This document shows, piece after piece, positions 1 to 64,000 of a DNA stretch of 64,000 nucleotides. Positions within the stretch are counted from its first letter, which is position 1; each line of letters opens with the position of its first letter. The notes under the pieces are model-generated. The model did not search any database and was not told the origin of the DNA. It saw only the letters and a list, made by a program, of their open reading frames with translations. Origin of the DNA: Cenarchaeum sp. (lineage in GTDB: Archaea > Thermoproteota > Nitrososphaeria > Nitrososphaerales > Nitrosopumilaceae). The position numbers were made by a program, and so were the translations under genes. The stretch spans positions 1,088,001 to 1,152,000 of the forward strand of contig CBDESU010000001.1 of assembly GCA_965242695.1 (NCBI GenBank), in the 5' to 3' direction.

Positions 1-11
1 GCCCCGGGGCC

Positions 12-3000
12 GCTTCAATGGGGCCGCAACTTGACAGTTGCGGAAGGATGTCCGGAAAACCGACCAAGCCCTGGCCGCCTTAGCTTCAATGGGGCCGCAA
101 CTTGACAGTTGCGGAAGGAACAAGAACGGGGAACTGGAGCCGGAGACGATGCTGGCTTCAATGGGGCCGCAACTTGACAGTTGCGGAAGGATTGTCGCTT
201 CCACGCTCCACGCAAAAAGGCCCGGGCTTCAATGGGGCCGCAACTTGACAGTTGCGGAAGGTGGAAGAGTTGGGTACCCAGTTCTTCGACTACATGGAGC
301 TTCAATGGGGCCGCAACTTGACAGTTGCGGAAGGTACCGCCATTCAGCACGGCCCCGAAGTATTTGAATATGCTTCAATGGGGCCGCAACTTGACAGTTG
401 CGGAAGGTCCGTGTTGAGGGCGGTGCGCAGGTCGGCGGGCGGCTTCAATGGGGCCGCAACTTGACAGTTGCGGAAGGTTGGCACTTTTCTCGAAATCCAA
501 GATGACGCCTCGCGGGGCTTCAATGGGGCCGCAACTTGACAGTTGCGGAAGGCCTGCGTGCGGGCCGTAGTGTCAAAGCGGGCCTCGGCTTCAATGGGGC
601 CGCAACTTGACAGTTGCGGAAGGGGTCAACGCCCTGGTGGCATCGCTTCAGCAGGGCCAGGCTTCAATGGGGCCGCAACTTGACAGTTGCGGAAGGGATC
701 GACGGCCTAGAGGGCGCGGCGCGGCGCCTCAGCTTCAATGGGGCCGCAACTTGACAGTTGCGGAAGGCAGGCGGAGTGCCTGCCGCCTGTCCCCATCTTC
801 AGATTGCTTCAATGGGGCCGCAACTTGACAGTTGCGGAAGGCGCGTACCGCGCTATCTACGGGCGCCCGCACCCTGGCGCTTCAATGGGGCCGCAACTTG
901 ACAGTTGCGGAAGGCAGTAGCGGCCACTCGTGCGATCCCCTGTCGGACGCTTCAATGGGGCCGCAACTTGACAGTTGCGGAAGGTCGGAATCATGGCGGC
1001 CACAAACGGCAAGCTCGCAGCTTCAATGGGGCCGCAACTTGACAGTTGCGGAAGGGAGTAGCGGACGGTAGAGGCGTAGCAGTTGATCACGCTTCAATGG
1101 GGCCGCAACTTGACAGTTGCGGAAGGAGTATGAGCTCGTCACGCAGGCGTATCATCGAGTCGTGCTTCAATGGGGCCGCAACTTGACAGTTGCGGAAGGC
1201 GGACCGTCTCACGGGGCGCCGCTGGCTTACTGTCTTGCTTCAATGGGGCCGCAACTTGACAGTTGCGGAAGGCAAAGAGAGCTGCGCGCAAAGGTGCAAA
1301 GCCATACGCTTCAATGGGGCCGCAACTTGACAGTTGCGGAAGGCGGCTACAAAGCCGTCCAAAAAGCCGGCAAGTATCGGCTTCAATGGGGCCGCAACTT
1401 GACAGTTGCGGAAGGCCATGACGATACGGCGGATGTGGTTTGACCGCGGGCTTCAATGGGGCCGCAACTTGACAGTTGCGGAAGGCGGCGGCGGTGCGAT
1501 GCGCACGGCCCGGCTCGCCGCTTCAATGGGGCCGCAACTTGACAGTTGCGGAAGGTGCTCGCGCTAGTCTCTACCGTGGGGATCGGCGCAAGCTTCAATG
1601 GGGCCGCAACTTGACAGTTGCGGAAGGCGGCGGCAGTCGTCATGGCTGCGGCACCACCATGGTGCTTCAATGGGGCCGCAACTTGACAGTTGCGGAAGGC
1701 ATGGGACAATGCAAGCCAAGTAGCGGACGAGTGGCTTCAATGGGGCCGCAACTTGACAGTTGCGGAAGGCGGCCCTGCGCCGGGCTACCAGGCCGACGCG
1801 GTCCGGCTTCAATGGGGCCGCAACTTGACAGTTGCGGAAGGAGCCTAGCGATCACTGCGCGCGTGTCGGCAAGCGCGTGCTTCAATGGGGCCGCAACTTG
1901 ACAGTTGCGGAAGGCCGATCCCGCGAGCAGGCCGCCCGCGAGGCCGCAGAGCTTCAATGGGGCCGCAACTTGACAGTTGCGGAAGGGGCGGGCAGCCACT
2001 CGCCGGCGTGCCGCCACCTCGCTTCAATGGGGCCGCAACTTGACAGTTGCGGAAGGCTCAACGAGACCAAGTTCGAGGCGTTCGCCGCCTCTGCTTCAAT
2101 GGGGCCGCAACTTGACAGTTGCGGAAGGCTCGGCGAGGCCAACGCCCCGGGCAACCGCCTCGCGCCGCTTCAATGGGGCCGCAACTTGACAGTTGCGGAA
2201 GGACGGGGCAGGGTACGGCGTCCGGCGCCCAGGACCAGCAGCTTCAATGGGGCCGCAACTTGACAGTTGCGGAAGGCGTCCGCGCCCTGGTCGGGCTTGA
2301 TCTAATACGGGCTTCAATGGGGCCGCAACTTGACAGTTGCGGAAGGGCCTTGATGTATGCTCGCGCGTCCTACCGATTGTGGCTTCAATGGGGCCGCAAC
2401 TTGACAGTTGCGGAAGGCCCGGGCGGGACATGTCCCCAAAGCAGATCGCGCAGGCTTCAATGGGGCCGCAACTTGACAGTTGCGGAAGGGGCAACGTGCA
2501 GGAGCGCCTGCTCGAGATGACCCCGCTTCAATGGGGCCGCAACTTGACAGTTGCGGAAGGTGGCGGCGGGCCAACGTGTACGTCCGTCCCTCTGCCTTGC
2601 TTCAATGGGGCCGCAACTTGACAGTTGCGGAAGGCGCCACAATCCCTGGTATGCAAGCAGGTGGTTAGCCAGGCTTCAATGGGGCCGCAACTTGACAGTT
2701 GCGGAAGGCTCCGCTCGGTTAGCGGTCCTACGCGCCTATCACTGCTTCAATGGGGCCGCAACTTGACAGTTACGGAAGGGGCAAAGCGCTCCGGCCGCTC
2801 GGCGCGGAGTTTGCGGCTTCAATGGGGCCGCAACTTGACAGTTGCGGAAGGGCTTGTCCAAGGACTCGGCGCAATTCTGACAAAGCGCTTCAATGGGGCC
2901 GCAACTTGACAGTTGCGGAAGGCGTAACCCCGACACCGCTTCCCGAAGAGGACGAGCGGCTTCAATGGGGCCGCAACTTGACAGTTGCGGAAGGTCGGGA

Positions 3001-6000
3001 CCACGTCCCCAAGTTGGTAGGGGAGGACAGCTTCAATGGGGCCGCAACTTGACAGTTGCGGAAGGTGACGGGCGCAAACAAGACCATGAAGATGTTCGTA
3101 GCTTCAATGGGGCCGCAACTTGACAGTTGCGGAAGGGGGCTTGCCTCCTTTACGAAGACTGACGTGCAGGCCATGCTTCAATGGGGCCGCAACTTGACAG
3201 TTGCGGAAGGCAAACAACATGCTTGAATACCGTGCGTTGATTACTGGCTTCAATGGGGCCGCAACTTGACAGTTGCGGAAGGTGTGGGGCTTACTGCCCT
3301 GATATTCAAGGATTAAGCTTCAATGGGGCCGCAACTTGACAGTTGCGGAAGGTTTGGGAGGGCATTAGGCTCATCGACCCGAATATCGGCTTCAATGGGG
3401 CCGCAACTTGACAGTTGCGGAAGGCGCCCTAGATGTGTGGAATCTGACAGGCAACCCCAGCTTCAATGGGGCCGCAACTTGACAGTTGCGGAAGGAGGAC
3501 GGACAGGGGAGCACAGAATGACCGAGCGCTAGCTTCAATGGGGCCGCAACTTGACAGTTGCGGAAGGCGGACCGCTCAACGAGTTCGCACAGCGCTGCTC
3601 GGCGCTTCAATGGGGCCGCAACTTGACAGTTGCGGAAGGGTCGATTGGTGCAACGAACGCATCGCCGACGACAGCTTCAATGGGGCCGCAACTTGACAGT
3701 TGCGGAAGGCGTACGATCCAGACTTTGCCGTCATGGACGCCGGCGGGCTTCAATGGGGCCGCAACTTGACAGTTGCGGAAGGCGGTTGACAGGGGAGTTG
3801 GCCACCGCCCTGCGCGGGGCTTCAATGGGGCCGCAACTTGACAGTTGCGGAAGGCGCAAAGAGATTTTGCCGGTCGGCGGCGTGCAGGCTGGGCTTCAAT
3901 GGGGCCGCAACTTGACAGTTGCGGAAGGACTGGGAATGGGTAAAGACGGTAGCCACGCTTCTAGCTTCAATGGGGCCGCAACTTGACAGTTGCGGAAGGA
4001 TCATGGCCGTCCACGGGGTTGCCTTTTTTTCAACCGCGCTTCAATGGGGCCGCAACTTGACAGTTGCGGAAGGCATTATGAGATCGGTAGTGTGTTTTTG
4101 ATCCTGCTCGCTTCAATGGGGCCGCAACTTGACAGTTGCGGAAGGCCCTGAAGCGCCTTCAGCGCCCCCGCCCCACGCCTGCTTCAATGGGGCCGCAACT
4201 TGACAGTTGCGGAAGGTGAGATCGGCGGCCCCGTCGGGGCCTAGCGCAGGTGCTTCAATGGGGCCGCAACTTGACAGTTGCGGAAGGCGGTGGGGGCTGT
4301 GCCTGCCGACGCGATTGAGGATGGCTTCAATGGGGCCGCAACTTGACAGTTGCGGAAGGACGATCCTGGGGGAACGCCGGAGCAGGGCTGCTTCAAGCTT
4401 CAATGGGGCCGCAACTTGACAGTTGCGGAAGGGCCGACGGGCTTGGCCCGCAGGGCGAAGATTGGCTTGCTTCAATGGGGCCGCAACTTGACAGTTGCGG
4501 AAGGTACGTCAGGCGGCATCCCGACCTGTGCTGCATGATGCTTCAATGGGGCCGCAACTTGACAGTTGCGGAAGGAGCGCTGCATGAGCCTGCCGCTTAA
4601 CGGGGGGGGCTTCAATGGGGCCGCAACTTGACAGTTGCGGAAGGTATGCGGCAAGCCCGCCCAGCACTCGGACGCGCCTTGCTTCAATGGGGCCGCAACT
4701 TGACAGTTGCGGAAGGGGTCGGGTTCGCACTGTGGCGACTCGGTAAGGCCTATGCTTCAATGGGGCCGCAACTTGACAGTTGCGGAAGGATGTACAATGC
4801 GGCCGTACGCGCGCAAAAATCGCAGGGCTTCAATGGGGCCGCAACTTGACAGTTGCGGAAGGGGGCGGCCCGCCTGCGCCTGGCGTCCGACGCCCGCCGG
4901 CTTCAATGGGGCCGCAACTTGACAGTTGCGGAAGGACGATTCCGACTTCAATGCCGTCGGCCAATCCGCGGGCTTCAATGGGGCCGCAACTTGACAGTTG
5001 CGGAAGGATTTGCCCGAATATCTGACGGGCCTTGGCCAACCCGCTTCAATGGGGCCGCAACTTGACAGTTGCGGAAGGCGGCACGCCGTTCAACTGCAAG
5101 TATTACCGCGTCGGGCTTCAATGGGGCCGCAACTTGACAGTTGCGGAAGGCAGATGACAAGCCGTCAAAGGGGGCGCGCCCGACATGCTTCAATGGGGCC
5201 GCAACTTGACAGTTGCGGAAGGGCGGCGCCCCAGCGCAGGGCCGCGCTAGGCCTGCCCGCTTCAATGGGGCCGCAACTTGACAGTTGCGGAAGGGGCTCA
5301 ACGCCAGGGCCGTGTAAACGTCGCCGTGCCTGCTTCAATGGGGCCGCAACTTGACAGTTGCGGAAGGGGGGGGGCGCTCGCGCTGGGGCGGCCCGCACGG
5401 GCTTTGCTTCAATGGGGCCGCAACTTGACAGTTGCGGAAGGGCGTGGGCGCCATGCAGGATGAGGGCGGTGCGTTTGGCTTCAATGGGGCCGCAACTTGA
5501 CAGTTGCGGAAGGACAGGGGCGCCCGCCGCCGGCGGCATGGCCTGCTGGGCTTCAATGGGGCCGCAACTTGACAGTTGCGGAAGGGGCGATCCGTGGAAG
5601 TGGGACCGTCTGCGCAAGGAGCTTCAATGGGGCCGCAACTTGACAGTTGCGGAAGGGACGCGAGGCGGGTGCGCGCGGTCTCTACGGCGGTAGCTTCAAT
5701 GGGGCCGCAACTTGACAGTTGCGGAAGGGGGACGTGCCACGTGCAGTTCGATCACCCACCCGGGGCGCTTCAATGGGGCCGCAACTTGACAGTTGCGGAA
5801 GGCACCAGGCGTGGTCGTTCGCCGACGGCGTCACTGCGCTTCAATGGGGCCGCAACTTGACAGTTGCGGAAGGAGTCCGCGACGCCATGACGCCGCTCGA
5901 AAAGGCCGCGCTTCAATGGGGCCGCAACTTGACAGTTGCGGAAGGCGCCGGCATTCCGCGACGCGCGCGGGGCATGTCGGGCGCTTCAATGGGGCCGCAA

Positions 6001-8404
6001 CTTGACAGTTGCGGAAGGATAGCTCTCGGTCACGTCCCGCAGCAGCATCCGGATGCTTCAATGGGGCCGCAACTTGACAGTTGCGGAAGGCATCAAGCGA
6101 ACAAAGAAGGCGGGCAGGGCCCTAGGGCTTCAATGGGGCCGCAACTTGACAGTTGCGGAAGGCTCGGCCCTGGTCTACGGGCCGGCGGCCCAGAGCGGGC
6201 TTCAATGGGGCCGCAACTTGACAGTTGCGGAAGGATGCCTGATGCGCCAGGATGCGGACGGCGATCTCCGTGCTTCAATGGGGCCGCAACTTGACAGTTG
6301 CGGAAGGCATTGCGCCGGTAAAGCCAAAGGGCAGGCTATATACCCGCTTCAATGGGGCCGCAACTTGACAGTTGCGGAAGGGCCAATCATGCCTCTCCTA
6401 CGCGGAAGAGGTATATAAGGCTTCAATGGGGCCGCAACTTGACAGTTGCGGAAGGCGGCGTGGTGCGGGCGTACGCCCGCGCCAGGTCCTGCTTCAATGG
6501 GGCCGCAACTTGACAGTTGCGGAAGGATGCATATAGCGGGCCGCAGGCGCTAGCGCGGCGTGGCTTCAATGGGGCCGCAACTTGACAGTTGCGGAAGGGG
6601 GCGCGGCGGGCCGCCGCGCGGCAGGAAACCCCCAAGCTTCAATGGGGCCGCAACTTGACAGTTGCGGAAGGCTGGATGAAGTGGCGCGCCTGGCGCCGGC
6701 GGAGTATGCTTCAATGGGGCCGCAACTTGACAGTTGCGGAAGGCCGCGGCCTCGGCGTCGAGTGCAAGGTCGAGCTCGGGCTTCAATGGGGCCGCAACTT
6801 GACAGTTGCGGAAGGGGACATGACCGTACACGACTGCATCATTGCCGCACTGCTTCAATGGGGCCGCAACTTGACAGTTGCGGAAGGATATATGTCATCT
6901 AAGTACGTTGGCTCACAGTGGCTAGCTTCAATGGGGCCGCAACTTGACAGTTGCGGAAGGGGCACTGCTCGCAGCGCCCCCGCCCGACGGCCGCGCTTCA
7001 ATGGGGCCGCAACTTGACAGTTGCGGAAGGTGTTTGCCCTCAACTTTTCCTGATCCGATTATGAGGCTTCAATGGGGCCGCAACTTGACAGTTGCGGAAG
7101 GCGGCGACAGCCTCGACGCCCAGGACTACGGCAACCAGCTTCAATGGGGCCGCAACTTGACAGTTGCGGAAGGTTATATCCACTCGGCGCGGGGCGCCGG
7201 TAAGGATGCTTCAATGGGGCCGCAACTTGACAGTTGCGGAAGGGACGTGCGGCAGACAATGCAGGCTGCCGAGTCGATGCTTCAATGGGGCCGCAACTTG
7301 ACAGTTGCGGAAGGGGGCCACCGCCCCATAGTCCCGCACCGCCGTCCTGTGCTTCAATGGGGCCGCAACTTGACAGTTGCGGAAGGAGGCGTGGATCCGA
7401 TCGCCAAAAACAAAAGGGTTAGCTTCAATGGGGCCGCAACTTGACAGTTGCGGAAGGACGGCAAGTCGCTCATCGTCCGCCTCGGCGCCGCGCGCTTCAA
7501 TGGGGCCGCAACTTGACAGTTGCGGAAGGGTGCAGCATGTCCGAGCCTGCCGATGGGCAGGGGCCGGCTTCAATGGGGCCGCAACTTGACAGTTGCGGAA
7601 GGCGCCTTCAAGTTGGGCGTGCGGGCCGTAGCCGACGAGCTTCAATGGGGCCGCAACTTGACAGTTGCGGAAGGTCGTGTCGGACACGTTCCCGGCGCCC
7701 TCGGCGGCCGCGGCTTCAATGGGGCCGCAACTTGACAGTTGCGGAAGGGCCCGCGGACCCGAGCGACACGCACGGCCCGCCCGAAGCTTCAATGGGGCCG
7801 CAACTTGACAGTTGCGGAAGGCGCGCCGCGATCTCATCTTGGAGCGAGCCGGACGGCAGGCTTCAATGGGGCCGCAACTTGACAGTTGCGGAAGGCGGAA
7901 TCTCGCGGGGATCAGACACGCGGACGTTGACCGCTTCAATGGGGCCGCAACTTGACAGTTGCGGAAGGAGATCATTCCCAGACTGGCGAGCGTTGGAATC
8001 CGCCGAGCTTCAATGGGGCCGCAACTTGACAGTTGCGGAAGGCTCTTAAGGCACAAGGGGGGCGGGCCGCCCGTTGAGGCTTCAATGGGGCCGCAACTTG
8101 ACAGTTGCGGAAGGGTCCGGCACGGTCGCCGACGACGGCAATCTAAAGGCGCTTCAATGGGGCCGCAACTTGACAGTTGCGGAAGGCCACGCATCGACCA
8201 GGCCCGCCGACAGAACGTCCGCGCTTCAATGGGGCCGCAACTTGACAGTTGCGGAAGGCAGGCGGCCGCGCGGTTGCGGCGTGGGCCTAACCACGGCTTC
8301 AATGGGGCCGCAACTTGACAGTTGCGGAAGGAGGCGGCGGCCGAGCGCGACAAAAAGGGGGCCATTGGGCTTCAATGGGGCCGCAACTTGACAGTTGCGG
8401 AAGG
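12..8404 (-). CRISPR. CRISPR array, 117 repeats (36 bp; + strand GCTTCAATGGGGCCGCAACTTGACAGTTGCGGAAGG) with 116 spacers of about 33-39 bp; continues past the left edge
   Basis: Repeat recurs about every 72 bp from 12 to 8369 (hand count). Internal hairpin CCGCAACT-TGAC-AGTTGCGG. The minus strand ends ATTGAAGC, a typical repeat 3' end, and the leader and cas2 lie to the right, so minus-strand transcription is inferred. Confidence 0.99.
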
Positions 8405-8602
8405 CCTGCGACGGACAACCATTTGTCCGCAGCTCGGCCGGCACAGTGATCATATGTGGGCTTTGGCTCCTGCTTGCCGTGTTTTTGCATTCAGTCGCGG
8501 TGGCGCCATCTCCGGCATTATAAGCAGGCGGCGAGCGCCCCAGGGGCCGAACCCCCTCACCGGGCCGCTCGCGCGCCCCCGGCGCCACCGCCCCCGATCG
8601 CA
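8405..8602 (-). promoter_or_regulatory. CRISPR leader with TATA-like box (TTATAA at 8518-8523)
   Basis: Non-repeat, relatively AT-richer segment between the terminal repeat and the cas2 stop; contains GCTTATAATGCC on the minus strand. Confidence 0.75.
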
Positions 8603-8905
8603 TCATACGACAAACGACGGCCTCCTTCCCCCGCCCGGCTGCAGCTTCACGCCGATCGTCTCTATGCGCCCGTCCGATGCATCCCCGTACGAGGGGCCCA
8701 CATCGACGACCAGCACCCTGTCCTGGGCGTAGTCGAGCAGGTCGGCAAGGTCCTCGCGGAGCCCCGTCAGCTCTATCCGGCTCAGGTCGCAGGCGAACAC
8801 CGAGTACTGCATGCGGTCGCCGTACCCGAGCATGGTCTTATAGGTCTGCTGGCGCCGCTTTGAATCCGCCACATCGTACGCCACAATGTACCTGTTCCGC
8901 GCCAT
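8603..8905 (-). CDS. cas2: CRISPR-associated endonuclease Cas2
   Basis: MARNRYIVAYDVADSKRRQQTYKTMLGYGDRMQYSVFACDL: YDV..D..R and QYSVF Cas2 motifs; about 100 aa; adjacent to cas1. Confidence 0.97.
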   Translation of the reverse strand: MARNRYIVAYDVADSKRRQQTYKTMLGYGDRMQYSVFACDLSRIELTGLREDLADLLDYAQDRVLVVDVGPSYGDASDGRIETIGVKLQPGGGRRPSFVV

Positions 8906-8921
8906 CCGCACCCACCGCGCC

Positions 8922-10703
8922 CTACCGCGTCCTGAACGAGGGGTACGACGGCACCTCGCCTAGCAGGTGCCTCGTTAAGAGCCGCGCCTGCGTGGCCATC
9001 ACACGCCGGTAGCTTGCCGCGTACCCGAGCAGCGGGTGCGATACCTGCTCGTCGAGCCGCCGGTTGTACGCCATGATTGCCCTCTTCCTGCCGGCGGCGT
9101 TCAGGCTCGTCCCGACCCCCGCCCTCACAAAGTCGGACGGCCCGATCTCGCCGCCGTTTACCATCCGCAGGCACACAGAGTCTGCCACAAGCGGGCGGAA
9201 CTCCTCCATCAAGTCCAGCGCCAGCGCCGGCTTGCCGTGCTTTGGCCTGTGCAGGTACCCCAGGTGCGGGTCGAGTCCGACGCGGCTCGCAGTCACAGCC
9301 GCATCCTTTGCAAGCATCGAGTACAGGTATGACAGCAGCGCGTTGACGGGGTCTGTCGGCGGGCGGCGCCTGCGCCCCTCCAGCCGGAACTCGGCCGCCG
9401 CCCCGGCATCCTTCACCATCGTGCTGAACTTTCCAAAGTACGTGCGCGCGGCCATGCCCTCTATGCCTAGCAGCGCCTCGTAGCTCCTCTCCTTCAGGGC
9501 CCGCTCGGCCAGCCCGTCGAGGTCAGATACGGCCGCGGCCACCCCCTCGTCCCCCGCCGGCCCGTTCCTCCGCAGCATCGTCGCGCAGTTGCGCGCCTTG
9601 CCGTGCACGATGCGCCGCGCAATGTCCATCGAGCCCCTCTGGTCCGAGTACATCCTATGCTGCGCGATGCGCAAGTGCACGTTCCGGCCGGACATCCCCG
9701 AGAGTATTCCGTAGAACCAGCCGCCGTACGACATGTAGCAGACCGGAATGTTGCGCACGGCGAGCTCGCGCAGCGCCTGCGTCGTGACCTGGACGTTGCC
9801 GAGGACGGTAACCTCCGATATGTCAAGAAGCTTGAACTCTTCCTCGGCCCCGCCCTTGCGCCTCACGACGAGCCGGTCGCCCGACTTTTTGACCGTCGCC
9901 CACTGCTCCTGCACGAACAGCGGGACGGTGTCGTTGCGCACGGGATACATCCGCCTCACCTGGTCCTTCGTCACGCTTCCGCCTCCGCCTTCGCCGTCGC
10001 CGGACAGCAGGTTGACCTCGTCGGGGAGACAAATGCCGACAAGCGAGCAGCCGGGGCACTTTGGGCTGTCGTAGAGCGGCGGCGGAAGGGTCTCAGACTC
10101 TGCATCGAGGCGGAACTCGGCGATCAGGGCGCGCGTGTGCGTCTCGAGATCCTCGTCGATCGGCACCTCGATGCGCCGCTTGGAGCCGATATAGTACACG
10201 GTGCCGCTGTCGCACTCGAAGCCGTTGGCCCGGAGCAGCAGCGCCTGCGCGCACACGTGCACCCTGTGGTCGAGGTACGTCCGCTCGGGCGTGTCGGGGA
10301 CCGTCCCGCGCTTGTGCTCGACCGGCGTCGCCTTTTTCCCCTCGGCCTCTAGCACGTCGAGCTTGCCGACGAGTCCCAGCTCCGGGTCGGAGAGCATCAT
10401 CGAGCGGGAGTGGATGGTCTCAGACTTCTTGCCAGCTCCCTTCTTGTCGCCGGCACCCCTGTCGTCAGGACCGCCGTCCCGCTCGGCCGCCTCCTCGGCC
10501 ATGCGCCTCTGGCCCGCCGGCCTGTCGACGTTGCGGTGCTTTAGCCTGCCGTCCACGGTGTATTCGTTGTGCTCGAACTCGCCCTGCACGTGCTCTAGGT
10601 ACCCAAGTCGCCGGCAGTACGAGTATTGGACGAGCATGCGGACGGGGATCAGGTCCTGCGCGGGCGCAGGTGCCTCGGCATTCTGCCCCTCCGCATCCGG
10701 CAT
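8922..10703 (-). CDS. cas1: Cas4-Cas1 fusion (type I-G/I-U-like)
   Basis: N-terminal Cas4 (YC.R, GKLDVLE..VEHKRG RecB motif, C-terminal CPGCSLVGIC Fe-S cysteines) fused to Cas1 (LLGIEGMAARTYF, RRPPTDPVNALLSYLY, GYLH, LALDLMEEFRP). Start placed at the ATG of MPDAEG (10703). Confidence 0.96.
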   Translation of the reverse strand: MPDAEGQNAEAPAPAQDLIPVRMLVQYSYCRRLGYLEHVQGEFEHNEYTVDGRLKHRNVDRPAGQRRMAEEAAERDGGPDDRGAGDKKGAGKKSETIHSRSMMLSDPELGLVGKLDVLEAEGKKATPVEHKRGTVPDTPERTYLDHRVHVCAQALLLRANGFECDSGTVYYIGSKRRIEVPIDEDLETHTRALIAEFRLDAESETLPPPLYDSPKCPGCSLVGICLPDEVNLLSGDGEGGGGSVTKDQVRRMYPVRNDTVPLFVQEQWATVKKSGDRLVVRRKGGAEEEFKLLDISEVTVLGNVQVTTQALRELAVRNIPVCYMSYGGWFYGILSGMSGRNVHLRIAQHRMYSDQRGSMDIARRIVHGKARNCATMLRRNGPAGDEGVAAAVSDLDGLAERALKERSYEALLGIEGMAARTYFGKFSTMVKDAGAAAEFRLEGRRRRPPTDPVNALLSYLYSMLAKDAAVTASRVGLDPHLGYLHRPKHGKPALALDLMEEFRPLVADSVCLRMVNGGEIGPSDFVRAGVGTSLNAAGRKRAIMAYNRRLDEQVSHPLLGYAASYRRVMATQARLLTRHLLGEVPSYPSFRTR

Positions 10704-10805
10704 GCCGCCCCTTCGCGCGCGCGGACCTAGTGCGCGGCGCCAAATGCGGTTGACGCCGTGGTGAGGAAAAGTTGACAGCGCGCGGCTGCCCCGCACCACA
10801 CTACA

Positions 10806-10825
10806 CCGCACCGCATAAATCCGCC
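10806..10825 (+). promoter_or_regulatory. Conserved TPR-gene promoter motif CCGCACCGCATAAATCCGCC (copy 1)
   Basis: Exact 20-mer; ATAAAT begins 28 nt before the GTG start. Confidence 0.75.
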
Positions 10826-10842
10826 CCGTACAGCCCGCCCCC

Positions 10843-11901
10843 GTGAGCGAAGACGGCAAGGAGGAGCACGAGCTCCCGCGCATACGCCTAAGCTACATCA
10901 CGGGCCCCGACGACGGCCCCGACGACGGCCCCGAAGAGGGGCGCGGCGGGGAAAGAGAGGGAGGCGGGCTGCCAGACCTCGCATCCTGCAAGGAGGCCGT
11001 CCGCCGCGACCCGGCCAGCATCAAGGCCCGCATGGAGCTCGCCACGGTCCTGCTCGCGTCCGGGCGCCTTGCCGCCGCGATCGCCGCCCTCGACGAGGCC
11101 GTGCGGATCGACCCGACCGGCGCCGAGGCGAACGCCATGCACGGCGCCGCGCTCCTGCGCGCCTCCAAGAGCGCCGAGGCCGAGCGCGCGTTCGGGGCCG
11201 CCGTCGCGGCCGACCCCGGCTACATCGCGGCCCACATCGGCCGGGCCGTCTCGCTCATGGGCCTCGGCAGGTACGCCGACGCGTCAGAGGCGTTCGCCGA
11301 GGCGGCGCGCAACGATCCCAAGAGCATCGATGCCAGGATCGGGCGCGGCGATACGCTGATCGCAACGGGCCGCCGCGACGAGGCCCTCGCGTCGTTCGAC
11401 GAGGCGCTGCGGATCGACCCCGGCAACGCGATGGTACACGCAAGGAGGGGCCGCGCGCTGCTCGAGACGGGCAGGCCCAGGAAGGCGCTCGCCGCGTTCA
11501 CGAGGGCCGCGCGGGCCGAGCCGAGGCTCGTCGATGCCCACATCGGGAGGGGCCATGCGCTGCTCGGGCTGGACAGGTACGAAAAGGGGCTTGCGGCATT
11601 CACGAGGGCGGCCCGCATTGACCCGCGCAGCCTGCCGGCCCACATGGGGCGCGCCGAGGCCCTCAGCGGCCTAGACCGCCCCGAGGGGTCGCTCGCCGCG
11701 CTAGACAGGGCCGCGGCCGTCGAACCGCAGTCGCCCACCGTCATCTCTGCGCGCGGAGGGGTGCTGTACGGCATGGGGCGGGTCGACGAGGGCATTGCGG
11801 CGCTCGAAGAGGCCGCCCGGCTCGCCCCCGACGACAAGTACCTTGCAAAGGTGATCGAAGAGCTGCGGCGGAGGAAGAAAGAGGGCGTGGCCGGGACTTG
11901 A
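10843..11901 (+). CDS. Tetratricopeptide repeat (TPR) protein
   Basis: 34-aa periodic repeats (AHIGRG.AL..LGR..EAL.AF..A.R.DP), 352 aa. Confidence 0.92.
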   Translation: MSEDGKEEHELPRIRLSYITGPDDGPDDGPEEGRGGEREGGGLPDLASCKEAVRRDPASIKARMELATVLLASGRLAAAIAALDEAVRIDPTGAEANAMHGAALLRASKSAEAERAFGAAVAADPGYIAAHIGRAVSLMGLGRYADASEAFAEAARNDPKSIDARIGRGDTLIATGRRDEALASFDEALRIDPGNAMVHARRGRALLETGRPRKALAAFTRAARAEPRLVDAHIGRGHALLGLDRYEKGLAAFTRAARIDPRSLPAHMGRAEALSGLDRPEGSLAALDRAAAVEPQSPTVISARGGVLYGMGRVDEGIAALEEAARLAPDDKYLAKVIEELRRRKKEGVAGT

Positions 11902-12056
11902 GCCGCGCGCGGATGGGCGGCCCATGCGGCCCGCTCGCGCAGAGTGTGATGCGGGCCTATGAAGTGTCCGAGGGGCCTAGCCGCGCGGAATTCGCACGGC
12001 CCGCGATCGCGCCAGGGCGGCGGATCGCGGCGCAGGTTGGAGCGGCCGGCGGGCCG

Positions 12057-12308
12057 TCAGCCGCAGGGGCTATCTCGCCTGACAAAGTCGAACGTGCGGT
12101 GCGCGTCCGCGGCGGCATCCCCCGGCCGCCCCTTTTCCACGCCGGCGCCGCCTTCCGCCCCGCCGCCCCGGTCCGGGAACAGGTGGTCGGTACGCTCCTT
12201 GGCCACCCTCATGGCCTCGACCTGCTCCGGCGTCGGCCCGCGCCGGAGGGCCGCCGTGACCGTTTCCCATTCCTCCTCCGTGAGCGACCGCACGTACCGC
12301 ATCCTCAT
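12057..12308 (-). CDS. Small protein, DUF1778/TacA-antitoxin-like C-terminal motif
   Basis: LTEEEWETVTAALRRGPTPEQVEAMRVAKER; paralogous to 27554..27733. Confidence 0.5.
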   Translation of the reverse strand: MRMRYVRSLTEEEWETVTAALRRGPTPEQVEAMRVAKERTDHLFPDRGGGAEGGAGVEKGRPGDAAADAHRTFDFVRRDSPCG

Positions 12309-12457
12309 GCGCCGGGGCGGCGCGCGGCGCCTATTATGCGTTGCCTGTGCATTCTGTGATATAGGGAGTAGGCATCCGAGGGGCGGCCGCGGAATCGCCC
12401 GGCCGATGCGCGCCGCAGAGGCGGCGGCACAAGGGCCGTAACGCGCCCCCCTCCGCT

Positions 12458-12477
12458 CCGCACCGCATAAATCCGCC
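12458..12477 (+). promoter_or_regulatory. TPR-gene promoter motif (copy 2)
   Basis: Exact 20-mer; ATAAAT 28 nt before ATG 12495. Confidence 0.75.
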
Positions 12478-12494
12478 CCTCCCGTCCCATCCCC

Positions 12495-13565
12495 ATGGCG
12501 GGCCCGGGCAGGGGAGGGGACGGCGGGAAAAAGGGCGGAGAAAGGGGCTCCAGGCCCCGGCGCCTGAGCCTGTGGTTCGGCATCGGCGGCGACCACGAGC
12601 GCCTGCTCAAGAGGGAGGGAAAGGGAATGGGGCCGCCGAACCTTGCCGCCAGCGAAGAGGCCGTCCGGCGCGACCCGGGCGACGTCGAGGCGCGCATAGA
12701 CCACGCCACGGCCCTGCTCGGCGCCGATCGCTGCGACGACGCGATCGCCGCCCTCGACGAGGCGCTGCGCATCGACCGCACGAGCGCCGGGGCGCACGCC
12801 CTGCGCGGCGGCATCCTCATGAACACGGGCAGGGCCGCCGAGGCCGTGCGCTCGTTCGAGGCCGCCGCCGAGGCCGATCCCCGCATGGCCGAGGCCCATA
12901 TCGGGCGCGGAGGATCCCTCATGAAGCTCGACAGGAACGAGGATGCCGAGGGTTCGTTCGCCGAGGCGGCCCGGGTCGAGCCGTCGAATCCGGACGCGCA
13001 CATCGGGCGCGGCGATGCGCTCAACGCGATGGGCCGCGGCGCCGAGGCCGTCTCGTCGTACGCCGAGGCGGCCCGGATCGAGCCGGGCAGGGTCGCGCCC
13101 CACGCAAAGATGGGCCATGTTCTGCTCGAGTTGGACAGGCACAAGGGGGCGCTTGCCGCGTTCGGAAGGGCCCTTAGGATCGAGCCGGGCCTGGTAGAGG
13201 CCCACGTCGGGAGGGGCCATGCGCTGCTCGGGACGGACAGGCCCAAGAGGGCGCTCGCCGCGTTCAGGAAGGCCGTGCGGCTCGATCCGGACAGCGGGGC
13301 GGCCCACTGCGGGCACGCCGAGGCGCTCTGGCGCCTCGGCCTCCCCGAAGAGGCGCTTGCCGCCGTCGACAGGGCCGTCCGCCTTGATCCTCGCGAGCCG
13401 GTCGCGCACTATGTGCGCGGCGGGATACTGTACGGCACGGGCCGCGCCGGCGAGGGAACCGCCGAGCTGGAAGAGGCGGCCCGGCTCGACCCCGACGACG
13501 GGCACATTGCAAGGACGCTCTACATGGTGCGGCGCAGGGACGGGAAGAGGGTGCAGGGGCAGTAG
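12495..13565 (+). CDS. TPR protein
   Basis: 34-aa TPR repeats, 356 aa, paralog of 10843. Confidence 0.92.
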   Translation: MAGPGRGGDGGKKGGERGSRPRRLSLWFGIGGDHERLLKREGKGMGPPNLAASEEAVRRDPGDVEARIDHATALLGADRCDDAIAALDEALRIDRTSAGAHALRGGILMNTGRAAEAVRSFEAAAEADPRMAEAHIGRGGSLMKLDRNEDAEGSFAEAARVEPSNPDAHIGRGDALNAMGRGAEAVSSYAEAARIEPGRVAPHAKMGHVLLELDRHKGALAAFGRALRIEPGLVEAHVGRGHALLGTDRPKRALAAFRKAVRLDPDSGAAHCGHAEALWRLGLPEEALAAVDRAVRLDPREPVAHYVRGGILYGTGRAGEGTAELEEAARLDPDDGHIARTLYMVRRRDGKRVQGQ

Positions 13566-13890
13566 CGCGGCGCGCGGCGGCCGCGGACCGGCGGCCCCGC
13601 TCCGGGCAGTTCCGCCCCGGCCGCCATGCCCGCGATCGATCGCGCAGCCGCTGCAACCGCCTCCATGCCCCCCAAGCCCGGCAGGAATAAGAGGGCATTC
13701 AGCCTCATGGGCCGCCCCGCCCGAAAAGGCCGAATATGCGGGGCGCAGCGGCTGCCCTTCCCCCTTCTCCCCGCCCTGTCCCTGCCGCCGCCTGTCCCGG
13801 CCGCCCGGCCCGCGGGCGGCGGCGCGCGCCGCGCCGCACCGCGCCGCGCCGCATCCCATGAAAGATGCTCCCCCTGCTCCTCCCAGCCGC

Positions 13891-13910
13891 CCGCACCGCA
13901 TAAATCCGCC
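13891..13910 (+). promoter_or_regulatory. TPR-gene promoter motif (copy 3)
   Basis: Exact 20-mer; ATAAAT 29 nt before ATG 13929. Confidence 0.75.
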
Positions 13911-13928
13911 CCCTCCCGCCACGCCCGC

Positions 13929-14993
13929 ATGGGAGGCGCGGCGGAAGGCGGAATAGGCGGAAGGCGGGCCCCGCGCGTGGCCATGACGATCGGCATCGGC
14001 GTCGAGTCCGAGCGCCCGGACACGGCGGCCGAAAAAGGGGACGGACGGCCCGACCTTGCCGCCTGCGAAGAGGCCGTCCGGCGCGACCCGGGCAGCATCG
14101 GCGCCCGCATGGACCACGCGGCGGCCCTGTCGAGCGCCGGGCGGCACGGCGATGCGCTCGCCGCCGCCGACGAGGCCCTGCGCATCGACCGTACGAGCGC
14201 CGGGGCGCACGCCCTGCGCGGCGCCATCCTCTTCAACTCCTCCAGGTACGCAGACGCCGTGCCCGCGTTCGAGGCCGCCGCCGCGGCCGACCCGGGCGAG
14301 GCCGCGCACCACATGGGGCGGGCAATGGCATGCACGGGCATCGGCCGCCGCGCCGATGCGATAGAGTCGTTCGGCGAGGCGGCCCGGCTCGACCCGTCTA
14401 GCGTGGATGCGCGCAACGGGCTCGGCATCGCGCTGTCCGAGGAGGGCCGCCATTCAGAGGCCCTTGCGGCGTACAGGGAGGCGCTGCGGATCGACCCGCG
14501 CAACCCCGTGTCCAACACAAAGAGGGGCGACATACTGGCCGGCAGGGGCAGGCACAAGGGGGCGCTTGCCGCGTATACGAGGGCAGTGCGGGCCGAGCCA
14601 GGGCTGGCCGAGGCCCACGTCGGAAGGGGGCGCGCGCTTGTCGGCCTGCGCAGGCCCAAGAGGGCGCTAGCGGCGCTTGCGAGGGCGGCGCGGCTGGATC
14701 CGGACAGCGCCGCCGTCCACGCCGTCCGCTCAGAGGCGCTCCTTATCCTCGGCCGGTACGAGGGGGCGCTTGCCGCCATCGACAGGGCCGCGCGCCTGGC
14801 CCCGGGCGACGGGAGCGTGCACTTTGCGCGCGGCGTCGTGCTGCTCGGCATGGGGCGGACCGCCGAGGGCGGCAGGGAGATCAAAGAGGCCGCGCGGCTC
14901 AGCCCCGACGACAGGAACATTGCAAAGGCGCTCGGCATGCTTCGGCCCGGGGGACAGGAGCGCATAGGCCGGCGCCGGGCCTCTCCCCCCTAG
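13929..14993 (+). CDS. TPR protein
   Basis: TPR repeats; start chosen at the in-frame ATG downstream of the motif. Confidence 0.9.
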   Translation: MGGAAEGGIGGRRAPRVAMTIGIGVESERPDTAAEKGDGRPDLAACEEAVRRDPGSIGARMDHAAALSSAGRHGDALAAADEALRIDRTSAGAHALRGAILFNSSRYADAVPAFEAAAAADPGEAAHHMGRAMACTGIGRRADAIESFGEAARLDPSSVDARNGLGIALSEEGRHSEALAAYREALRIDPRNPVSNTKRGDILAGRGRHKGALAAYTRAVRAEPGLAEAHVGRGRALVGLRRPKRALAALARAARLDPDSAAVHAVRSEALLILGRYEGALAAIDRAARLAPGDGSVHFARGVVLLGMGRTAEGGREIKEAARLSPDDRNIAKALGMLRPGGQERIGRRRASPP

Positions 14994-16245
14994 CGCGCAG
15001 CGGCGCCCCTTCGCGCCGCCGCCGCAAGCCGGGTGATCAGCTCCCTTTCCGCGGCCCGAAAGCCGCAGTCCGCGTCGCGCCAAAAGCCGCGCCAGGCCTC
15101 GTTGAGAAGGCCGGCGACCGTGTCGCCGCCCGATCCGCCACGTTCCCGCCCCCCGCCGGAGTAGCCGCGCAGTCCCGCCCGCCCGAACGTCGGGAGTATG
15201 GAGGCGGCAACCTCTTGGAGCAGCTCGGACGGGAAGGCGTGGCCGTACCCGGGCGGCGGGCTGCCGCACAGCTGCGCCATCGCGCCCCATTCCGCCCTGA
15301 TGCGATCCGCCTCTGGCTCGTGCCCGAGCAGTCGCATCCCGGCGTCGAGCAGGCGCATCCTGGCCTCGCCGGAGGGGTGGTCCTGCTCGGACAGCGGCCT
15401 GAGCTCGTAGATGTCCAGGTCAGTCTTGGTAACGAGGTGCAGGTTCGAGTGCGCGTATGCAGGCCCCGCCGCAAACAGGGCAAAGAGATCGCAGAACGCC
15501 TCCTGTATCCAGATAGACTTCCACCGTGACCACATCCACTCCACACCGTCCCGCGTCAGCGCCGGATCCGGCCCGCACTCCGTCTTGCCCACAAGCTGCG
15601 AGTACCGATCATCGACGACGCCAAGCGCGCCGTCCGTGCCATCCATGATGGGCTCGCACCCGGCTCCACGATTTACGTGGACGAACAGCAGGTGCCCCAT
15701 CTCGTGATAAAAGTCAGGCATGTGCAATAGGAACGCCGCCTCCGAGAACGGGACATGCACGGTATTGGTCGCCGGATGCGCAAAGTAGTACTCACCCGAC
15801 GTACACGATACCGCCGGACAGGGAAACGGCAGGCCCACCTCGCCGTGCATCGCGGACAGGACATCGTTGAGGAACACTGCCCGCTCCGTCTGGCAGTGCA
15901 GCGGCGGCATGCAGTACCCGTCGACCGCTGTTATTACCCTGGTGCAACCTTTCAGGATCCGCAACGCCTTGGCGCCAGCGCCACCCGTACAGCCGTTGAC
16001 AAGCAGGTCGTCAGCCCGTTCCAACATGCTCGACTGCCGCTCCAGTGTCACTATAGTCGCGGCGGCCAGGCGTTCCAGTGCCGCATGCCGCCGCCGCCGC
16101 CGGCCGGCGCCCTGTACATGGACCCGGTCGCGGCGGCCAGGCGTTCCAGCGCCGCATGCCGCTGTCTGTCCGGAATTGCGGCCCTCAGGTACTCGGCCCT
16201 GTCGATCTGCTCGCGGATGGCGCACCTCAAGTAGCGGGTGCTCAT
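14990..16245 (-). pseudogene. HEXXH zinc metallopeptidase-like gene, frameshifted by a 71-nt insertion near its 5' end
   Basis: FYHEMGHLL...QEAFCDLFA...DHPSGEAR (HExxH / ExxxD / HP). Duplicated segment at 16056 and 16127. Removing 71 nt gives 1185 nt, the same length as paralog 34147..35331. Confidence 0.7.
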
Positions 16246-16649
16246 CGTCTGTACATCTTCCCGTGCAGGGACGCGCACAAGTTGTCGAGGGCATCCGAGA
16301 CATCGCCGAGGATCGACACGTCCTTGCCTGACAGATCAACCCTGCCGCCCGTGCCTTCCTCGAGCCTAGTCTCGACGGACAGTATGCCGTCCCTTATGCC
16401 CGGCCAGCCCTCGCGGTGGCGGAGGCGCAGAAACTCGGACATCTCCTCGCCGTTGATTCCCAAGGTGAAGTAGGTCCGCCCGCGGAGGTGACGGCTCAGC
16501 GGTGCAAGTACGGCCAGTAGGCTCTCGGCCTCGTCCTGCCGCTCCACGAGGCCGCCGCGCGACTCGATCGCCTCCAAAGCGGTGAGGTACGGATCGAGTA
16601 GATTCGTAGCGCAGTGGAGGTTGGTGCCGAGCGCGCCCATGATGCTCAT
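16242..16649 (-). CDS. Hypothetical 135-aa protein (copy 1), ATGA-coupled to the HEXXH gene
   Basis: Three 408-nt paralogs; its stop overlaps the downstream ATG. Confidence 0.75.
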   Translation of the reverse strand: MSIMGALGTNLHCATNLLDPYLTALEAIESRGGLVERQDEAESLLAVLAPLSRHLRGRTYFTLGINGEEMSEFLRLRHREGWPGIRDGILSVETRLEEGTGGRVDLSGKDVSILGDVSDALDNLCASLHGKMYRR

Positions 16650-16863
16650 CGTCCGCAGCCCCCCAACTCTAATGCCCCCACGCTGCGCCGGCCCGCCATT
16701 GCACGCAGGCGCACGGGGGCCATTTTTAAAGCTGTCGATATCGCACTACACGCGGCGGCCAGGCGTTCCAGCGCCGCATGCCGCTGTCTGTCCGGAATTG
16801 CGGCCATCAGGGACTCGGCCCTGTCGATCTGCTCGCGGATGATGCGCCTCAAGTAGCTGGCGC

Positions 16864-17271
16864 TCATAGTCTGTACATCTTCCCGAACAGGGACTCGCAC
16901 ACGCTGCCAAGGGCATCCGAGACATCGCCGAGGATCTACACGTCTTCGCCGGAGAGCTCCATCTGTCCGCTGGATCCCCCTTCGAGCCTGGCCTTGACGG
17001 ACAGTATGCCGTCCCTTGCGGCCGGCCAGCCCTCGCGGCGGCGGAGGCGCAGAAACTCGGACATCTCCTCGCCGTTGACGCCGAGTGAAAAGTAGGTCTT
17101 TCCATTGAGATGGCAGCTCAGCGGTGCGAGCACGGCCAGTAGGCTCCTGGCCTCGTCCGGCCTCCCCACGGAGCCGCCGCGCGACTTGATGGCCCTCAAA
17201 GCATCACGGTATGGCCGGTGCAACCGCGTGGCGCAGTTGAGGCTGGTACCGAGCGCGCCCATGACGCTCAT
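16864..17271 (-). pseudogene. Hypothetical 135-aa protein (copy 2) with premature TAG at 16936-16938
   Basis: Colinear 408-nt paralog with an in-frame stop; followed by a truncated HEXXH-gene 5' end (16646..16867). Confidence 0.7.
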
Positions 17272-17484
17272 AGGCCGCCACCGCCCAACTCGAACGCATT
17301 CATGCCGCGCCTGTCCGCCATGCTGCGCAGGCGCACAGGGCTGTTTTTAAGGCCAGTGACAACGCCCTGCATGCGGCGGCTAGACGCTCGAGTGCCGCAT
17401 GCCGCTGTCTGTCCGGAATTGCGGCCCTCAGGGACTCGGCCCTGTCGATCTGCTCGCGGATGATGCGCCTCAAGTAGCGGGCGC

Positions 17485-17892
17485 TCAACGCCTGCGCATC
17501 TCCCTGAACAGGGACTCGCACACGCTGTCAAGGGCATCGGAGATGTCGTCGAGGATCGACATATCCTCGCCGGATAGGGCCGCCCGACCGCCGGCGCCCT
17601 CTTCAAGCCGTGACTTGACGGAGAGTATGCCGTCCCTGATTCTAGGCCAGGCCTCGCGGTGGCGGAGGCGCAAAAGCTCGGACATGTCATCGCCGTTGAT
17701 GCCCAGTACAATGTAGGTCTCCCCCTTGAAGTGGTGGCACAGCGGCGCGAGCACATCCAAGAGGCTCTTGGCTTCGTCCGGCCGCTCCACGAGGCCGCCG
17801 CGCGACTCGATGATCTCCAAGGCCGAGATGTATGGATCGAGTAGCTTCGTGGCGCAGTGGAGGTGGGTGGCGAGCACGCTCATGCCGCTCAT
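17485..17892 (-). CDS. Hypothetical 135-aa protein (copy 3)
   Basis: Paralog (LGINGDDMSELLRLRHREAWPRIRDGILSV); followed by a truncated HEXXH-gene 5' end. Confidence 0.75.
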   Translation of the reverse strand: MSGMSVLATHLHCATKLLDPYISALEIIESRGGLVERPDEAKSLLDVLAPLCHHFKGETYIVLGINGDDMSELLRLRHREAWPRIRDGILSVKSRLEEGAGGRAALSGEDMSILDDISDALDSVCESLFREMRRR

Positions 17893-18914
17893 TGCCCGCC
17901 GCCCCCGAGCTCGAATGCCGTCGTGTTGTGCCGGCCCGCCATTGCGCGCAGACGCATTGCGGCCACTTTTACCTCTGCCGGATGGCGCGAACGGCTGTAG
18001 GATCCCAAAAGTAGTTCACCCCCCCCCCCCCCACTCGCGCCTGTGGAGGATTTTTAGCCGATCGAGGTGCCCCGTGTCGGAACTGGGATCACAGGCCCCT
18101 GCTAGCGCCTATGCACGATTCCAGACTTTTCGTCCACCACCTCCACCCCCCTGGATGGCATCCCGTAGACACAGGCCATGGCGGGCGTCTCGCCCTCGTC
18201 AAGCGGCATGCCGTCTAGCTCGCAGCCGCACCCGTACGCCGGCCTCGACACGGCGTCCCGCGGGCCGTCCGCGCGGCGGAACGGCCCGCCCACGGGGGGA
18301 AGGCCCCGGGCATGCCAGACCCGGCCGCCGTCCGCGGCGGCGACTCGGACTCGAACTCGTGCTGGCGGCGCGCGACCGCCCCGTGGAACCGCCAGACCTT
18401 GCCGTTTGTCCGGGGGAGGCGCGATCCATAGCCAGACATGCCGCATGCTCGGGCGCCCCAGCGCGGCCTCGAAGGCGGACTCGCCGCGCCTGCGCCCTCG
18501 TCCCCGTTCGCAGAGCCGCGAGCCGCGGCAGGACATGATCGAGGCCGGGCGGGCAGGCCCGCCGTGCCCTCGCGCAGGACGGCCATTGCGATGCCGCAGC
18601 GGCATCCTTGGCGGCGCCAAATGCAACCGTGCGGCGCGGGACGCCGCCCTCGCACGCGATGGGACGCCGCCCGTCGAACAGCGGCACAAGGTCCGCGTGC
18701 CACATCATCCTCGAGTGGCCTCACACCCACCGCAGCCGCATCCTCCCCCTGCTGCAGTGTACCAACTTTTGCACGCCGTCGCCGGCATCCAGGACGGCGA
18801 GTATTGTCCCGCGGAGATGCAAAGCTCGTGCTGCCTCGTTATCCTCCCCGCCCATGCGCGCCGCAGCGGCGCTCGCTCCCCCTCCAGAGGCCGGAAGCGT
18901 ACTCCCCCCCCCTC

Positions 18915-18934
18915 CCGCACCGCATAAATCCGCC
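18915..18934 (+). promoter_or_regulatory. TPR-gene promoter motif (copy 4)
   Basis: Exact 20-mer; ATAAAT 29 nt before ATG 18953. Confidence 0.75.
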
Positions 18935-18952
18935 GCGTCCGGCCCTGCCCAC

Positions 18953-19906
18953 ATGGGCGGCCCCGACGAAGGCGGCGGCGAAAGGGACGGCGGCAGCGGC
19001 AGGCCCCCGCGCGTTCGCATGTGGTTCGGCACCGCCGCCGACCACGAGCGCCTGCATAGGATTCACGGGGAGGGCAAGGAGAAGGCAGGCACCGACATCG
19101 CCGCCCGCGAAGAGGCCGTCCGCCTGGACCCCGGCAGCGCCAACGCCCGAATGTACCTGGCCCTGGCGCTGCTCGGCAGGGGGCGCCACGACGACGCGCT
19201 CGCCGCCCTCGACGAGGCGCTGCGGATCGACGCGACCAGCCCCGATGCGCACAGCATGCGCGGCGCCATCCTCGTGAACACGTCCAGGGCCGCCGAGGCC
19301 GCGCGCGCGTTCGAGGCAGCCGCCGCGGCCGATCCCGGCAGCGCCGGGGCCCACATCGGGCGCGGCACGTCGTACATGGGCCTCGGCAGGCACGAGGATG
19401 CCGCGGCGGCGTTCGCAGAGGCGGCGCGGGCCGACCCGTCGAGTCCGGATGCGCGCATCGGGCGCGGCGATGCGCTGGTCTGGATGGGCCGCCGCGCCGA
19501 GGCCCTCGCAGAGTACGTCGAGGCGCTGCGGATCGACCCGCGCAGGGTCGCTCCCCACGCAAAGATCGGGCGCCTGCTGCTAGAGGCGGGCAGGAACAGG
19601 AGGGCGCTTGCGGCGTTTGGCAGGGCGGCGCGGCTGGAACCCGACAGCGGGCCGGCCCACTGCGGGCGCGCCGAGGCCCTCGAGCGCCTCGGCCGCCACA
19701 GGAGGGCGCTTGCGGCGGCCGACAGGTCGGCGCGGCTGGATCCGCACGAGCCGGCCGTGCACTTTGTGCGCGGCGTAGTGCTGTTCGGCATGGGGCGGGC
19801 CGATGAGTCGATCGCCGCGCTCGAAGAGGCTGCCCGGCTCGACCCCGACGACGGGAACGCGGCCGGGGTGCTCGAAGAGGTGCGGCGGAAGACGGGGCGC
19901 GCGTAG
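18953..19906 (+). CDS. TPR protein
   Basis: TPR repeats; closest to 12495 (MWFG...DHERL). Confidence 0.9.
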   Translation: MGGPDEGGGERDGGSGRPPRVRMWFGTAADHERLHRIHGEGKEKAGTDIAAREEAVRLDPGSANARMYLALALLGRGRHDDALAALDEALRIDATSPDAHSMRGAILVNTSRAAEAARAFEAAAAADPGSAGAHIGRGTSYMGLGRHEDAAAAFAEAARADPSSPDARIGRGDALVWMGRRAEALAEYVEALRIDPRRVAPHAKIGRLLLEAGRNRRALAAFGRAARLEPDSGPAHCGRAEALERLGRHRRALAAADRSARLDPHEPAVHFVRGVVLFGMGRADESIAALEEAARLDPDDGNAAGVLEEVRRKTGRA

Positions 19907-20037
19907 GCGGGCAGGGGCGGCGCTGCCGTCCGCCGCACCCTTCCTTCCGTGCCGCCGCCGCGCATGCTGGACTGCGCCGCAGGGGGCATGCCGCGCCCGT
20001 TCCGCCGGCTATGCGCCCCGCATCGATGCCCCCAGTT

Positions 20038-20057
20038 CCGCACCGCATAAATCCGCC
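20038..20057 (+). promoter_or_regulatory. TPR-gene promoter motif (copy 5)
   Basis: Exact 20-mer; ATAAAT 29 nt before ATG 20076. Confidence 0.75.
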
Positions 20058-20075
20058 ATGCCAGGCCCCGCCCTC

Positions 20076-22280
20076 ATGGGCGGCGGCGGCGGGCGCGCGG
20101 GGCAGGACAAGGAGGGCAGCCCCGCCGGAACAGACGGGGCGGCAGGAGCCGAATGCGGCGGCCATGCGGCGCGCGGCGCAGACCTGCAGTCGCAGGGCCT
20201 CCACGAAGAGGCCCTTGCGGCGTACGACGAGGCGGTGCGGCTGGATCCCGGCAGCGCGGCCGGGCATGCAGGGCGGGGCGATGCGCTGCTAGAGATGGGC
20301 CGCAGCGAAGAGTACCGCGATCCGGACGAAGAGACGGAGGGGCCTGGTCCCCGCGGAGCGCGGCCCGGAAGGGATCGCTTCAAGGACGCCCTTGCGGCGT
20401 ACGACGAGGCGGTGCGGCTGGATCCCGGCAGCGCCGACCGGCGCGCGGGGCGCGGCGAGGCGCTCCTAGAGCTTGGCAGCAACAAGAAGGCGATCGAGGC
20501 CTTTGGCGAGGCCGCGCGGCTGGATCCCGGCAGTGCAGACCGGCGCAGGGTGCTCGCAGAGGTGCTGTGCGACCTGGACCGGTTCGAGGACGCCCTTGCG
20601 GCGTACGACGAGGCGGTGCGGCTGGATCCCGGCAACGTCCACCTGATCGAGGGTCGCGGCGAGGCGCTGCTGGCCCTTGGCAGGAACGAAGAGGGCGTGG
20701 CCGCGTACAGGGAGGCGGTGCGGACAGAGCCCGGCAGTGCAGACCGGCACGAGGCGCTCGGCATGATCTTCAGGCGCATCGACCGCCCCGAAGAGGCGCT
20801 GGCCGCGTACGGGGAGGCCGCGCGGCTGGATCCCGGCAGCGCATCCAGGCAGAGGGAACTCGGCGAGGCGCTGCTAGACCTTGGGCGCACAGAGGACGGC
20901 CTGGCCGCGTACAGGGATGCGGTGCGGCTAGAGCCCGGCAGTACATCCAGGCAAAGGGAACTAGGCGAGGCGCTGCACCTGGCAGATCGCAACGCCGAGG
21001 CGCTCGCCGCGCTCAACGAGGCCGTGCGGATGTGCAGTAGCAGCGGCAGCGGCAGCGGCAGCGGCAGCGGCAGCGCCCGGTCGGCCCATATCCTGCGCGG
21101 CTGCGTCCTGATGGCCATGTCGCGGCACGACAGGGCCGTGCCGGACTTCAAGTCGGCCGTGGGGCTCGACCCCGGCGATGCCAGCGCGCACGTGTGGCTG
21201 GGGGTCGCGTACGAGCAGCTTGGCAGGTACAAGAGTGCGATCGCATCGATGAAAAGGGGCATCCGGCTCGATCCGCAGAACGCGGACGCGCATACCGTCC
21301 ACGGCAGGGCGCTGCTCAAGGCCGGCCGCACCGGCAAGTCCCTTGCCGCGTTCGACAGGGCGGTCAGGCGCGACGGCGGCCTGGCAGAGGCCCACGAGGG
21401 GAGGGGCTATGCACTGCTCAAGGCCGGCAGGCACAAGGAGGCGCTCGCCGCGCTTGCAAGGGCGGCGCGGCTCGATCCCGACAGCGCAAGCGCACACCTG
21501 GGAAGGGGCCGCGCGCTGCTCAAGGCCGGCCGCCGCAGGGCGGCGCTCGCCGCGCTCAAGAAGGCCGCGCGGATCGACCCCGACGATGCATATGTGCACC
21601 TGGCCGCCGGCATCGTGCTGAGCGGGGCCGGCCTACACAAGAGGGCGCTTGCCGCCCTCGACAGGGCCGCATCGCTGGACGACGGCGATGCTGCCGTCCA
21701 CCGCATGCGCGGCATTGCGCTGGGCGAGCTCGGCCGCCACAAGAGGGCGCTTGCCGCCCTCGACGGGGCCGCATCGCTGGACGACGGCGATGCTGCCGTC
21801 CACCGCATGCGCGGCATTGCGCTGGGCGAGCTCGGCCGCCACAAGAGGGCGCTTGCCGCGCTAGACAGGGCCGCATCGCTCGACGACGGCGACTGGAAGA
21901 CGCACCTTGCAAGGGGCAGGGCCCTTGAGGACATGGGGAGGTACCCCGAGGCGCTCGCCGCCCTCGACAGGGCCGTGGAGATCCAGCCCGGGAATTCGGC
22001 CGTGCACTGCCGGCGCGGCATGATCCTTGTCAGCCTCCACAGGGAGTCCGAGGCACTCTCCGAGTTCGACGAGGCCGACCGCATCATGCCCGGCAACGGG
22101 CTGGTTGCCTGCGGGCGCGCCATGGCCCTGGCCGGCCTCGGCCGCCTCGAAGAGGCGCGCGCCGTGGCCGACAAGGCCTCGCGGATCGACCCCGACGACG
22201 AGGACGTTGCACAGGTCCGCAGGATGCTGCAGGAGGCGCCCGGGGGCGGCAGGAGGCGGCGCAGGGCGCGGGGCGCGTGA
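20076..22280 (+). CDS. Long TPR protein (~734 aa)
   Basis: Many TPR units, near-exact 102-nt internal duplications around 21635-21880, and an SG-repeat linker around 21040-21075. Confidence 0.9.
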   Translation: MGGGGGRAGQDKEGSPAGTDGAAGAECGGHAARGADLQSQGLHEEALAAYDEAVRLDPGSAAGHAGRGDALLEMGRSEEYRDPDEETEGPGPRGARPGRDRFKDALAAYDEAVRLDPGSADRRAGRGEALLELGSNKKAIEAFGEAARLDPGSADRRRVLAEVLCDLDRFEDALAAYDEAVRLDPGNVHLIEGRGEALLALGRNEEGVAAYREAVRTEPGSADRHEALGMIFRRIDRPEEALAAYGEAARLDPGSASRQRELGEALLDLGRTEDGLAAYRDAVRLEPGSTSRQRELGEALHLADRNAEALAALNEAVRMCSSSGSGSGSGSGSARSAHILRGCVLMAMSRHDRAVPDFKSAVGLDPGDASAHVWLGVAYEQLGRYKSAIASMKRGIRLDPQNADAHTVHGRALLKAGRTGKSLAAFDRAVRRDGGLAEAHEGRGYALLKAGRHKEALAALARAARLDPDSASAHLGRGRALLKAGRRRAALAALKKAARIDPDDAYVHLAAGIVLSGAGLHKRALAALDRAASLDDGDAAVHRMRGIALGELGRHKRALAALDGAASLDDGDAAVHRMRGIALGELGRHKRALAALDRAASLDDGDWKTHLARGRALEDMGRYPEALAALDRAVEIQPGNSAVHCRRGMILVSLHRESEALSEFDEADRIMPGNGLVACGRAMALAGLGRLEEARAVADKASRIDPDDEDVAQVRRMLQEAPGGGRRRRRARGA

Positions 22281-22497
22281 GCGGGGCGGCCTGCCGCTGC
22301 GATGCGCGGGCGCATGCGGCGCCGGGCATCCGCGCGCGCCCGCCTGCCGGCCCGGCGGCCGCGGCGGCGCACGCGGCAGGCGGCGCCGGCGATTGGGCCT
22401 AGATCATGGCGGCACTTCTTGCCCCCGTGATCCGTTCCGCCGGCAGGCGTTGCCGCGAACATTGTTTTTAATACCACCTCGCCCGCCCGCGCTCACG

Positions 22498-22914
22498 ATG
22501 ACGACCCAGCAGGCAGTCCTCAGCAAAAGGAGAGCGGATTTGAAAGGGCGACATGTGGCCCCCACCGTGGACGAGTCCATGGCGGCTGGCGTGGCCGCAG
22601 CCGAGGCGGCCGCAATGCCAGCAGGCTGGAAGCCGAGCAGGTTCTTCGAGGCATGGAAAAAAGTAGCGGCCGAGAAGTCGGCATTCAAGCTTTGCTGGCT
22701 CAACATGGGGCACTACAGCGCCCTTACGCCCAAGGATAGAAAGCGGGTCATTGGCAAGATCTTGCGCATCACGATAGCTTCAAGAGCCTACGACTCTGAC
22801 GACTTTTACGAGGGCGTCCTTGCATCGCACAACGACTACGGCGCTATGCAGGTATACGTGTCCGCGTTCGTGGATGCGTTCTGGAAGGACTACTGGACGG
22901 ATTGCATCGAGTGA
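22498..22914 (+). CDS. Hypothetical protein (138 aa)
   Basis: Lower-GC ORF with normal amino-acid composition; TTTTTAAT box about 30 nt upstream. Confidence 0.65.
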   Translation: MTTQQAVLSKRRADLKGRHVAPTVDESMAAGVAAAEAAAMPAGWKPSRFFEAWKKVAAEKSAFKLCWLNMGHYSALTPKDRKRVIGKILRITIASRAYDSDDFYEGVLASHNDYGAMQVYVSAFVDAFWKDYWTDCIE

Positions 22915-22957
22915 TGCCCGGGCGGCGAGCAGGAGTGAAGTGCACCTCTCTCTCCCG

Positions 22958-23761
22958 CTAGCCTCCGAGCCACCTGATCCTGTGCCTTGCCCCCAGCGCC
23001 TCAGCATTATCCCTGCCGATCTCGGCGCCAGGCAACACGACAAAGTCTGTTTCCGGCGGGATCGGAGTCCCGTCGGGCACCCTCACCTCCGCCTCGGACG
23101 CGTGTTCCGCCTCTTTCGGATCGTCCACCCGCTCGTCTTTTTCCTCCATGTCCCTAGGCAGGGCGGTGTACTGCACGCATCGGACATTCCTGCGCATAGC
23201 GTCGCTCATTGGGACGCGCATCTGGATTTTTCGTCCGCCAAATCGCAGCCCCGGATTGACAGTGAGCGCCTTGAAGCCGCGCCGCGCACCATCCGCCTCG
23301 ATCCTACTCTCGAACACGCCCGTCATGCAGCTCCCAATCTCAAGCGGGTCGATCCACCGGTACACATGATCCGATGCAAGGGCCGTTCCGCAGAGCCAGG
23401 CGCTAAACGCACGCGCCGTCTCCTCTGCGTCCAGAATTTTGCAGTATTTCGCACCATCTCTTGCAAGCCCGTCTAGGAGCAGCCGGTCGCACTCGCGCCA
23501 GTCCTTTCGCGCATGGGCCGCCTTGTACCTGCCGTAGGCCTCACCGCTCTCGAAGAGCCACCTGCGGGCATGGCCTTTACGGCCCCACACTCCGGCCCGT
23601 GCGCCTTCCACTGCCGACAGCACCCCCGGCATGGAAAGGGCGCCGAATGTCGCGAGCTTTTCGCGCACACCACGAATCTCGATCGCATGCCCCGGCGCTA
23701 TGATGGACGCGGAGACTCCGCTTCTGTCTGCGCCGCCCAGCCCTGCTACGGTGTCCGCCAT
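22958..23761 (-). CDS. Hypothetical protein, possible ADP-ribosyltransferase-like C-terminal domain
   Basis: VYRW...GFKALT...SEAEVRVPDGT resembles the R-S-ExE ART pattern; TTATAT 24-29 nt before ATG 23761. Confidence 0.55.
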   Translation of the reverse strand: MADTVAGLGGADRSGVSASIIAPGHAIEIRGVREKLATFGALSMPGVLSAVEGARAGVWGRKGHARRWLFESGEAYGRYKAAHARKDWRECDRLLLDGLARDGAKYCKILDAEETARAFSAWLCGTALASDHVYRWIDPLEIGSCMTGVFESRIEADGARRGFKALTVNPGLRFGGRKIQMRVPMSDAMRRNVRCVQYTALPRDMEEKDERVDDPKEAEHASEAEVRVPDGTPIPPETDFVVLPGAEIGRDNAEALGARHRIRWLGG

Positions 23762-23975
23762 GCCGTCGATGGCCTCTCGTAAACATATAACAGTTTTCAA
23801 GCGTACTATAAACGTATATTAGCATCGTCAGCTGTTGTAGCCGGTGGTAAATTCAGATCTATCCATATCCGGGTCCCCCCGCTGCATACTGATCCCCATG
23901 GCATCGATGCCGTAACCGCCCCCTGTATGCGCGCCGCTTGCCAGGCTCTGCATGCCCCGCCCGCCCCTCGCATCC

Positions 23976-24205
23976 CCGCACCGCGCAAATCCGCCCCCTC
24001 CTCCGCTCCGAATGCATGGACGGCGCAAAGGGAGGCACGGCGCCTGCACAGCCGCGCCGCCGGCAGCGGCATCGATGACCTCAATGGCAGGGCCCCGGCC
24101 TCGACAAGCGCCGGGCGCATCGAGGATGCGCCGCAGGGCGCGGGGCGCGTGAGCGGGGCGGCCTGCCGCGGCGATGCGCGGGCGCATGCGGCGCCGGGCA
24201 TCCGC
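23976..24205 (+). pseudogene. Collapsed TPR-gene remnant with mutated promoter motif
   Basis: CCGCACCGCGCAAATCCGCC, then an ATG, a fragment matching 33181, and a copy of the 3' end and downstream DNA of the 20076 gene (22260-22335). Confidence 0.6.
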
Positions 24206-24415
24206 GCGCGCGTGCCTGCCGGCCCGGCGGCCGCGGCTGCGCGCAGTTCCGCCCCGCGGCGGCATCGACAATGGGGCCATGGCAACGCCCGATTCCGCCC
24301 TCCTGCCGGCACGCCAGTGTCGGCCTGTGCGACGAGTGGATGGACGGCGGCGGTAGCGGCATCCCAGGGACAGACGCCCCTGCCGCATTCCCTCCACTCC
24401 ACCCTCCCTCTCATC

Positions 24416-24435
24416 CCGCACCGCATAAATCCGCC
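24416..24435 (+). promoter_or_regulatory. TPR-gene promoter motif (copy 6)
   Basis: Exact 20-mer; ATAAAT 28 nt before GTG 24453. Confidence 0.75.
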
Positions 24436-24452
24436 CTGCTCGCCCCTCCCGC

Positions 24453-25517
24453 GTGGACGGCGGCGCGGCCGGGGGCGCAGGGGAGGAAAGAGGCGGCAGG
24501 AGACCCCGCGTAATCGTCGCGTTCGGCACCGATCCCGATCGCAGGAACCTGGTGGAAATGACGTGGATCGACACCAAGGTCGATGGCATTGCCGCCTGCG
24601 AAGAGGCCGTCCGGCGCGACCCGGGCGGCGCGGGCGCGCGCATGGACCTCGCCGCGGCCCTGATCGGCGCCGGGCGGCGCGGCGATGCGCTCGCGGCGCT
24701 CGACGAGGCCGTTCGGATCGGCGGCGACGGCAGCGCTGACGCACATGCCATGCGCGGCGTCGTCCTCTTGATCGACCGCAAGAGGGCCGAGGCCGCGCGC
24801 GCATTCGAGGCCGCCGCCGCGGCCGACCCGGGCAGCGTCGCGGCCCGCATGGGATGCGGACTGGCCTGCCTGAAGCTGGGCCGGCGCGCCGATGCGATAG
24901 GGTCGTTCGGCGAGGCGGCGCGGCTCGATCCCGGCAGCGCGGATGCGCGGATCGGACTTGGCGGCGCGCTGGCCGAGGAGGGCCGCTACGCCGACGCCCT
25001 CGCGGCGCTCGACGGGGCCCTGCGGATCGACCCGGACAGCGTCCCTGCCCACGCAAAGAGGGGATACGCGCTGCTCGGCATGGACAGGCCCAAGAGGGCG
25101 CTTGCGGCGTTTACAAGGGCCGCCAGGCTCGAGCCCGGCCTGGCCATCGTCCACATTGGGAGGGGGCGCGCGCTGCTCGACGCGGACAGGCCCAAGAGGG
25201 CGCTTGCGGCGTACGCGAGGGCCGCGCGGCTGGACCCCGGCATCGCCGGTGCCCACCAGGGGCGCGCCGAGGCCCTGCACCGCCTCGGCCGCCACAAGAG
25301 GGCGCTTGCCGCCATCGACAGGGCCGCGGCCATTGATCCGCGCGAGGCCGGCGTTCACCTTGGGCGCGGCATCATACTGTGCAGCCTGGGGCGGATCGGC
25401 GAGGCCGTGTCCGAGTGCGAAGAGGCCGCCCGGCTCGACCCCGGCGACGAGAACGTTGCGGGGGAGCTCGCAGAGATGAGGCGGCTGGCGGCGAGCGCGC
25501 AGGCCGGCGGCGAGTAG
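24453..25517 (+). CDS. TPR protein
   Basis: TPR repeats, 354 aa. Confidence 0.92.
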   Translation: MDGGAAGGAGEERGGRRPRVIVAFGTDPDRRNLVEMTWIDTKVDGIAACEEAVRRDPGGAGARMDLAAALIGAGRRGDALAALDEAVRIGGDGSADAHAMRGVVLLIDRKRAEAARAFEAAAAADPGSVAARMGCGLACLKLGRRADAIGSFGEAARLDPGSADARIGLGGALAEEGRYADALAALDGALRIDPDSVPAHAKRGYALLGMDRPKRALAAFTRAARLEPGLAIVHIGRGRALLDADRPKRALAAYARAARLDPGIAGAHQGRAEALHRLGRHKRALAAIDRAAAIDPREAGVHLGRGIILCSLGRIGEAVSECEEAARLDPGDENVAGELAEMRRLAASAQAGGE

Positions 25518-25714
25518 GGCGCCCGGCGCGCCCCGGCGCCGCCGTCCCGGCGCCGCCGCGGCCCGGCAGGGGCGGCATACCCCCGGCCGCGGGGCCCGTC
25601 CAGCCCAAAGGGGCCGCGCGCACGGGACGCGCCCGCGCAGGGGCCGTCACCCTCAGCCCCGCCCCGCGGAGAAAAGGCGGCCGGAACGCCGCGCCGCACT
25701 GCGCCCCCCATCCC

Positions 25715-25734
25715 CCGCACCGCATAAATCCGCC
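25715..25734 (+). promoter_or_regulatory. TPR-gene promoter motif (copy 7)
   Basis: Exact 20-mer; ATAAAT 29 nt before ATG 25753. Confidence 0.75.
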
Positions 25735-25752
25735 CCGTCCCCGCCCGCCCGC

Positions 25753-26781
25753 ATGGCGAGGGGCGTGAAGCGGAAAAGGGGAAAGAGGCCCCGCATAGTC
25801 GCCGGATTCAGCATCGACGCCGAGGGCAGGCGCCTGATGGAGGTGACGCTGATCGACACCATGGTGCCCAGCCTCGCCGCCTGCAAAAAGGCCGTCCGGC
25901 GCGACCCTGGCAGTGCGGACGCCCGCATGGACCTGGCCTCGGCCCTGATCGGCGCCGGGCGGCGCGGCGATGCGCTCGCCGCCGCCGACGGGGCCGTGCG
26001 GGTCGGCCCGGGAAACGCCGAGGCGCACGCCCTGCGCGGCGCCATCCTCGCAGCCTCCGACAAGGCAGGGGCCGCGCGCGCGTTCGAGGCCGCCATCGAG
26101 GCCGACCCCGACCACATCGGGGCCCACATGGGGCGGGCGATGGCATGCCTAAAGCTCGGGCGGCGCGCCGATGCGACAGGGTCGTCCGGCGAGGCGGTGC
26201 GGATCGACCCGGCGAGCGCGGATGCGCGGATCGGACTTGGCGGCGCGCTGGCCGAGGAGGGCCGCCACGCCGAGGCCCTCGCCGAGTACGACGAGGCCCT
26301 GCGGATCGACCCGGACAGCGCCGCGGCCCACGCAAGGAGGGGATACGCGCTGCTCAGCCTGGGCAGGACCAAGAGGGCGCTTGCGGCGTTTGCGAGGGCC
26401 GCCAGGCTCGAGCCCGGGCTGGCCGTCGTCCATGTTGGGAGGGGGCGCGCGCTGCTCGACGCGGACAGGCCCAAGAGGGCGCTTGCGGCGTGCACGAGGG
26501 CCGCGCGGCTGGTGCCGGACAGCGCCGATGCCCACCGCGGGCGCGCCGAGGCGCTCCACCGCCTGGGCAGGCACGAGAGGGCGCTTGCCGCCATCGACAG
26601 GGCCGTGGCCGCGGGGCCGCGCGTGGCTCTCGCCCGCCTTGTGCGCAGCACCATACTGTACAGCCTGGGCAGGAACGGCGAGGCCGTGTCCGAGTGCGAA
26701 GAGGCCGCCAGGATCGAGCCCGGCGACGAGAACGTTGCAAAAGCGCTCGCCGAGGCGAGGCGGCTGGCGGGGCGCTCGTAG
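25753..26781 (+). CDS. TPR protein
   Basis: TPR repeats, 342 aa, close paralog of 24453. Confidence 0.92.
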   Translation: MARGVKRKRGKRPRIVAGFSIDAEGRRLMEVTLIDTMVPSLAACKKAVRRDPGSADARMDLASALIGAGRRGDALAAADGAVRVGPGNAEAHALRGAILAASDKAGAARAFEAAIEADPDHIGAHMGRAMACLKLGRRADATGSSGEAVRIDPASADARIGLGGALAEEGRHAEALAEYDEALRIDPDSAAAHARRGYALLSLGRTKRALAAFARAARLEPGLAVVHVGRGRALLDADRPKRALAACTRAARLVPDSADAHRGRAEALHRLGRHERALAAIDRAVAAGPRVALARLVRSTILYSLGRNGEAVSECEEAARIEPGDENVAKALAEARRLAGRS

Positions 26782-27099
26782 GCGGGCCGTGCAGAGGCCG
26801 GGCTGCACGGGGGCCGAGCGGAGGCGCCCGGGCGCCGCCTCTGACGACGATGTGCGGACCATCCCGAGGCGGAAGCGGAATTCCTGCCGCCTCCCCTCCC
26901 TCCACCCTCCCCCGTTCCGCCGCGCGGGCGTTGGGAAGGACAACAAGGGGGGCGGCCAGCGCAGAGGCCTGCAGAGGGCAGGGCGCGTCCACGGCGCCGC
27001 GATCCTGCCGGCCTGCCGATGCACCTTGCATCCCCCCCCCTCCTTCCAACGCGGATCCCGCCGCGGCCTGTCTACTGGGCCTTGAACTTGCCCTGTATG

Positions 27100-27560
27100 T
27101 CGATGCAGAATGCGTCCGCCTCGCCGCCGCCGACGGGCAGATAGAGGATTCCCTGTTGCGGCGGAACAGCCTGATCGCAGGATCGTCGACGGGGCCGAGC
27201 ACGACGATGCGGCACCCGGCCCTCTTTGGCATGCAGACGGCCTCGCCGAGCGCCCATGTTAAGAAGTCGGCGGTCACACCCTCGTGGTTTTTGCCCGTGG
27301 TCAAGTAGGCGGCGAGGAGTGCCGGGATGTTGCCGCATCCCATTCCCTTCAGGGCAGGATCGCGGTCGGGGCGCAGGTGCGCTGCGGCTGCTGGCGGGCA
27401 GCCAAGGGCGCCGCCGCGCCCGTCGCCGCACATCCGTGCTCTGTTCAGCCCTTCATGCCGCTGTAGGAATCGACCCTGTAGTATTCGTGGAACTCGGCGT
27501 TGCAGCACTCGAATCTTGGATCGTGGACAGTGTCTGGAAGCACCGGCGAGATATTACGCC
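27100..27560 (-). pseudogene. Degraded GNAT acetyltransferase toxin (TacT/AtaT-like)
   Basis: Fragments RFECCNAEFHEYY and NIPALLAAYLTT...FLTWALGEA...AGCRIVVLGPVDD separated by a stop and frameshifts; boundaries approximate. Confidence 0.5.
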
Positions 27561-27733
27561 CCGGATGCCCGCCTGCGGCGCTCCTGGAACTCGTAGGGAC
27601 CTACTTTCGTTATGTGCCGGATGCGCTCCCGGGCCAGCTCGACGGCGCGAACCATCTCTGGTGTGGGCCCCTCTTTTAGCTGTTCTGCTAGCATGGCCCA
27701 CTGCTTGTCGCCGAGCGGCTCGACTTCCCTCAT
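27554..27733 (-). CDS. Small antitoxin-like protein (DUF1778-like)
   Basis: MREVEPLGDKQWAMLAEQLKEGPTPEMVRAVELARERI, directly upstream of the GNAT remnant. Confidence 0.55.
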   Translation of the reverse strand: MREVEPLGDKQWAMLAEQLKEGPTPEMVRAVELARERIRHITKVGPYEFQERRRRASGA

Positions 27734-28227
27734 TGGCACGCCCGCTGGAAACCTGGCGGGATTATGTACATTGCCTTTTGGCGGCAGGCGAACGATCGCA
27801 GCTGGACAGGCCCCGCCGGACGGCCGCCGCGCCTCCGATCTATAGTCACGAGCACGTGTTCTCGACGCTTTTTTTGCCGCATCGACGCCTAATCGATGCA
27901 CGTAAAAGTGTCAGAAACTTATGCTCGGGACTATAGCCGCCCGCATATCCTCCTCCTCCGATGCTGCCGCCGCGCCGCCCTCTTCCCGGCCGCGGCGATG
28001 CGCTTGCCGCGCTGGGCCGCCACGCCGAGGCGCAGGATGCCCGCGAAGCGGCCTCTCGCATCTCAAGCAATGCCGGCAACGACTAGCACCCCTGCCGCAT
28101 GGCGCACCCTGTCCACGTGCGATGGGGTATGCGCTCGCCATCCGCCGCACTTGAGGACAAACACGGCCACGCGGCGCTGCGCGGAAACCCCTCGGCGCGG
28201 CCATTCCAGCGGCCGGCGTCCCTCAAG

Positions 28228-28629
28228 TCAATACAGGGAATTCTCGCGCCAAGGCGTGGTATGCTCGATCACCTCGCCCGAGGCGATCATCTCCCTTATC
28301 TCGTCCTCGCTGTACTTTGATCCCAGGTTGCACGGATCAAACCGTATCGTGATGCGCTTAGGCCCCGTCTTTTGGCTCTCGTACATGAGTTCAGCGAGCT
28401 CGCGCGCCGAGAGGTTGCGGTCCTCCTGCGCCGGCAGGCTGCGCATGCCCGCCATCCCAGCGCCGTCCGCCCCGCCGCCCTCGCAGACGCTACCCTGCGG
28501 CGCGGCACCGGCCGCGCCCTCGGGCACGCCGCCAGTCGATGCCGGCGCGTCCTGCCCCGCTCCCGCCCCGCCGCGGGCATCGGCCGCGGGCGCCTCGGCC
28601 CCCGTGCTGCACCCTGCAGGCCTGTCCAT
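28228..28629 (-). CDS. Hypothetical protein (copy 1 of 3)
   Basis: Low-complexity N-terminus plus conserved ITIRFDPCNL..KYSE.EIR.MI.SGEVIE.TTPWRE; TTATAT about 28 nt upstream. Confidence 0.65.
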   Translation of the reverse strand: MDRPAGCSTGAEAPAADARGGAGAGQDAPASTGGVPEGAAGAAPQGSVCEGGGADGAGMAGMRSLPAQEDRNLSARELAELMYESQKTGPKRITIRFDPCNLGSKYSEDEIREMIASGEVIEHTTPWRENSLY

Positions 28630-29053
28630 GCGGGGTGGATATTCAACTCCAATATAAGGCCTGCCGTGCCCCGCCGGCGATCACCCTGTCGGCCTTGGCC
28701 GTGCATCGCCTGCAGTAGAATTGCGTGTGCGGTCGTACGTTGCAAAGATGGGCCGCACAGCCGCATGTGGACGGCCCGGCAGTCCCCGCGCTGCGCTGCT
28801 TGCGCCCGGTGTCGCGGCCGCGGCCGCGGCCGCCGCGCCTGCCTCCCGCGCCTCGCCCCAGATCTGCGGGTCGCGGCCGCAACCCTCGTGCGCGCCAGAA
28901 TTGCGGCGTCCAATCACGCGTCCCATTTCACAGGGTTCGCGCCAGCGGCAGCGCATGCGGCATGGCCGGCAGGGGCCGGGGCGGGCAGGGAGGGGGGCGC
29001 CCTGCGGCGGTCCGGACATCAACATCTGCGCTCGCACCCTAGAGTAATATGTA

Positions 29054-30037
29054 GTGCCGTCTTCGACCGCACTCGTGGCGCGGAAGAGGATATACGTGCG
29101 CGGCTCGGCCCGGTTGCCGCGGGTCAGCCTGTACGACATGTTTGTAAAGTTCTACCGGGCGCGCGTCAAGGCGGGCGACGGCGATCCGGACCACGCCGAC
29201 ATGGCGGTCGTCAGGTTCTCTACTACGCTCGAGCAGTCCGGCCGGCGCCTTTGGAAGGTTTACCTGGAGGGCCATCCAGACGACGAGACCGTCGAGGTGG
29301 TCGTGCAGCGCCACAATTTTGACCATGTGCGGCGCATGGCATGGGCCGAGCTGGTTGCAAGCAGCAAGAACATCTCTAGCACGGACGATCTGCGCTCGAT
29401 CCTTGACAAGTTGGGGATGGGCGCCGTCCTTGGCAAGAAAAGGGCGGCGGCGGCGGGCTCCACCATGAGCAGCCGGCACGGGGTCGTCCATGGCGCCGCA
29501 GACGCGGGCATCGACGTGGTCGATGCGTTCGGAGAGATCGAGCCGCTGATTCGCGACATGCTCTCGAACGACCTGGAGGCGCTGATCCAGATGGACCTTG
29601 CAAAGGCCCACGTGGCGGAGACGGTGCCTGGCAGCACGTGGTCGCCGCGCGAGTGCCACGAGGCGATCGTGGAGCGGTGCAGCAAAGCCAGGGGCGGCGA
29701 TCAAGCGCTGGTCCAGCGATCCATGGGCAGGTCGCTGGCTGCGCTGGAACGGGATGCAGAGGCCTTGGAGGCGTACACCCGCGCTGCCGAGATCAATCCG
29801 GAATACGCCGCCGCGCATGCCGGCCGCGGCGATGCGCTCTACGCGCTGGATCGGGATGCAGAGGCCTTGGAGGCGTACACCCGCGCTGCCGAGATCAATC
29901 CGGAATACGCCGCCGCGCATGCCGGCCGCGGCGATGCGCTCTACGCGCTGGATCGGGATGCAGAGGCCTTGGAGGCGTACACCCGCGCTGCCGAGATCAA
30001 TCCGGAATACGCCGCCGCGCATGCCGGCCGCGGCTAG
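29054..30037 (+). CDS. Hypothetical protein with C-terminal TPRs (probably truncated)
   Basis: Globular-looking N-terminus followed by near-identical 34-aa TPR units; start uncertain. Confidence 0.6.
   Translation: MPSSTALVARKRIYVRGSARLPRVSLYDMFVKFYRARVKAGDGDPDHADMAVVRFSTTLEQSGRRLWKVYLEGHPDDETVEVVVQRHNFDHVRRMAWAELVASSKNISSTDDLRSILDKLGMGAVLGKKRAAAAGSTMSSRHGVVHGAADAGIDVVDAFGEIEPLIRDMLSNDLEALIQMDLAKAHVAETVPGSTWSPRECHEAIVERCSKARGGDQALVQRSMGRSLAALERDAEALEAYTRAAEINPEYAAAHAGRGDALYALDRDAEALEAYTRAAEINPEYAAAHAGRGDALYALDRDAEALEAYTRAAEINPEYAAAHAGRG
29741..30033 (+). repeat. 102-bp tandem repeat, about 3 copies (one TPR each)
   Basis: Near-identical units at 29741, 29843 and 29945; a further copy lies near 30822. 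Confidence 0.9.
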
Positions 30038-30185
30038 CGCCCCTGCCGCATGTAGTGCCTTGCCAGCGCGCGACATTCAGTGTGTTAGCTAGGCCGCCGT
30101 ACTGTAGGACGAGCACAGCCACACGGCGCCGCACGTAAACCCTCGGCGCTCGGCGCGGTCATTCCAGCGGCCGGCGTCCCTCAAG

Positions 30186-30587
30186 TCAAGACAGGGATCT
30201 CTCGCGCCAAGGCGTGGTATACTCGATCACCTCGCCCGATTCGATCATCTTCCTTATCTCGCTCTCGCTGTACTTTGATTCTAAGTTGCACGGATCAAAC
30301 CGTATCGTGATGCGCTTAGGCCCCGTCTTTCGGCTCTCGTACATGAGTTCAGCGAGCTCGCGCGCCGAGAGGTTGCGGCCCTCCTGCGCCGGCAGGCTGC
30401 GCCTGCCCGCCATCCCAGCGCCGTCCGCCCCGCCGCCCTCGCCGGTGCGGCCCTGCGGCGCGGCACTGGCCGCGCCATCGGGCACGCCGCCAGTCGATGC
30501 CGGCGCGTCCTGCCCGGCTCCCGCTCTGCCGCGGGCATCGGCAGCGGGCGCCTCGGCCCCCATGCCGCATCCTGCAGGCCTGTCCAT
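30186..30587 (-). CDS. Hypothetical protein (copy 2 of 3)
   Basis: Paralog of 28228 with the same promoter. Confidence 0.65.
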   Translation of the reverse strand: MDRPAGCGMGAEAPAADARGRAGAGQDAPASTGGVPDGAASAAPQGRTGEGGGADGAGMAGRRSLPAQEGRNLSARELAELMYESRKTGPKRITIRFDPCNLESKYSESEIRKMIESGEVIEYTTPWRERSLS

Positions 30588-31141
30588 GCCGGGCGGATAT
30601 TCCACTCCAATATAAGGCCTGCCCTTCCTAGCCGCGAGATCCCTGTCCTAGGGCGGCACGGCGAGGTCGCCTTGCGGCACCGCCGCATCCGGCGGCGGCG
30701 CGATCGGCGCCATGCCGCTGGCTGCAGAGGGAACCGCCACGGCGGCGGCACGGGGAATGAGGGTGCAGGGGAGTGGACAGGGACGGGCAACGCGCATGCC
30801 GGCCGCGGCGGTGCGCTCTACGCGCTGGAACGGGATGCAGAGGCCTTGGAGGCGTACACCCGCGCTGTCGAGATCAACCCGGAATACGCCGCCGCGCATG
30901 CCGGCCGCGGCGATGCGCTTGCCGCACTAGGACGCCACGGCGAGGCGCAGGATGCCCACGAAGCGGCCTCTCGCATCTCAAGCAATGCCGGCAACGACTA
31001 GCACCCCTGCCGCATAGTGCACCCTGTCCACGTGCGATGGGGTTTGCGCTCGCCATCCGCCGCACTGTAGGACAAACACGGCCACGCGGCGCCGCACGGA
31101 AACCCCTCACGCGGCCATTCCAGCGGCCAGTGTCCCTCAAG

Positions 31142-31543
31142 TCAAGACATGGATCTCTCGCGCCAAGGCGTGGTATACTCGATCACCTCGCCCGAGGCGA
31201 TCATCTCCCTTATCTCACTCTCGCTGTACTTTGATTCTAGGTTGCACGGGTCAAACCGTATCGTGATGTACCTAGGCTTCGTCTTTCGGTGTTCGCGTAC
31301 GCGCTCAGCGCGCTCGCGCGCCGAGAGGGTGCGGCGTCCTTGCGACTGCCGGCCATGCTTGCCCGCCATCCCAGCGCCGTCCGCCCCGCCGCCCTCGCAG
31401 GCGCTACCCTGCGGCGCGGCACCGGCCGCGCCATCGGGCACGCCGCCAGCCGATGCCGCCGCGTCCTGCCCTGCTCCCGCCCCGCCGCGGGCATTGGCCG
31501 CGGGCGCCTCGGCCTCCGCGCCGCATCCTGCAGGCCTGTCCAT
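31142..31543 (-). CDS. Hypothetical protein (copy 3 of 3)
   Basis: Paralog of 28228 with the same promoter. Confidence 0.65.
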   Translation of the reverse strand: MDRPAGCGAEAEAPAANARGGAGAGQDAAASAGGVPDGAAGAAPQGSACEGGGADGAGMAGKHGRQSQGRRTLSARERAERVREHRKTKPRYITIRFDPCNLESKYSESEIREMIASGEVIEYTTPWRERSMS

Positions 31544-32034
31544 GCTGGGCGGATATTCCACTCCAATATAAGGCCTGCCCTGCCTAGCCGCGAGATCCCT
31601 GTCCTAGTGCGGCACGACGAGGCCGCCTTGTAGCACCGCCGCATCCGGGGCCGGCGCGATCGGCGCCGTGCCGCTGGGCTGTGGAGTGCCTGTACCAGGC
31701 GGCGGCCAACGGAGCGACATCCTAGGCGCGATCGGCGCCGTGCCGCCGGGCTGCGGAGGGAACCGCCACGACATCGGCGGCACGGAGGACGAGGGTGCAG
31801 GGGATTGGACAGGGGCTGGCAGCGTGCATGCCCGCTGCGCGGCGGCGGAGGCGGGATGCGTCGGCCCGCTGCCAGCCCGAGGCGCCGGCAGAGAGATGGA
31901 AGGCGGGGGCCGGATCCTTCCCTCGGCCTGCCGCGGCCCGTCGAATATGTTCCAACCTGGATCGGCATTGGCAGGGGCCACGACGTCGTCCCTTCCTGTC
32001 CGCGCCGCGCCGCACATGCACCCGAACTGCGGCG

Positions 32035-32778
32035 CTACCGCCGCGCCGCCCTCTTTCCTGCCCCGCGCCCCGAGCCCCGCGCCCCCGCGCGGGCCTGCCC
32101 CGCGGCGCGCTTCTCGTGCTCGGCGGCGATCCTGCGCCGGCGCTCGCGGGCGGAGCGGCGCCTGCCGCCGGCGCTGCACGCATCCGAGCAGTAGCGGACG
32201 GCCGAGTGGGTCGCGGAGAATGCCTTGCCGCACTCGCCGCACTTTGCGCGCCACACCCTTCCGACCTCCCTGTCGGCCTTGGCCGTGCATCGCCTGCAGT
32301 GGGAATGGTGCGTGCGGCCGTACGTCGCAAAGCTGCGGCCGCACAGCCTGCATGTGGACGGCTCGGCGGCCGGCGCGCCGCGCCGCGCGCGCCCTGTGTC
32401 GCGGCCCGCCCGCGTCCGAGTCTTCGTCCGCGGCCGCCGCGGCGGCCGCCCGCCCCTCGCCCGGGCCCTGCGGGCCGCCGCGGCGGCCCTCGTGCGCGCC
32501 ATAATTGCGGCGCGCTTCTCTGGGTCTGCCATGTACCTGCGCATGTACCCGCGGACGCGGCGCCGCCTGCCGTCGGCGCGGCACTCGTCCGAGCAGTATC
32601 GGGGGACGCGGCTGGCAGTCGAGAACGCCTTGCCGCACTCCTTGCATTCTACGCGCCGCGTCCTGCCCGCCTTCTTGCCGGCCTTGGCGGCGCATCGCCG
32701 GCAGCGGGATCGGCCGGCGCCGCGGCCGTACGGCGCAAAGGTGCGGCCGCACAGCCTGCAGGCGGGCCGGACGGACAT
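32035..32778 (-). CDS. Basic protein with duplicated multi-CxxC zinc-binding module
   Basis: CRLC..CRRC..CKEC..YCSDEC occurs twice; TTATAA 24-29 nt upstream; a remnant copy lies at about 28680-28930. Confidence 0.7.
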   Translation of the reverse strand: MSVRPACRLCGRTFAPYGRGAGRSRCRRCAAKAGKKAGRTRRVECKECGKAFSTASRVPRYCSDECRADGRRRRVRGYMRRYMADPEKRAAIMARTRAAAAARRARARGGRPPRRPRTKTRTRAGRDTGRARRGAPAAEPSTCRLCGRSFATYGRTHHSHCRRCTAKADREVGRVWRAKCGECGKAFSATHSAVRYCSDACSAGGRRRSARERRRRIAAEHEKRAAGQARAGARGSGRGAGKRAARR

Positions 32779-33009
32779 CGCGCCGCGCATCGAATGCGCG
32801 GTTATAAGACTGGCGGGACGGACGGCGGGCGCCGGATTGCTGCCGGCGGCCCCGGAGCGGCCCCGGCCGCCGCCGCCCCCGCAGCCCAGGCCGCGCCGCA
32901 TTTGCGCCCGCCGGCAGACCACCCTCGCCGGGCAGGGGCCGGCGATCGCGGCGCGGTCGCGGCCGGCCGGCCGGTCCCTGGACCTGCAGGCGCCCTCCTC
33001 CCCCCCCTC

Positions 33010-33029
33010 CCGCACCGCATAAATCCGCC
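33010..33029 (+). promoter_or_regulatory. TPR-gene promoter motif (copy 8)
   Basis: Exact 20-mer; ATAAAT 30 nt before ATG 33049. Confidence 0.75.
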
Positions 33030-33048
33030 CCTGCCCGGCGCCGAACGC

Positions 33049-34020
33049 ATGGCCGGCACAGGGGGAGGCGGAGCGCATGCCCGTCCCGCGCCGCCTGCCG
33101 GCCCGGGGCGCGATGCGGCTGCCGGAGAAAAGGCGGGCAGCTCCGATGCCCGAATGGACAGGGCCGCGGCCCTGGCCGCCGCCGGGCGCATCGAGGATGC
33201 GCTCGCGCACCTGGACGACGCCGTGCGGATCGACGGGTCGAATTCCAGGGCGCATGCCATGCGCGGCTCCCTGCTCGCGAGCCTCTCTAGGCACGCCGAG
33301 GCCGAGCTCGCATTCAGGGCGGCCATCGCGGCCGACCCAGGCGATTCCTCCAGCCACACGGGGCTTGGACTGGCGCTCATAAGGCTCGGCCGGAACAGGG
33401 AAGCCTTCGAGCCGCTCGCCGAGGCGGTGCGCCTTGATCCGTCCAGATCGCGCGTGCAGGCGGCGCCCGGCGGAGGCCTGGCGGGGGCCGGCCGCCCCGC
33501 CGAGGCCGCCGAGGCGCGCGGCAGGGCGGCTCGGATGCGCCCCGACACGGCAGTTATCCGCGCCAAGAGGGGCTGGGCGCTGCTCGATGCCGGCAGGGGC
33601 AAAAAGGCGCTCGCCGCATTCACGAGGGCCGTCGAGCTCGACCCGCGGCTCGCAGATGCCCATGTGGGGAGGGGCACCGCGCTGTTCACGATGAACGCGC
33701 ACAAGAGGGCGCTCGCCGCATTCACGAGGGCCGCGCGGCTCGATCCCCGCAGGGCGGCGGCCCACTACGGGCGGGCGCGGTCCCTCCAGAACATCGGCCT
33801 CGCCAAGAGGGCCCTTGCCGCCATCGACAGGGCCGCGGCCGAGGGGATGGGCGGGGCAGACATGCACATTGTGCGCGGCGACATCCTCTGCGGCCTGGAC
33901 AGGTACGGCGAGGCCGCCGCCGAGTTCGAGGAGGCGGCCAGGATCAGGCCCGGCGACAGGGACGCCGCAATGGCCCTCGGAGCGGTCCGGCGCAAGATGG
34001 CCGGGCGGAAGAGGCCGTAG
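33049..34020 (+). CDS. TPR protein
   Basis: TPR repeats. Confidence 0.9.
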   Translation: MAGTGGGGAHARPAPPAGPGRDAAAGEKAGSSDARMDRAAALAAAGRIEDALAHLDDAVRIDGSNSRAHAMRGSLLASLSRHAEAELAFRAAIAADPGDSSSHTGLGLALIRLGRNREAFEPLAEAVRLDPSRSRVQAAPGGGLAGAGRPAEAAEARGRAARMRPDTAVIRAKRGWALLDAGRGKKALAAFTRAVELDPRLADAHVGRGTALFTMNAHKRALAAFTRAARLDPRRAAAHYGRARSLQNIGLAKRALAAIDRAAAEGMGGADMHIVRGDILCGLDRYGEAAAEFEEAARIRPGDRDAAMALGAVRRKMAGRKRP

Positions 34021-34146
34021 GGCCGCGCGGCGGGGGCGCGGGGCCGAGCGGGCATGCGAACCGCTCGCCGGCGCGCAGGGAAGAGGCCGCAGGGCCGCGC
34101 GGCGGGAGTGCGGGGCCGCGCAGTGCCGATCGGCCCCGAGATCCCC

Positions 34147-35331
34147 CTAGCGCACAACGACCCCCCTGCGCGCCGCCGCCGCAAGCCTAGAGATCAGCTC
34201 CTTTTCCGCATCCCGAAAGCCGCAGTCGGCGTCGCGCCAAAAGCCGCGCCAGGCCTCGTTGGGCAGGCCGGCTACCGTGTCGCGGCCCGATCCGCCCCGT
34301 TCCCGCCCCCCGCCCGAATAGCCGCGCAGTCCGGCCCGCCCGAACGTCGGAAGCACGGCGGCGGCAGCCTCTTGGAGCGGTTCGGACGGGAAGGCGTGGC
34401 CGTACCCGGGCGGCGGACCACCATACGGCTGCGCCATCGCGCCCCATTCCGCCCTGATGCGATCCGCCTCGAGATCGTGCCCGAGAAGGCGCATCCCGGC
34501 GCCGAGCAGGCGCATCCCGGCCTCGCCGGAGGGGCGGTCCTGCCTGGCCAGCAAATTGAGCTTGTATACGCCAGTGCCTGTTTTGGAGACGAGGTGCGGG
34601 TTCGAGTGCGCGTACGCGGGCCCCGCAGCAAACAGGGCAAAGAGATCGCAGGATGCCTCCTGCATCCACTCGGACTTCCACCGGGACCGCATCCACCCTG
34701 CTTCGTCCTTCGCCGGCAGGGGATCAGACTCGCGCCCCCTGCTGCCCGACAGTTCCGAGTACCATCCGCCGATGGCCCCAAGCGCACCACCCATACCGTC
34801 CAGGATGGGCCTGCATTCGGCCCCCCGATCCACATGGCGGGACGACAAACGGCCCGGCTCGTGGCAAAAGTCGGGCATGTGCGGCAGGAATGCCGCCTCC
34901 GAGAGCGGGACGTGCACGGTGCTGGCGGCCAGATGCACAAAATAGTAGCCGCCCGACGTGCACGGCGCCGCGGGGCATGGAAACGGCAGGCCCACTTCTC
35001 CGTGCATTGCGGACAGTGCATCGCTGAGAAGCACGGCCTGCTCCGACTGGCAGTGCGGTGGAGGCAAGCCGTATCCTTCGGCCGCGGCGATGGCCCGGGT
35101 ACGCATCTTCAGGATCCGCATCGCCTTGGCGGCAGCGCCGTCCATGCCGCCGCCGCCAGGCAGTGCGCCGGCCCGCTCCAGCAGGCGCGCCTGCGTTTCT
35201 AGCATGTCCCTGCATGCGGCGGCCAGCCGTTCCGGCGCCGCATGCCGCTGCCTGGCGGGGATTTCGGCCATCAGGGACTCTGCCCTGTCGATCTGCTCTC
35301 GGATGATGCACCTCAAGTAGAGGGCGCCCAT
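34147..35331 (-). CDS. HEXXH-peptidase paralog with degenerate zinc motif (HEPGR)
   Basis: Open 394-aa paralog of 14990..16245; HEMGH is replaced by HEPGR. Confidence 0.65.
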   Translation of the reverse strand: MGALYLRCIIREQIDRAESLMAEIPARQRHAAPERLAAACRDMLETQARLLERAGALPGGGGMDGAAAKAMRILKMRTRAIAAAEGYGLPPPHCQSEQAVLLSDALSAMHGEVGLPFPCPAAPCTSGGYYFVHLAASTVHVPLSEAAFLPHMPDFCHEPGRLSSRHVDRGAECRPILDGMGGALGAIGGWYSELSGSRGRESDPLPAKDEAGWMRSRWKSEWMQEASCDLFALFAAGPAYAHSNPHLVSKTGTGVYKLNLLARQDRPSGEAGMRLLGAGMRLLGHDLEADRIRAEWGAMAQPYGGPPPGYGHAFPSEPLQEAAAAVLPTFGRAGLRGYSGGGRERGGSGRDTVAGLPNEAWRGFWRDADCGFRDAEKELISRLAAAARRGVVVR

Positions 35332-35449
35332 AATCTGTACATCTTCCCGAACAGGGATGCGCATACGCTGCCAGGGGCATCCGAGATGCCGCCGAGTATC
35401 GACAATCCCTCGCACGAGGCCGTCCTGCCGCCCGTCCCCGCCCTCACCC

Positions 35450-35469
35450 CCGCACCGCATAAATCCGCC
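35450..35469 (+). promoter_or_regulatory. TPR-gene promoter motif (copy 9)
   Basis: Exact 20-mer; ATAAAT 29 nt before ATG 35488. Confidence 0.75.
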
Positions 35470-35487
35470 CCCTCCGCCCCCTCCCGC

Positions 35488-36516
35488 ATGGCAAGCGGGA
35501 TGGGCAAGGGCGGAGGAGGCCGCAGGCCCTGGAGCATCCGCATGGAGTTTGGCGCCGAGCCCGGCGCGGGGCGCATGGTGGCAGGGGGCGCAGAGGGCGA
35601 GAAGATCAGCATTGGCGCCTGCCACGAGGCCGTCCGCCACGACCCCGGCAGCGTCGATGCCCGCATGGACAGGGCATGGGCCCTGGCAGGGGCCGGGCGC
35701 ACCGGAGAGGCGCTCGCCGACCTGGAGGAGGCCGCGCGGATCGACGGCTCGCGCTGCGAGGCGCACGGCATGCGCGGCATCATACTCATGGACGCCTCGC
35801 GGCACGCCGAGGCCCTGCGCGCGTTCGGGGATGCGGTCGCCGCGGACCCCGGCTACGTGGCCGGCCACATGGGAGTCGGAATGGCATGCATGGGCCTCGG
35901 CCGGAACACGGACGCCATCGAGTCGTTCGGCGAGGCGGCGCGGCTCGACCCGTCGAGCGCGGACGCGCAGATCGGGCTCGGCGATGCGCTAGGCGAGGAG
36001 GGGCGCGCCGCCGAGGCCCTCGAGTCGTACGAAAGGGCGGCGCGGCTGTCCCCCGGCAGCGCCACTGCCCGCATGAGGGTTGGCGGCGCGCTCATCGAGG
36101 AGGGGAGGTTCAGGGAGGCGCTTGCCGCGTACGCGAGGGCCGCGAGGCTAGAGCCGGGACTTGCCGAGGCGCATGTCGGAAGGGGCAGCGCGCTGCTCGA
36201 GGCGGACAGGCACAGGAGGGCGCTGGCCGCGTTTTCAAGGGCCGCGCGGCTGGATCCGGGCAGCGCAGACGCCCACTGCGGGCGCGCCGAGGCGCTCTAC
36301 CACCTGGGCCTCGTCAAAAAGGCCATGGCGGCCGCCGACAAGGCCGTGGCCACGGATCCCGGCAGCGCAGACGCCCACATTGTGCGCGGCGAGATACTCG
36401 AGGGCACGGGGCGGCGCAGGGAGGCGGTGGCCGAGCTCGAAGAGGCCGTGCGGATCGATCCGGACAGCGAGTACGCCGCGGCGGCGCTCGAAATTGCGCG
36501 GCGCGGGGCCCGATGA
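35488..36516 (+). CDS. TPR protein
   Basis: TPR repeats. Confidence 0.9.
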   Translation: MASGMGKGGGGRRPWSIRMEFGAEPGAGRMVAGGAEGEKISIGACHEAVRHDPGSVDARMDRAWALAGAGRTGEALADLEEAARIDGSRCEAHGMRGIILMDASRHAEALRAFGDAVAADPGYVAGHMGVGMACMGLGRNTDAIESFGEAARLDPSSADAQIGLGDALGEEGRAAEALESYERAARLSPGSATARMRVGGALIEEGRFREALAAYARAARLEPGLAEAHVGRGSALLEADRHRRALAAFSRAARLDPGSADAHCGRAEALYHLGLVKKAMAAADKAVATDPGSADAHIVRGEILEGTGRRREAVAELEEAVRIDPDSEYAAAALEIARRGAR

Positions 36517-37832
36517 TGCGACCCCCCCCCCAGATTGAGAACGATTTTGAGGCCATTTTGGGGGGAGGGGGGAGTCTGGCGCCCGATCGCCGCCACCGTC
36601 ATGTCGGCCCCTCCCCCTCCCCATCGTCTCTTTCCCAGAGCCTGAAGAACCCGTCGGGCGGCAGCCGCCCGATCGACGAGCGGGCCCTGTCGGCGTCGTA
36701 GTCCTTGAGGGCGCAGGCCGGGTGCGCCTCGGCGTCCTGGAAGCTCTCAAAGTCGTGCGGGCGGACGTAGTCGCGCCTGGGCGCGTCGTGGAACGACTCG
36801 ATGTGGCCGTTCTGCCGGGGGGGGGGTGCCGACCCAGATGTACTCGACGGCGAGGCCGAGGACCTTTATCGCCGCCCTGAACTCGCCGCTCCTGCACTGC
36901 GAGCCGTTGTCGCAGTGAATGCGCATCCCCCTGGCCCGCTCGGGCCGCAGCTCCGCCACGGCCCCGGTCGCCGGCCGGACGGCCGACGACGCCTGGGCCG
37001 ACGTCGAGAGCGCGTATCCGAGCCAGCGGCGTGCGACACGTCGAGCACGTTGAAGCGGTAGCGCCACCCGTCGACGCCGCAGTCTGTATATGTAATGTCC
37101 GTCTCGGGCAGCCGGTACGGCGCCGTGGGGAAGAGCTGCGGCTTCCGCGCCTTTGCGGCCCGAGCAGCCTGTTTTTTCGTCATTTTTGGCCATTTTACCT
37201 CCAAGATGTTGCATATTCGCACCACCTTCTTGCGGTCGACCCTGCGCCGCATCTCGCGCGACGCGGCGTGCGCCAGCATCCTCGTCCCGCAGGTGGGCAT
37301 CTCCGAGGATATGCGGGTCACGGCCCTTGCGACTGCCATGTCGATATCCCTCTTGACGGGCCTCTTCCTGTAGTAGTACGCCTGGCGCGAGACGCCGCAG
37401 TACCTTGGCGCCCGGGTCGGGCTCGCCTTGCCCTCCGCTATCCTCTTGACCGCGCCCACCCTCTCCTCGACTCCCAGCTTTTTTTTAGCTCGGCAATGAC
37501 CAGGGCCTGCTCGCCGACGACGATCTTGAGCGCCTCGATCTCCCCGGCCTGCGCCTTGGCAGGATCGCTCCTGCCGTTGCCTCCTATGCCGGCAAGCTCC
37601 CTCTTGCCCGCGTCCATGAACCTCTTGCGCCAGTTGCCGAACGTGGTCGGCGAGAGGCCGTGCTTGCGGCATATCAAGGCCACGCCGATGTTCGTCGAGA
37701 GGTACTCGACCACCATGTCCACCCGCTACTTGGCGTCCACCGCCTGTGCGTCATTTTTTCGCCTCCCCGGCGCCCCCGGGGCTCTCAACCCCTCCCATTC
37801 CGATCGTTCTCGCTCTACGGGGGCCCTCGCCA
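36517..37832 (-). mobile_element. Decayed IS3-family insertion sequence (orfA/orfB)
   Basis: OrfA HTH (ICRKHGLSPTTFGNWRKRF); AAAAAAAG slippery site at about 37478-37486; OrfB CGVSRQAYYY, ETDITY, DNGSQ, NGHIESFH (DDE) with several frameshifts; imperfect terminal IRs sharing CCCCC..AGA..GAGAACGAT; about 1.3 kb. Confidence 0.85.
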
Positions 37833-38170
37833 AGAGAGCGATCATCCCTGCCTCCCAGACTTCTCATCCACGCCGGCGTCGGCCGCCCGCACAATGCATC
37901 TTTTGGGATCCCGCACCATACAGGGCCACCCGCAAGCAACATATCCGGCGGCATGCGCCGCGCGGCGTTGCAGGATGTGGCAGGAACGAAGGCTGGCGGC
38001 AGGCGCGGCCGCTCGGCCCCGACTCGCGGAAAGGCCGCCGGTCGCTCCAAGCCGGCCGCGCGCCTCAACGCCCGCGGCCACATGGCGCCGGCAGTAGGCG
38101 CGGGGCGGCCGACGGGCGGTGCCCGGCCCGCAGGGGCGGCGCCCGGCCTGCCCCGCGGAGGCCGGTTCTG

Positions 38171-38835
38171 TTGACGCTCCTGGCGATAGGCGCGGCAGGG
38201 ACTGCATCATGGCGCTCTCGGACCGCAAGGAGAGCGTTTCCCAATCCGATCCCAACGAAGTGACAAAGTGCTACCTGTGTGTCGCGGAAGGCTACTACAT
38301 GGCCCTTTCGGGCAGCGGAAAGACGGCAAGTGGCCTGCTGAACGAGCTGAGGATCAACGAGCCTTCCGTAGCCGACATTTTCAAAGAGATCGACAGGCTG
38401 GCGGCAAAATTGTACCTGTCGCATCAAGAGGGGAACGTAGCCGGCCACCTGATCGTGGCAGACGGCGGCGAGTTCAAGGTGTACGGCTTCACCATCGTAT
38501 CCGGCATCATGGCGTACCACCAGTACACCTCCGGCATGGTCGCCGAGGGCGACGCGGGTGCAGTGGCCCTCTGCGAGCGCCTTGCGCGGGACATGCCCAT
38601 GTCCGACATGCCCTGCGAGACAGCCGCCAGATGCCTGCACACCATGGCCAGCTGCATAGCAGAGACGGTCGAGAGCGTAGGGGGCGGCGACGAGTACGGA
38701 TTCGACATGGTCGTATTTTCAAATTCCGGAACCATGACGCAGCTTTGGCGGCGCACAGACAGGGTGGGCTCGATCCGCGCCCGCTTCGAGCCGTCCGGCG
38801 CGGGGCTGCTCTTCGGCCCGGACGAGGTGGGATAA
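38171..38835 (+). pseudogene. Proteasome-beta-like Ntn hydrolase, copy 1 (1-nt deletion near 38192)
   Basis: TTG-ACG-CTC start is out of frame with RDCIMALSDRK...; colinear with 40551 apart from one missing base. Confidence 0.7.
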
Positions 38836-38836
38836 C

Positions 38837-40135
38837 GTGGACGACAGGGCGTACGGGTCCGCAAGGGCCGCCATATCGGAAAAGGTCGATGCGTACTTTG
38901 CGGCGCATGGGCTGGCAGATATACTGGGCGAGGCGGGGGCCGAGTCCGGCAGAGGCGAGATCCTCGCACTGGTGCGGCGCCTGGCCGCGGACGACACGCA
39001 TGCGCTCCTAGCCCCCATCTCGGCGGGCCTGCGCGAGGCCGTCTCTGACGACGACGAGTTTGCACGAGTCGCCAGCGGCGTAGTCGAAAAAATGCGCCCC
39101 ATTCCGTTCCAGAGGCCGCTTGCGGATGCGCTGGCGCGGGCGGGCAGGGATCGGCCGGCCGAGGCGGCCGGCGCCGCGGCCCGGCTGGTCGGGCTCGGCG
39201 CCGCCGACTTTGCGGCGTTTATGATCGGCGGGGCGTACGGCGGGGCCGGCCCCGGGTGCGACGGCCTGGTCGAGCGGCTCCTCTCGTCGGAGGATCCGAG
39301 GGAGATTGCCGCTGCCCTGAGGGCCCTCAGGGTGGCATGCGACGAGCACGGCTCGCCGGACGCGGGGCGCATCAGGGACGCCGTCGAGCGCGCGCTGGCC
39401 CACGACGACGAAGAGGTGCAAAGGGAGGCCATGGTAGCCCTCTTGGACCTCTGCCGCGGCCGCGACGACGCGGCAGCGGAGGGCATGATCGAGTCGATGG
39501 CGGCCCGGCACGAGCGATCCCGCCCCGTCCTGGCCGCCCACATCTGGCGCGACTCGCCGTTTGACGACGAAAAGAGCCTGCGCTACCTCGGGGCCTGCAT
39601 GGGGCACGGGTGCGACCGGCATGTGATGCACATTGCATACTGCGCCCTGGCAAAGATGGCCGGAAGCAGCCCCGGCGGCGTCGCCAGGCTGCTCGCATGG
39701 ATGTTCGACAGCGGCTGGCATGACGGCGCGCGGGCAGGGCCGGTCCTAGACGAGCTGGGCAGGAAGGGCGCGCCGGATGCGGTCGCCGCCATCCTAGAGG
39801 CGCGGGATCACTCGCGCGGCGGCAGGTTCGGCGAGCGCCTAGAGTCGGCCGTGGTGCGCATCGCGCGGAACGCCGGCCGCGGCGAGGTGGCCGAGACGGT
39901 GCTTTGCGCGATCGACGGGCGGCCTGCCAGGCGCGGCCCGTGCCTGCGCATCCTGTCCCTGCTCGCGCAGGAGGACTGGCTGGACGGGGGCGGTCCCGAG
40001 CTGCTCGAGTGGATAATGTCGCGCCTGTGCGCGCGCCCCGCCGAGGCTGCCGGCAGGGGAGGCTCCGAGGCGGGCGGCGAGAGCGTGCCCGAGAGCGTGC
40101 CCGAGCGCGCCGAGGTTCCGGCCATCCCCGCGTAG
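38837..40135 (+). CDS. HEAT/ARM-like alpha-solenoid protein, copy 1
   Basis: 432 aa, Ala/Leu-rich helical; LVERLLSSEDPREIAAALRAL and ALAHDDEEVQREAMVAL look like HEAT units. Confidence 0.75.
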   Translation: MDDRAYGSARAAISEKVDAYFAAHGLADILGEAGAESGRGEILALVRRLAADDTHALLAPISAGLREAVSDDDEFARVASGVVEKMRPIPFQRPLADALARAGRDRPAEAAGAAARLVGLGAADFAAFMIGGAYGGAGPGCDGLVERLLSSEDPREIAAALRALRVACDEHGSPDAGRIRDAVERALAHDDEEVQREAMVALLDLCRGRDDAAAEGMIESMAARHERSRPVLAAHIWRDSPFDDEKSLRYLGACMGHGCDRHVMHIAYCALAKMAGSSPGGVARLLAWMFDSGWHDGARAGPVLDELGRKGAPDAVAAILEARDHSRGGRFGERLESAVVRIARNAGRGEVAETVLCAIDGRPARRGPCLRILSLLAQEDWLDGGGPELLEWIMSRLCARPAEAAGRGGSEAGGESVPESVPERAEVPAIPA

Positions 40136-40550
40136 CATGCCCGTTCTGATCGTGGCCTTGCGGCAGGCGGCTGGCATTCGGATCGCCCCGCCCGGCCGGA
40201 ATGCCGAGGGCGTGCTAGTGATCATCCCGGCCGCCCAGACTTCTCATCCACGCCGGCGTCGGCCGCCCGCACAAGGCGGCTTTTGGGATCCCGCACCCCG
40301 CCGGGCCGCCCGCAAGCAACATATCCGGCAGCATGCGCCGCGCGGCGTTGCAGGATGTGGCAGGAACGAAGGCTGGCGGCCGGCGCGGCCGCTCGGCCTC
40401 GGCCCGCGGAAATGCTGCCGGCGGCTCCAAGCCCGCCGCGCGCCGCGGCGCACGCGGCCACGTGGCGCCGGCAGTAGGCGCGGGGCGGCTGACGGACGGT
40501 ACCCGGCCTGCAGGGGCGGCGCCCGGCCTGCCCCGCGGAGGCCGGTTCTG

Positions 40551-41216
40551 TTGACGCTCCTACTCATAGGCTGCGGCCGGGACTGCATCCTAGCGCTCTC
40601 GGACCGCAAGGAGAGCGTCGACCAATCCGATCCCAACGAAGTGACAAAGTACTACCTGAGTGACGCGGGGGACGTGTACATGGCACTTGCGGGCAACGCA
40701 GAGACGGCGGAGAACCTGCTAAGTGAGGTAAGGCTCCGCCGGCCGTCGGGAGCCGGCATCTTCAGAGAGATCGACAGGGTTGCAGCGGAACTGTTTGCAA
40801 AGCAGATTAGGGAAGAGGTGGCCGGCCACCTGATCGTGGCAGACGGCGGCGAGTTCAAGGTGTACGGCATCACCGTCGCATCCGGCATCGCGGCGTACTA
40901 CCAGCGCACCGACATCATACCTGCGGAAGGCGACTTGAGGGCGGTGGCCATCTACAAGCGCCTTGCGCGGGACATATCCATGTCCGACATGCCCTGCGAG
41001 ACAGCCACCAGATGCCTGCACACCATGGCCAGCTACATAGCAGAGACGGTCGAAAGCGTAGGAGAGTACGACCAGTACGGATTCGACATGGTCGTGTTTC
41101 CAAAGTCTGGAGATGCAATGGAGCTTCGGCGGCGCACGGATACAATGGGCTCGATCCGCACCCGCTTCGAGCCGTCCGGCACGGGGCCGCTTTTCGGCCC
41201 GAACGAGGTGACATAA
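40551..41216 (+). CDS. Proteasome-beta-like Ntn (Thr1) hydrolase, copy 2
   Basis: GGAGG then TTG; (M)TLLLIGCGRDCILALSDRK: Thr1, Asp17, Lys32, Gly47; 221 aa. Confidence 0.75.
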   Translation: MTLLLIGCGRDCILALSDRKESVDQSDPNEVTKYYLSDAGDVYMALAGNAETAENLLSEVRLRRPSGAGIFREIDRVAAELFAKQIREEVAGHLIVADGGEFKVYGITVASGIAAYYQRTDIIPAEGDLRAVAIYKRLARDISMSDMPCETATRCLHTMASYIAETVESVGEYDQYGFDMVVFPKSGDAMELRRRTDTMGSIRTRFEPSGTGPLFGPNEVT

Positions 41217-41217
41217 C

Positions 41218-42510
41218 GTGGACGACAGGGCATACGAGGCCGCGAAGGCGGCGATATCAGAAAAGGACAACGCGTACTTTGCGGCGCACGGGCTGGCCGA
41301 TATCCTGGGCGAAGCGGGGGCCGAGTCCGGCAGAGGCGCGATCCTCGCACTGGTGCGGCGCCTGGCCGCGGACGACTCGCGTGCGTTCCTGTTCCCCATC
41401 TCGGCGGGCCTGCGCGAGGCCGTCTCGGACGACGACGAGTTTGCGCGCGTCGCCAGCGGCGTGGCCGCCACGATGAGCCACAAGGTGTGCCTGAGGCCGG
41501 TGGACGAGGCTCTGGTGGGGATGGGCAGGGATCGGCCGGCCGAGGCGGCCGGCGCCGCGGCGCGCCTGGTCGGGCTCGGCGAGGCGTACTTTGCGGCGCA
41601 CATCATCGGCGGGTCATGCGCGGGTGCAGGCCCCGAGTGCGACGTCTTGGTCGAGCGGCTCTTTTCGTCTGGGAAGCCGAGGGATGCGGCAGCCGCCGTG
41701 CGGGCCCTCAGGATAGCGCGGGCCGAGCACGGCTCGCCGGATGCGGGGCGCATCAGGGCCGCCGTCAAGCGCGCGCTGGCCCACGACGATGCAGAGGTGG
41801 AAGAAGAGGCCATGGAGGCCCTCGTGGACATCTACCGCGGCGGCGATGCGGCGGCGGAGGGCATGATCGAGTCGCTGGTCGCCGAGCGACGCCGGTCCCG
41901 CCCCGCCCTGGCGGCCCGCATCTGGACCAACTCGCCGTTTGACGACGAAAAGAGCCTGCGCTACCTTAGGGCCTGCATGGCGCACATGGACGACCGGCTG
42001 GTGATGCACAGCGCGTACTGCGCCCTGGCAAAGATGGCCGGAAGCAGCCCCGGCGACGTAGCCAGGATGCTCGTATGGATGTGCAACAGCGGCTGGTACG
42101 AGAGCGATCCGGCGGGGATGGCCCTGGACGAGCTGGGGAAAAAGGGCGCGCCGGCCGCGGTCGCCGCCATCCTGGAGGCGATGCAGCGGCCGCGCGGCGA
42201 CGGGATTGACAAGCACCTAGTGCCCGCCGTGCTGCGCATCGCGCGGCACGCCGGCCGCGGCAAGGTGGCCGAGACGGTGCTTTGTGCGATCGGCAAGGGG
42301 CCGCCCAGGCCGGGCCCCCTCCTGCGCATCCTGTCCCTGCTCGCGCAGGAGGACTGGCGGGACGGGGGAGACGCCGAGCTTGTCGAGCGGATAATGTCGC
42401 GCCTGTGCACGCGCCCGGCCGAGGCGGCCGCGGCGGGCGCGGAGGCCGGCGGCGGGCGCGTGCCCGAGCGCGTGCCCGAGCGCGCCGAGGCTCCGGCCAT
42501 CCCCGCCTAG
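41218..42510 (+). CDS. HEAT/ARM-like protein, copy 2
   Basis: 430-aa paralog starting 1 nt after the Ntn stop. Confidence 0.75.
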   Translation: MDDRAYEAAKAAISEKDNAYFAAHGLADILGEAGAESGRGAILALVRRLAADDSRAFLFPISAGLREAVSDDDEFARVASGVAATMSHKVCLRPVDEALVGMGRDRPAEAAGAAARLVGLGEAYFAAHIIGGSCAGAGPECDVLVERLFSSGKPRDAAAAVRALRIARAEHGSPDAGRIRAAVKRALAHDDAEVEEEAMEALVDIYRGGDAAAEGMIESLVAERRRSRPALAARIWTNSPFDDEKSLRYLRACMAHMDDRLVMHSAYCALAKMAGSSPGDVARMLVWMCNSGWYESDPAGMALDELGKKGAPAAVAAILEAMQRPRGDGIDKHLVPAVLRIARHAGRGKVAETVLCAIGKGPPRPGPLLRILSLLAQEDWRDGGDAELVERIMSRLCTRPAEAAAAGAEAGGGRVPERVPERAEAPAIPA

Positions 42511-42891
42511 CCCGCCCCGTTTCAATCGAATCCCTGCGGCAGGCGGGCGTCATTCGGATCGCACCCGCCCGGCCGGAACGCCGAGGGCGCGCGGGCGATC
42601 ATCCCGGCCGCCAGACTTTCCCATCCCGCCGCGCCGGGATCCACGCAAGGCGCTTTTTGGATCCCGCCCCGCGTCGGGCGGGCCGCAAGCAACATATCCG
42701 GCAGCATGCGCCGCGCGGCGTTGCAGGATGTGGCAGGAACGATGGCTGGCGGCCGGCGCGGCTGCTCGGCCCCGACCTGCGGAAAGGCCACCGGTTGCTC
42801 CAAGCCCGCCGCGAGCCGCGGCGCCCGCGGCCACGGGGAGCCGGCAAGAGGCGCAGGGCGGCCGACGGTCTGCGCCCGGCCTGCAGGGATC

Positions 42892-42993
42892 GCGATGCAG
42901 CTTCGGCGGCGCACGGACAGGATCGGATCGATCCGCGTCCAGTTTGAGCCGTCCGGCACGGGGCCCCTCTTCAGCCCGAACGGAGGGACCTAG
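42892..42993 (+). pseudogene. 3' remnant of Ntn hydrolase gene (deleted copy)
   Basis: AMQLRRRTDRIGSIRVQFEPSGTGPLF matches the Ntn C-terminus. Confidence 0.7.
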
Positions 42994-42994
42994 C

Positions 42995-44293
42995 ATGGAC
43001 GACAGGGCCTACGAGTCCGCAAAGGCGGCGATATCAGAAAAGGACAACGCGTACTTTGCGGCGCACGGGCTGGCAGATATCCTGGGCGAGGCGGGGGCCG
43101 AGAATGGCTCCGACTCGATCCTCGCACTGGTGCAGCGCCTGGCCGCGGACGACTCGCGCGCGTTCCTGTTCCCCATCTCGGCGGGCCTGCGCGAGGCCGT
43201 CTCGGACGACGACGAGTTTGCGCGCGTCGCCGGCGGCGTGGCCGCCACGATGAGCCACAAGGTGTACCTGAGGCCGGTGGACGAGGCACTGGTGGGGATG
43301 GGCACGGATCGGCCAGTCGAGGCGGCCGGCGCCGCGGCGCGCCTGGTCGGGCTCGGCGAGGCGTACTTTGCGGCGCACATCATCGGCGGGGCGTATGGGG
43401 GCGCAGGCCCCGAGTGCGACGGCCTGGTCGAGCGGCTATTCTCGTCGGGGAAGCCGAGGGATGCGGCAGCCGCCGTGCGGGCCCTCAGGGTGGCATGGGC
43501 CGAGCATGGCTCGCCGGATGCTAGGCGCATCAGGGCCGCCGTCAAACGCGCGCTGGCCCACGACGATGCAGATGTGGAAGAGGAGGCCATGGGGGCCCTC
43601 GTCGATCTCTGCCGCGGAGTCGATGCCGCCGCCGCGGAGGGCATGATCGAGTCGCTGGTCGCCGAGCGACGCCGGTCCCGCCCCGCCCTGGCAGCCCGCA
43701 TCTGGTGCGACTCGCCGTTTGACGACGAAAAGAGCCTGCGCTACCTAGGTGCCTGCATGGAGTGCTGGAGCGACCGGTACGTGCTGCACAGCGCGTACGG
43801 AGCCCTGACAAGGATGGCCGAAAGGAGCCCCGGCGGCGTCGCCAAGCTGCTCGCATGGATGTTCAACAGCGGCTGGTATGAGAGCGCGATGGCGGGGGCG
43901 GTTCTTGACAAGCTGGGTAAGGGGGGAGATCCGGACGCTGTCGCCGCCATCCTAGAGGCGCGGGATCACTCGCGCGGCGACAAATTCGGCGAGCGCCTAG
44001 AGTCGGCCGTGGTGCGCATCGCGCGGAATGCCGGCCGCGGCAAGGTGGCCGGAATGGTGATCCGTGCGATCGACGGGCGGCCTGCCAGGCGTGGCCCATG
44101 CCTGCGAATCCTGTCCCTGCTCGCGCATGAGGACTGGCGGGACGGGGGCGGCCCCGAGCTGCTCGAGTGGATAATGTCGCGCCTGTGCACGCGCCCGGCG
44201 GAGGCTGGCGGCAAGGGTGGCGCCGAGGCGGGCGGCGAGAGCGTGCCCGAGCGCGCGCCCGAGCGCGCCGAGGCGCCGACCATCCCCGCCTAG
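42995..44293 (+). CDS. HEAT/ARM-like protein, copy 3
   Basis: 432-aa paralog starting MDDRAYE. Confidence 0.75.
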   Translation: MDDRAYESAKAAISEKDNAYFAAHGLADILGEAGAENGSDSILALVQRLAADDSRAFLFPISAGLREAVSDDDEFARVAGGVAATMSHKVYLRPVDEALVGMGTDRPVEAAGAAARLVGLGEAYFAAHIIGGAYGGAGPECDGLVERLFSSGKPRDAAAAVRALRVAWAEHGSPDARRIRAAVKRALAHDDADVEEEAMGALVDLCRGVDAAAAEGMIESLVAERRRSRPALAARIWCDSPFDDEKSLRYLGACMECWSDRYVLHSAYGALTRMAERSPGGVAKLLAWMFNSGWYESAMAGAVLDKLGKGGDPDAVAAILEARDHSRGDKFGERLESAVVRIARNAGRGKVAGMVIRAIDGRPARRGPCLRILSLLAHEDWRDGGGPELLEWIMSRLCTRPAEAGGKGGAEAGGESVPERAPERAEAPTIPA

Positions 44294-44635
44294 CCCCCCG
44301 CTTCGGTCGTGGCCTTGCGGCAGGCGGGCGGCATTCGGATCGCCCCCGTCCGGCAGAACGCCGAGGCGCGCGAGCGATCATCCCGGCCGCCCAGACTTCA
44401 CCTCCCCGAGGGCGTCGGCCGCCCGCACAAGGCGGCTTTTGGGATCCTGCACCCCGCCGGGCCGCCCGCAAGCAACATATCCGGCGGCATGCGCCGCGCG
44501 GCGTTGCAGGATGTGACAGGAACGAAGGCCGGCGGCAGGCGCGGCCGTCCAGCCCCGACCCGCGGAAATGCTGCCGGCTGCCCCAAGCCGGCCGCGCGCC
44601 GCGGCGCCCGCCCCGCCCCACGGAGGCAGGTTCTG

Positions 44636-45310
44636 TTGACGCTCCTAGCGACGAGTCGCGGCAGGGACTGCATCCTGGCGCTCTCTGACCGCATGGAGAG
44701 CGTCGACCAATCCGATCCCAACGAAGTGACAAAGTTCTGCCTGAGCTATGAGGGAGGATTCTACATTGCCCTTTCGGGCGACGGCAAGTCTGCAAGGTAC
44801 CTGCTAAACAAGCTGAGGCCACTCCAGCCATCTGGAGACGGCATCTTCAGGGAGATCGACAGGGTAGTTGCTGGAATGTCAGAGATGTTCCAATGGGGCC
44901 ATGTGGCCGGGCACCTGATCGTGCCCGACGGCAGCGAGTTCAAAGTGTACAGCATCTCCGTCGCATCGGGCATCTTTGCGTACTACCAGCTCGCCGATCC
45001 CACGCATGCGGAAGGCGACGCAAGGGCGGTGGCCATCTACAAGCGCCTTGCGCGGGACATACCCATGTCGGACATGCCCTGCGAGACAGCCGCTAGGTGC
45101 CTGCACACCATGGCCAGTTACATAGCCGAGACTGTCGACACTGTAGGGCGCAGCGGCAAGTACGGGTTCGACATGGCCGTGTTTGCAAGGTCCGGAACCA
45201 TGACGCAGCTTCGGCGGCGCACGGATACAATGGGCTCGATCTGCGCCCGATTCGAGGCGTCAGACGCAGGGCCGATCTTCGGCCCAGACGTAGGAGCGGG
45301 AGGGGCCTAG
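44636..45310 (+). CDS. Proteasome-beta-like Ntn hydrolase, copy 3
   Basis: (M)TLLATSRGRDCILALSDRME...EVTK...IALSG; GGAGG upstream. Confidence 0.75.
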   Translation: MTLLATSRGRDCILALSDRMESVDQSDPNEVTKFCLSYEGGFYIALSGDGKSARYLLNKLRPLQPSGDGIFREIDRVVAGMSEMFQWGHVAGHLIVPDGSEFKVYSISVASGIFAYYQLADPTHAEGDARAVAIYKRLARDIPMSDMPCETAARCLHTMASYIAETVDTVGRSGKYGFDMAVFARSGTMTQLRRRTDTMGSICARFEASDAGPIFGPDVGAGGA

Positions 45311-45311
45311 C

Positions 45312-46625
45312 ATGGACGACAGGGCCTACGAGTCCGCAAGGGCCGCGATATCTGGAAAAGACGACGCTCACTTTGCGGCGCACGGGCTGGCCAGTCTCCT
45401 AGCAGAGGAGGGGGCAGAGAGCGATTCCGGCGCGATCCTCGCACTGGTGCGGCGCCTGGCCGCGGACGATGCGTATACGTTCCTAGCCCCCATCTCGGCA
45501 GGCCTGCGCGAGGCAGTCTCGGACGACGACGGGTTTGCGCAAGTCGCCAGCGACGTGGCCGCCAAGATGCGCCACGAGGCGTTCCTGGGTCCGCTGGCAA
45601 ACGCGCTGGTGGGGATGGGTATGGATCGGCCGGCCGAGGCGGCCGGCGCCGCGGCGCGCCTGGTTGGGCTCGGCGACTCCGACTTTGCGGCGTTCATAAT
45701 CGGCGGGGCACACGGCGGGGCCAGCACCGAGTGCGACGGCCTGGTCGAGCGGCTATTCTCGTCGGGGAAGCCGAGGGATGCGGCCGCCGCCGTGCGGGCC
45801 CTCAGGATAGCGTGGGCCGAGCACGGCTCGCCGGATGCGGGGCGCATCAGGGCCGCAGTCAAGCGCGCGCTGGCCCACGACGATGCAGAGGTGGAAAGGG
45901 AGGCCATGGAGGCCCTTGTGGCACTCTGCCGCGGAGTCGATGCCGCCTCCGCGGAGGGCATGATCGAGTCGCTGGCGTCCGGGTGCCACCACTCCCGCCC
46001 CGTCCTGGCCGCCCACATCTGGCGAGACTCGCCGTTTGACGACGAAAAGAGCCTGCGCTACCTCAGGGCCTGCATGGGGCACAAGGGTAGCCGGTACGTG
46101 CTCCACAGCGTGTACTGGGCCCTGGTAAAGATGGCCGGGAGGAGGCCCGTCGATGTGGCCAAGATGCTCGTATGGATGTTTGGCAGCGGCTGGCACGACG
46201 GTGCGCTGGCGGGGGCGGTCCTAGACGAGCTGGGCAAAAAGGGCGCGCCGGCCGCGGTCGCCGCCATCCTGGAGGCGATGCAGCGGCCGCGCGGCGACGA
46301 GATTGACGAGCGTATGGTGCCCGCCGTGGTGCGCATCGCGCGGAATGCCGGCCGCGGCGAGGTGGCCGAGACGGTGATCCACGCGATCGACAAGAGGCCT
46401 GCTAGGCCTGGCCCCTTCCTGCGCATCCTGTCCCTGCTTGCGCAGGAGGACTGGCGGGACGGGGGCGGTCCCGAGTTTCTCGAGGGGATGATGTCTCGCC
46501 TGTGCGCGCTCCCGGCCGCCGCGGCTGGCATGGAGGGCGGCGCGGAGGCAGGGGGAGCGTTTGCGCCCGAGCGCGTGCCCGAGCGCGTGCCCGAGCGCGC
46601 CGAGGCGCCGGCCATCCCCGCCTAG
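45312..46625 (+). CDS. HEAT/ARM-like protein, copy 4
   Basis: 437-aa paralog. Confidence 0.75.
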   Translation: MDDRAYESARAAISGKDDAHFAAHGLASLLAEEGAESDSGAILALVRRLAADDAYTFLAPISAGLREAVSDDDGFAQVASDVAAKMRHEAFLGPLANALVGMGMDRPAEAAGAAARLVGLGDSDFAAFIIGGAHGGASTECDGLVERLFSSGKPRDAAAAVRALRIAWAEHGSPDAGRIRAAVKRALAHDDAEVEREAMEALVALCRGVDAASAEGMIESLASGCHHSRPVLAAHIWRDSPFDDEKSLRYLRACMGHKGSRYVLHSVYWALVKMAGRRPVDVAKMLVWMFGSGWHDGALAGAVLDELGKKGAPAAVAAILEAMQRPRGDEIDERMVPAVVRIARNAGRGEVAETVIHAIDKRPARPGPFLRILSLLAQEDWRDGGGPEFLEGMMSRLCALPAAAAGMEGGAEAGGAFAPERVPERVPERAEAPAIPA

Positions 46626-47056
46626 CCCCCCCCCCCCCGCTTCGATCGAAGTCTTGCGGCAGGCGGACGGCATTCGAATCGCCGTGCCCGGCGGAGTTCC
46701 AAGGGCGCGCGAGCGATCATCCCGGCCGCCCAGACTTCACCTCCCCGAGGGCGTCGGCCGCCCGCACAAGGCGGCTTTTGGGATCCCGCACCTCGCCGGG
46801 CCGCCCGCACAAGGCGGCTTTTGGGATCCCGCACCTCGCCGGGCCGCCCGCGAGCAACATATCCGGCAGCATGCGCCGCGCGGCGTTGCATGGTGTGGCA
46901 AGAACGAAAGCGGGCGCCCGGCGCGGCCGTCCGGTTCCGACCCGCGGAAAGGCCACCGGTTGCTCCGAGCCCGTCGCGAGCCGCGGCGCTCGCGTCCACG
47001 GGGCGCCGGCAAGGGGCGCCGGGCGGCCGACGGTCTGCGCCCGGCCTGCTGGGGCC

Positions 47057-47158
47057 GCGATGCAGCTTCGGCGGAGCACGGACAGGACGGGATCGATCCG
47101 CGTCCAGTTTGAGTCATCCGGTACCGGGCCGCTATTCGGCCCGAGCGGAGTGATCTAG
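47057..47158 (+). pseudogene. 3' remnant of Ntn hydrolase gene (deleted copy)
   Basis: AMQLRRSTDRTGSIRVQFESSGTGPLF; same deletion junction as 42892. Confidence 0.7.
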
Positions 47159-47159
47159 C

Positions 47160-48445
47160 ATGGACGACAGGGCCTACGAGGCCGCAAAGGCGGCGATATC
47201 AGAAAAGGACGACGCGTACTTTGTGGCACATGGGCTGGCCGGCATCCTAGGCGAGGCGGAGGCCGAGTCCGGCCGCGGCGCGATCCTCGCACTGGTGCGG
47301 CGCCTGGCCGCGGACGACTCGCGCGCGTTCCTGTTCCCCATCTCGGCGGGCCTGCGCGAGGCCGTCTCGGACGACGACGGGTTTGCGCGCGTCGCTAGCG
47401 GCGTGGCCGCCATGATGCGCCACAGGGTGTACCTGAGGCCGGTGGACGAGGCGCTGGTCGGGATGGGAAAGGACAGCCCGGCGACGGCGGCCGGCGCCGC
47501 GGCCGCCTGGTCGGGCTCGGCGACTCGGACTTTGCGGCGTTCATGATCGGCGGGGCGTACGGGGGCGCGGGCCCCGAGTGCGACGGCCTGGTCGAGCGGC
47601 TATTCTCGTCGGGGAAGCCGAGGGATGCGGCCGCCGCCGTGCGGGCCCTCATGATAGCGCGGGCCGAGCACGGCTCGCCGGATGCGGGGCGAATCATGGC
47701 CGCCGTCAAACGCGCGCTGGCCCACGACGATGCAGAGGTGGAAAGGGAGGCCATGGAGGCCCTCGCAGGCCTCTACCGCGGAGGCGATGCCGCCGCGGAG
47801 GGCATGATCGAGTCGCTGGTCGCCGGGCGCCGCCATTCCCGCCCCGCCCTGGCGGCCCACATCTTTGGCGACTCGCCGTTTGACGACGAAAAGAGCCTGC
47901 GCTACCTCAGGGCCTGCAGGGGGTACAAGAGCAGCCGGCTCGTCCTCCACAGCTCGTACTGCGCCCTGGCAAAGATGGCCGGAAGGGTGCCCGGCGACGT
48001 GGCCAGGATGCTCGTATGGATGTTCAACAGCGGCTGGCACGACGGTGCCTGGGCGGGGCTGGTCCTGGACGAGCTGGGCAAAAAGGGCGCGCCGGCCGCG
48101 GTCGCAGCCATCCTGGAAGTGCTGCAGCGGCCGCACGACCGCAGGGTCGGCCGCCTCCTCGAGCCCGCCGTGGCGCGCATTGCGTGGAACGCCGGCCGCG
48201 GCGAGGCGGCTGGGATGGTGCTGCGCGCGATCGACGGGCGGCCGGACGGCCGGGGACCGTGCCTGCGCATCCTCTCCCTGCTCGCGCATGAGGACTGGCG
48301 GGACGGCGGTGGTTCCGACCTTCTCGAGCGGATAATGTCGCGCCTGTGCGCGCGCCCTGTGGCCGCGGCGGGCGCCGAGGCCGGCGGCGGGCGGGGGCCC
48401 GAGCGTGTTCCCGAGCGCATCAAAGCGCCGCCGCTGCCCGCATAG
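47160..48445 (+). pseudogene. HEAT/ARM-like protein, copy 5 (1-nt frameshift near 47503)
   Basis: Split into ORFs 47160..47546 and 47543..48445, colinear with the paralogs. Confidence 0.7.
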
Positions 48446-48728
48446 CCGTACCATTCCGATCGAGGCCGTTCTGCGGGCGGACGGGCGGCATTTGGATCGC
48501 CCGGCGCGGGCCGCGCTCTGCCGCTCCCCCTGCCGCGCCGAGCCGCCCCGCTCCCGCGCGGCATGCGCCGCCGCGCCCCGCATGCAGACTGCGGGATCGC
48601 AGGCCGCGCTGCCCGCGCCCGCGCGGCTCGCCCGGTCCCCAAAGATGCCCCCATGGCCGCATGGCCGCCTGGGATTGAACGGCGCCCTGTCCGCAGTAGC
48701 TTATAATGCCCTCCCCGCACCCAGCCTC

Positions 48729-49814
48729 GTGGCAGGACAAGAGTACGAGGAGCTGCTGTACGAGAGGGGTGGGAGGCTGCAGGGCCTTGCCAGGGCGGCC
48801 GACGCGGCGGCCTCTGCGGGCGGCGCGACGATCAGCGTGGCGGTGATCCACTCGCGCAGGTATCCGGCTAGGGAGATATGCGAGTGGGCCCCGGATGGCA
48901 ACATGCGCCCCGGCGTGTCCCTCAGGAACGGCAAGGCTGTGCTGACGCTCAACGGAAGGGGCCGGCGGCCCGTCCGCGTCGCGATCGTGAGGAGCGGCGG
49001 GCAGCCCGACGTGTACTATGCTCTGAGCGACTGCCCTCCCGCAGACTTCAAGGCGCGGTTCGTCTCGCTGCTCGACGACCATATCCCGACGATTTCGAGG
49101 GCGCACCTCTCGAACGCAGAGATGCGCAGCATCGTGGGGGCAGCCGCAGGGGGCCGCAACGTCCGGGTCGGGCTCGTGTCGACCCGCACCCGGCGCTCCG
49201 ATCCCGAAAAGTGCGACTTGCGCACGGATCGCGTCGACATGACGGCCGGGGAGTTCGCAGGCGCGGGCGACGAGGAGGGCAGCGAGATCACGGCCGTGGA
49301 GCTGGCCTGCGGGCCGGCCAATGGGGCCGGCGGCGGCGGCGCGGCCGGATCCCCCGGGATGCTGACAGTGACCAGGGACTGCCGCTTTGAGGCAAGGCGC
49401 GGGACGGGCGTCCTGTTCGGCGCCGCGCTCCCGCGTGCCGCAGACCTTGCTGCCGGCAGGGCGGAAAAGCTGCGGGCGATCTCTAGGACGGCGGGCCGGC
49501 GCACTCCCGACTCGCTGATTGTGAGGTTCAAGGGGCGCGTGTTTGCCGACGACAGCAAGAACCGCGCCCGCATCGACGCGATCGGATCCATGCCGCTCAC
49601 CGCACTCATGGACAACAGCGGCGATCTGTTCCTGCACATCGCGTTGCTAGACTACGGCGACTGCTCGACGTACGACGTCATGGCGCTTGCCAGCGACGAG
49701 CTCGTGATCATACCCAGGTTCTCTGCAACCGGCGCGTCCATGTCGAGGCTGCTCAACCACGTAATGGAAAAGTTCGGCGACGCTGCGATCGAAATGCACG
49801 ACGGTGGATCGTAG
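48729..49814 (+). CDS. Hypothetical protein (361 aa), copy 1
   Basis: TTATAA at 48701, GTG at 48729; near-identical to 51443..52528; its stop overlaps the next start (TAGTG). Confidence 0.75.
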   Translation: MAGQEYEELLYERGGRLQGLARAADAAASAGGATISVAVIHSRRYPAREICEWAPDGNMRPGVSLRNGKAVLTLNGRGRRPVRVAIVRSGGQPDVYYALSDCPPADFKARFVSLLDDHIPTISRAHLSNAEMRSIVGAAAGGRNVRVGLVSTRTRRSDPEKCDLRTDRVDMTAGEFAGAGDEEGSEITAVELACGPANGAGGGGAAGSPGMLTVTRDCRFEARRGTGVLFGAALPRAADLAAGRAEKLRAISRTAGRRTPDSLIVRFKGRVFADDSKNRARIDAIGSMPLTALMDNSGDLFLHIALLDYGDCSTYDVMALASDELVIIPRFSATGASMSRLLNHVMEKFGDAAIEMHDGGS

Positions 49815-50790
49815 TGGCCGGCATCGATGCGGCGGGCGCCGAAATAGGCGCGTACAAATTCACTGTCAAGGCAATACTCTGCATCGAGAGGGCCTTTGGG
49901 GATCTCGCCGGCGCGAGGCTCCGCCAAGGCCCCAGGATGCGCATGCCGGACGGCTCGGTCGTCACCCCCGACATGACCCTCGAGGCGCGGGGCGGGCCCG
50001 GCGGCGCAGGCTACCGCGCAGTCGGCGAGGTCAAGTCGTCGTTCCCGCGGCACGCGGCGGCCGTCGATCGGATGGCCGGGCAGGTGCGGCGCTACGACGG
50101 CGAGCTTGCAGGGTGGGAGTACGAGGCGGCGGGCGGCGGCGGGCGGCCTAGCGACCACGACATTCTAATCTGCGTCAGGGCCAGGCATGCGCCCGACTTT
50201 GCCGCCGGACTCCCCGCAGCCCTCGGGAAGGGGGAGCGGAAATCAAAAGCCCGCTCTCGATCATAGGGATCGAGCGCAGCAGGGCCAACGGCAACGGCAA
50301 GGAGCTGCTCCTGAAGAGACATTCAGGGGCAATATCGCACAAGAGGGCGCACGATGCGCTCGGAAGTGGCTGGTCGATCGACGCGCGCGCCCTGGCCGAC
50401 GAACTCGGCGGCACAAAGTTCTACGACTCGAGGCCGCCCCTGCCGTACATCATGTCCGTGCTGTGGATATACGTGATCCCAAGGCTGGCGCACGGCAAAA
50501 AGCTCAAAAAGATCCGCGCGAATTCGGAAGTCCAGATCGATGTCGATGTCGACAGGATACACCGCCTGGCATCAAAGCTTGCGCACCCGTCAAACCCGGG
50601 GTGCGTCAAGAGGGCGTGGATAGTAGACGCGATGGAGGGGCTTGTCAGTGCAGGCCTGGCGAAAAGGACGGGCCCCGACAGGTACCGCATTCGCTATTCG
50701 GCGCTCGAGCCGCGGGCGGCAGGGTGGCTCGCAGCGGCATCGGCGGCCGCCGGGGGCGGCCCAGGCGGCCCCGAAGAGGACCTGGAATAG
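49814..50790 (+). pseudogene. PD-(D/E)xK nuclease-like protein with C-terminal winged-helix-like segment, copy 1 (G6>G5 frameshift at about 50230)
   Basis: VTPDMTLE...VGEVKSS motif; C-terminus DAMEGLVSAGLAKRTGPDRYRI; one G missing relative to copy 2. Confidence 0.6.
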
Positions 50791-51442
50791 CGCATCGGCG
50801 GCTGCGCGCGGCGGTGCGCCCCGTTCCGGCTGCGCCCAGGCCCCAGAACTTTGATGTGCAGGCCCGCGGGCTGCGCCACAATGACCCGCACGGCTGGCCG
50901 CGCGGGCGCGGCGCGCGGCCTCTTCGGGCGTGCCGGACAAGGCCCGAGGGGGCGGATCGCAGGGGCGGCTGCGCGGCCCCTTCCCCCTCCCTAGCCAAGC
51001 CGCAGGGCCGTGCAGGGGACGCGGCGGCGCCCGGTCAGGCGTCAAGCCCTCGCCGCGGCGCCCCCGAGCGGGTGCAAAAACTGCAGGCCGCTTCCGCTCG
51101 ATCTCGGCGGTTTTTTTTTTTGCGGTCCCGACGCCCCGCCGGCCGCGCGAAAGGGATGCTCCGGTTCGGCATGGCCGGCGAGCGGCCCAGCGGGGGCGGC
51201 CCGGGAGCGGAAGCCGGATGCACTCCTAATGCCCGCGTGTTTTGCGCCAGGTCGATCCCGGGTCAGGGCGCCGCAGCCTCCCCCGTCTTCGCCCTGCGCG
51301 GCCGCGCCGCGATCGGCCGCTCCCTGCGCGGCCGCGCGGCTCGCCCGGTCCCCAAAGATGCCCCCATGGCCGCATGGCCGCCTAGGATTGAACGGCGCCC
51401 TGTCCGCGAGTAGTTTATAATGCCCTCCCCGCACCCAGCCTC

Positions 51443-52528
51443 GTGGCAGAACAGGAGTACGAGGAGCTGCTGTACGAGAGGGGTGGGAGGCTGCAGGGCC
51501 TTGCCAGGGCGGCCGACGCGGCGGCCTCTGCGGGCGGCGCGACGATCAGCGTGGCGGTGATCCACTCGCGCAGGTATCCGGCTAGGGAGATATGCGAGTG
51601 GGCCCCGGATGGCAACATGCGCCCCGGCGTGTCCCTCAGGAACGGCAAGGCTGTGCTGACGCTCAACGGAAGGGGCCGGCGGCCCGTCCGCGTCGCGATC
51701 GTGAGGAGCGGCGGGCAGCCCGACGTGTACTATGCTCTGAGCGACTGCCCTCCCGCAGACTTCAAGGCGCGGTTCGTCTCGCTGCTCGACGACCATATCC
51801 CGACGATTTCGAGGGCGCACCTCTCGAACGCAGAGATGCGCAGCATCGTGGGGGCAGCCGCAGGGGGCCGCAACGTCCGGGTCGGGCTCGTGTCGACCCG
51901 CACCCGGCGCTCCGATCCCGAAAAGTGCGACTTGCGCACGGATCGCGTCGACATGACGGCCGGGGAGTTCGCAGGCGCGGGCGACGAGGAGGGCAGCGAG
52001 ATCACGGCCGTGGAGCTGGCCTGCGGGCCGGCCAATGGGGCCGGCGGCGGCGGCGCGGCCGGATCCCCCGGGATGCTGACAGTGACCAGGGACTGCCGCT
52101 TTGAGGCAAGGCGCGGGACGGGCGTCCTGTTCGGCGCCGCGCTCCCGCGTGCCGCAGACCTGGCGGCCGGCAGGGCGGAAAAGCTGCGGGCGATCTCTGG
52201 GACGGCGGGCCGGCGCACTCCCGACTCGCTGATCGTGAGGTTCAAGGGGCGCGTGTTTGCCGACGACAGCAAGAACCGCGCCCGCATCGACGCGATCGGA
52301 TCCATGCCGCTCGTAGGGCTCGTCGACTGGCACAGGGATCCGTTCATACACATAGCGCTGGCAGACTACGGCGACTGCTCGACGTACGGCATCCTGGCGG
52401 TGGCCAGCGACGAGCTCGTGATCATACCCAGGTTCTCTGCAACCGGCGCGTCCATGTCGAGGCTGCTCAACCACGTAATGGAAAAGTTCGGCGACGCTGC
52501 GATCGAAATGCACGACGGTGGATCGTAG
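51443..52528 (+). CDS. Hypothetical protein (361 aa), copy 2
   Basis: TTTATAA at about 51414; duplicate of 48729. Confidence 0.75.
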   Translation: MAEQEYEELLYERGGRLQGLARAADAAASAGGATISVAVIHSRRYPAREICEWAPDGNMRPGVSLRNGKAVLTLNGRGRRPVRVAIVRSGGQPDVYYALSDCPPADFKARFVSLLDDHIPTISRAHLSNAEMRSIVGAAAGGRNVRVGLVSTRTRRSDPEKCDLRTDRVDMTAGEFAGAGDEEGSEITAVELACGPANGAGGGGAAGSPGMLTVTRDCRFEARRGTGVLFGAALPRAADLAAGRAEKLRAISGTAGRRTPDSLIVRFKGRVFADDSKNRARIDAIGSMPLVGLVDWHRDPFIHIALADYGDCSTYGILAVASDELVIIPRFSATGASMSRLLNHVMEKFGDAAIEMHDGGS

Positions 52529-53814
52529 TGGCCGGCATCGATGCGGCGGGCGCCGAAATAGGCGCGTACATGTTTACCGTTGAGGCAATACTCTGCATCG
52601 AGAGGGCCTTTGGGGATCTCGCCGGCGCGAGGCTCCGCCAAGGCCCCAGGATGCGCATGCCGGACGGCTCGGTCGTCACCCCCGACATGACCCTCGAGTC
52701 GAGTCCCGGTCACGGCGGCGCAGGCTACCGCGCAGTCGGCGAGGTCAAGGCGTCGTTCCCGCGGCACGCGGCTGCCGTCGATCAGATGGCCAGACAGGTG
52801 CGGCGCTACGGCGGCTGGCTTGCAGGGTGGGAGGACGAGGCGGCGGGCGGCGGTGGGCGGCTCGGCGACCACGACGTTCTAATCTGCGTCAGGGCCAGGC
52901 ATGCGCCCGACTTTGCCGCCGGACTCCCCGCAGCCCTCGGGAAGGGGGGAGCGGAAATCAAAAGCCCGCTCTCGATCATAGGGATCGAGCGCAGCAGGGC
53001 CAACGGCAGCGGCAAGTTCCACTTGAAGAGACATTCAGGGGCAATATCGCACAAGAGGGCGCACGATGCGCTCGGAAGTGGCTGGTCGATCGACGCGCGC
53101 GCCCTGGCCGACGAACTCGGCGGCACAAAGTTCTACGACTCGAGGCCGCCCCTGCCGTACATCATGTCCGTGCTGTGGATCTACGTGTTCCCCAGCCTCG
53201 TGCACGGCAAAAAGCTCAAAAAGGTCCGCATGAACGCGGAAGTGCGGATCGATGCCGATGTCGACAGGATACACCGCCTGGCATCAAAGCTTGCGCACCC
53301 GTCAAACCCGGGGTGCGTCAAGAGGGCGTGGATATGGGACGCGATGGAGGGGCTCGAGGAGGCCGGCCTGGCAGAAAAGACGGGAGAGGGCAGGTACAGC
53401 ATCCGCTATTCGCCGCTTGAGCCGAGGGCGGCAGGGTGGCTCGCGGGGGCGGCTGCGCGCCGCCGAGGGCGGCCTGGACGGCGCAGGGGGAAGCGCGGAA
53501 TAGCGCATCGCGGCCGGCGGCGGCCAAGGCGCCGCGCTCCGCTCCGGCTGCGCCCGGGCCCCGGAACCTTGATGCGCAGGCCCGCGGGCTGCGCCACAAC
53601 GACCCGCGCGGCGCGCGGCCTCTTCGGGCGTGCCGGGCAAGGCCCGAAGGTCGGATGTAGGGCGGCTGCGCGCCGCCGTGGCCCGTCAAGGCAGGCGGCG
53701 GCGGATCGCAGGGGCGGCTGCGCGGCCCCTCACCCCTCCCCAGCCAAGCCGCAGGGACGCGCGTGGGGCGCGGGGGCGCCCGGCCCGGCGTCAAGCCCCA
53801 GCCACTCCCCGTAA
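52528..53814 (+). CDS. PD-(D/E)xK nuclease-like protein, copy 2 (homology ends about 53503; tail is frameshift read-through)
   Basis: PDMTLE...GEVKASF; a 2-nt loss near 53455 takes the ancestral TAG (53501-53503) out of frame. Confidence 0.6.
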   Translation: MAGIDAAGAEIGAYMFTVEAILCIERAFGDLAGARLRQGPRMRMPDGSVVTPDMTLESSPGHGGAGYRAVGEVKASFPRHAAAVDQMARQVRRYGGWLAGWEDEAAGGGGRLGDHDVLICVRARHAPDFAAGLPAALGKGGAEIKSPLSIIGIERSRANGSGKFHLKRHSGAISHKRAHDALGSGWSIDARALADELGGTKFYDSRPPLPYIMSVLWIYVFPSLVHGKKLKKVRMNAEVRIDADVDRIHRLASKLAHPSNPGCVKRAWIWDAMEGLEEAGLAEKTGEGRYSIRYSPLEPRAAGWLAGAAARRRGRPGRRRGKRGIAHRGRRRPRRRAPLRLRPGPGTLMRRPAGCATTTRAARGLFGRAGQGPKVGCRAAARRRGPSRQAAADRRGGCAAPHPSPAKPQGRAWGAGAPGPASSPSHSP

Positions 53815-53847
53815 AGGCACAAAAGGGACCGCGTCGGCGAATGCCGC

Positions 53848-54135
53848 ATGGACAGGATCGCCGGCCCGGGCACCCCGCCCGTGCCCCCTGCCGGCAGGCG
53901 CGCGCCCGGCCCTGCGCAGCCTGCCGGCGCCTCCGGAGGGAGGGGCCGCGCAGGCGCGCGCCGACGACCGGCAGGCAGGCAGCTCCGGCGCACGAGCCGT
54001 GCCGGCCGCGGCGCGCACGAGGCCGAGCGCCTGCGCAGGCGCATCGACGACATAGAGTCTGGCAGGACGAAGATGACATTCTACACCCTTGGCGAGTACA
54101 TGCGCCACCTGGACAGGGTTTGGGGCGGACGGTGA
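53848..54135 (+). CDS. Orphan antitoxin-like protein
   Basis: ERLRRRIDDIESGRTKMTFYTLGEYMRHLDRVW is nearly identical to the C-terminus of 58701..59021; no toxin follows. Confidence 0.5.
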   Translation: MDRIAGPGTPPVPPAGRRAPGPAQPAGASGGRGRAGARRRPAGRQLRRTSRAGRGAHEAERLRRRIDDIESGRTKMTFYTLGEYMRHLDRVWGGR

Positions 54136-54219
54136 CTCCGCGCAGTGCCGCCGCGCCAGGCGCGGCGGCGGATCCGAGGGCGGCGGGGGCGCGGCCGCAT
54201 GCCTTGCGCCGATCTTTCC

Positions 54220-54951
54220 CTACGGCATCTTTGCGAGCATGCGGTTCTGCGTCTCCAAGAGGCTGCCCAGCGTGTCGCCGATCTTGATCAGCGCCTCGCC
54301 CATCTGGTTCTGCTTCTCGAGCATCCGGGTCTGGGCCTCAAGCAGCCTGTCCTGCTTCTCGAGCATCTGCCCGATGTCGCCCCTCAGGCCCCCGATGTCG
54401 CCCCTCAGGCCCCCGATGTCGCCCCTCAGATCTCCTATGGCCTCGCGCGTCTTGTCGCCGTTCTCGCGTATGGCATCCCCGATGGCCTCGCGCGTCTTGT
54501 CGCCGTTCTCGCGTATGGCATCCCCGATGGCCTCGCGCGTCTTGTCGCCGTTCTCGCGTATGGCATCCCCGATGGCCTCGCGCGTCTTGTCGCCGTTCTC
54601 GCGTATGGCATCCCCGATGGCCTCGCGCGTCTTGTCGCCGTTCTCGCGTATGGCATCCCCGATGGCCTCGCGCGTCTTGTCGCCGTTCTCGCGTATGGCA
54701 TCCCCGATGGCCTCGCGCGTCTTGTCGCCGTTCTCGCGTATGGCATCCTTGATGTCCTGCGCAATGTCCTGCGTCGTAAAGGACTCGATCGTGCCGGCGA
54801 GTTCTGCCGCGAATAGCCTCAGTCTGACGCCACTGGTGATGACATGCGTCGCAATGGACATGACGATGTCTGCGATCCCTGTCAATATAAGTGCCAAGCC
54901 CGATGTCGACGTGACTTCAGAACGCCATCCGAGGCCCGCGGTGGCCTGCAC
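54220..54951 (-). CDS. Repeat/coiled-coil membrane protein, partial tandem copy
   Basis: Hydrophobic segment, 7 x 15-aa (45-bp) DAIRENGDKTREAIG repeats, heptad tail ending NRMLAKMP; start uncertain. Confidence 0.55.
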   Translation of the reverse strand: MQATAGLGWRSEVTSTSGLALILTGIADIVMSIATHVITSGVRLRLFAAELAGTIESFTTQDIAQDIKDAIRENGDKTREAIGDAIRENGDKTREAIGDAIRENGDKTREAIGDAIRENGDKTREAIGDAIRENGDKTREAIGDAIRENGDKTREAIGDAIRENGDKTREAIGDLRGDIGGLRGDIGGLRGDIGQMLEKQDRLLEAQTRMLEKQNQMGEALIKIGDTLGSLLETQNRMLAKMP

Positions 54952-54959
54952 GCATCCTC

Positions 54960-55540
54960 TTACGGCATCTTTGCGAGCATGCGGTTCTGCGTCTCCAAGA
55001 GGCTGCCCAGCGTGTCGCCGATCCTGATCAGCGCCTTGCCCGTCTGGTCATGCTTCTCGAGCATCTGTGTCTGGATCTCGAGCATCCTGTCCTGCTTCTC
55101 GAGCATCTGCCCGATGTCGCCCCTCAGATCCCCTATGGCCTCGCGCGTCTTGTCGCCGTCGTCGCTGATGGCCTTCCCTATGGCCTCGCGCGTCTTGTCG
55201 CCGTCGTCGCTGATGGCCTTGCGCGTCTTGTCGCCGTCGTCGCTGATGGCCTTGCGCGTCTTGTCGCCGTCGTCGCTGATGGCCTTCCCTATGGCCTCGC
55301 GCGTCTTGTCGCCGTTCTCGCGCATGGCATCCTTGATGTCCTGCGCAATGTCCTGCGTCGTAAAGGACTCGATCGTGCCGGCGATTTCTGCCGCGAATAG
55401 CCTCAGTCTGACGCCACTGGTGATGACATGCGTCGCAATGGACATGACGATGTCTGCGATCCCTGTCAATATAAGTGCCAAGCCCGATGTCGACGTGGCT
55501 TCAGAACGCCATCCGAGGCCTGCGGTGGCCTGCGCGCATC
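54960..55540 (-). CDS. Repeat/coiled-coil membrane protein, partial tandem copy
   Basis: Same architecture with KAISDDGDKTR repeats; no clear start codon, so it may be a pseudogene. Confidence 0.5.
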
Positions 55541-55543
55541 CTC

Positions 55544-56545
55544 TTACGGCATCTTTGCGAGCATGCGGTTCTGCGTCTCCAAGAGGCTGCCCAGCGTGTC
55601 GCCGATCTTTATCAGCGCCTCGCCCATCTGGTTCTGCTTCTCGAGCATCTGTGTCTGGGTCTCGAGCATCCTGTCCTGCTTCTCGAGCATCTGCCCGATG
55701 TCGCCCCTCAGATCCCCTATGGCCTCGCGCGTCTTGTCGCCGTCGTCGCTGATGGCCTTCCCTATGGCCTCGCGCGTCTTGTCGCCGTCGTCGCTGATGG
55801 CCTTCCCTATGGCCTCGCGCGTCTTGTCGCCGTCGTCGCTGATGGCCTTGCGCGTCTTGTCGCCGTCGTCGCTGATGGCCTTCCCTATGGCCTCGCGCGT
55901 CTTGTCGCCGTCGTCGCTGATGGCGTCCCTGATGCCCTGCGAGACATCCTGCGTCGTAAAGGACATGACGATGCCCACGAACCCTATCAATATAAATGCG
56001 ATCCCCTCGCCGATCAGCATGTACCCTAGGCCCGCGTTGATGGGACTCCAGAACAGCACCGGTAGGCCGACGGCGATCATGCAGATGCCCGTCACGGCTA
56101 TCATCAGGTGCACCAGGTTTTGGCGGCGCACGACGGCCTGCCACGTGCTCCTGGGCGGCGTTCCGGCCGGCCCCTCGGCCGCCTTGCCGCCGGCCGGCCC
56201 CTCGGCCGCCTTGCCGCCGGCGGGGCCCTCGGCCGCCTTGCCGCCGGCGGGGCCCTCGGCCGCCTTGCCGCCGGCGGGGCCCTCGGCCGCCTTGCCGCCG
56301 GCGGGGCCCTCGGCCGCCTTGCCGCCGGCGGGGCCCTCGGCCTTGTCGGCCTGGCTATCGGCCGCCTTGCCGCCGGCGGGGCCCTCGGCCTCGTCGGCCT
56401 GGCTATCGGCCGCCTTGCCGCCGGCGGGGCCCTCGGCCTCGTCGGCCTGGCTATCGGCCGCCTTGCCGCCGGCGGGGCCCTCGGCCTCGTCGGCCTGGCT
56501 ATCGGCCGCCTTGCCGCCCGGCCGGCCGTCTTTTTCATCCTTCAA
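55544..56545 (-). CDS. Two-TM protein with N-terminal AEGPAGGKA repeats and C-terminal 11/15-aa repeats and coiled coil
   Basis: 333 aa; TTATATAC box about 25-29 nt upstream; two hydrophobic helices. Confidence 0.75.
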   Translation of the reverse strand: MKDEKDGRPGGKAADSQADEAEGPAGGKAADSQADEAEGPAGGKAADSQADEAEGPAGGKAADSQADKAEGPAGGKAAEGPAGGKAAEGPAGGKAAEGPAGGKAAEGPAGGKAAEGPAGGKAAEGPAGTPPRSTWQAVVRRQNLVHLMIAVTGICMIAVGLPVLFWSPINAGLGYMLIGEGIAFILIGFVGIVMSFTTQDVSQGIRDAISDDGDKTREAIGKAISDDGDKTRKAISDDGDKTREAIGKAISDDGDKTREAIGKAISDDGDKTREAIGDLRGDIGQMLEKQDRMLETQTQMLEKQNQMGEALIKIGDTLGSLLETQNRMLAKMP

Positions 56546-57046
56546 CGAAGCTACCGTATTTGATTTGTATATAACTTATTGCTGTATCGCGGCGCCTCCG
56601 GGCAAAATTGGGCTCCCAGGACCGGCAGCAGGCCCCCTCCGGTGCGCCGCCCCCAACCGCGGCCTAGCGTTCCGGCACCGGCGCGCCTGGAGGGGCGCAG
56701 GGCGGGCGGCGGCCCTGCAGTACGGAGAGCCCGCGAGGGAGCCGGCGGCGGCCGAAAGTGCGCCCAGACCGCAGCGGCGGGGCCCTGTGGCGGCGGCGGC
56801 GGCCGATCTCGATGCGTCTGCGGCCGTAGAAAAGGCCGCGGCGCCCCCGCGCCCGCAGGACGGCAAGGCGCGGCGCCTGCCACATCCCGCAGGCCGCCGC
56901 GCGGGCGCTGCCGGCCCGGCCGATCCCAGAGGCCGCAGGAGCGCCTGCGGTGGGCCGTGTGTCCGGCGCCCCCTGCGCGCGGCGCGGCCGCGCGCCGCGC
57001 CGAATTCCCCGCATGGGCCGGGCCGCCTTGCGCGGCGCGCTGCCGC

Positions 57047-57544
57047 CTAGCGGCGCGAAGTGGGCCGGCCGGCCTGGGCGCCTTGGCCCGCCGGCCGCGG
57101 AACGGCTCTGCCGCCGGCCCGCCCGCGCCGCGCCCCGCGCACGCGGCGAACCGGGAGCGCCGCCGGCGCCGCGCCGGCCAGAGCAAGCGCCGCGGCGGCG
57201 AGTGCGGCCGCATCAGTCCAGCCGGCATCCTGCCCGTCCACCGCCTGCGCGGCCGCCTGCAGTGCCGCAAGCGGCGGGGCGAGCAAAATGCGCGCCATGT
57301 CGCGGACGGCCGCATTCTCGCGCGCCATGTCAGCCGCGGCGGGCGAGGCCGCATAGTACGCCGAGCTGAGGGCGGCCATGAGCTGGGCGCCGGCTGGCGA
57401 CCCGAGCACGGCGCCGTCGCGCAGCTCGCGCAGCGCCTGCACCTGCGGGGCAAGCTCGGTCCCGTACGCGGCCGTCGCGATCAGGCAGCCGCCCTGCGCC
57501 ATCTCTCGCTCAAGGACAGGCGCGGCCTGGCTGGACAGGGCCAC
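57047..57544 (-). pseudogene. Isolated CFI-box-CTERM anchor fragment
   Basis: GGCLIATAAYGTELAPQVQALRELRD plus TM and basic tail, near-identical to the 3' end of the 59356 gene. Confidence 0.65.
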
Positions 57545-58057
57545 CTACGCCGCCGGCGGCCGCCCTGCGCAATCCCGAGCCTCCACGTCGTATAGGGGGC
57601 GCCCCATCGGGCGTCAGTACGCCTCCAGCGGCCGCGCCTGCGCCATCCAGAGCCTGTCGGAGGCGTTCATCGCGATGCGGACGCCTCCGCCGCCGCCGCC
57701 TCCAGCGGCCGCGCCTGCGCCATCCGCACCGCCGCCGCCGGCTGCGGGGGCGCATCCGCAAGCGGCTCCCCGTCCGCGGCCACCCTGCCTACCCCCCTTG
57801 GAACGGACCGCCGCCGCGCGCCCCTGTACGCCGGGCAGGGCGCGTGGGAGGGCGTGGCCCGGCAGGACGGCGGTACCGCAGGAGTCGGAGGCACCGTGCC
57901 GGACAGTCCACGCCGCACGACGACAGGCAGGCGTCGACGAAGGGTGGCATGCCAAGCCGCCGTCACCACCCATCCTCAGCCTGCCGGTGCCGCATCGCCC
58001 CTTCTACGCCCTTCGCGCCAGTGAAGGTATATAAGCCACCACATCGGCGCAGAGAGC

Positions 58058-58708
58058 GTGAACGGGATTGCCAGTCCTGGCATCGCACTGACGTTCCAGT
58101 CCAGCTACCGGACGTTCAGCCCCGCGCAGTTTGTCGCCGCCTTCAGCGGAAAGGGGTTTACCGAGACCCATGTCAGCGCCCAGATATCCATCAACCCCGG
58201 CGCGCAGCCCGTGCCGACCACCATGTACTCCAAGGGCAGCCTGCTTGTCTTCCTAAACGACGGCGAGCATACCGTCCAGTTCCACATACTGAACACGCTG
58301 AGTGCAAAGGATCATATGGGCGATGTCATGGACATTCTGGGATCTCTCAATTTCGGGCCCCCGTCAATCGCAAATATGATGGTCGGGGTTACGGCCACCG
58401 TCAAGACCGACCAGTCGCCGGTTTCCGGGCTGACGGGCCTTGTAGAGCGGCGGCTTGTCGACCGAATCCAGAAGGTGCACGGGGAGAACGGCAGCGTCGC
58501 AGTGACGTCGATACGGCTTGGCCTGGTTCGCAGCCGCGACGAGTCCCTAACAGTCACTGTCGAGCCTTTTGGGAACGACCCCGAGGGATCCTACTACGTC
58601 GACGTCAGATATGCGACCAAGACGGTCGACAAGTTCAACATCTTTATGGAAAAAATCGGCGAAGAGATGTTTCACGATATAGTCGCAGGGGTGAAAAACA
58701 GTGGCTGA
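58058..58708 (+). CDS. Hypothetical protein (216 aa)
   Basis: Lower-GC ORF; TATATAA about 28 nt upstream; overlaps the next gene. Confidence 0.75.
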   Translation: MNGIASPGIALTFQSSYRTFSPAQFVAAFSGKGFTETHVSAQISINPGAQPVPTTMYSKGSLLVFLNDGEHTVQFHILNTLSAKDHMGDVMDILGSLNFGPPSIANMMVGVTATVKTDQSPVSGLTGLVERRLVDRIQKVHGENGSVAVTSIRLGLVRSRDESLTVTVEPFGNDPEGSYYVDVRYATKTVDKFNIFMEKIGEEMFHDIVAGVKNSG

Positions 58709-59021
58709 GACGGCTGCCTTGGAGGGCTGCGGGGGGAGCCCTGCCCGGCCCGCGCCCTGCCACTATGATGCTGCGCGCGATCTGTTTTTCCGCTGCATCG
58801 AGGAGCGCCTCTACGGCGCGGCGGACAACAGCATGCGGCGGCAGAGCCCCGTCTTCCCCAACCCCCCAATCAGGATGCCCGCCGACGGCGACGGCGACGA
58901 TGCTCTCGCCGTAGAGCGCCTGCGGAAGCGCATCGACGACATAGAATCGGGCAGGGCCAAGATGACGTTTTATACCCTTGACGAGTACATGCGCCACTTG
59001 GACAAAATTTGGAGTGGCTAG
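58701..59021 (+). CDS. Putative antitoxin
   Basis: Small ORF overlapping and upstream of a RelE-like toxin. Confidence 0.6.
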   Translation: MAETAALEGCGGSPARPAPCHYDAARDLFFRCIEERLYGAADNSMRRQSPVFPNPPIRMPADGDGDDALAVERLRKRIDDIESGRAKMTFYTLDEYMRHLDKIWSG

Positions 59022-59302
59022 GGATCTTGTGGGAAATCGGCGTTGATAAGGTCATCTTGAGGAAACTGGCCAAGCTCGATTCGAACAGCGCGGCCGCCAA
59101 GGGATACCGAGAGGCGGTAGCGAACCTGGCACAAGCCAACGACCCTGCAAGGCTAGGCGAGTGCAAGCACGGGCCGCTGCGCCACCTGCACAGCTACAGG
59201 ATAACAAGGTCGCTCCGCCTGCTGTACTCTATAGACCGCCGCAGGAACGCAATCGTCCTGGTCGATCTTGACGATCGCAAGAATGTCTACGGCAGGGACT
59301 GA
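59009..59302 (+). CDS. RelE/ParE-superfamily toxin
   Basis: 97 aa: KLAKLD...DPARLGECKHGPLRHLHSYRI...RLLYSID...IVLVDLDDRKNVY. Confidence 0.75.
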   Translation: MEWLGILWEIGVDKVILRKLAKLDSNSAAAKGYREAVANLAQANDPARLGECKHGPLRHLHSYRITRSLRLLYSIDRRRNAIVLVDLDDRKNVYGRD

Positions 59303-59355
59303 TCGGTGGCCGCTTTTTGCGCGCGGCTCAGCAGAGCATCGCGGCGCGCCGCCGC

Positions 59356-62300
59356 CTAGCGGCGCGTGACGGGCCGGCCGGTCGGGGCGCTTTGGCCCGC
59401 CGCATGTGGAACGGCTCTGGCGCCGGCCCGTCCGCGCCGCTCCCCGCACAAGCGCCGAACCAAGAGCGCCGCCGGCGCCGCGGCGGCCAGGACAAGCGCC
59501 GCTGCGGCGAGCGCGGCCGCATCAGTCCAGCCGGCATCCCGCCCGTCCACCGCCTGCGCGGCCGCCTGCAGCGCCGCAAGCGGCGGGGCGAGCAAAATGC
59601 GCGCCATGTCGCGGAACGCCGCGTTCTCGCGCGCCATGTCCGCCGCGGCGGGCGAGACCGCATAGTACGCCGAGCTGAGGGCGGCCATGATCTGGGCGCC
59701 GGCGGGCGACCCGAGCATATCCCCGTCGCGCAGCTCGCGCAGCGCCTGCACCTGCGGGGCAAGCTCGGTCCCGTACGCGGCCGTCGCGATCAGGCAGCCT
59801 CCTCCTCTTCTGGAGCCGGCGGCCTCGCCTGCGCTCCCCGCCGCGGGCTCGTCCGCGGGCGGCCGCGCCTCGTCCGCGCCGCCGCCCAGATCCACCGCAG
59901 GCAGCGGCAGCGGCAGCCCAACCCGGCCGGCAGGCGCCGGCGCGGCCGGCTCTTCGTCCGGCTCGGTCGCCGGCGGCGCGGGCGCGGGCGGCGCCGCGGC
60001 GCCCGTATCGCCGCCCGAATCGCCGTCCCGCCGCGGCTCCGGCTCCGCTTCTGCGCCGGCCCCCAGTATGCGCGACCCGCTGCACGAGTCCACCAGCATG
60101 TCGTACCTGTCGGCGACCACGTAGCATTCGGGCCCCGACGACAGGTTGGCCTCGCACTCGGCGGCAGGCGGCGGGTGCGGATACCCCAGGGCCGCATCGC
60201 CGGACGTCATGCGCACCTCGATGCGCAGGTCGCGGCCGGCGGCCACGTCGACGCCGGCGAGCCATTCCGTGTCGCGGCCCGTCCCCGACTCGCCGGCAGG
60301 GGCGGCCGGCAATGCGGCGCCGCTCCCCCCCTGCAGCACGACCACGTACGCGCCGTGCGAGGCGCCTCCGGCGCCTCCGCCTCCGCCTCCGCCGCCTCCG
60401 CCGTCGACCAGGACGCGCAGATCGTCGTTTCCGCCGCAAAAGTCCCATGCCACCTCGGCCACGGACGGCAGGCGCGGCGGCCCGCCTGCCTGGCCGCCTC
60501 CGCCTGCCGGCATTGCGATGCCTCGTCCGCCGCCTCCGCCTCCGCCGCCTCCGCCGCCTCCGCCTCCGCCTCCGGACGGGGGCGGCGCCGCCGGGGTCGG
60601 GAACGGCAGGGAGGACGGCGGCGTGGGAGGAGGCACGACGACCGGCGGAGGGGGCGGGGGCTCTGGCGGCGGCACGACGACGGGCGGGGGCGGCTGCTGG
60701 CGGCTCCCGTGCACATGCCCGGCCATATCCGAGACGGCCGGCGCATCGCCGGCGGACGCCCCGTACATTCCGGGCGCGCCCGTCCCTGCTATCCGTATCC
60801 CCAGGTCGCCGAGCGCGTATCCCGACCCATCCTCGGGCAGATCGCGGACTGCCGGCGCGCCGAGCCAGTTGACGATCGCGCCGTCTGCCAGCCCGGCCCC
60901 GCCCCCGCCGCCGAGGATGCCCGCCTGGTCGCCGGCGCGTACGACGTACTCGAATGCGAGCGCCGTCGTGCCGTTGCCGTACGCGTACGCCGCGTCCCCG
61001 CCGCCCGCCCCCATTCCCAGGCTGGGCGGGCCCGCCGCATCGACGTACACCCTGCCGTCGAACACGACTACAATGGAGACGGCCTCGCCGGCGCGGTACT
61101 CGCCTCCGGCATCGGGCGATGCGATGCGCTGCACGGACGGCCGCGGCTGCGAGACCTCGACGAGCCCCACGTAATTGCCGTCCGGCACGGCCAGGGCCGC
61201 GTACGTCCTTCCCCCCGGCAGTGCGACCGCGGCCGCATCCGCGGGCCTGCCGATCGGCCACGTCCCCGTCCCCGCAGAGTCCGCAAGCGCGGCCGAGACC
61301 GCCCCGGCGCTCTCCAGCGTCCCGTTCTCGTGCACGCGCACAAGCTGCGCCCCGCCCGTCCCGCCCTCGACCCCCCGCGCCGAGACGAATGCGTACGAGT
61401 CGCCGTCGAGCACGAGCGTCGCGATGCCGCTCGCCCCGCGCAGCCCGGAAAGGCCCGGGTCGCCGTATCCGGCCGAGCCTCCCGCTACGAGCGACCCGTC
61501 CGCGCCGACCCGCACCAGCTGCACGCCGCCGTCCGCCTGCGAGGCGGCCAGCACGTGCTTTGAGCCGTTGCGCAGCGCGACGGCCTCTAGGTCGCCGGCG
61601 CCGGCGAGCCTGAACGTTTCCGGTCCCGCCGAGCCCGCGTGCGATGCGGCGCCGTCCCCGTGCACGCGTATGGAGTCTACGCCCCCGCCGCTCCGCCCGC
61701 CGGCGACCGCGTACGTCCCGTCCCGGCCGAACGCAAGGGCGGCCGCGGCGGCGGCGCCGTCAAGGTATGCGTACGCGCCGCCTGGCCCCGCCGAGCCGGC
61801 CGCCGACAGCGTCCCGTCCCCGTGCACGCGTACAATCTGCACCGCATCCGCGGACGGGAGCGGCACCGCCGCGTACGTCCCGCCGCCGTACGTCGAGAAC
61901 GCGCTCGGGCGGCCCGGGTCGGCGGGGCCCGGCCCCCCGTACAGGGCCGCTCCGCGCAGCGAGCCTGCCGCATCCAGTTCGCCGTTCTCGCGCACGCGGA
62001 GCAGCTGCACCGATCCATCTTCTTCCCCGCCCGGGCCGCTACTCGAGGCGACCGCAAGGTATGCAGACCCGTCGGCCGCCATAAAGGCGTCGATGTGCCT
62101 GGCGTCCCCGAGCGCCTCGAGTCCCGGGCCGCCGCCGCGTACGGAGGCGGCCGCCTCGAGGGTGCCGTTTTCGTGCACGCGGAGCAGGTGGACCGAGCCT
62201 GCCCGCTCCCCGGGCGGGGCTCCGATTGCGGCCGCAATGTACGCATCCCCGCCGGGCAGCGCGAGCGCATCAATTCCGGCGACCTGCCCGGCCGAGGGGA

Positions 62301-64000
62301 TGCGCATGGAATGCACCGGATGCATCCCGGGCCGCAGCGTCGACGGCGGGGGGTCGAGGGACGCGTCGATCATTATATTTTCGGACGCGCCGAGCGATCC
62401 CGCCTCTCCGGGGGGCGGCAGATCCAGGCCGGCTGCGGGCCCTCGGCCGACCGCCCTGATCTCCCAGCCGTTGGGCAGGAGGGCGCCGATGCGGGCATAG
62501 TCCAGGCGGGCGGCCGCGTCGCCCTCGCGCACCTCATACTCGAAGACGAGCGTCGAGGTGCCGTTGCCGTACGCGTACGGCGCGACGGCGCGGGATGCGC
62601 CGCCGGCGGCCAGCTCTAGCGCCGGCGGCGGGGGCTGGGGCGGGCCGCCGAGGTGGGACGAGGATGGGCCGCCGAGTGCGGCTGTCGGGGCCGAGGCGGC
62701 CGGGAGGGCGGCCGGGAGGGCCGCGGAGTCCAAGAGTGCAGAGGCGGCCCTTGCGGCCGGGTCGCCGGGCCCCTCGTATATGGCGACCGGGCGGTCAAAG
62801 CCGACCGCGATCGGTACGATCGCGCCGGGCCAGGTGATCGCATGCGGGCCGTACATGTCGTTGTACGGCGAGGATACGGACATGACCGACGGCGGGGCGG
62901 CCTCGAATGCGGTCCATTCCGCCCCGGCCGAGTCGGATGCGGCCGGGGCGTCGCGCAGCGCCATCCTCACCGAGCCCGACAGTACGATCGAGTCGTGCGC
63001 GGCCGGGGCGTCCGCGCCGGATGCCGCGTACATGCCGGACAGCTCGGCAGAGTCCGATACGGAGGGGGCGTCGGACGGCATGATGTCGAACATTCCAGAG
63101 GCGGCGGCAGAGTCGGAGACGGCCGGGGCGTCGCCGTGCCGCACGTCGAACATGCGGGCGGCTATGCCCGTGTCCGAGACGGCGGGGGAGTCCGTACCGG
63201 ATACCACGTACATGCCGGACAGCTCGGCAGAGTCGGATACGGAGGGGGCGTCGGACGGGGAGATCACGTACATGCCGGACAGCTCGGCAGAGTCGGAGAC
63301 GGCCGGGGCGTCGGACGGCATGGCGTCGAACATTCCAGAGGTGGTGGCCGAGTCGGACACGGCGGGGGTGTCGGCCGTCATGATGCCGAACGTGGCCGTG
63401 GCCGTGGCAGAGTCCGATATGGCAGGGGTGTCGCCGGCTCGGGCCCCGTACATTCCCGACAGCTCGACAGAGTCGGATACGGAGGGGGCGTCGATTGGGG
63501 ATACCACGTACATGCCGGACAGCTCGACAGAGTCCGATATGGCAGGGGTGTCGGTTGGCATGATGCCGAACATGCCGGAGGTGGTGGCCGAGTCCGAGAC
63601 CGAGGGGGTGTCGGACGGGGCTATTCCGAACATGGCCGTGGCGTCGGCCGAGTCCGAGACCGAGGGGGTGTCGGACGGCATGATGCCGAACATGCCGGAG
63701 GTGGTGACAGAGTCCGAGACCGAGGGGGTGTCGGACGGGGCTATTCCGAACATGGCCGTGGCGTCGGCCGAGTCCGAGACCGAGGGGGTGTCGGACGGCA
63801 TGATGCCGAACATGCCGGAGGTGGTGACAGAGTCCGAGACCGAGGGGGTGTCGGACGGCATGATGCCGAACATGCCGGAGGTAGTGGCCGAGTCGGAGAC
63901 GGTGGGGGTGTCGGAGGCCGTCGCCCCGTACATCCCAGACAGCTCGACAGAGTCCGAGACGGCGGGGGTGTCAAGCGGCGAGACCCGCAGCGAGCCCGAC
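59356..64000 (-). CDS. Large repetitive surface protein with CFI-box-CTERM anchor (5' end outside window)
   Basis: Frame open to the window edge; 20-aa SDTPSVSDS repeats, two Ig-like AYAYGNGT..L.FEY domains flanking beta-propeller-like repeats, Pro/Gly linkers, GGGCLIATAAYGTELAPQVQALRELRD. Confidence 0.88.
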   Translation of the reverse strand, partial: SGSLRVSPLDTPAVSDSVELSGMYGATASDTPTVSDSATTSGMFGIMPSDTPSVSDSVTTSGMFGIMPSDTPSVSDSADATAMFGIAPSDTPSVSDSVTTSGMFGIMPSDTPSVSDSADATAMFGIAPSDTPSVSDSATTSGMFGIMPTDTPAISDSVELSGMYVVSPIDAPSVSDSVELSGMYGARAGDTPAISDSATATATFGIMTADTPAVSDSATTSGMFDAMPSDAPAVSDSAELSGMYVISPSDAPSVSDSAELSGMYVVSGTDSPAVSDTGIAARMFDVRHGDAPAVSDSAAASGMFDIMPSDAPSVSDSAELSGMYAASGADAPAAHDSIVLSGSVRMALRDAPAASDSAGAEWTAFEAAPPSVMSVSSPYNDMYGPHAITWPGAIVPIAVGFDRPVAIYEGPGDPAARAASALLDSAALPAALPAASAPTAALGGPSSSHLGGPPQPPPPALELAAGGASRAVAPYAYGNGTSTLVFEYEVREGDAAARLDYARIGALLPNGWEIRAVGRGPAAGLDLPPPGEAGSLGASENIMIDASLDPPPSTLRPGMHPVHSMRIPSAGQVAGIDALALPGGDAYIAAAIGAPPGERAGSVHLLRVHENGTLEAAASVRGGGPGLEALGDARHIDAFMAADGSAYLAVASSSGPGGEEDGSVQLLRVRENGELDAAGSLRGAALYGGPGPADPGRPSAFSTYGGGTYAAVPLPSADAVQIVRVHGDGTLSAAGSAGPGGAYAYLDGAAAAAALAFGRDGTYAVAGGRSGGGVDSIRVHGDGAASHAGSAGPETFRLAGAGDLEAVALRNGSKHVLAASQADGGVQLVRVGADGSLVAGGSAGYGDPGLSGLRGASGIATLVLDGDSYAFVSARGVEGGTGGAQLVRVHENGTLESAGAVSAALADSAGTGTWPIGRPADAAAVALPGGRTYAALAVPDGNYVGLVEVSQPRPSVQRIASPDAGGEYRAGEAVSIVVVFDGRVYVDAAGPPSLGMGAGGGDAAYAYGNGTTALAFEYVVRAGDQAGILGGGGGAGLADGAIVNWLGAPAVRDLPEDGSGYALGDLGIRIAGTGAPGMYGASAGDAPAVSDMAGHVHGSRQQPPPPVVVPPPEPPPPPPVVVPPPTPPSSLPFPTPAAPPPSGGGGGGGGGGGGGGGGRGIAMPAGGGGQAGGPPRLPSVAEVAWDFCGGNDDLRVLVDGGGGGGGGGGAGGASHGAYVVVLQGGSGAALPAAPAGESGTGRDTEWLAGVDVAAGRDLRIEVRMTSGDAALGYPHPPPAAECEANLSSGPECYVVADRYDMLVDSCSGSRILGAGAEAEPEPRRDGDSGGDTGAAAPPAPAPPATEPDEEPAAPAPAGRVGLPLPLPAVDLGGGADEARPPADEPAAGSAGEAAGSRRGGGCLIATAAYGTELAPQVQALRELRDGDMLGSPAGAQIMAALSSAYYAVSPAAADMARENAAFRDMARILLAPPLAALQAAAQAVDGRDAGWTDAAALAAAALVLAAAAPAALLVRRLCGERRGRAGARAVPHAAGQSAPTGRPVTRR
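62930..64000 (-). repeat. 60-bp (20-aa) tandem coding repeats, with an exact 120-bp duplication around 63590-63830
   Basis: Lines repeat visibly with 60/120-nt period. Confidence 0.9.

Follow-up and report, generated by a model that had tools for sequence, protein, structure and literature searches.

Nine TPR genes in a 64,000-nt stretch of archaeal DNA (the window) each stand behind the same 20 bp. What is this motif for, and why has it stayed the same while the genes behind it have changed? We propose that it is probably a core promoter, shared by the members of a TPR family that has expanded in tandem in an ammonia-oxidising archaeon associated with sponges.

The motif, CCGCACCGCATAAATCCGCC, occurs in nine exact copies in the window, on the + strand only and 17-19 nt 5' of TPR gene starts. 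The chance level with up to three mismatches is 0.03 matches, and 10 copies were reached in none of 100 shuffles. The first base of ATAAAT lies 28-30 nt 5' of an ATG or GTG in all nine copies, as the preliminary description had stated. Its account of nine identical motifs on the + strand before TPR genes was likewise borne out by exact search, ORFs and Pfam: the ORFs behind these copies comprise 317-734 aa, and all nine products are TPR proteins (TPR_2 E-values 1e-28 to 7e-87; scores of 95.9-278.9 bits against a cut-off of 27, with several TPR units above the cut-off). A 102-nt DNA periodicity was also found; a TPR unit comprises 34 residues. The features are as follows, with TPR genes assigned by Pfam.

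10806..10825, +, exact 20-bp motif, ATAAAT 28 nt 5' of GTG 10843
10843..11901, +, TPR gene, 352 aa
12458..12477, +, exact motif, 28 nt 5' of ATG 12495
12495..13565, +, TPR gene, 356 aa
13891..13910, +, exact motif, 29 nt 5' of ATG 13929
13929..14993, +, TPR gene, 354 aa
18915..18934, +, exact motif, 29 nt 5' of ATG 18953
18953..19906, +, TPR gene, 317 aa
20038..20057, +, exact motif, 29 nt 5' of the family-conserved ATG 20076; second in-frame ATG at 20058
20076..22280, +, long TPR gene, 734 aa
23976..23995, +, degenerate copy CCGCACCGCGCAAATCCGCC, 2 mismatches, both in the TATA (to GCAAAT)
24416..24435, +, exact motif, 28 nt 5' of GTG 24453
24453..25517, +, TPR gene, 354 aa
25715..25734, +, exact motif, 29 nt 5' of ATG 25753
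25753..26781, +, TPR gene, 342 aa
29054..30037, +, TPR gene without motif (internal contrast)
33010..33029, +, exact motif, 30 nt 5' of ATG 33049
33049..34020, +, TPR gene, 323 aa
35450..35469, +, exact motif, 29 nt 5' of ATG 35488
35488..36516, +, TPR gene, 342 aa

The copies are spaced 440 to 7295 bp apart, with other genes between them. Behind the degenerate copy at 23976 we found only a 46-aa ORF, in DNA with a faint TPR likeness (E 0.014); the sole copy in the window without an intact gene is therefore also the sole copy with a mutated TATA. The motif-free TPR gene at 29054..30037 indicates that the motif does not mark all TPR genes.

Position of the motif relative to the archaeon's promoters

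The genome is archaeal by its SSU rRNA match (1450 bits) and is that of an AmoA-bearing archaeon of the Thaumarchaeota type (68% GC, two contigs); the window DNA is present in sponge metagenome runs from four studies. In archaea, the centre of the TATA element lies some 26-27 nt 5' of the transcription start, and the BRE, which adjoins the TATA on its upstream side and is usually purine- or A-rich, is read by TFB. Upstream of 3047 predicted starts, which come from a codon-usage-based gene caller and of which some are possibly misplaced, there is an AT peak at -29..-24 (AT 0.47-0.54 against a background of about 0.29) together with an A-rich spot at -34/-33, and 1216 of the 3047 genes carry a hexamer with at least five A/T out of six at -30..-27. 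The amoA gene has AAAttcTTATATA at the same place, about 30 nt 5' of its ATG.

Measured from start codons and not from transcription start sites, ATAAAT spans -28..-23 to -30..-25 in the nine exact copies and coincides with the genome-wide AT peak, and the single upstream A of the motif (-33) coincides with the A-rich spot. These positions support the initial suggestion of an archaeal TATA box on a leaderless mRNA: judged from the sequence, ATAAAT appears to occupy exactly the position of the archaeon's TATA box for such mRNAs. The start-proximal 17-19 nt are 66% C and contain no purine run, and hence no Shine-Dalgarno-like site. The lack of such a site, the AT-rich hexamer at -28..-30, the A at -33 and, as in the genome-wide profile, the C at -1 before ATG are all in line with an archaeal leaderless BRE/TATA promoter such as that of amoA. 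However, the TPR motif departs from it in its upstream half, which is GC-rich (CGCACnG) where the canonical element is A-rich, in being invariant over 16-20 bp rather than following a loose consensus, and in being confined to expanded paralog families. The conserved block CGCAC(n)G of 5-7 bp that adjoins the TATA is not purine-rich, and only its A at -33 fits the genome profile.

As a core promoter, the motif would be bound by TBP on CATAAATC, while a TFB would read the GC-rich upstream CGCAC as its BRE, with motif position 7 (-31) as a tolerated spacer base. RNA polymerase would start at or next to the A or G of the start codon, 28-30 nt past the point where ATAAAT begins, and the mRNA would be leaderless. 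Were transcription to start further upstream instead, the 20-mer would lie in a 5' leader and could serve as a protein- or ribosome-binding site or as a processing site. This seems very improbable to us, given that the 20-mer sits at the genome-wide TATA position, that the DNA upstream of it is unconserved with no second AT-rich box in the alignment, and that the window gave no match to any Rfam family.

Distribution of the motif and of its 10-nt core

A scan of the whole genome returned 10 exact copies and four more with up to two mismatches. All 14 lie on the + strand and within C1:1,098,806-1,220,803, and a reversed-pattern control gave none. At up to three mismatches there were 19 forward sites and no reverse ones (control 1); among the sites listed at this level, each precedes an ORF with a family-like start (MGG/VGG-type N-terminus), except the decayed copy at 23976. 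The pattern CA[CT]N[GC]CATAAAT, standing 27-31 nt 5' of ORFs of 250 aa or more, was found 22 times in this genome (G000) and nine times in the region examined of its sister species in the same genus (G004). Across these 31 promoters, variation is restricted to position 7 and the last 3-4 bases.

Among 40 relatives searched, G004 alone contains the motif, as GCACGGCATAAATCC with G at position 7, and it was not found in the 39 others. Eleven sites occur in G004 at up to one mismatch, and 10 sites there are followed 28-29 nt on by ORFs of 200 aa or more. The motif-bearing TPR genes number 22 in G000 and 9-11 in G004, and the set is present in two of the five genomes of the genus (G001-G003 are the other genomes). 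In both species the extended motif stands before TPR-family genes only, which supports the conclusion that it is not a generic promoter.

The expectation that the motif marks only TPR genes thus holds for its extended form. It fails for the 10-nt core ACNGCATAAA, which is common to two other expanded families. The core occurs 60 times in G000, against four for the reversed control, and 43 of the 60 are found 26-32 nt 5' of ORFs that span 100 aa or more. Behind these 43 are 21 TPR genes, 16 genes of an Ala/Trp-rich 270-aa family (family B), two of a third pair (family D) and four singletons, three of which are family-B-like by eye; no gene of any other kind was found among the 43 placements in G000. 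The core is also enriched in G004 (37 versus 13), and not in G001-G003. The flanks differ by family, with CCGCAC..ATAAATCC before TPR genes and GAACGGCATAAAGGCGG before family B.

We read the core as what may be the mark of a special class of promoters, which would unite expanded families in one regulon with a possible role in host interaction. All members of the TPR family would then be switched by the same factor or factors. It is conceivable, if doubtful, that this extends to a 'symbiosis regulon' of about 45 lineage-specific genes from three unrelated expanded families, switched together by a specialised reader, for which two long-branch TFB orthologs or another regulator are candidates. 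If true, the promoter would be fixed while its proteins could diversify freely (dN/dS about 0.9), perhaps in response to pressure from the sponge host.

The motif cluster sits in a variable island bordering CRISPR-Cas genes and a restriction-modification module; G000 and G004 differ in the gene content of this island. Identity across the two species is 79% for the flanking Cas4-Cas1 and 83% for the flanking Cas2, compared with 37-52% for the TPR best hits, and the syntenic spacer between cas1 and the TPR genes aligns at the motif only. Many same-orientation copies in such an island would also suit a site at which a site-specific recombinase rearranges TPR cassettes by shuffling, insertion or deletion; the motif had been suggested to define the ends of such cassettes. 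We consider the chance of this to be minimal. Recombination sites have a recombinase nearby, bound the mobile unit and usually contain inverted-repeat cores, whereas the 20-mer has no dyad and no second site at gene 3' ends, its copies are irregularly spaced (440 to 7295 bp), and the 17-19 nt to the start codon are fixed at all intact copies. Apart from one small HTH_Tnp_1 ORF, no Pfam integrase or recombinase was found in the 48 ORFs of the window. Nor does any of the 15 contig joints listed from four metagenome runs coincide with a motif copy; the short sides of these joints (21-52 nt) lie inside TPR repeats.

Promoter conservation and protein divergence

The ten genes behind exact copies share a mean amino-acid identity of 0.49 (range 0.37-0.70), and their four-fold-site identity is 0.65 versus 0.41 expected at random. 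Over the 45 gene pairs, dS is 0.24-0.81 and dN/dS 0.65-1.14 (about 0.9). Of the 822 coding columns free of gaps, only 191 are invariant, and invariant stretches reach at most 6 nt, compared with 20 in the motif. Outside the 20 motif columns, the commonest base is found in only 4-9 of the 10 genome-wide exact copies, which is the compositional background. These values confirm the divergence of flanks and proteins noted at the outset. Taken together, an identical motif, diverged coding sequence and randomised flanks indicate strong purifying selection on the BRE+TATA block cCGCACnGCATAAATCC. The switch, a nearly unchanging 16-20 bp, is far better conserved than the TPR proteins behind it, and within the gene unit of this family it is the promoter that is under the tightest constraint.

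Could the identity have arisen without selection, through very recent duplications or through gene conversion that homogenises promoters? In a quick tree, the subfamily of ~350 aa forms a G000-only clade (SH-aLRT 100), so that its expansion postdates the divergence of G000 and G004. The long gene at 20076 (734 aa), which carries the exact 20-mer, falls in a clade apart from the other exact-copy genes; conversion could explain this, as could promoter exchange or simply a poor tree for repeat proteins. However, at the observed dS, ~5-16 differences per pair would be expected over 20 neutral sites, and none is observed in any of the 45 pairs. Moreover, the bases abutting the motif are at background identity and no invariant coding run exceeds 6 nt, a 20-bp conversion tract with the same sharp ends at ten loci is implausible, and a second species retains the core at a TPR protein identity of just 37-52%. 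An origin without selection is thus already largely refuted, and we give it very little weight.

Under the core-promoter reading, each gene duplication would have carried the promoter along, after which cCGCACnGCATAAATCC would have been kept by purifying selection while the coding sequence evolved near-neutrally and other intergenic DNA was randomised.

A contig from another study (X4) has SNPs at 10756 and 10830 and, among the SNPs listed, none within 10806-10825, a weak hint in itself.

Candidate readers and the sponge context

The core class may be read by one of four TFB paralogs or by an extra regulator. There are four TFB genes each in G000 and G004, and five, five and six in the motif-free G001, G002 and G003; two full TBPs are present in every one of these genomes. 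Each of the four TFB orthogroups has members from all five, and two TFB orthologs lie on long branches common to G000 and G004. No TFB or TBP special to these two motif-bearing genomes was found among the five.

This last observation would also suit a dedicated repressor or activator, for which an ordinary TATA with invariant GC-rich flanks (CCGCAC.GC, CCGCC) would form the operator. Such a protein would overlap the TATA box and switch the whole TPR family, perhaps with family B, together. The ten exact copies are invariant to 5 bp 3' and 9 bp 5' of the TATA; conservation reaches 2-5 bp past a textbook BRE+TATA, which a separate DNA-binding protein would explain equally well, and the differing TPR and family B flanks are as expected of family-specific operators. 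Dimeric archaeal regulators, however, usually bind palindromic or repeated half-sites. The 20-mer, as read from its sequence, has no dyad symmetry or inverted repeat, and a CCGC direct repeat does not hold up, since both G004 and the long-protein subfamily have CGGC in place of the second CCGC. The lack of a palindrome leaves room for a monomeric or asymmetric binder. Furthermore, the block conserved in the two species is 16 bp long and coincides with BRE+TATA, the 3' CGCC being variable, and none of the ORFs inside the cluster gave a DNA-binding domain hit. We therefore regard an operator as rather unlikely.

For a core promoter read by general factors, haloarchaea offer a parallel, as PMC4230888 (citing Facciotti 2007 and Turkarslan 2011) describes promoter classes specified there by TFB/TBP paralogs; according to PMC9239080, Nitrosopumilaceae generally carry many TBP/TFB domains. 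The archaeon, with four TFBs and two TBPs, resembles that system, and a distinct BRE/TATA flavour confined to one set of genes would be in keeping with general factors that divide their targets in this way. It differs in that no paralog is specific to the motif-bearing genomes; we infer the link.

In this genome, 103 predicted proteins match a TPR query at E <=1e-5, which documents the expansion. The eukaryotic-like proteins (ELPs) of sponge symbionts are repeat families expanded in host-associated genomes compared with their kin, and act on the host. To our knowledge, almost nothing is known about the regulation of expanded 'eukaryotic-like' repeat proteins in uncultivated sponge-symbiotic archaea. 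Eukaryotic-like TPR proteins are described as enriched in sponge symbionts, including sponge Thaumarchaeota (PMC6697440, PMC7848895, PMC6790972). The present case is alike in its TPR-only proteins, its AmoA-bearing high-GC archaeon and its presence in sponge metagenomes of four studies; it differs in that no signal peptide or hydrophobic segment was found in the motif-linked TPR proteins, which may nevertheless contact the host. The main texts of those three articles never use the word 'promoter', and a common invariant promoter combined with near-neutral protein evolution is not described in them.

Here, a short, exactly defined promoter marks only expanded families and is kept in two species while the proteins drift near-neutrally. 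The motif can serve as a sequence tag for finding a co-regulated gene set in metagenomes, and the 20-mer as a defined probe with which the four TFBs could be used in pull-down or footprinting experiments. It also provides a natural test case for what sets promoter classes apart in archaea other than haloarchaea, be it paralogs of the general factors or additional regulators. Borrelia offers a parallel in its paralogous lipoprotein genes, which have diverged but retain a near-identical promoter region, the 'upstream homology box'. That box belongs to a bacterial sigma-70 context with longer blocks of homology, whereas the TPR block is short, of the archaeal BRE/TATA kind, and set in randomised DNA.

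A shared 20-mer and the genes it precedes

Scanning the window for the 20-mer CCGCACCGCATAAATCCGCC, which has an ATAAAT core, we recovered all nine exact + strand copies that the preliminary description had placed before TPR genes, plus a copy with two changes, both within the AT-rich hexamer:

10806, 12458, 13891, 18915, 20038, 24416, 25715, 33010, 35450 (+): exact copies
23976: copy with two changes

With up to three mismatches, 0.03 copies are expected in the window by chance; the shared motif is real, and statistically it is extreme. An ATG or GTG lies 17-19 nt 3' of every exact copy, with ATAAAT starting 28-30 nt before it, and opens ORFs of 317-734 aa, the products of which are TPR proteins in nine of nine cases (Pfam). 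These are TPR-only, stay under every NCBIfam equivalog cut-off and showed no hydrophobic segment or signal-like N-terminus (maximum 19-residue Kyte-Doolittle mean ≤0.84 in the first 60 aa). Of the window copies, only that at 23976 has a damaged TATA, and it alone lacks an intact gene, the DNA behind it having only a faint TPR likeness (E 0.014).

In an alignment anchored on the motif, its 20 columns are invariant and the flanks are unalignable. The stretch from motif to start is 66% C, with no purine run. On the coding strand, C strongly predominates in the flanks of the TPR promoters (-67 to -38 and -18 to -1 relative to each start), with C/G skews of 0.49 and 0.54, compared with 0.07 ± 0.23 and 0.06 ± 0.26 at 1180 other TATA-bearing promoters. 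The first 60 coding nt are not exceptionally G-rich (skew 0.26 vs 0.09 ± 0.16). The sequence ATGCGCGCCGC, conserved in part, stands 49-61 nt upstream in just 3 of 19 promoters and was not retained.

Throughout the genome studied (G000, contigs C1 and C2), allowing up to two mismatches gave 14 sites, all forward and all inside 122 kb; up to three gave 19 forward and no reverse sites. The pattern CA[CT]N[GC]CATAAAT stands 27-31 nt upstream of ORFs of 250 aa or more at 22 places, 21 of them at C1:1.0988-1.2400 Mb and one on C2, and GCATAAAT sites elsewhere are without the motif's flanks. A TPR query matched 103 predicted proteins, many lacking the motif, including the one at 29054-30037 in the window. 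From these site counts and motif-less TPR genes it follows that the motif is a mark of a single clustered TPR family rather than of TPR genes at large, and that it does not extend to unrelated genes. Only TPR-family genes are preceded by the extended motif, which is not a generic promoter. Pairing the BRE-like GCAC.[GC]C with different AT-rich boxes gave 243 sites and brought out no additional gene set. Against genome contigs, CGCACNGCATAAATCC gave at least 115 single matches in unrelated bacteria, a chance level for 15 specified bases; against metagenome contigs, CCGCACSGCATAAATCCSSC gave 47 loci in unrelated coding contexts, at none of which a start codon opening an ORF of 100 aa or more follows the motif at 14-23 nt.

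Promoter position and conservation of the motif

Genes were called with a simple codon-usage caller (3049 genes, 80% coding). Before their start codons the AT fraction rises from ~0.29 to 0.47-0.54 at -29 to -24, with a second peak (0.44 and 0.42) at -34/-33. A hexamer with at least five of six A/T at -30 to -27 precedes 1216 of 3047 genes, the profile of which reads a-A-A...T-T-T/A-A-A-A with C at -1; amoA has AAAttcTTATATA at the TATA position. This is the pattern of a putative BRE plus TATA box in front of mRNAs that would mostly lack leaders. Both peaks coincide exactly with features of the motif, its ATAAAT and its single A (-33/-34), consistent with the TATA-box spacing of a leaderless mRNA proposed in the preliminary description. 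Elsewhere in the genome, nine head-to-tail 34-bp units (C1:881379-881651, +), each with a TATA-like GTTATATG, stand directly before a ~500-aa ORF and look like a tandemly repeated promoter-like element.

Among 40 relatives, the element was found only in G004, a same-genus genome of 3.7 Mb; matches with three mismatches in G002 (same genus) and G009 were rejected as promoters of this kind. The G004 version, GCACGGCATAAATCC, has 11 sites at up to one mismatch; at ten of them an ORF of 391-1111 aa with the N-terminus MG(G/A/E) begins 28-29 nt further on, and these ten fall in a ~116-kb region. The TPR cluster is syntenic in the two genomes and flanked in both by Cas4-Cas1 and Cas2 (79% and 83% aa identity). 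Best matches between their TPR proteins reach only 37-52%, and the cas1-TPR spacer is alignable only at the motif. Across the two species, the 31 promoters have in common the block cCGCAC.GCATAAATCC, in which position 7 (-31) accepts C, G or T and the final bases are loose. Judged by its placement, this block is the TATA octamer together with the 5-7 bp immediately 5' of it, where a BRE would lie. In a quick tree, the ~350-aa TPR subfamily forms a clade confined to the genome studied (SH-aLRT 100), and the long gene at 20076 falls outside it despite its exact motif. The CRISPR-cas block of the window directly abuts the first TPR promoter:

372-8406: CRISPR array, 36-nt repeat, ~111 units
8603-8905 (-): cas2
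8922-10703 (-): cas4-cas1 fusion

We then compared the promoter with the proteins over the ten exact-copy genes (45 pairs, NG86). Amino-acid identity averages 0.49 (range 0.37-0.70), in keeping with the strong divergence of flanks and proteins described earlier. Nucleotide identity averages 0.65, and four-fold-site identity is 0.65 vs 0.41 expected from composition. With dS of 0.24-0.81 and dN/dS of 0.65-1.14, the TPR proteins evolve almost neutrally. At such dS values two neutral 20-mers would, by our arithmetic, be expected to differ at ~5-16 positions; the motif shows no difference in 45 of 45 pairs. As an internal control, 191 of 822 ungapped coding columns are invariant, the longest invariant run being 6 nt, and the bases abutting the motif on both sides are at compositional background. 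Recent duplication or gene conversion does not account for so sharp a 20-bp island of identity, and the motif is best read as held by purifying selection.

The other proposal, a recombination site defining cassette ends, found no support: among the joints listed from contigs of four metagenome runs none falls at a motif, although these contigs are short and make a weak test of cassette turnover. The listed joints have sides of 21-52 nt within TPR repeats. The best reading of the motif is a family-specific BRE/TATA core promoter of putatively leaderless TPR genes.

A proposed wider promoter class and its possible readers

An unbiased count of AT-containing 16-mers in the genome returned the TPR motif and AACGGCATAAAGGCGG, at 10 copies each, together with CRISPR repeats and a tandem repeat. 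About 20 genes of an Ala/Trp-rich ~270-aa family (family B), which has no Pfam or NCBIfam match, have the second motif, (GATC)GAACGGCATAAAGGCGG, 28-31 nt before their starts; this motif was not found in G001-G004 (same genus) at up to one mismatch. Both motifs share the 10-mer ACNGCATAAA, also present before a pair of paralogs that form a third family (family D). Examples are:

C1:1044833 (-), 1045991 (-), 1046922 (-): family B genes
C1:782855-844420: family B genes
C1:1685805-1696269: family B genes
C1:1801609, 1804473 (+): family D, ~390-aa paralogs, N-terminus MAGQAAKLVA..., CAACGGCATAAAT 28 nt before the start

The 10-mer occurs 60 times in the genome (reversed control, 4), and 43 of the 60 sites have an ORF of 100 aa or more starting 26-32 nt downstream. 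It is also enriched in G004 (37 vs 13), with no enrichment in G001 (29/24), G002 (11/11) or G003 (25/55).

Sites of ACNGCATAAA by gene family
TPR: 21
Family B: 16
Singletons (3 family-B-like by eye): 4
Family D: 2
Any other gene: 0

The motif is best read as belonging to a small promoter class that would be used only by expanded families. As the core is common to two unrelated families, it argues for a common reader of these promoters rather than descent from the promoter of one ancestral gene.

The genome encodes four TFBs, located at C1:1644327, C2:650579 (-), C2:649205 and C1:1751557, and two TBPs plus a fragment; motif-less genomes match or exceed this, with 5, 5 and 6 TFBs and at least two TBPs each. 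In the TFB tree all five genomes are represented in each of four orthogroups. By counts and tree, G000 and G004 have no paralog that the other genomes lack, and a dedicated extra TFB or TBP was rejected. The TFB orthologs G0c/G4c and G0d/G4d have long shared branches (0.63 and 1.08), a weak lead to candidate readers. In haloarchaea, differential regulation is reported to be determined by TFB/TBP paralogs (PMC4230888), and Nitrosopumilaceae are reported to have many TBP/TFB domains (PMC9239080). The motif's flanks might be read by a TFB, as a TFB-specific BRE, or by a separate operator protein; we favour the former, since the block conserved between the species matches BRE plus TATA in position and has no dyad. 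No DNA-binding domain was matched among the cluster ORFs, and the interspersed ORFs had no match in Pfam, NCBIfam or PADLOC, so that the cluster offers no regulator candidate.

Source organism and surroundings of the cluster

The genome comprises two contigs (3.89 Mb, 68% GC), and the window spans C1:1,088,001-1,152,000. The genome's SSU rRNA (1450 bits) and AmoA (393.7 bits) are archaeal. The DNA runs carrying the stretch come from four studies and are labelled as sponge metagenomes or coded organisms, from which we conclude that the source is an ammonia-oxidising archaeon associated with sponges. None of the runs listed for 10700-20200 of the window is recorded as RNA. Sponge ammonia-oxidising symbionts reach a GC content of 65-67% (PMC7848895 and PMC6790972). 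These papers and PMC6697440, on sponge Thaumarchaeota, count TPR proteins among 'eukaryotic-like proteins', and the word 'promoter' is absent from their main texts. A literature search did not find any promoter common to a family of archaeal paralogs.

Several further features were observed. The minus-strand ORFs among the TPR genes form two small families without family matches, one of three tandem ~621-nt repeats (75-87% identical, ~135-aa products) and the other of three copies (86-93%, ~130-aa ORFs). The ~430-aa paralogs further downstream start on a conserved ...GGGCC..TTCGGCCC..TAaC/GC ATGGACGACAGG junction. The methylase locus adjoins a truncated duplicate of the TPR promoter at C1:1207884; its two ORFs are 84% and 65% identical to the G004 copies.

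16130-17944 and 28196-31409 (-): ORFs of the two small families
30783-31049 (+): TPR gene fragment without promoter
37438-37722 (-): small HTH_Tnp_1 ORF
38209-53814 (+): series of repeated gene pairs/operons, including the ~430-aa paralogs with weak HEAT_2 matches
59009-59302 (+): weak ParE-like toxin match
59966-60058 (+): tRNA-Thr(CGU), 93 nt, long enough for an intron
59356-64000 (-), on past the window to C1:1171493: giant 8045-aa ORF
C1:1198552-1203162: 1536-aa ORF, sharing a repeat with a G004 region
C1:1208224-1209371 (-): N6/N4 DNA methylase and adjacent 169-aa ORF, within the TPR cluster
C1:1217110-1217769: partial copy of the methylase/169-aa ORF locus
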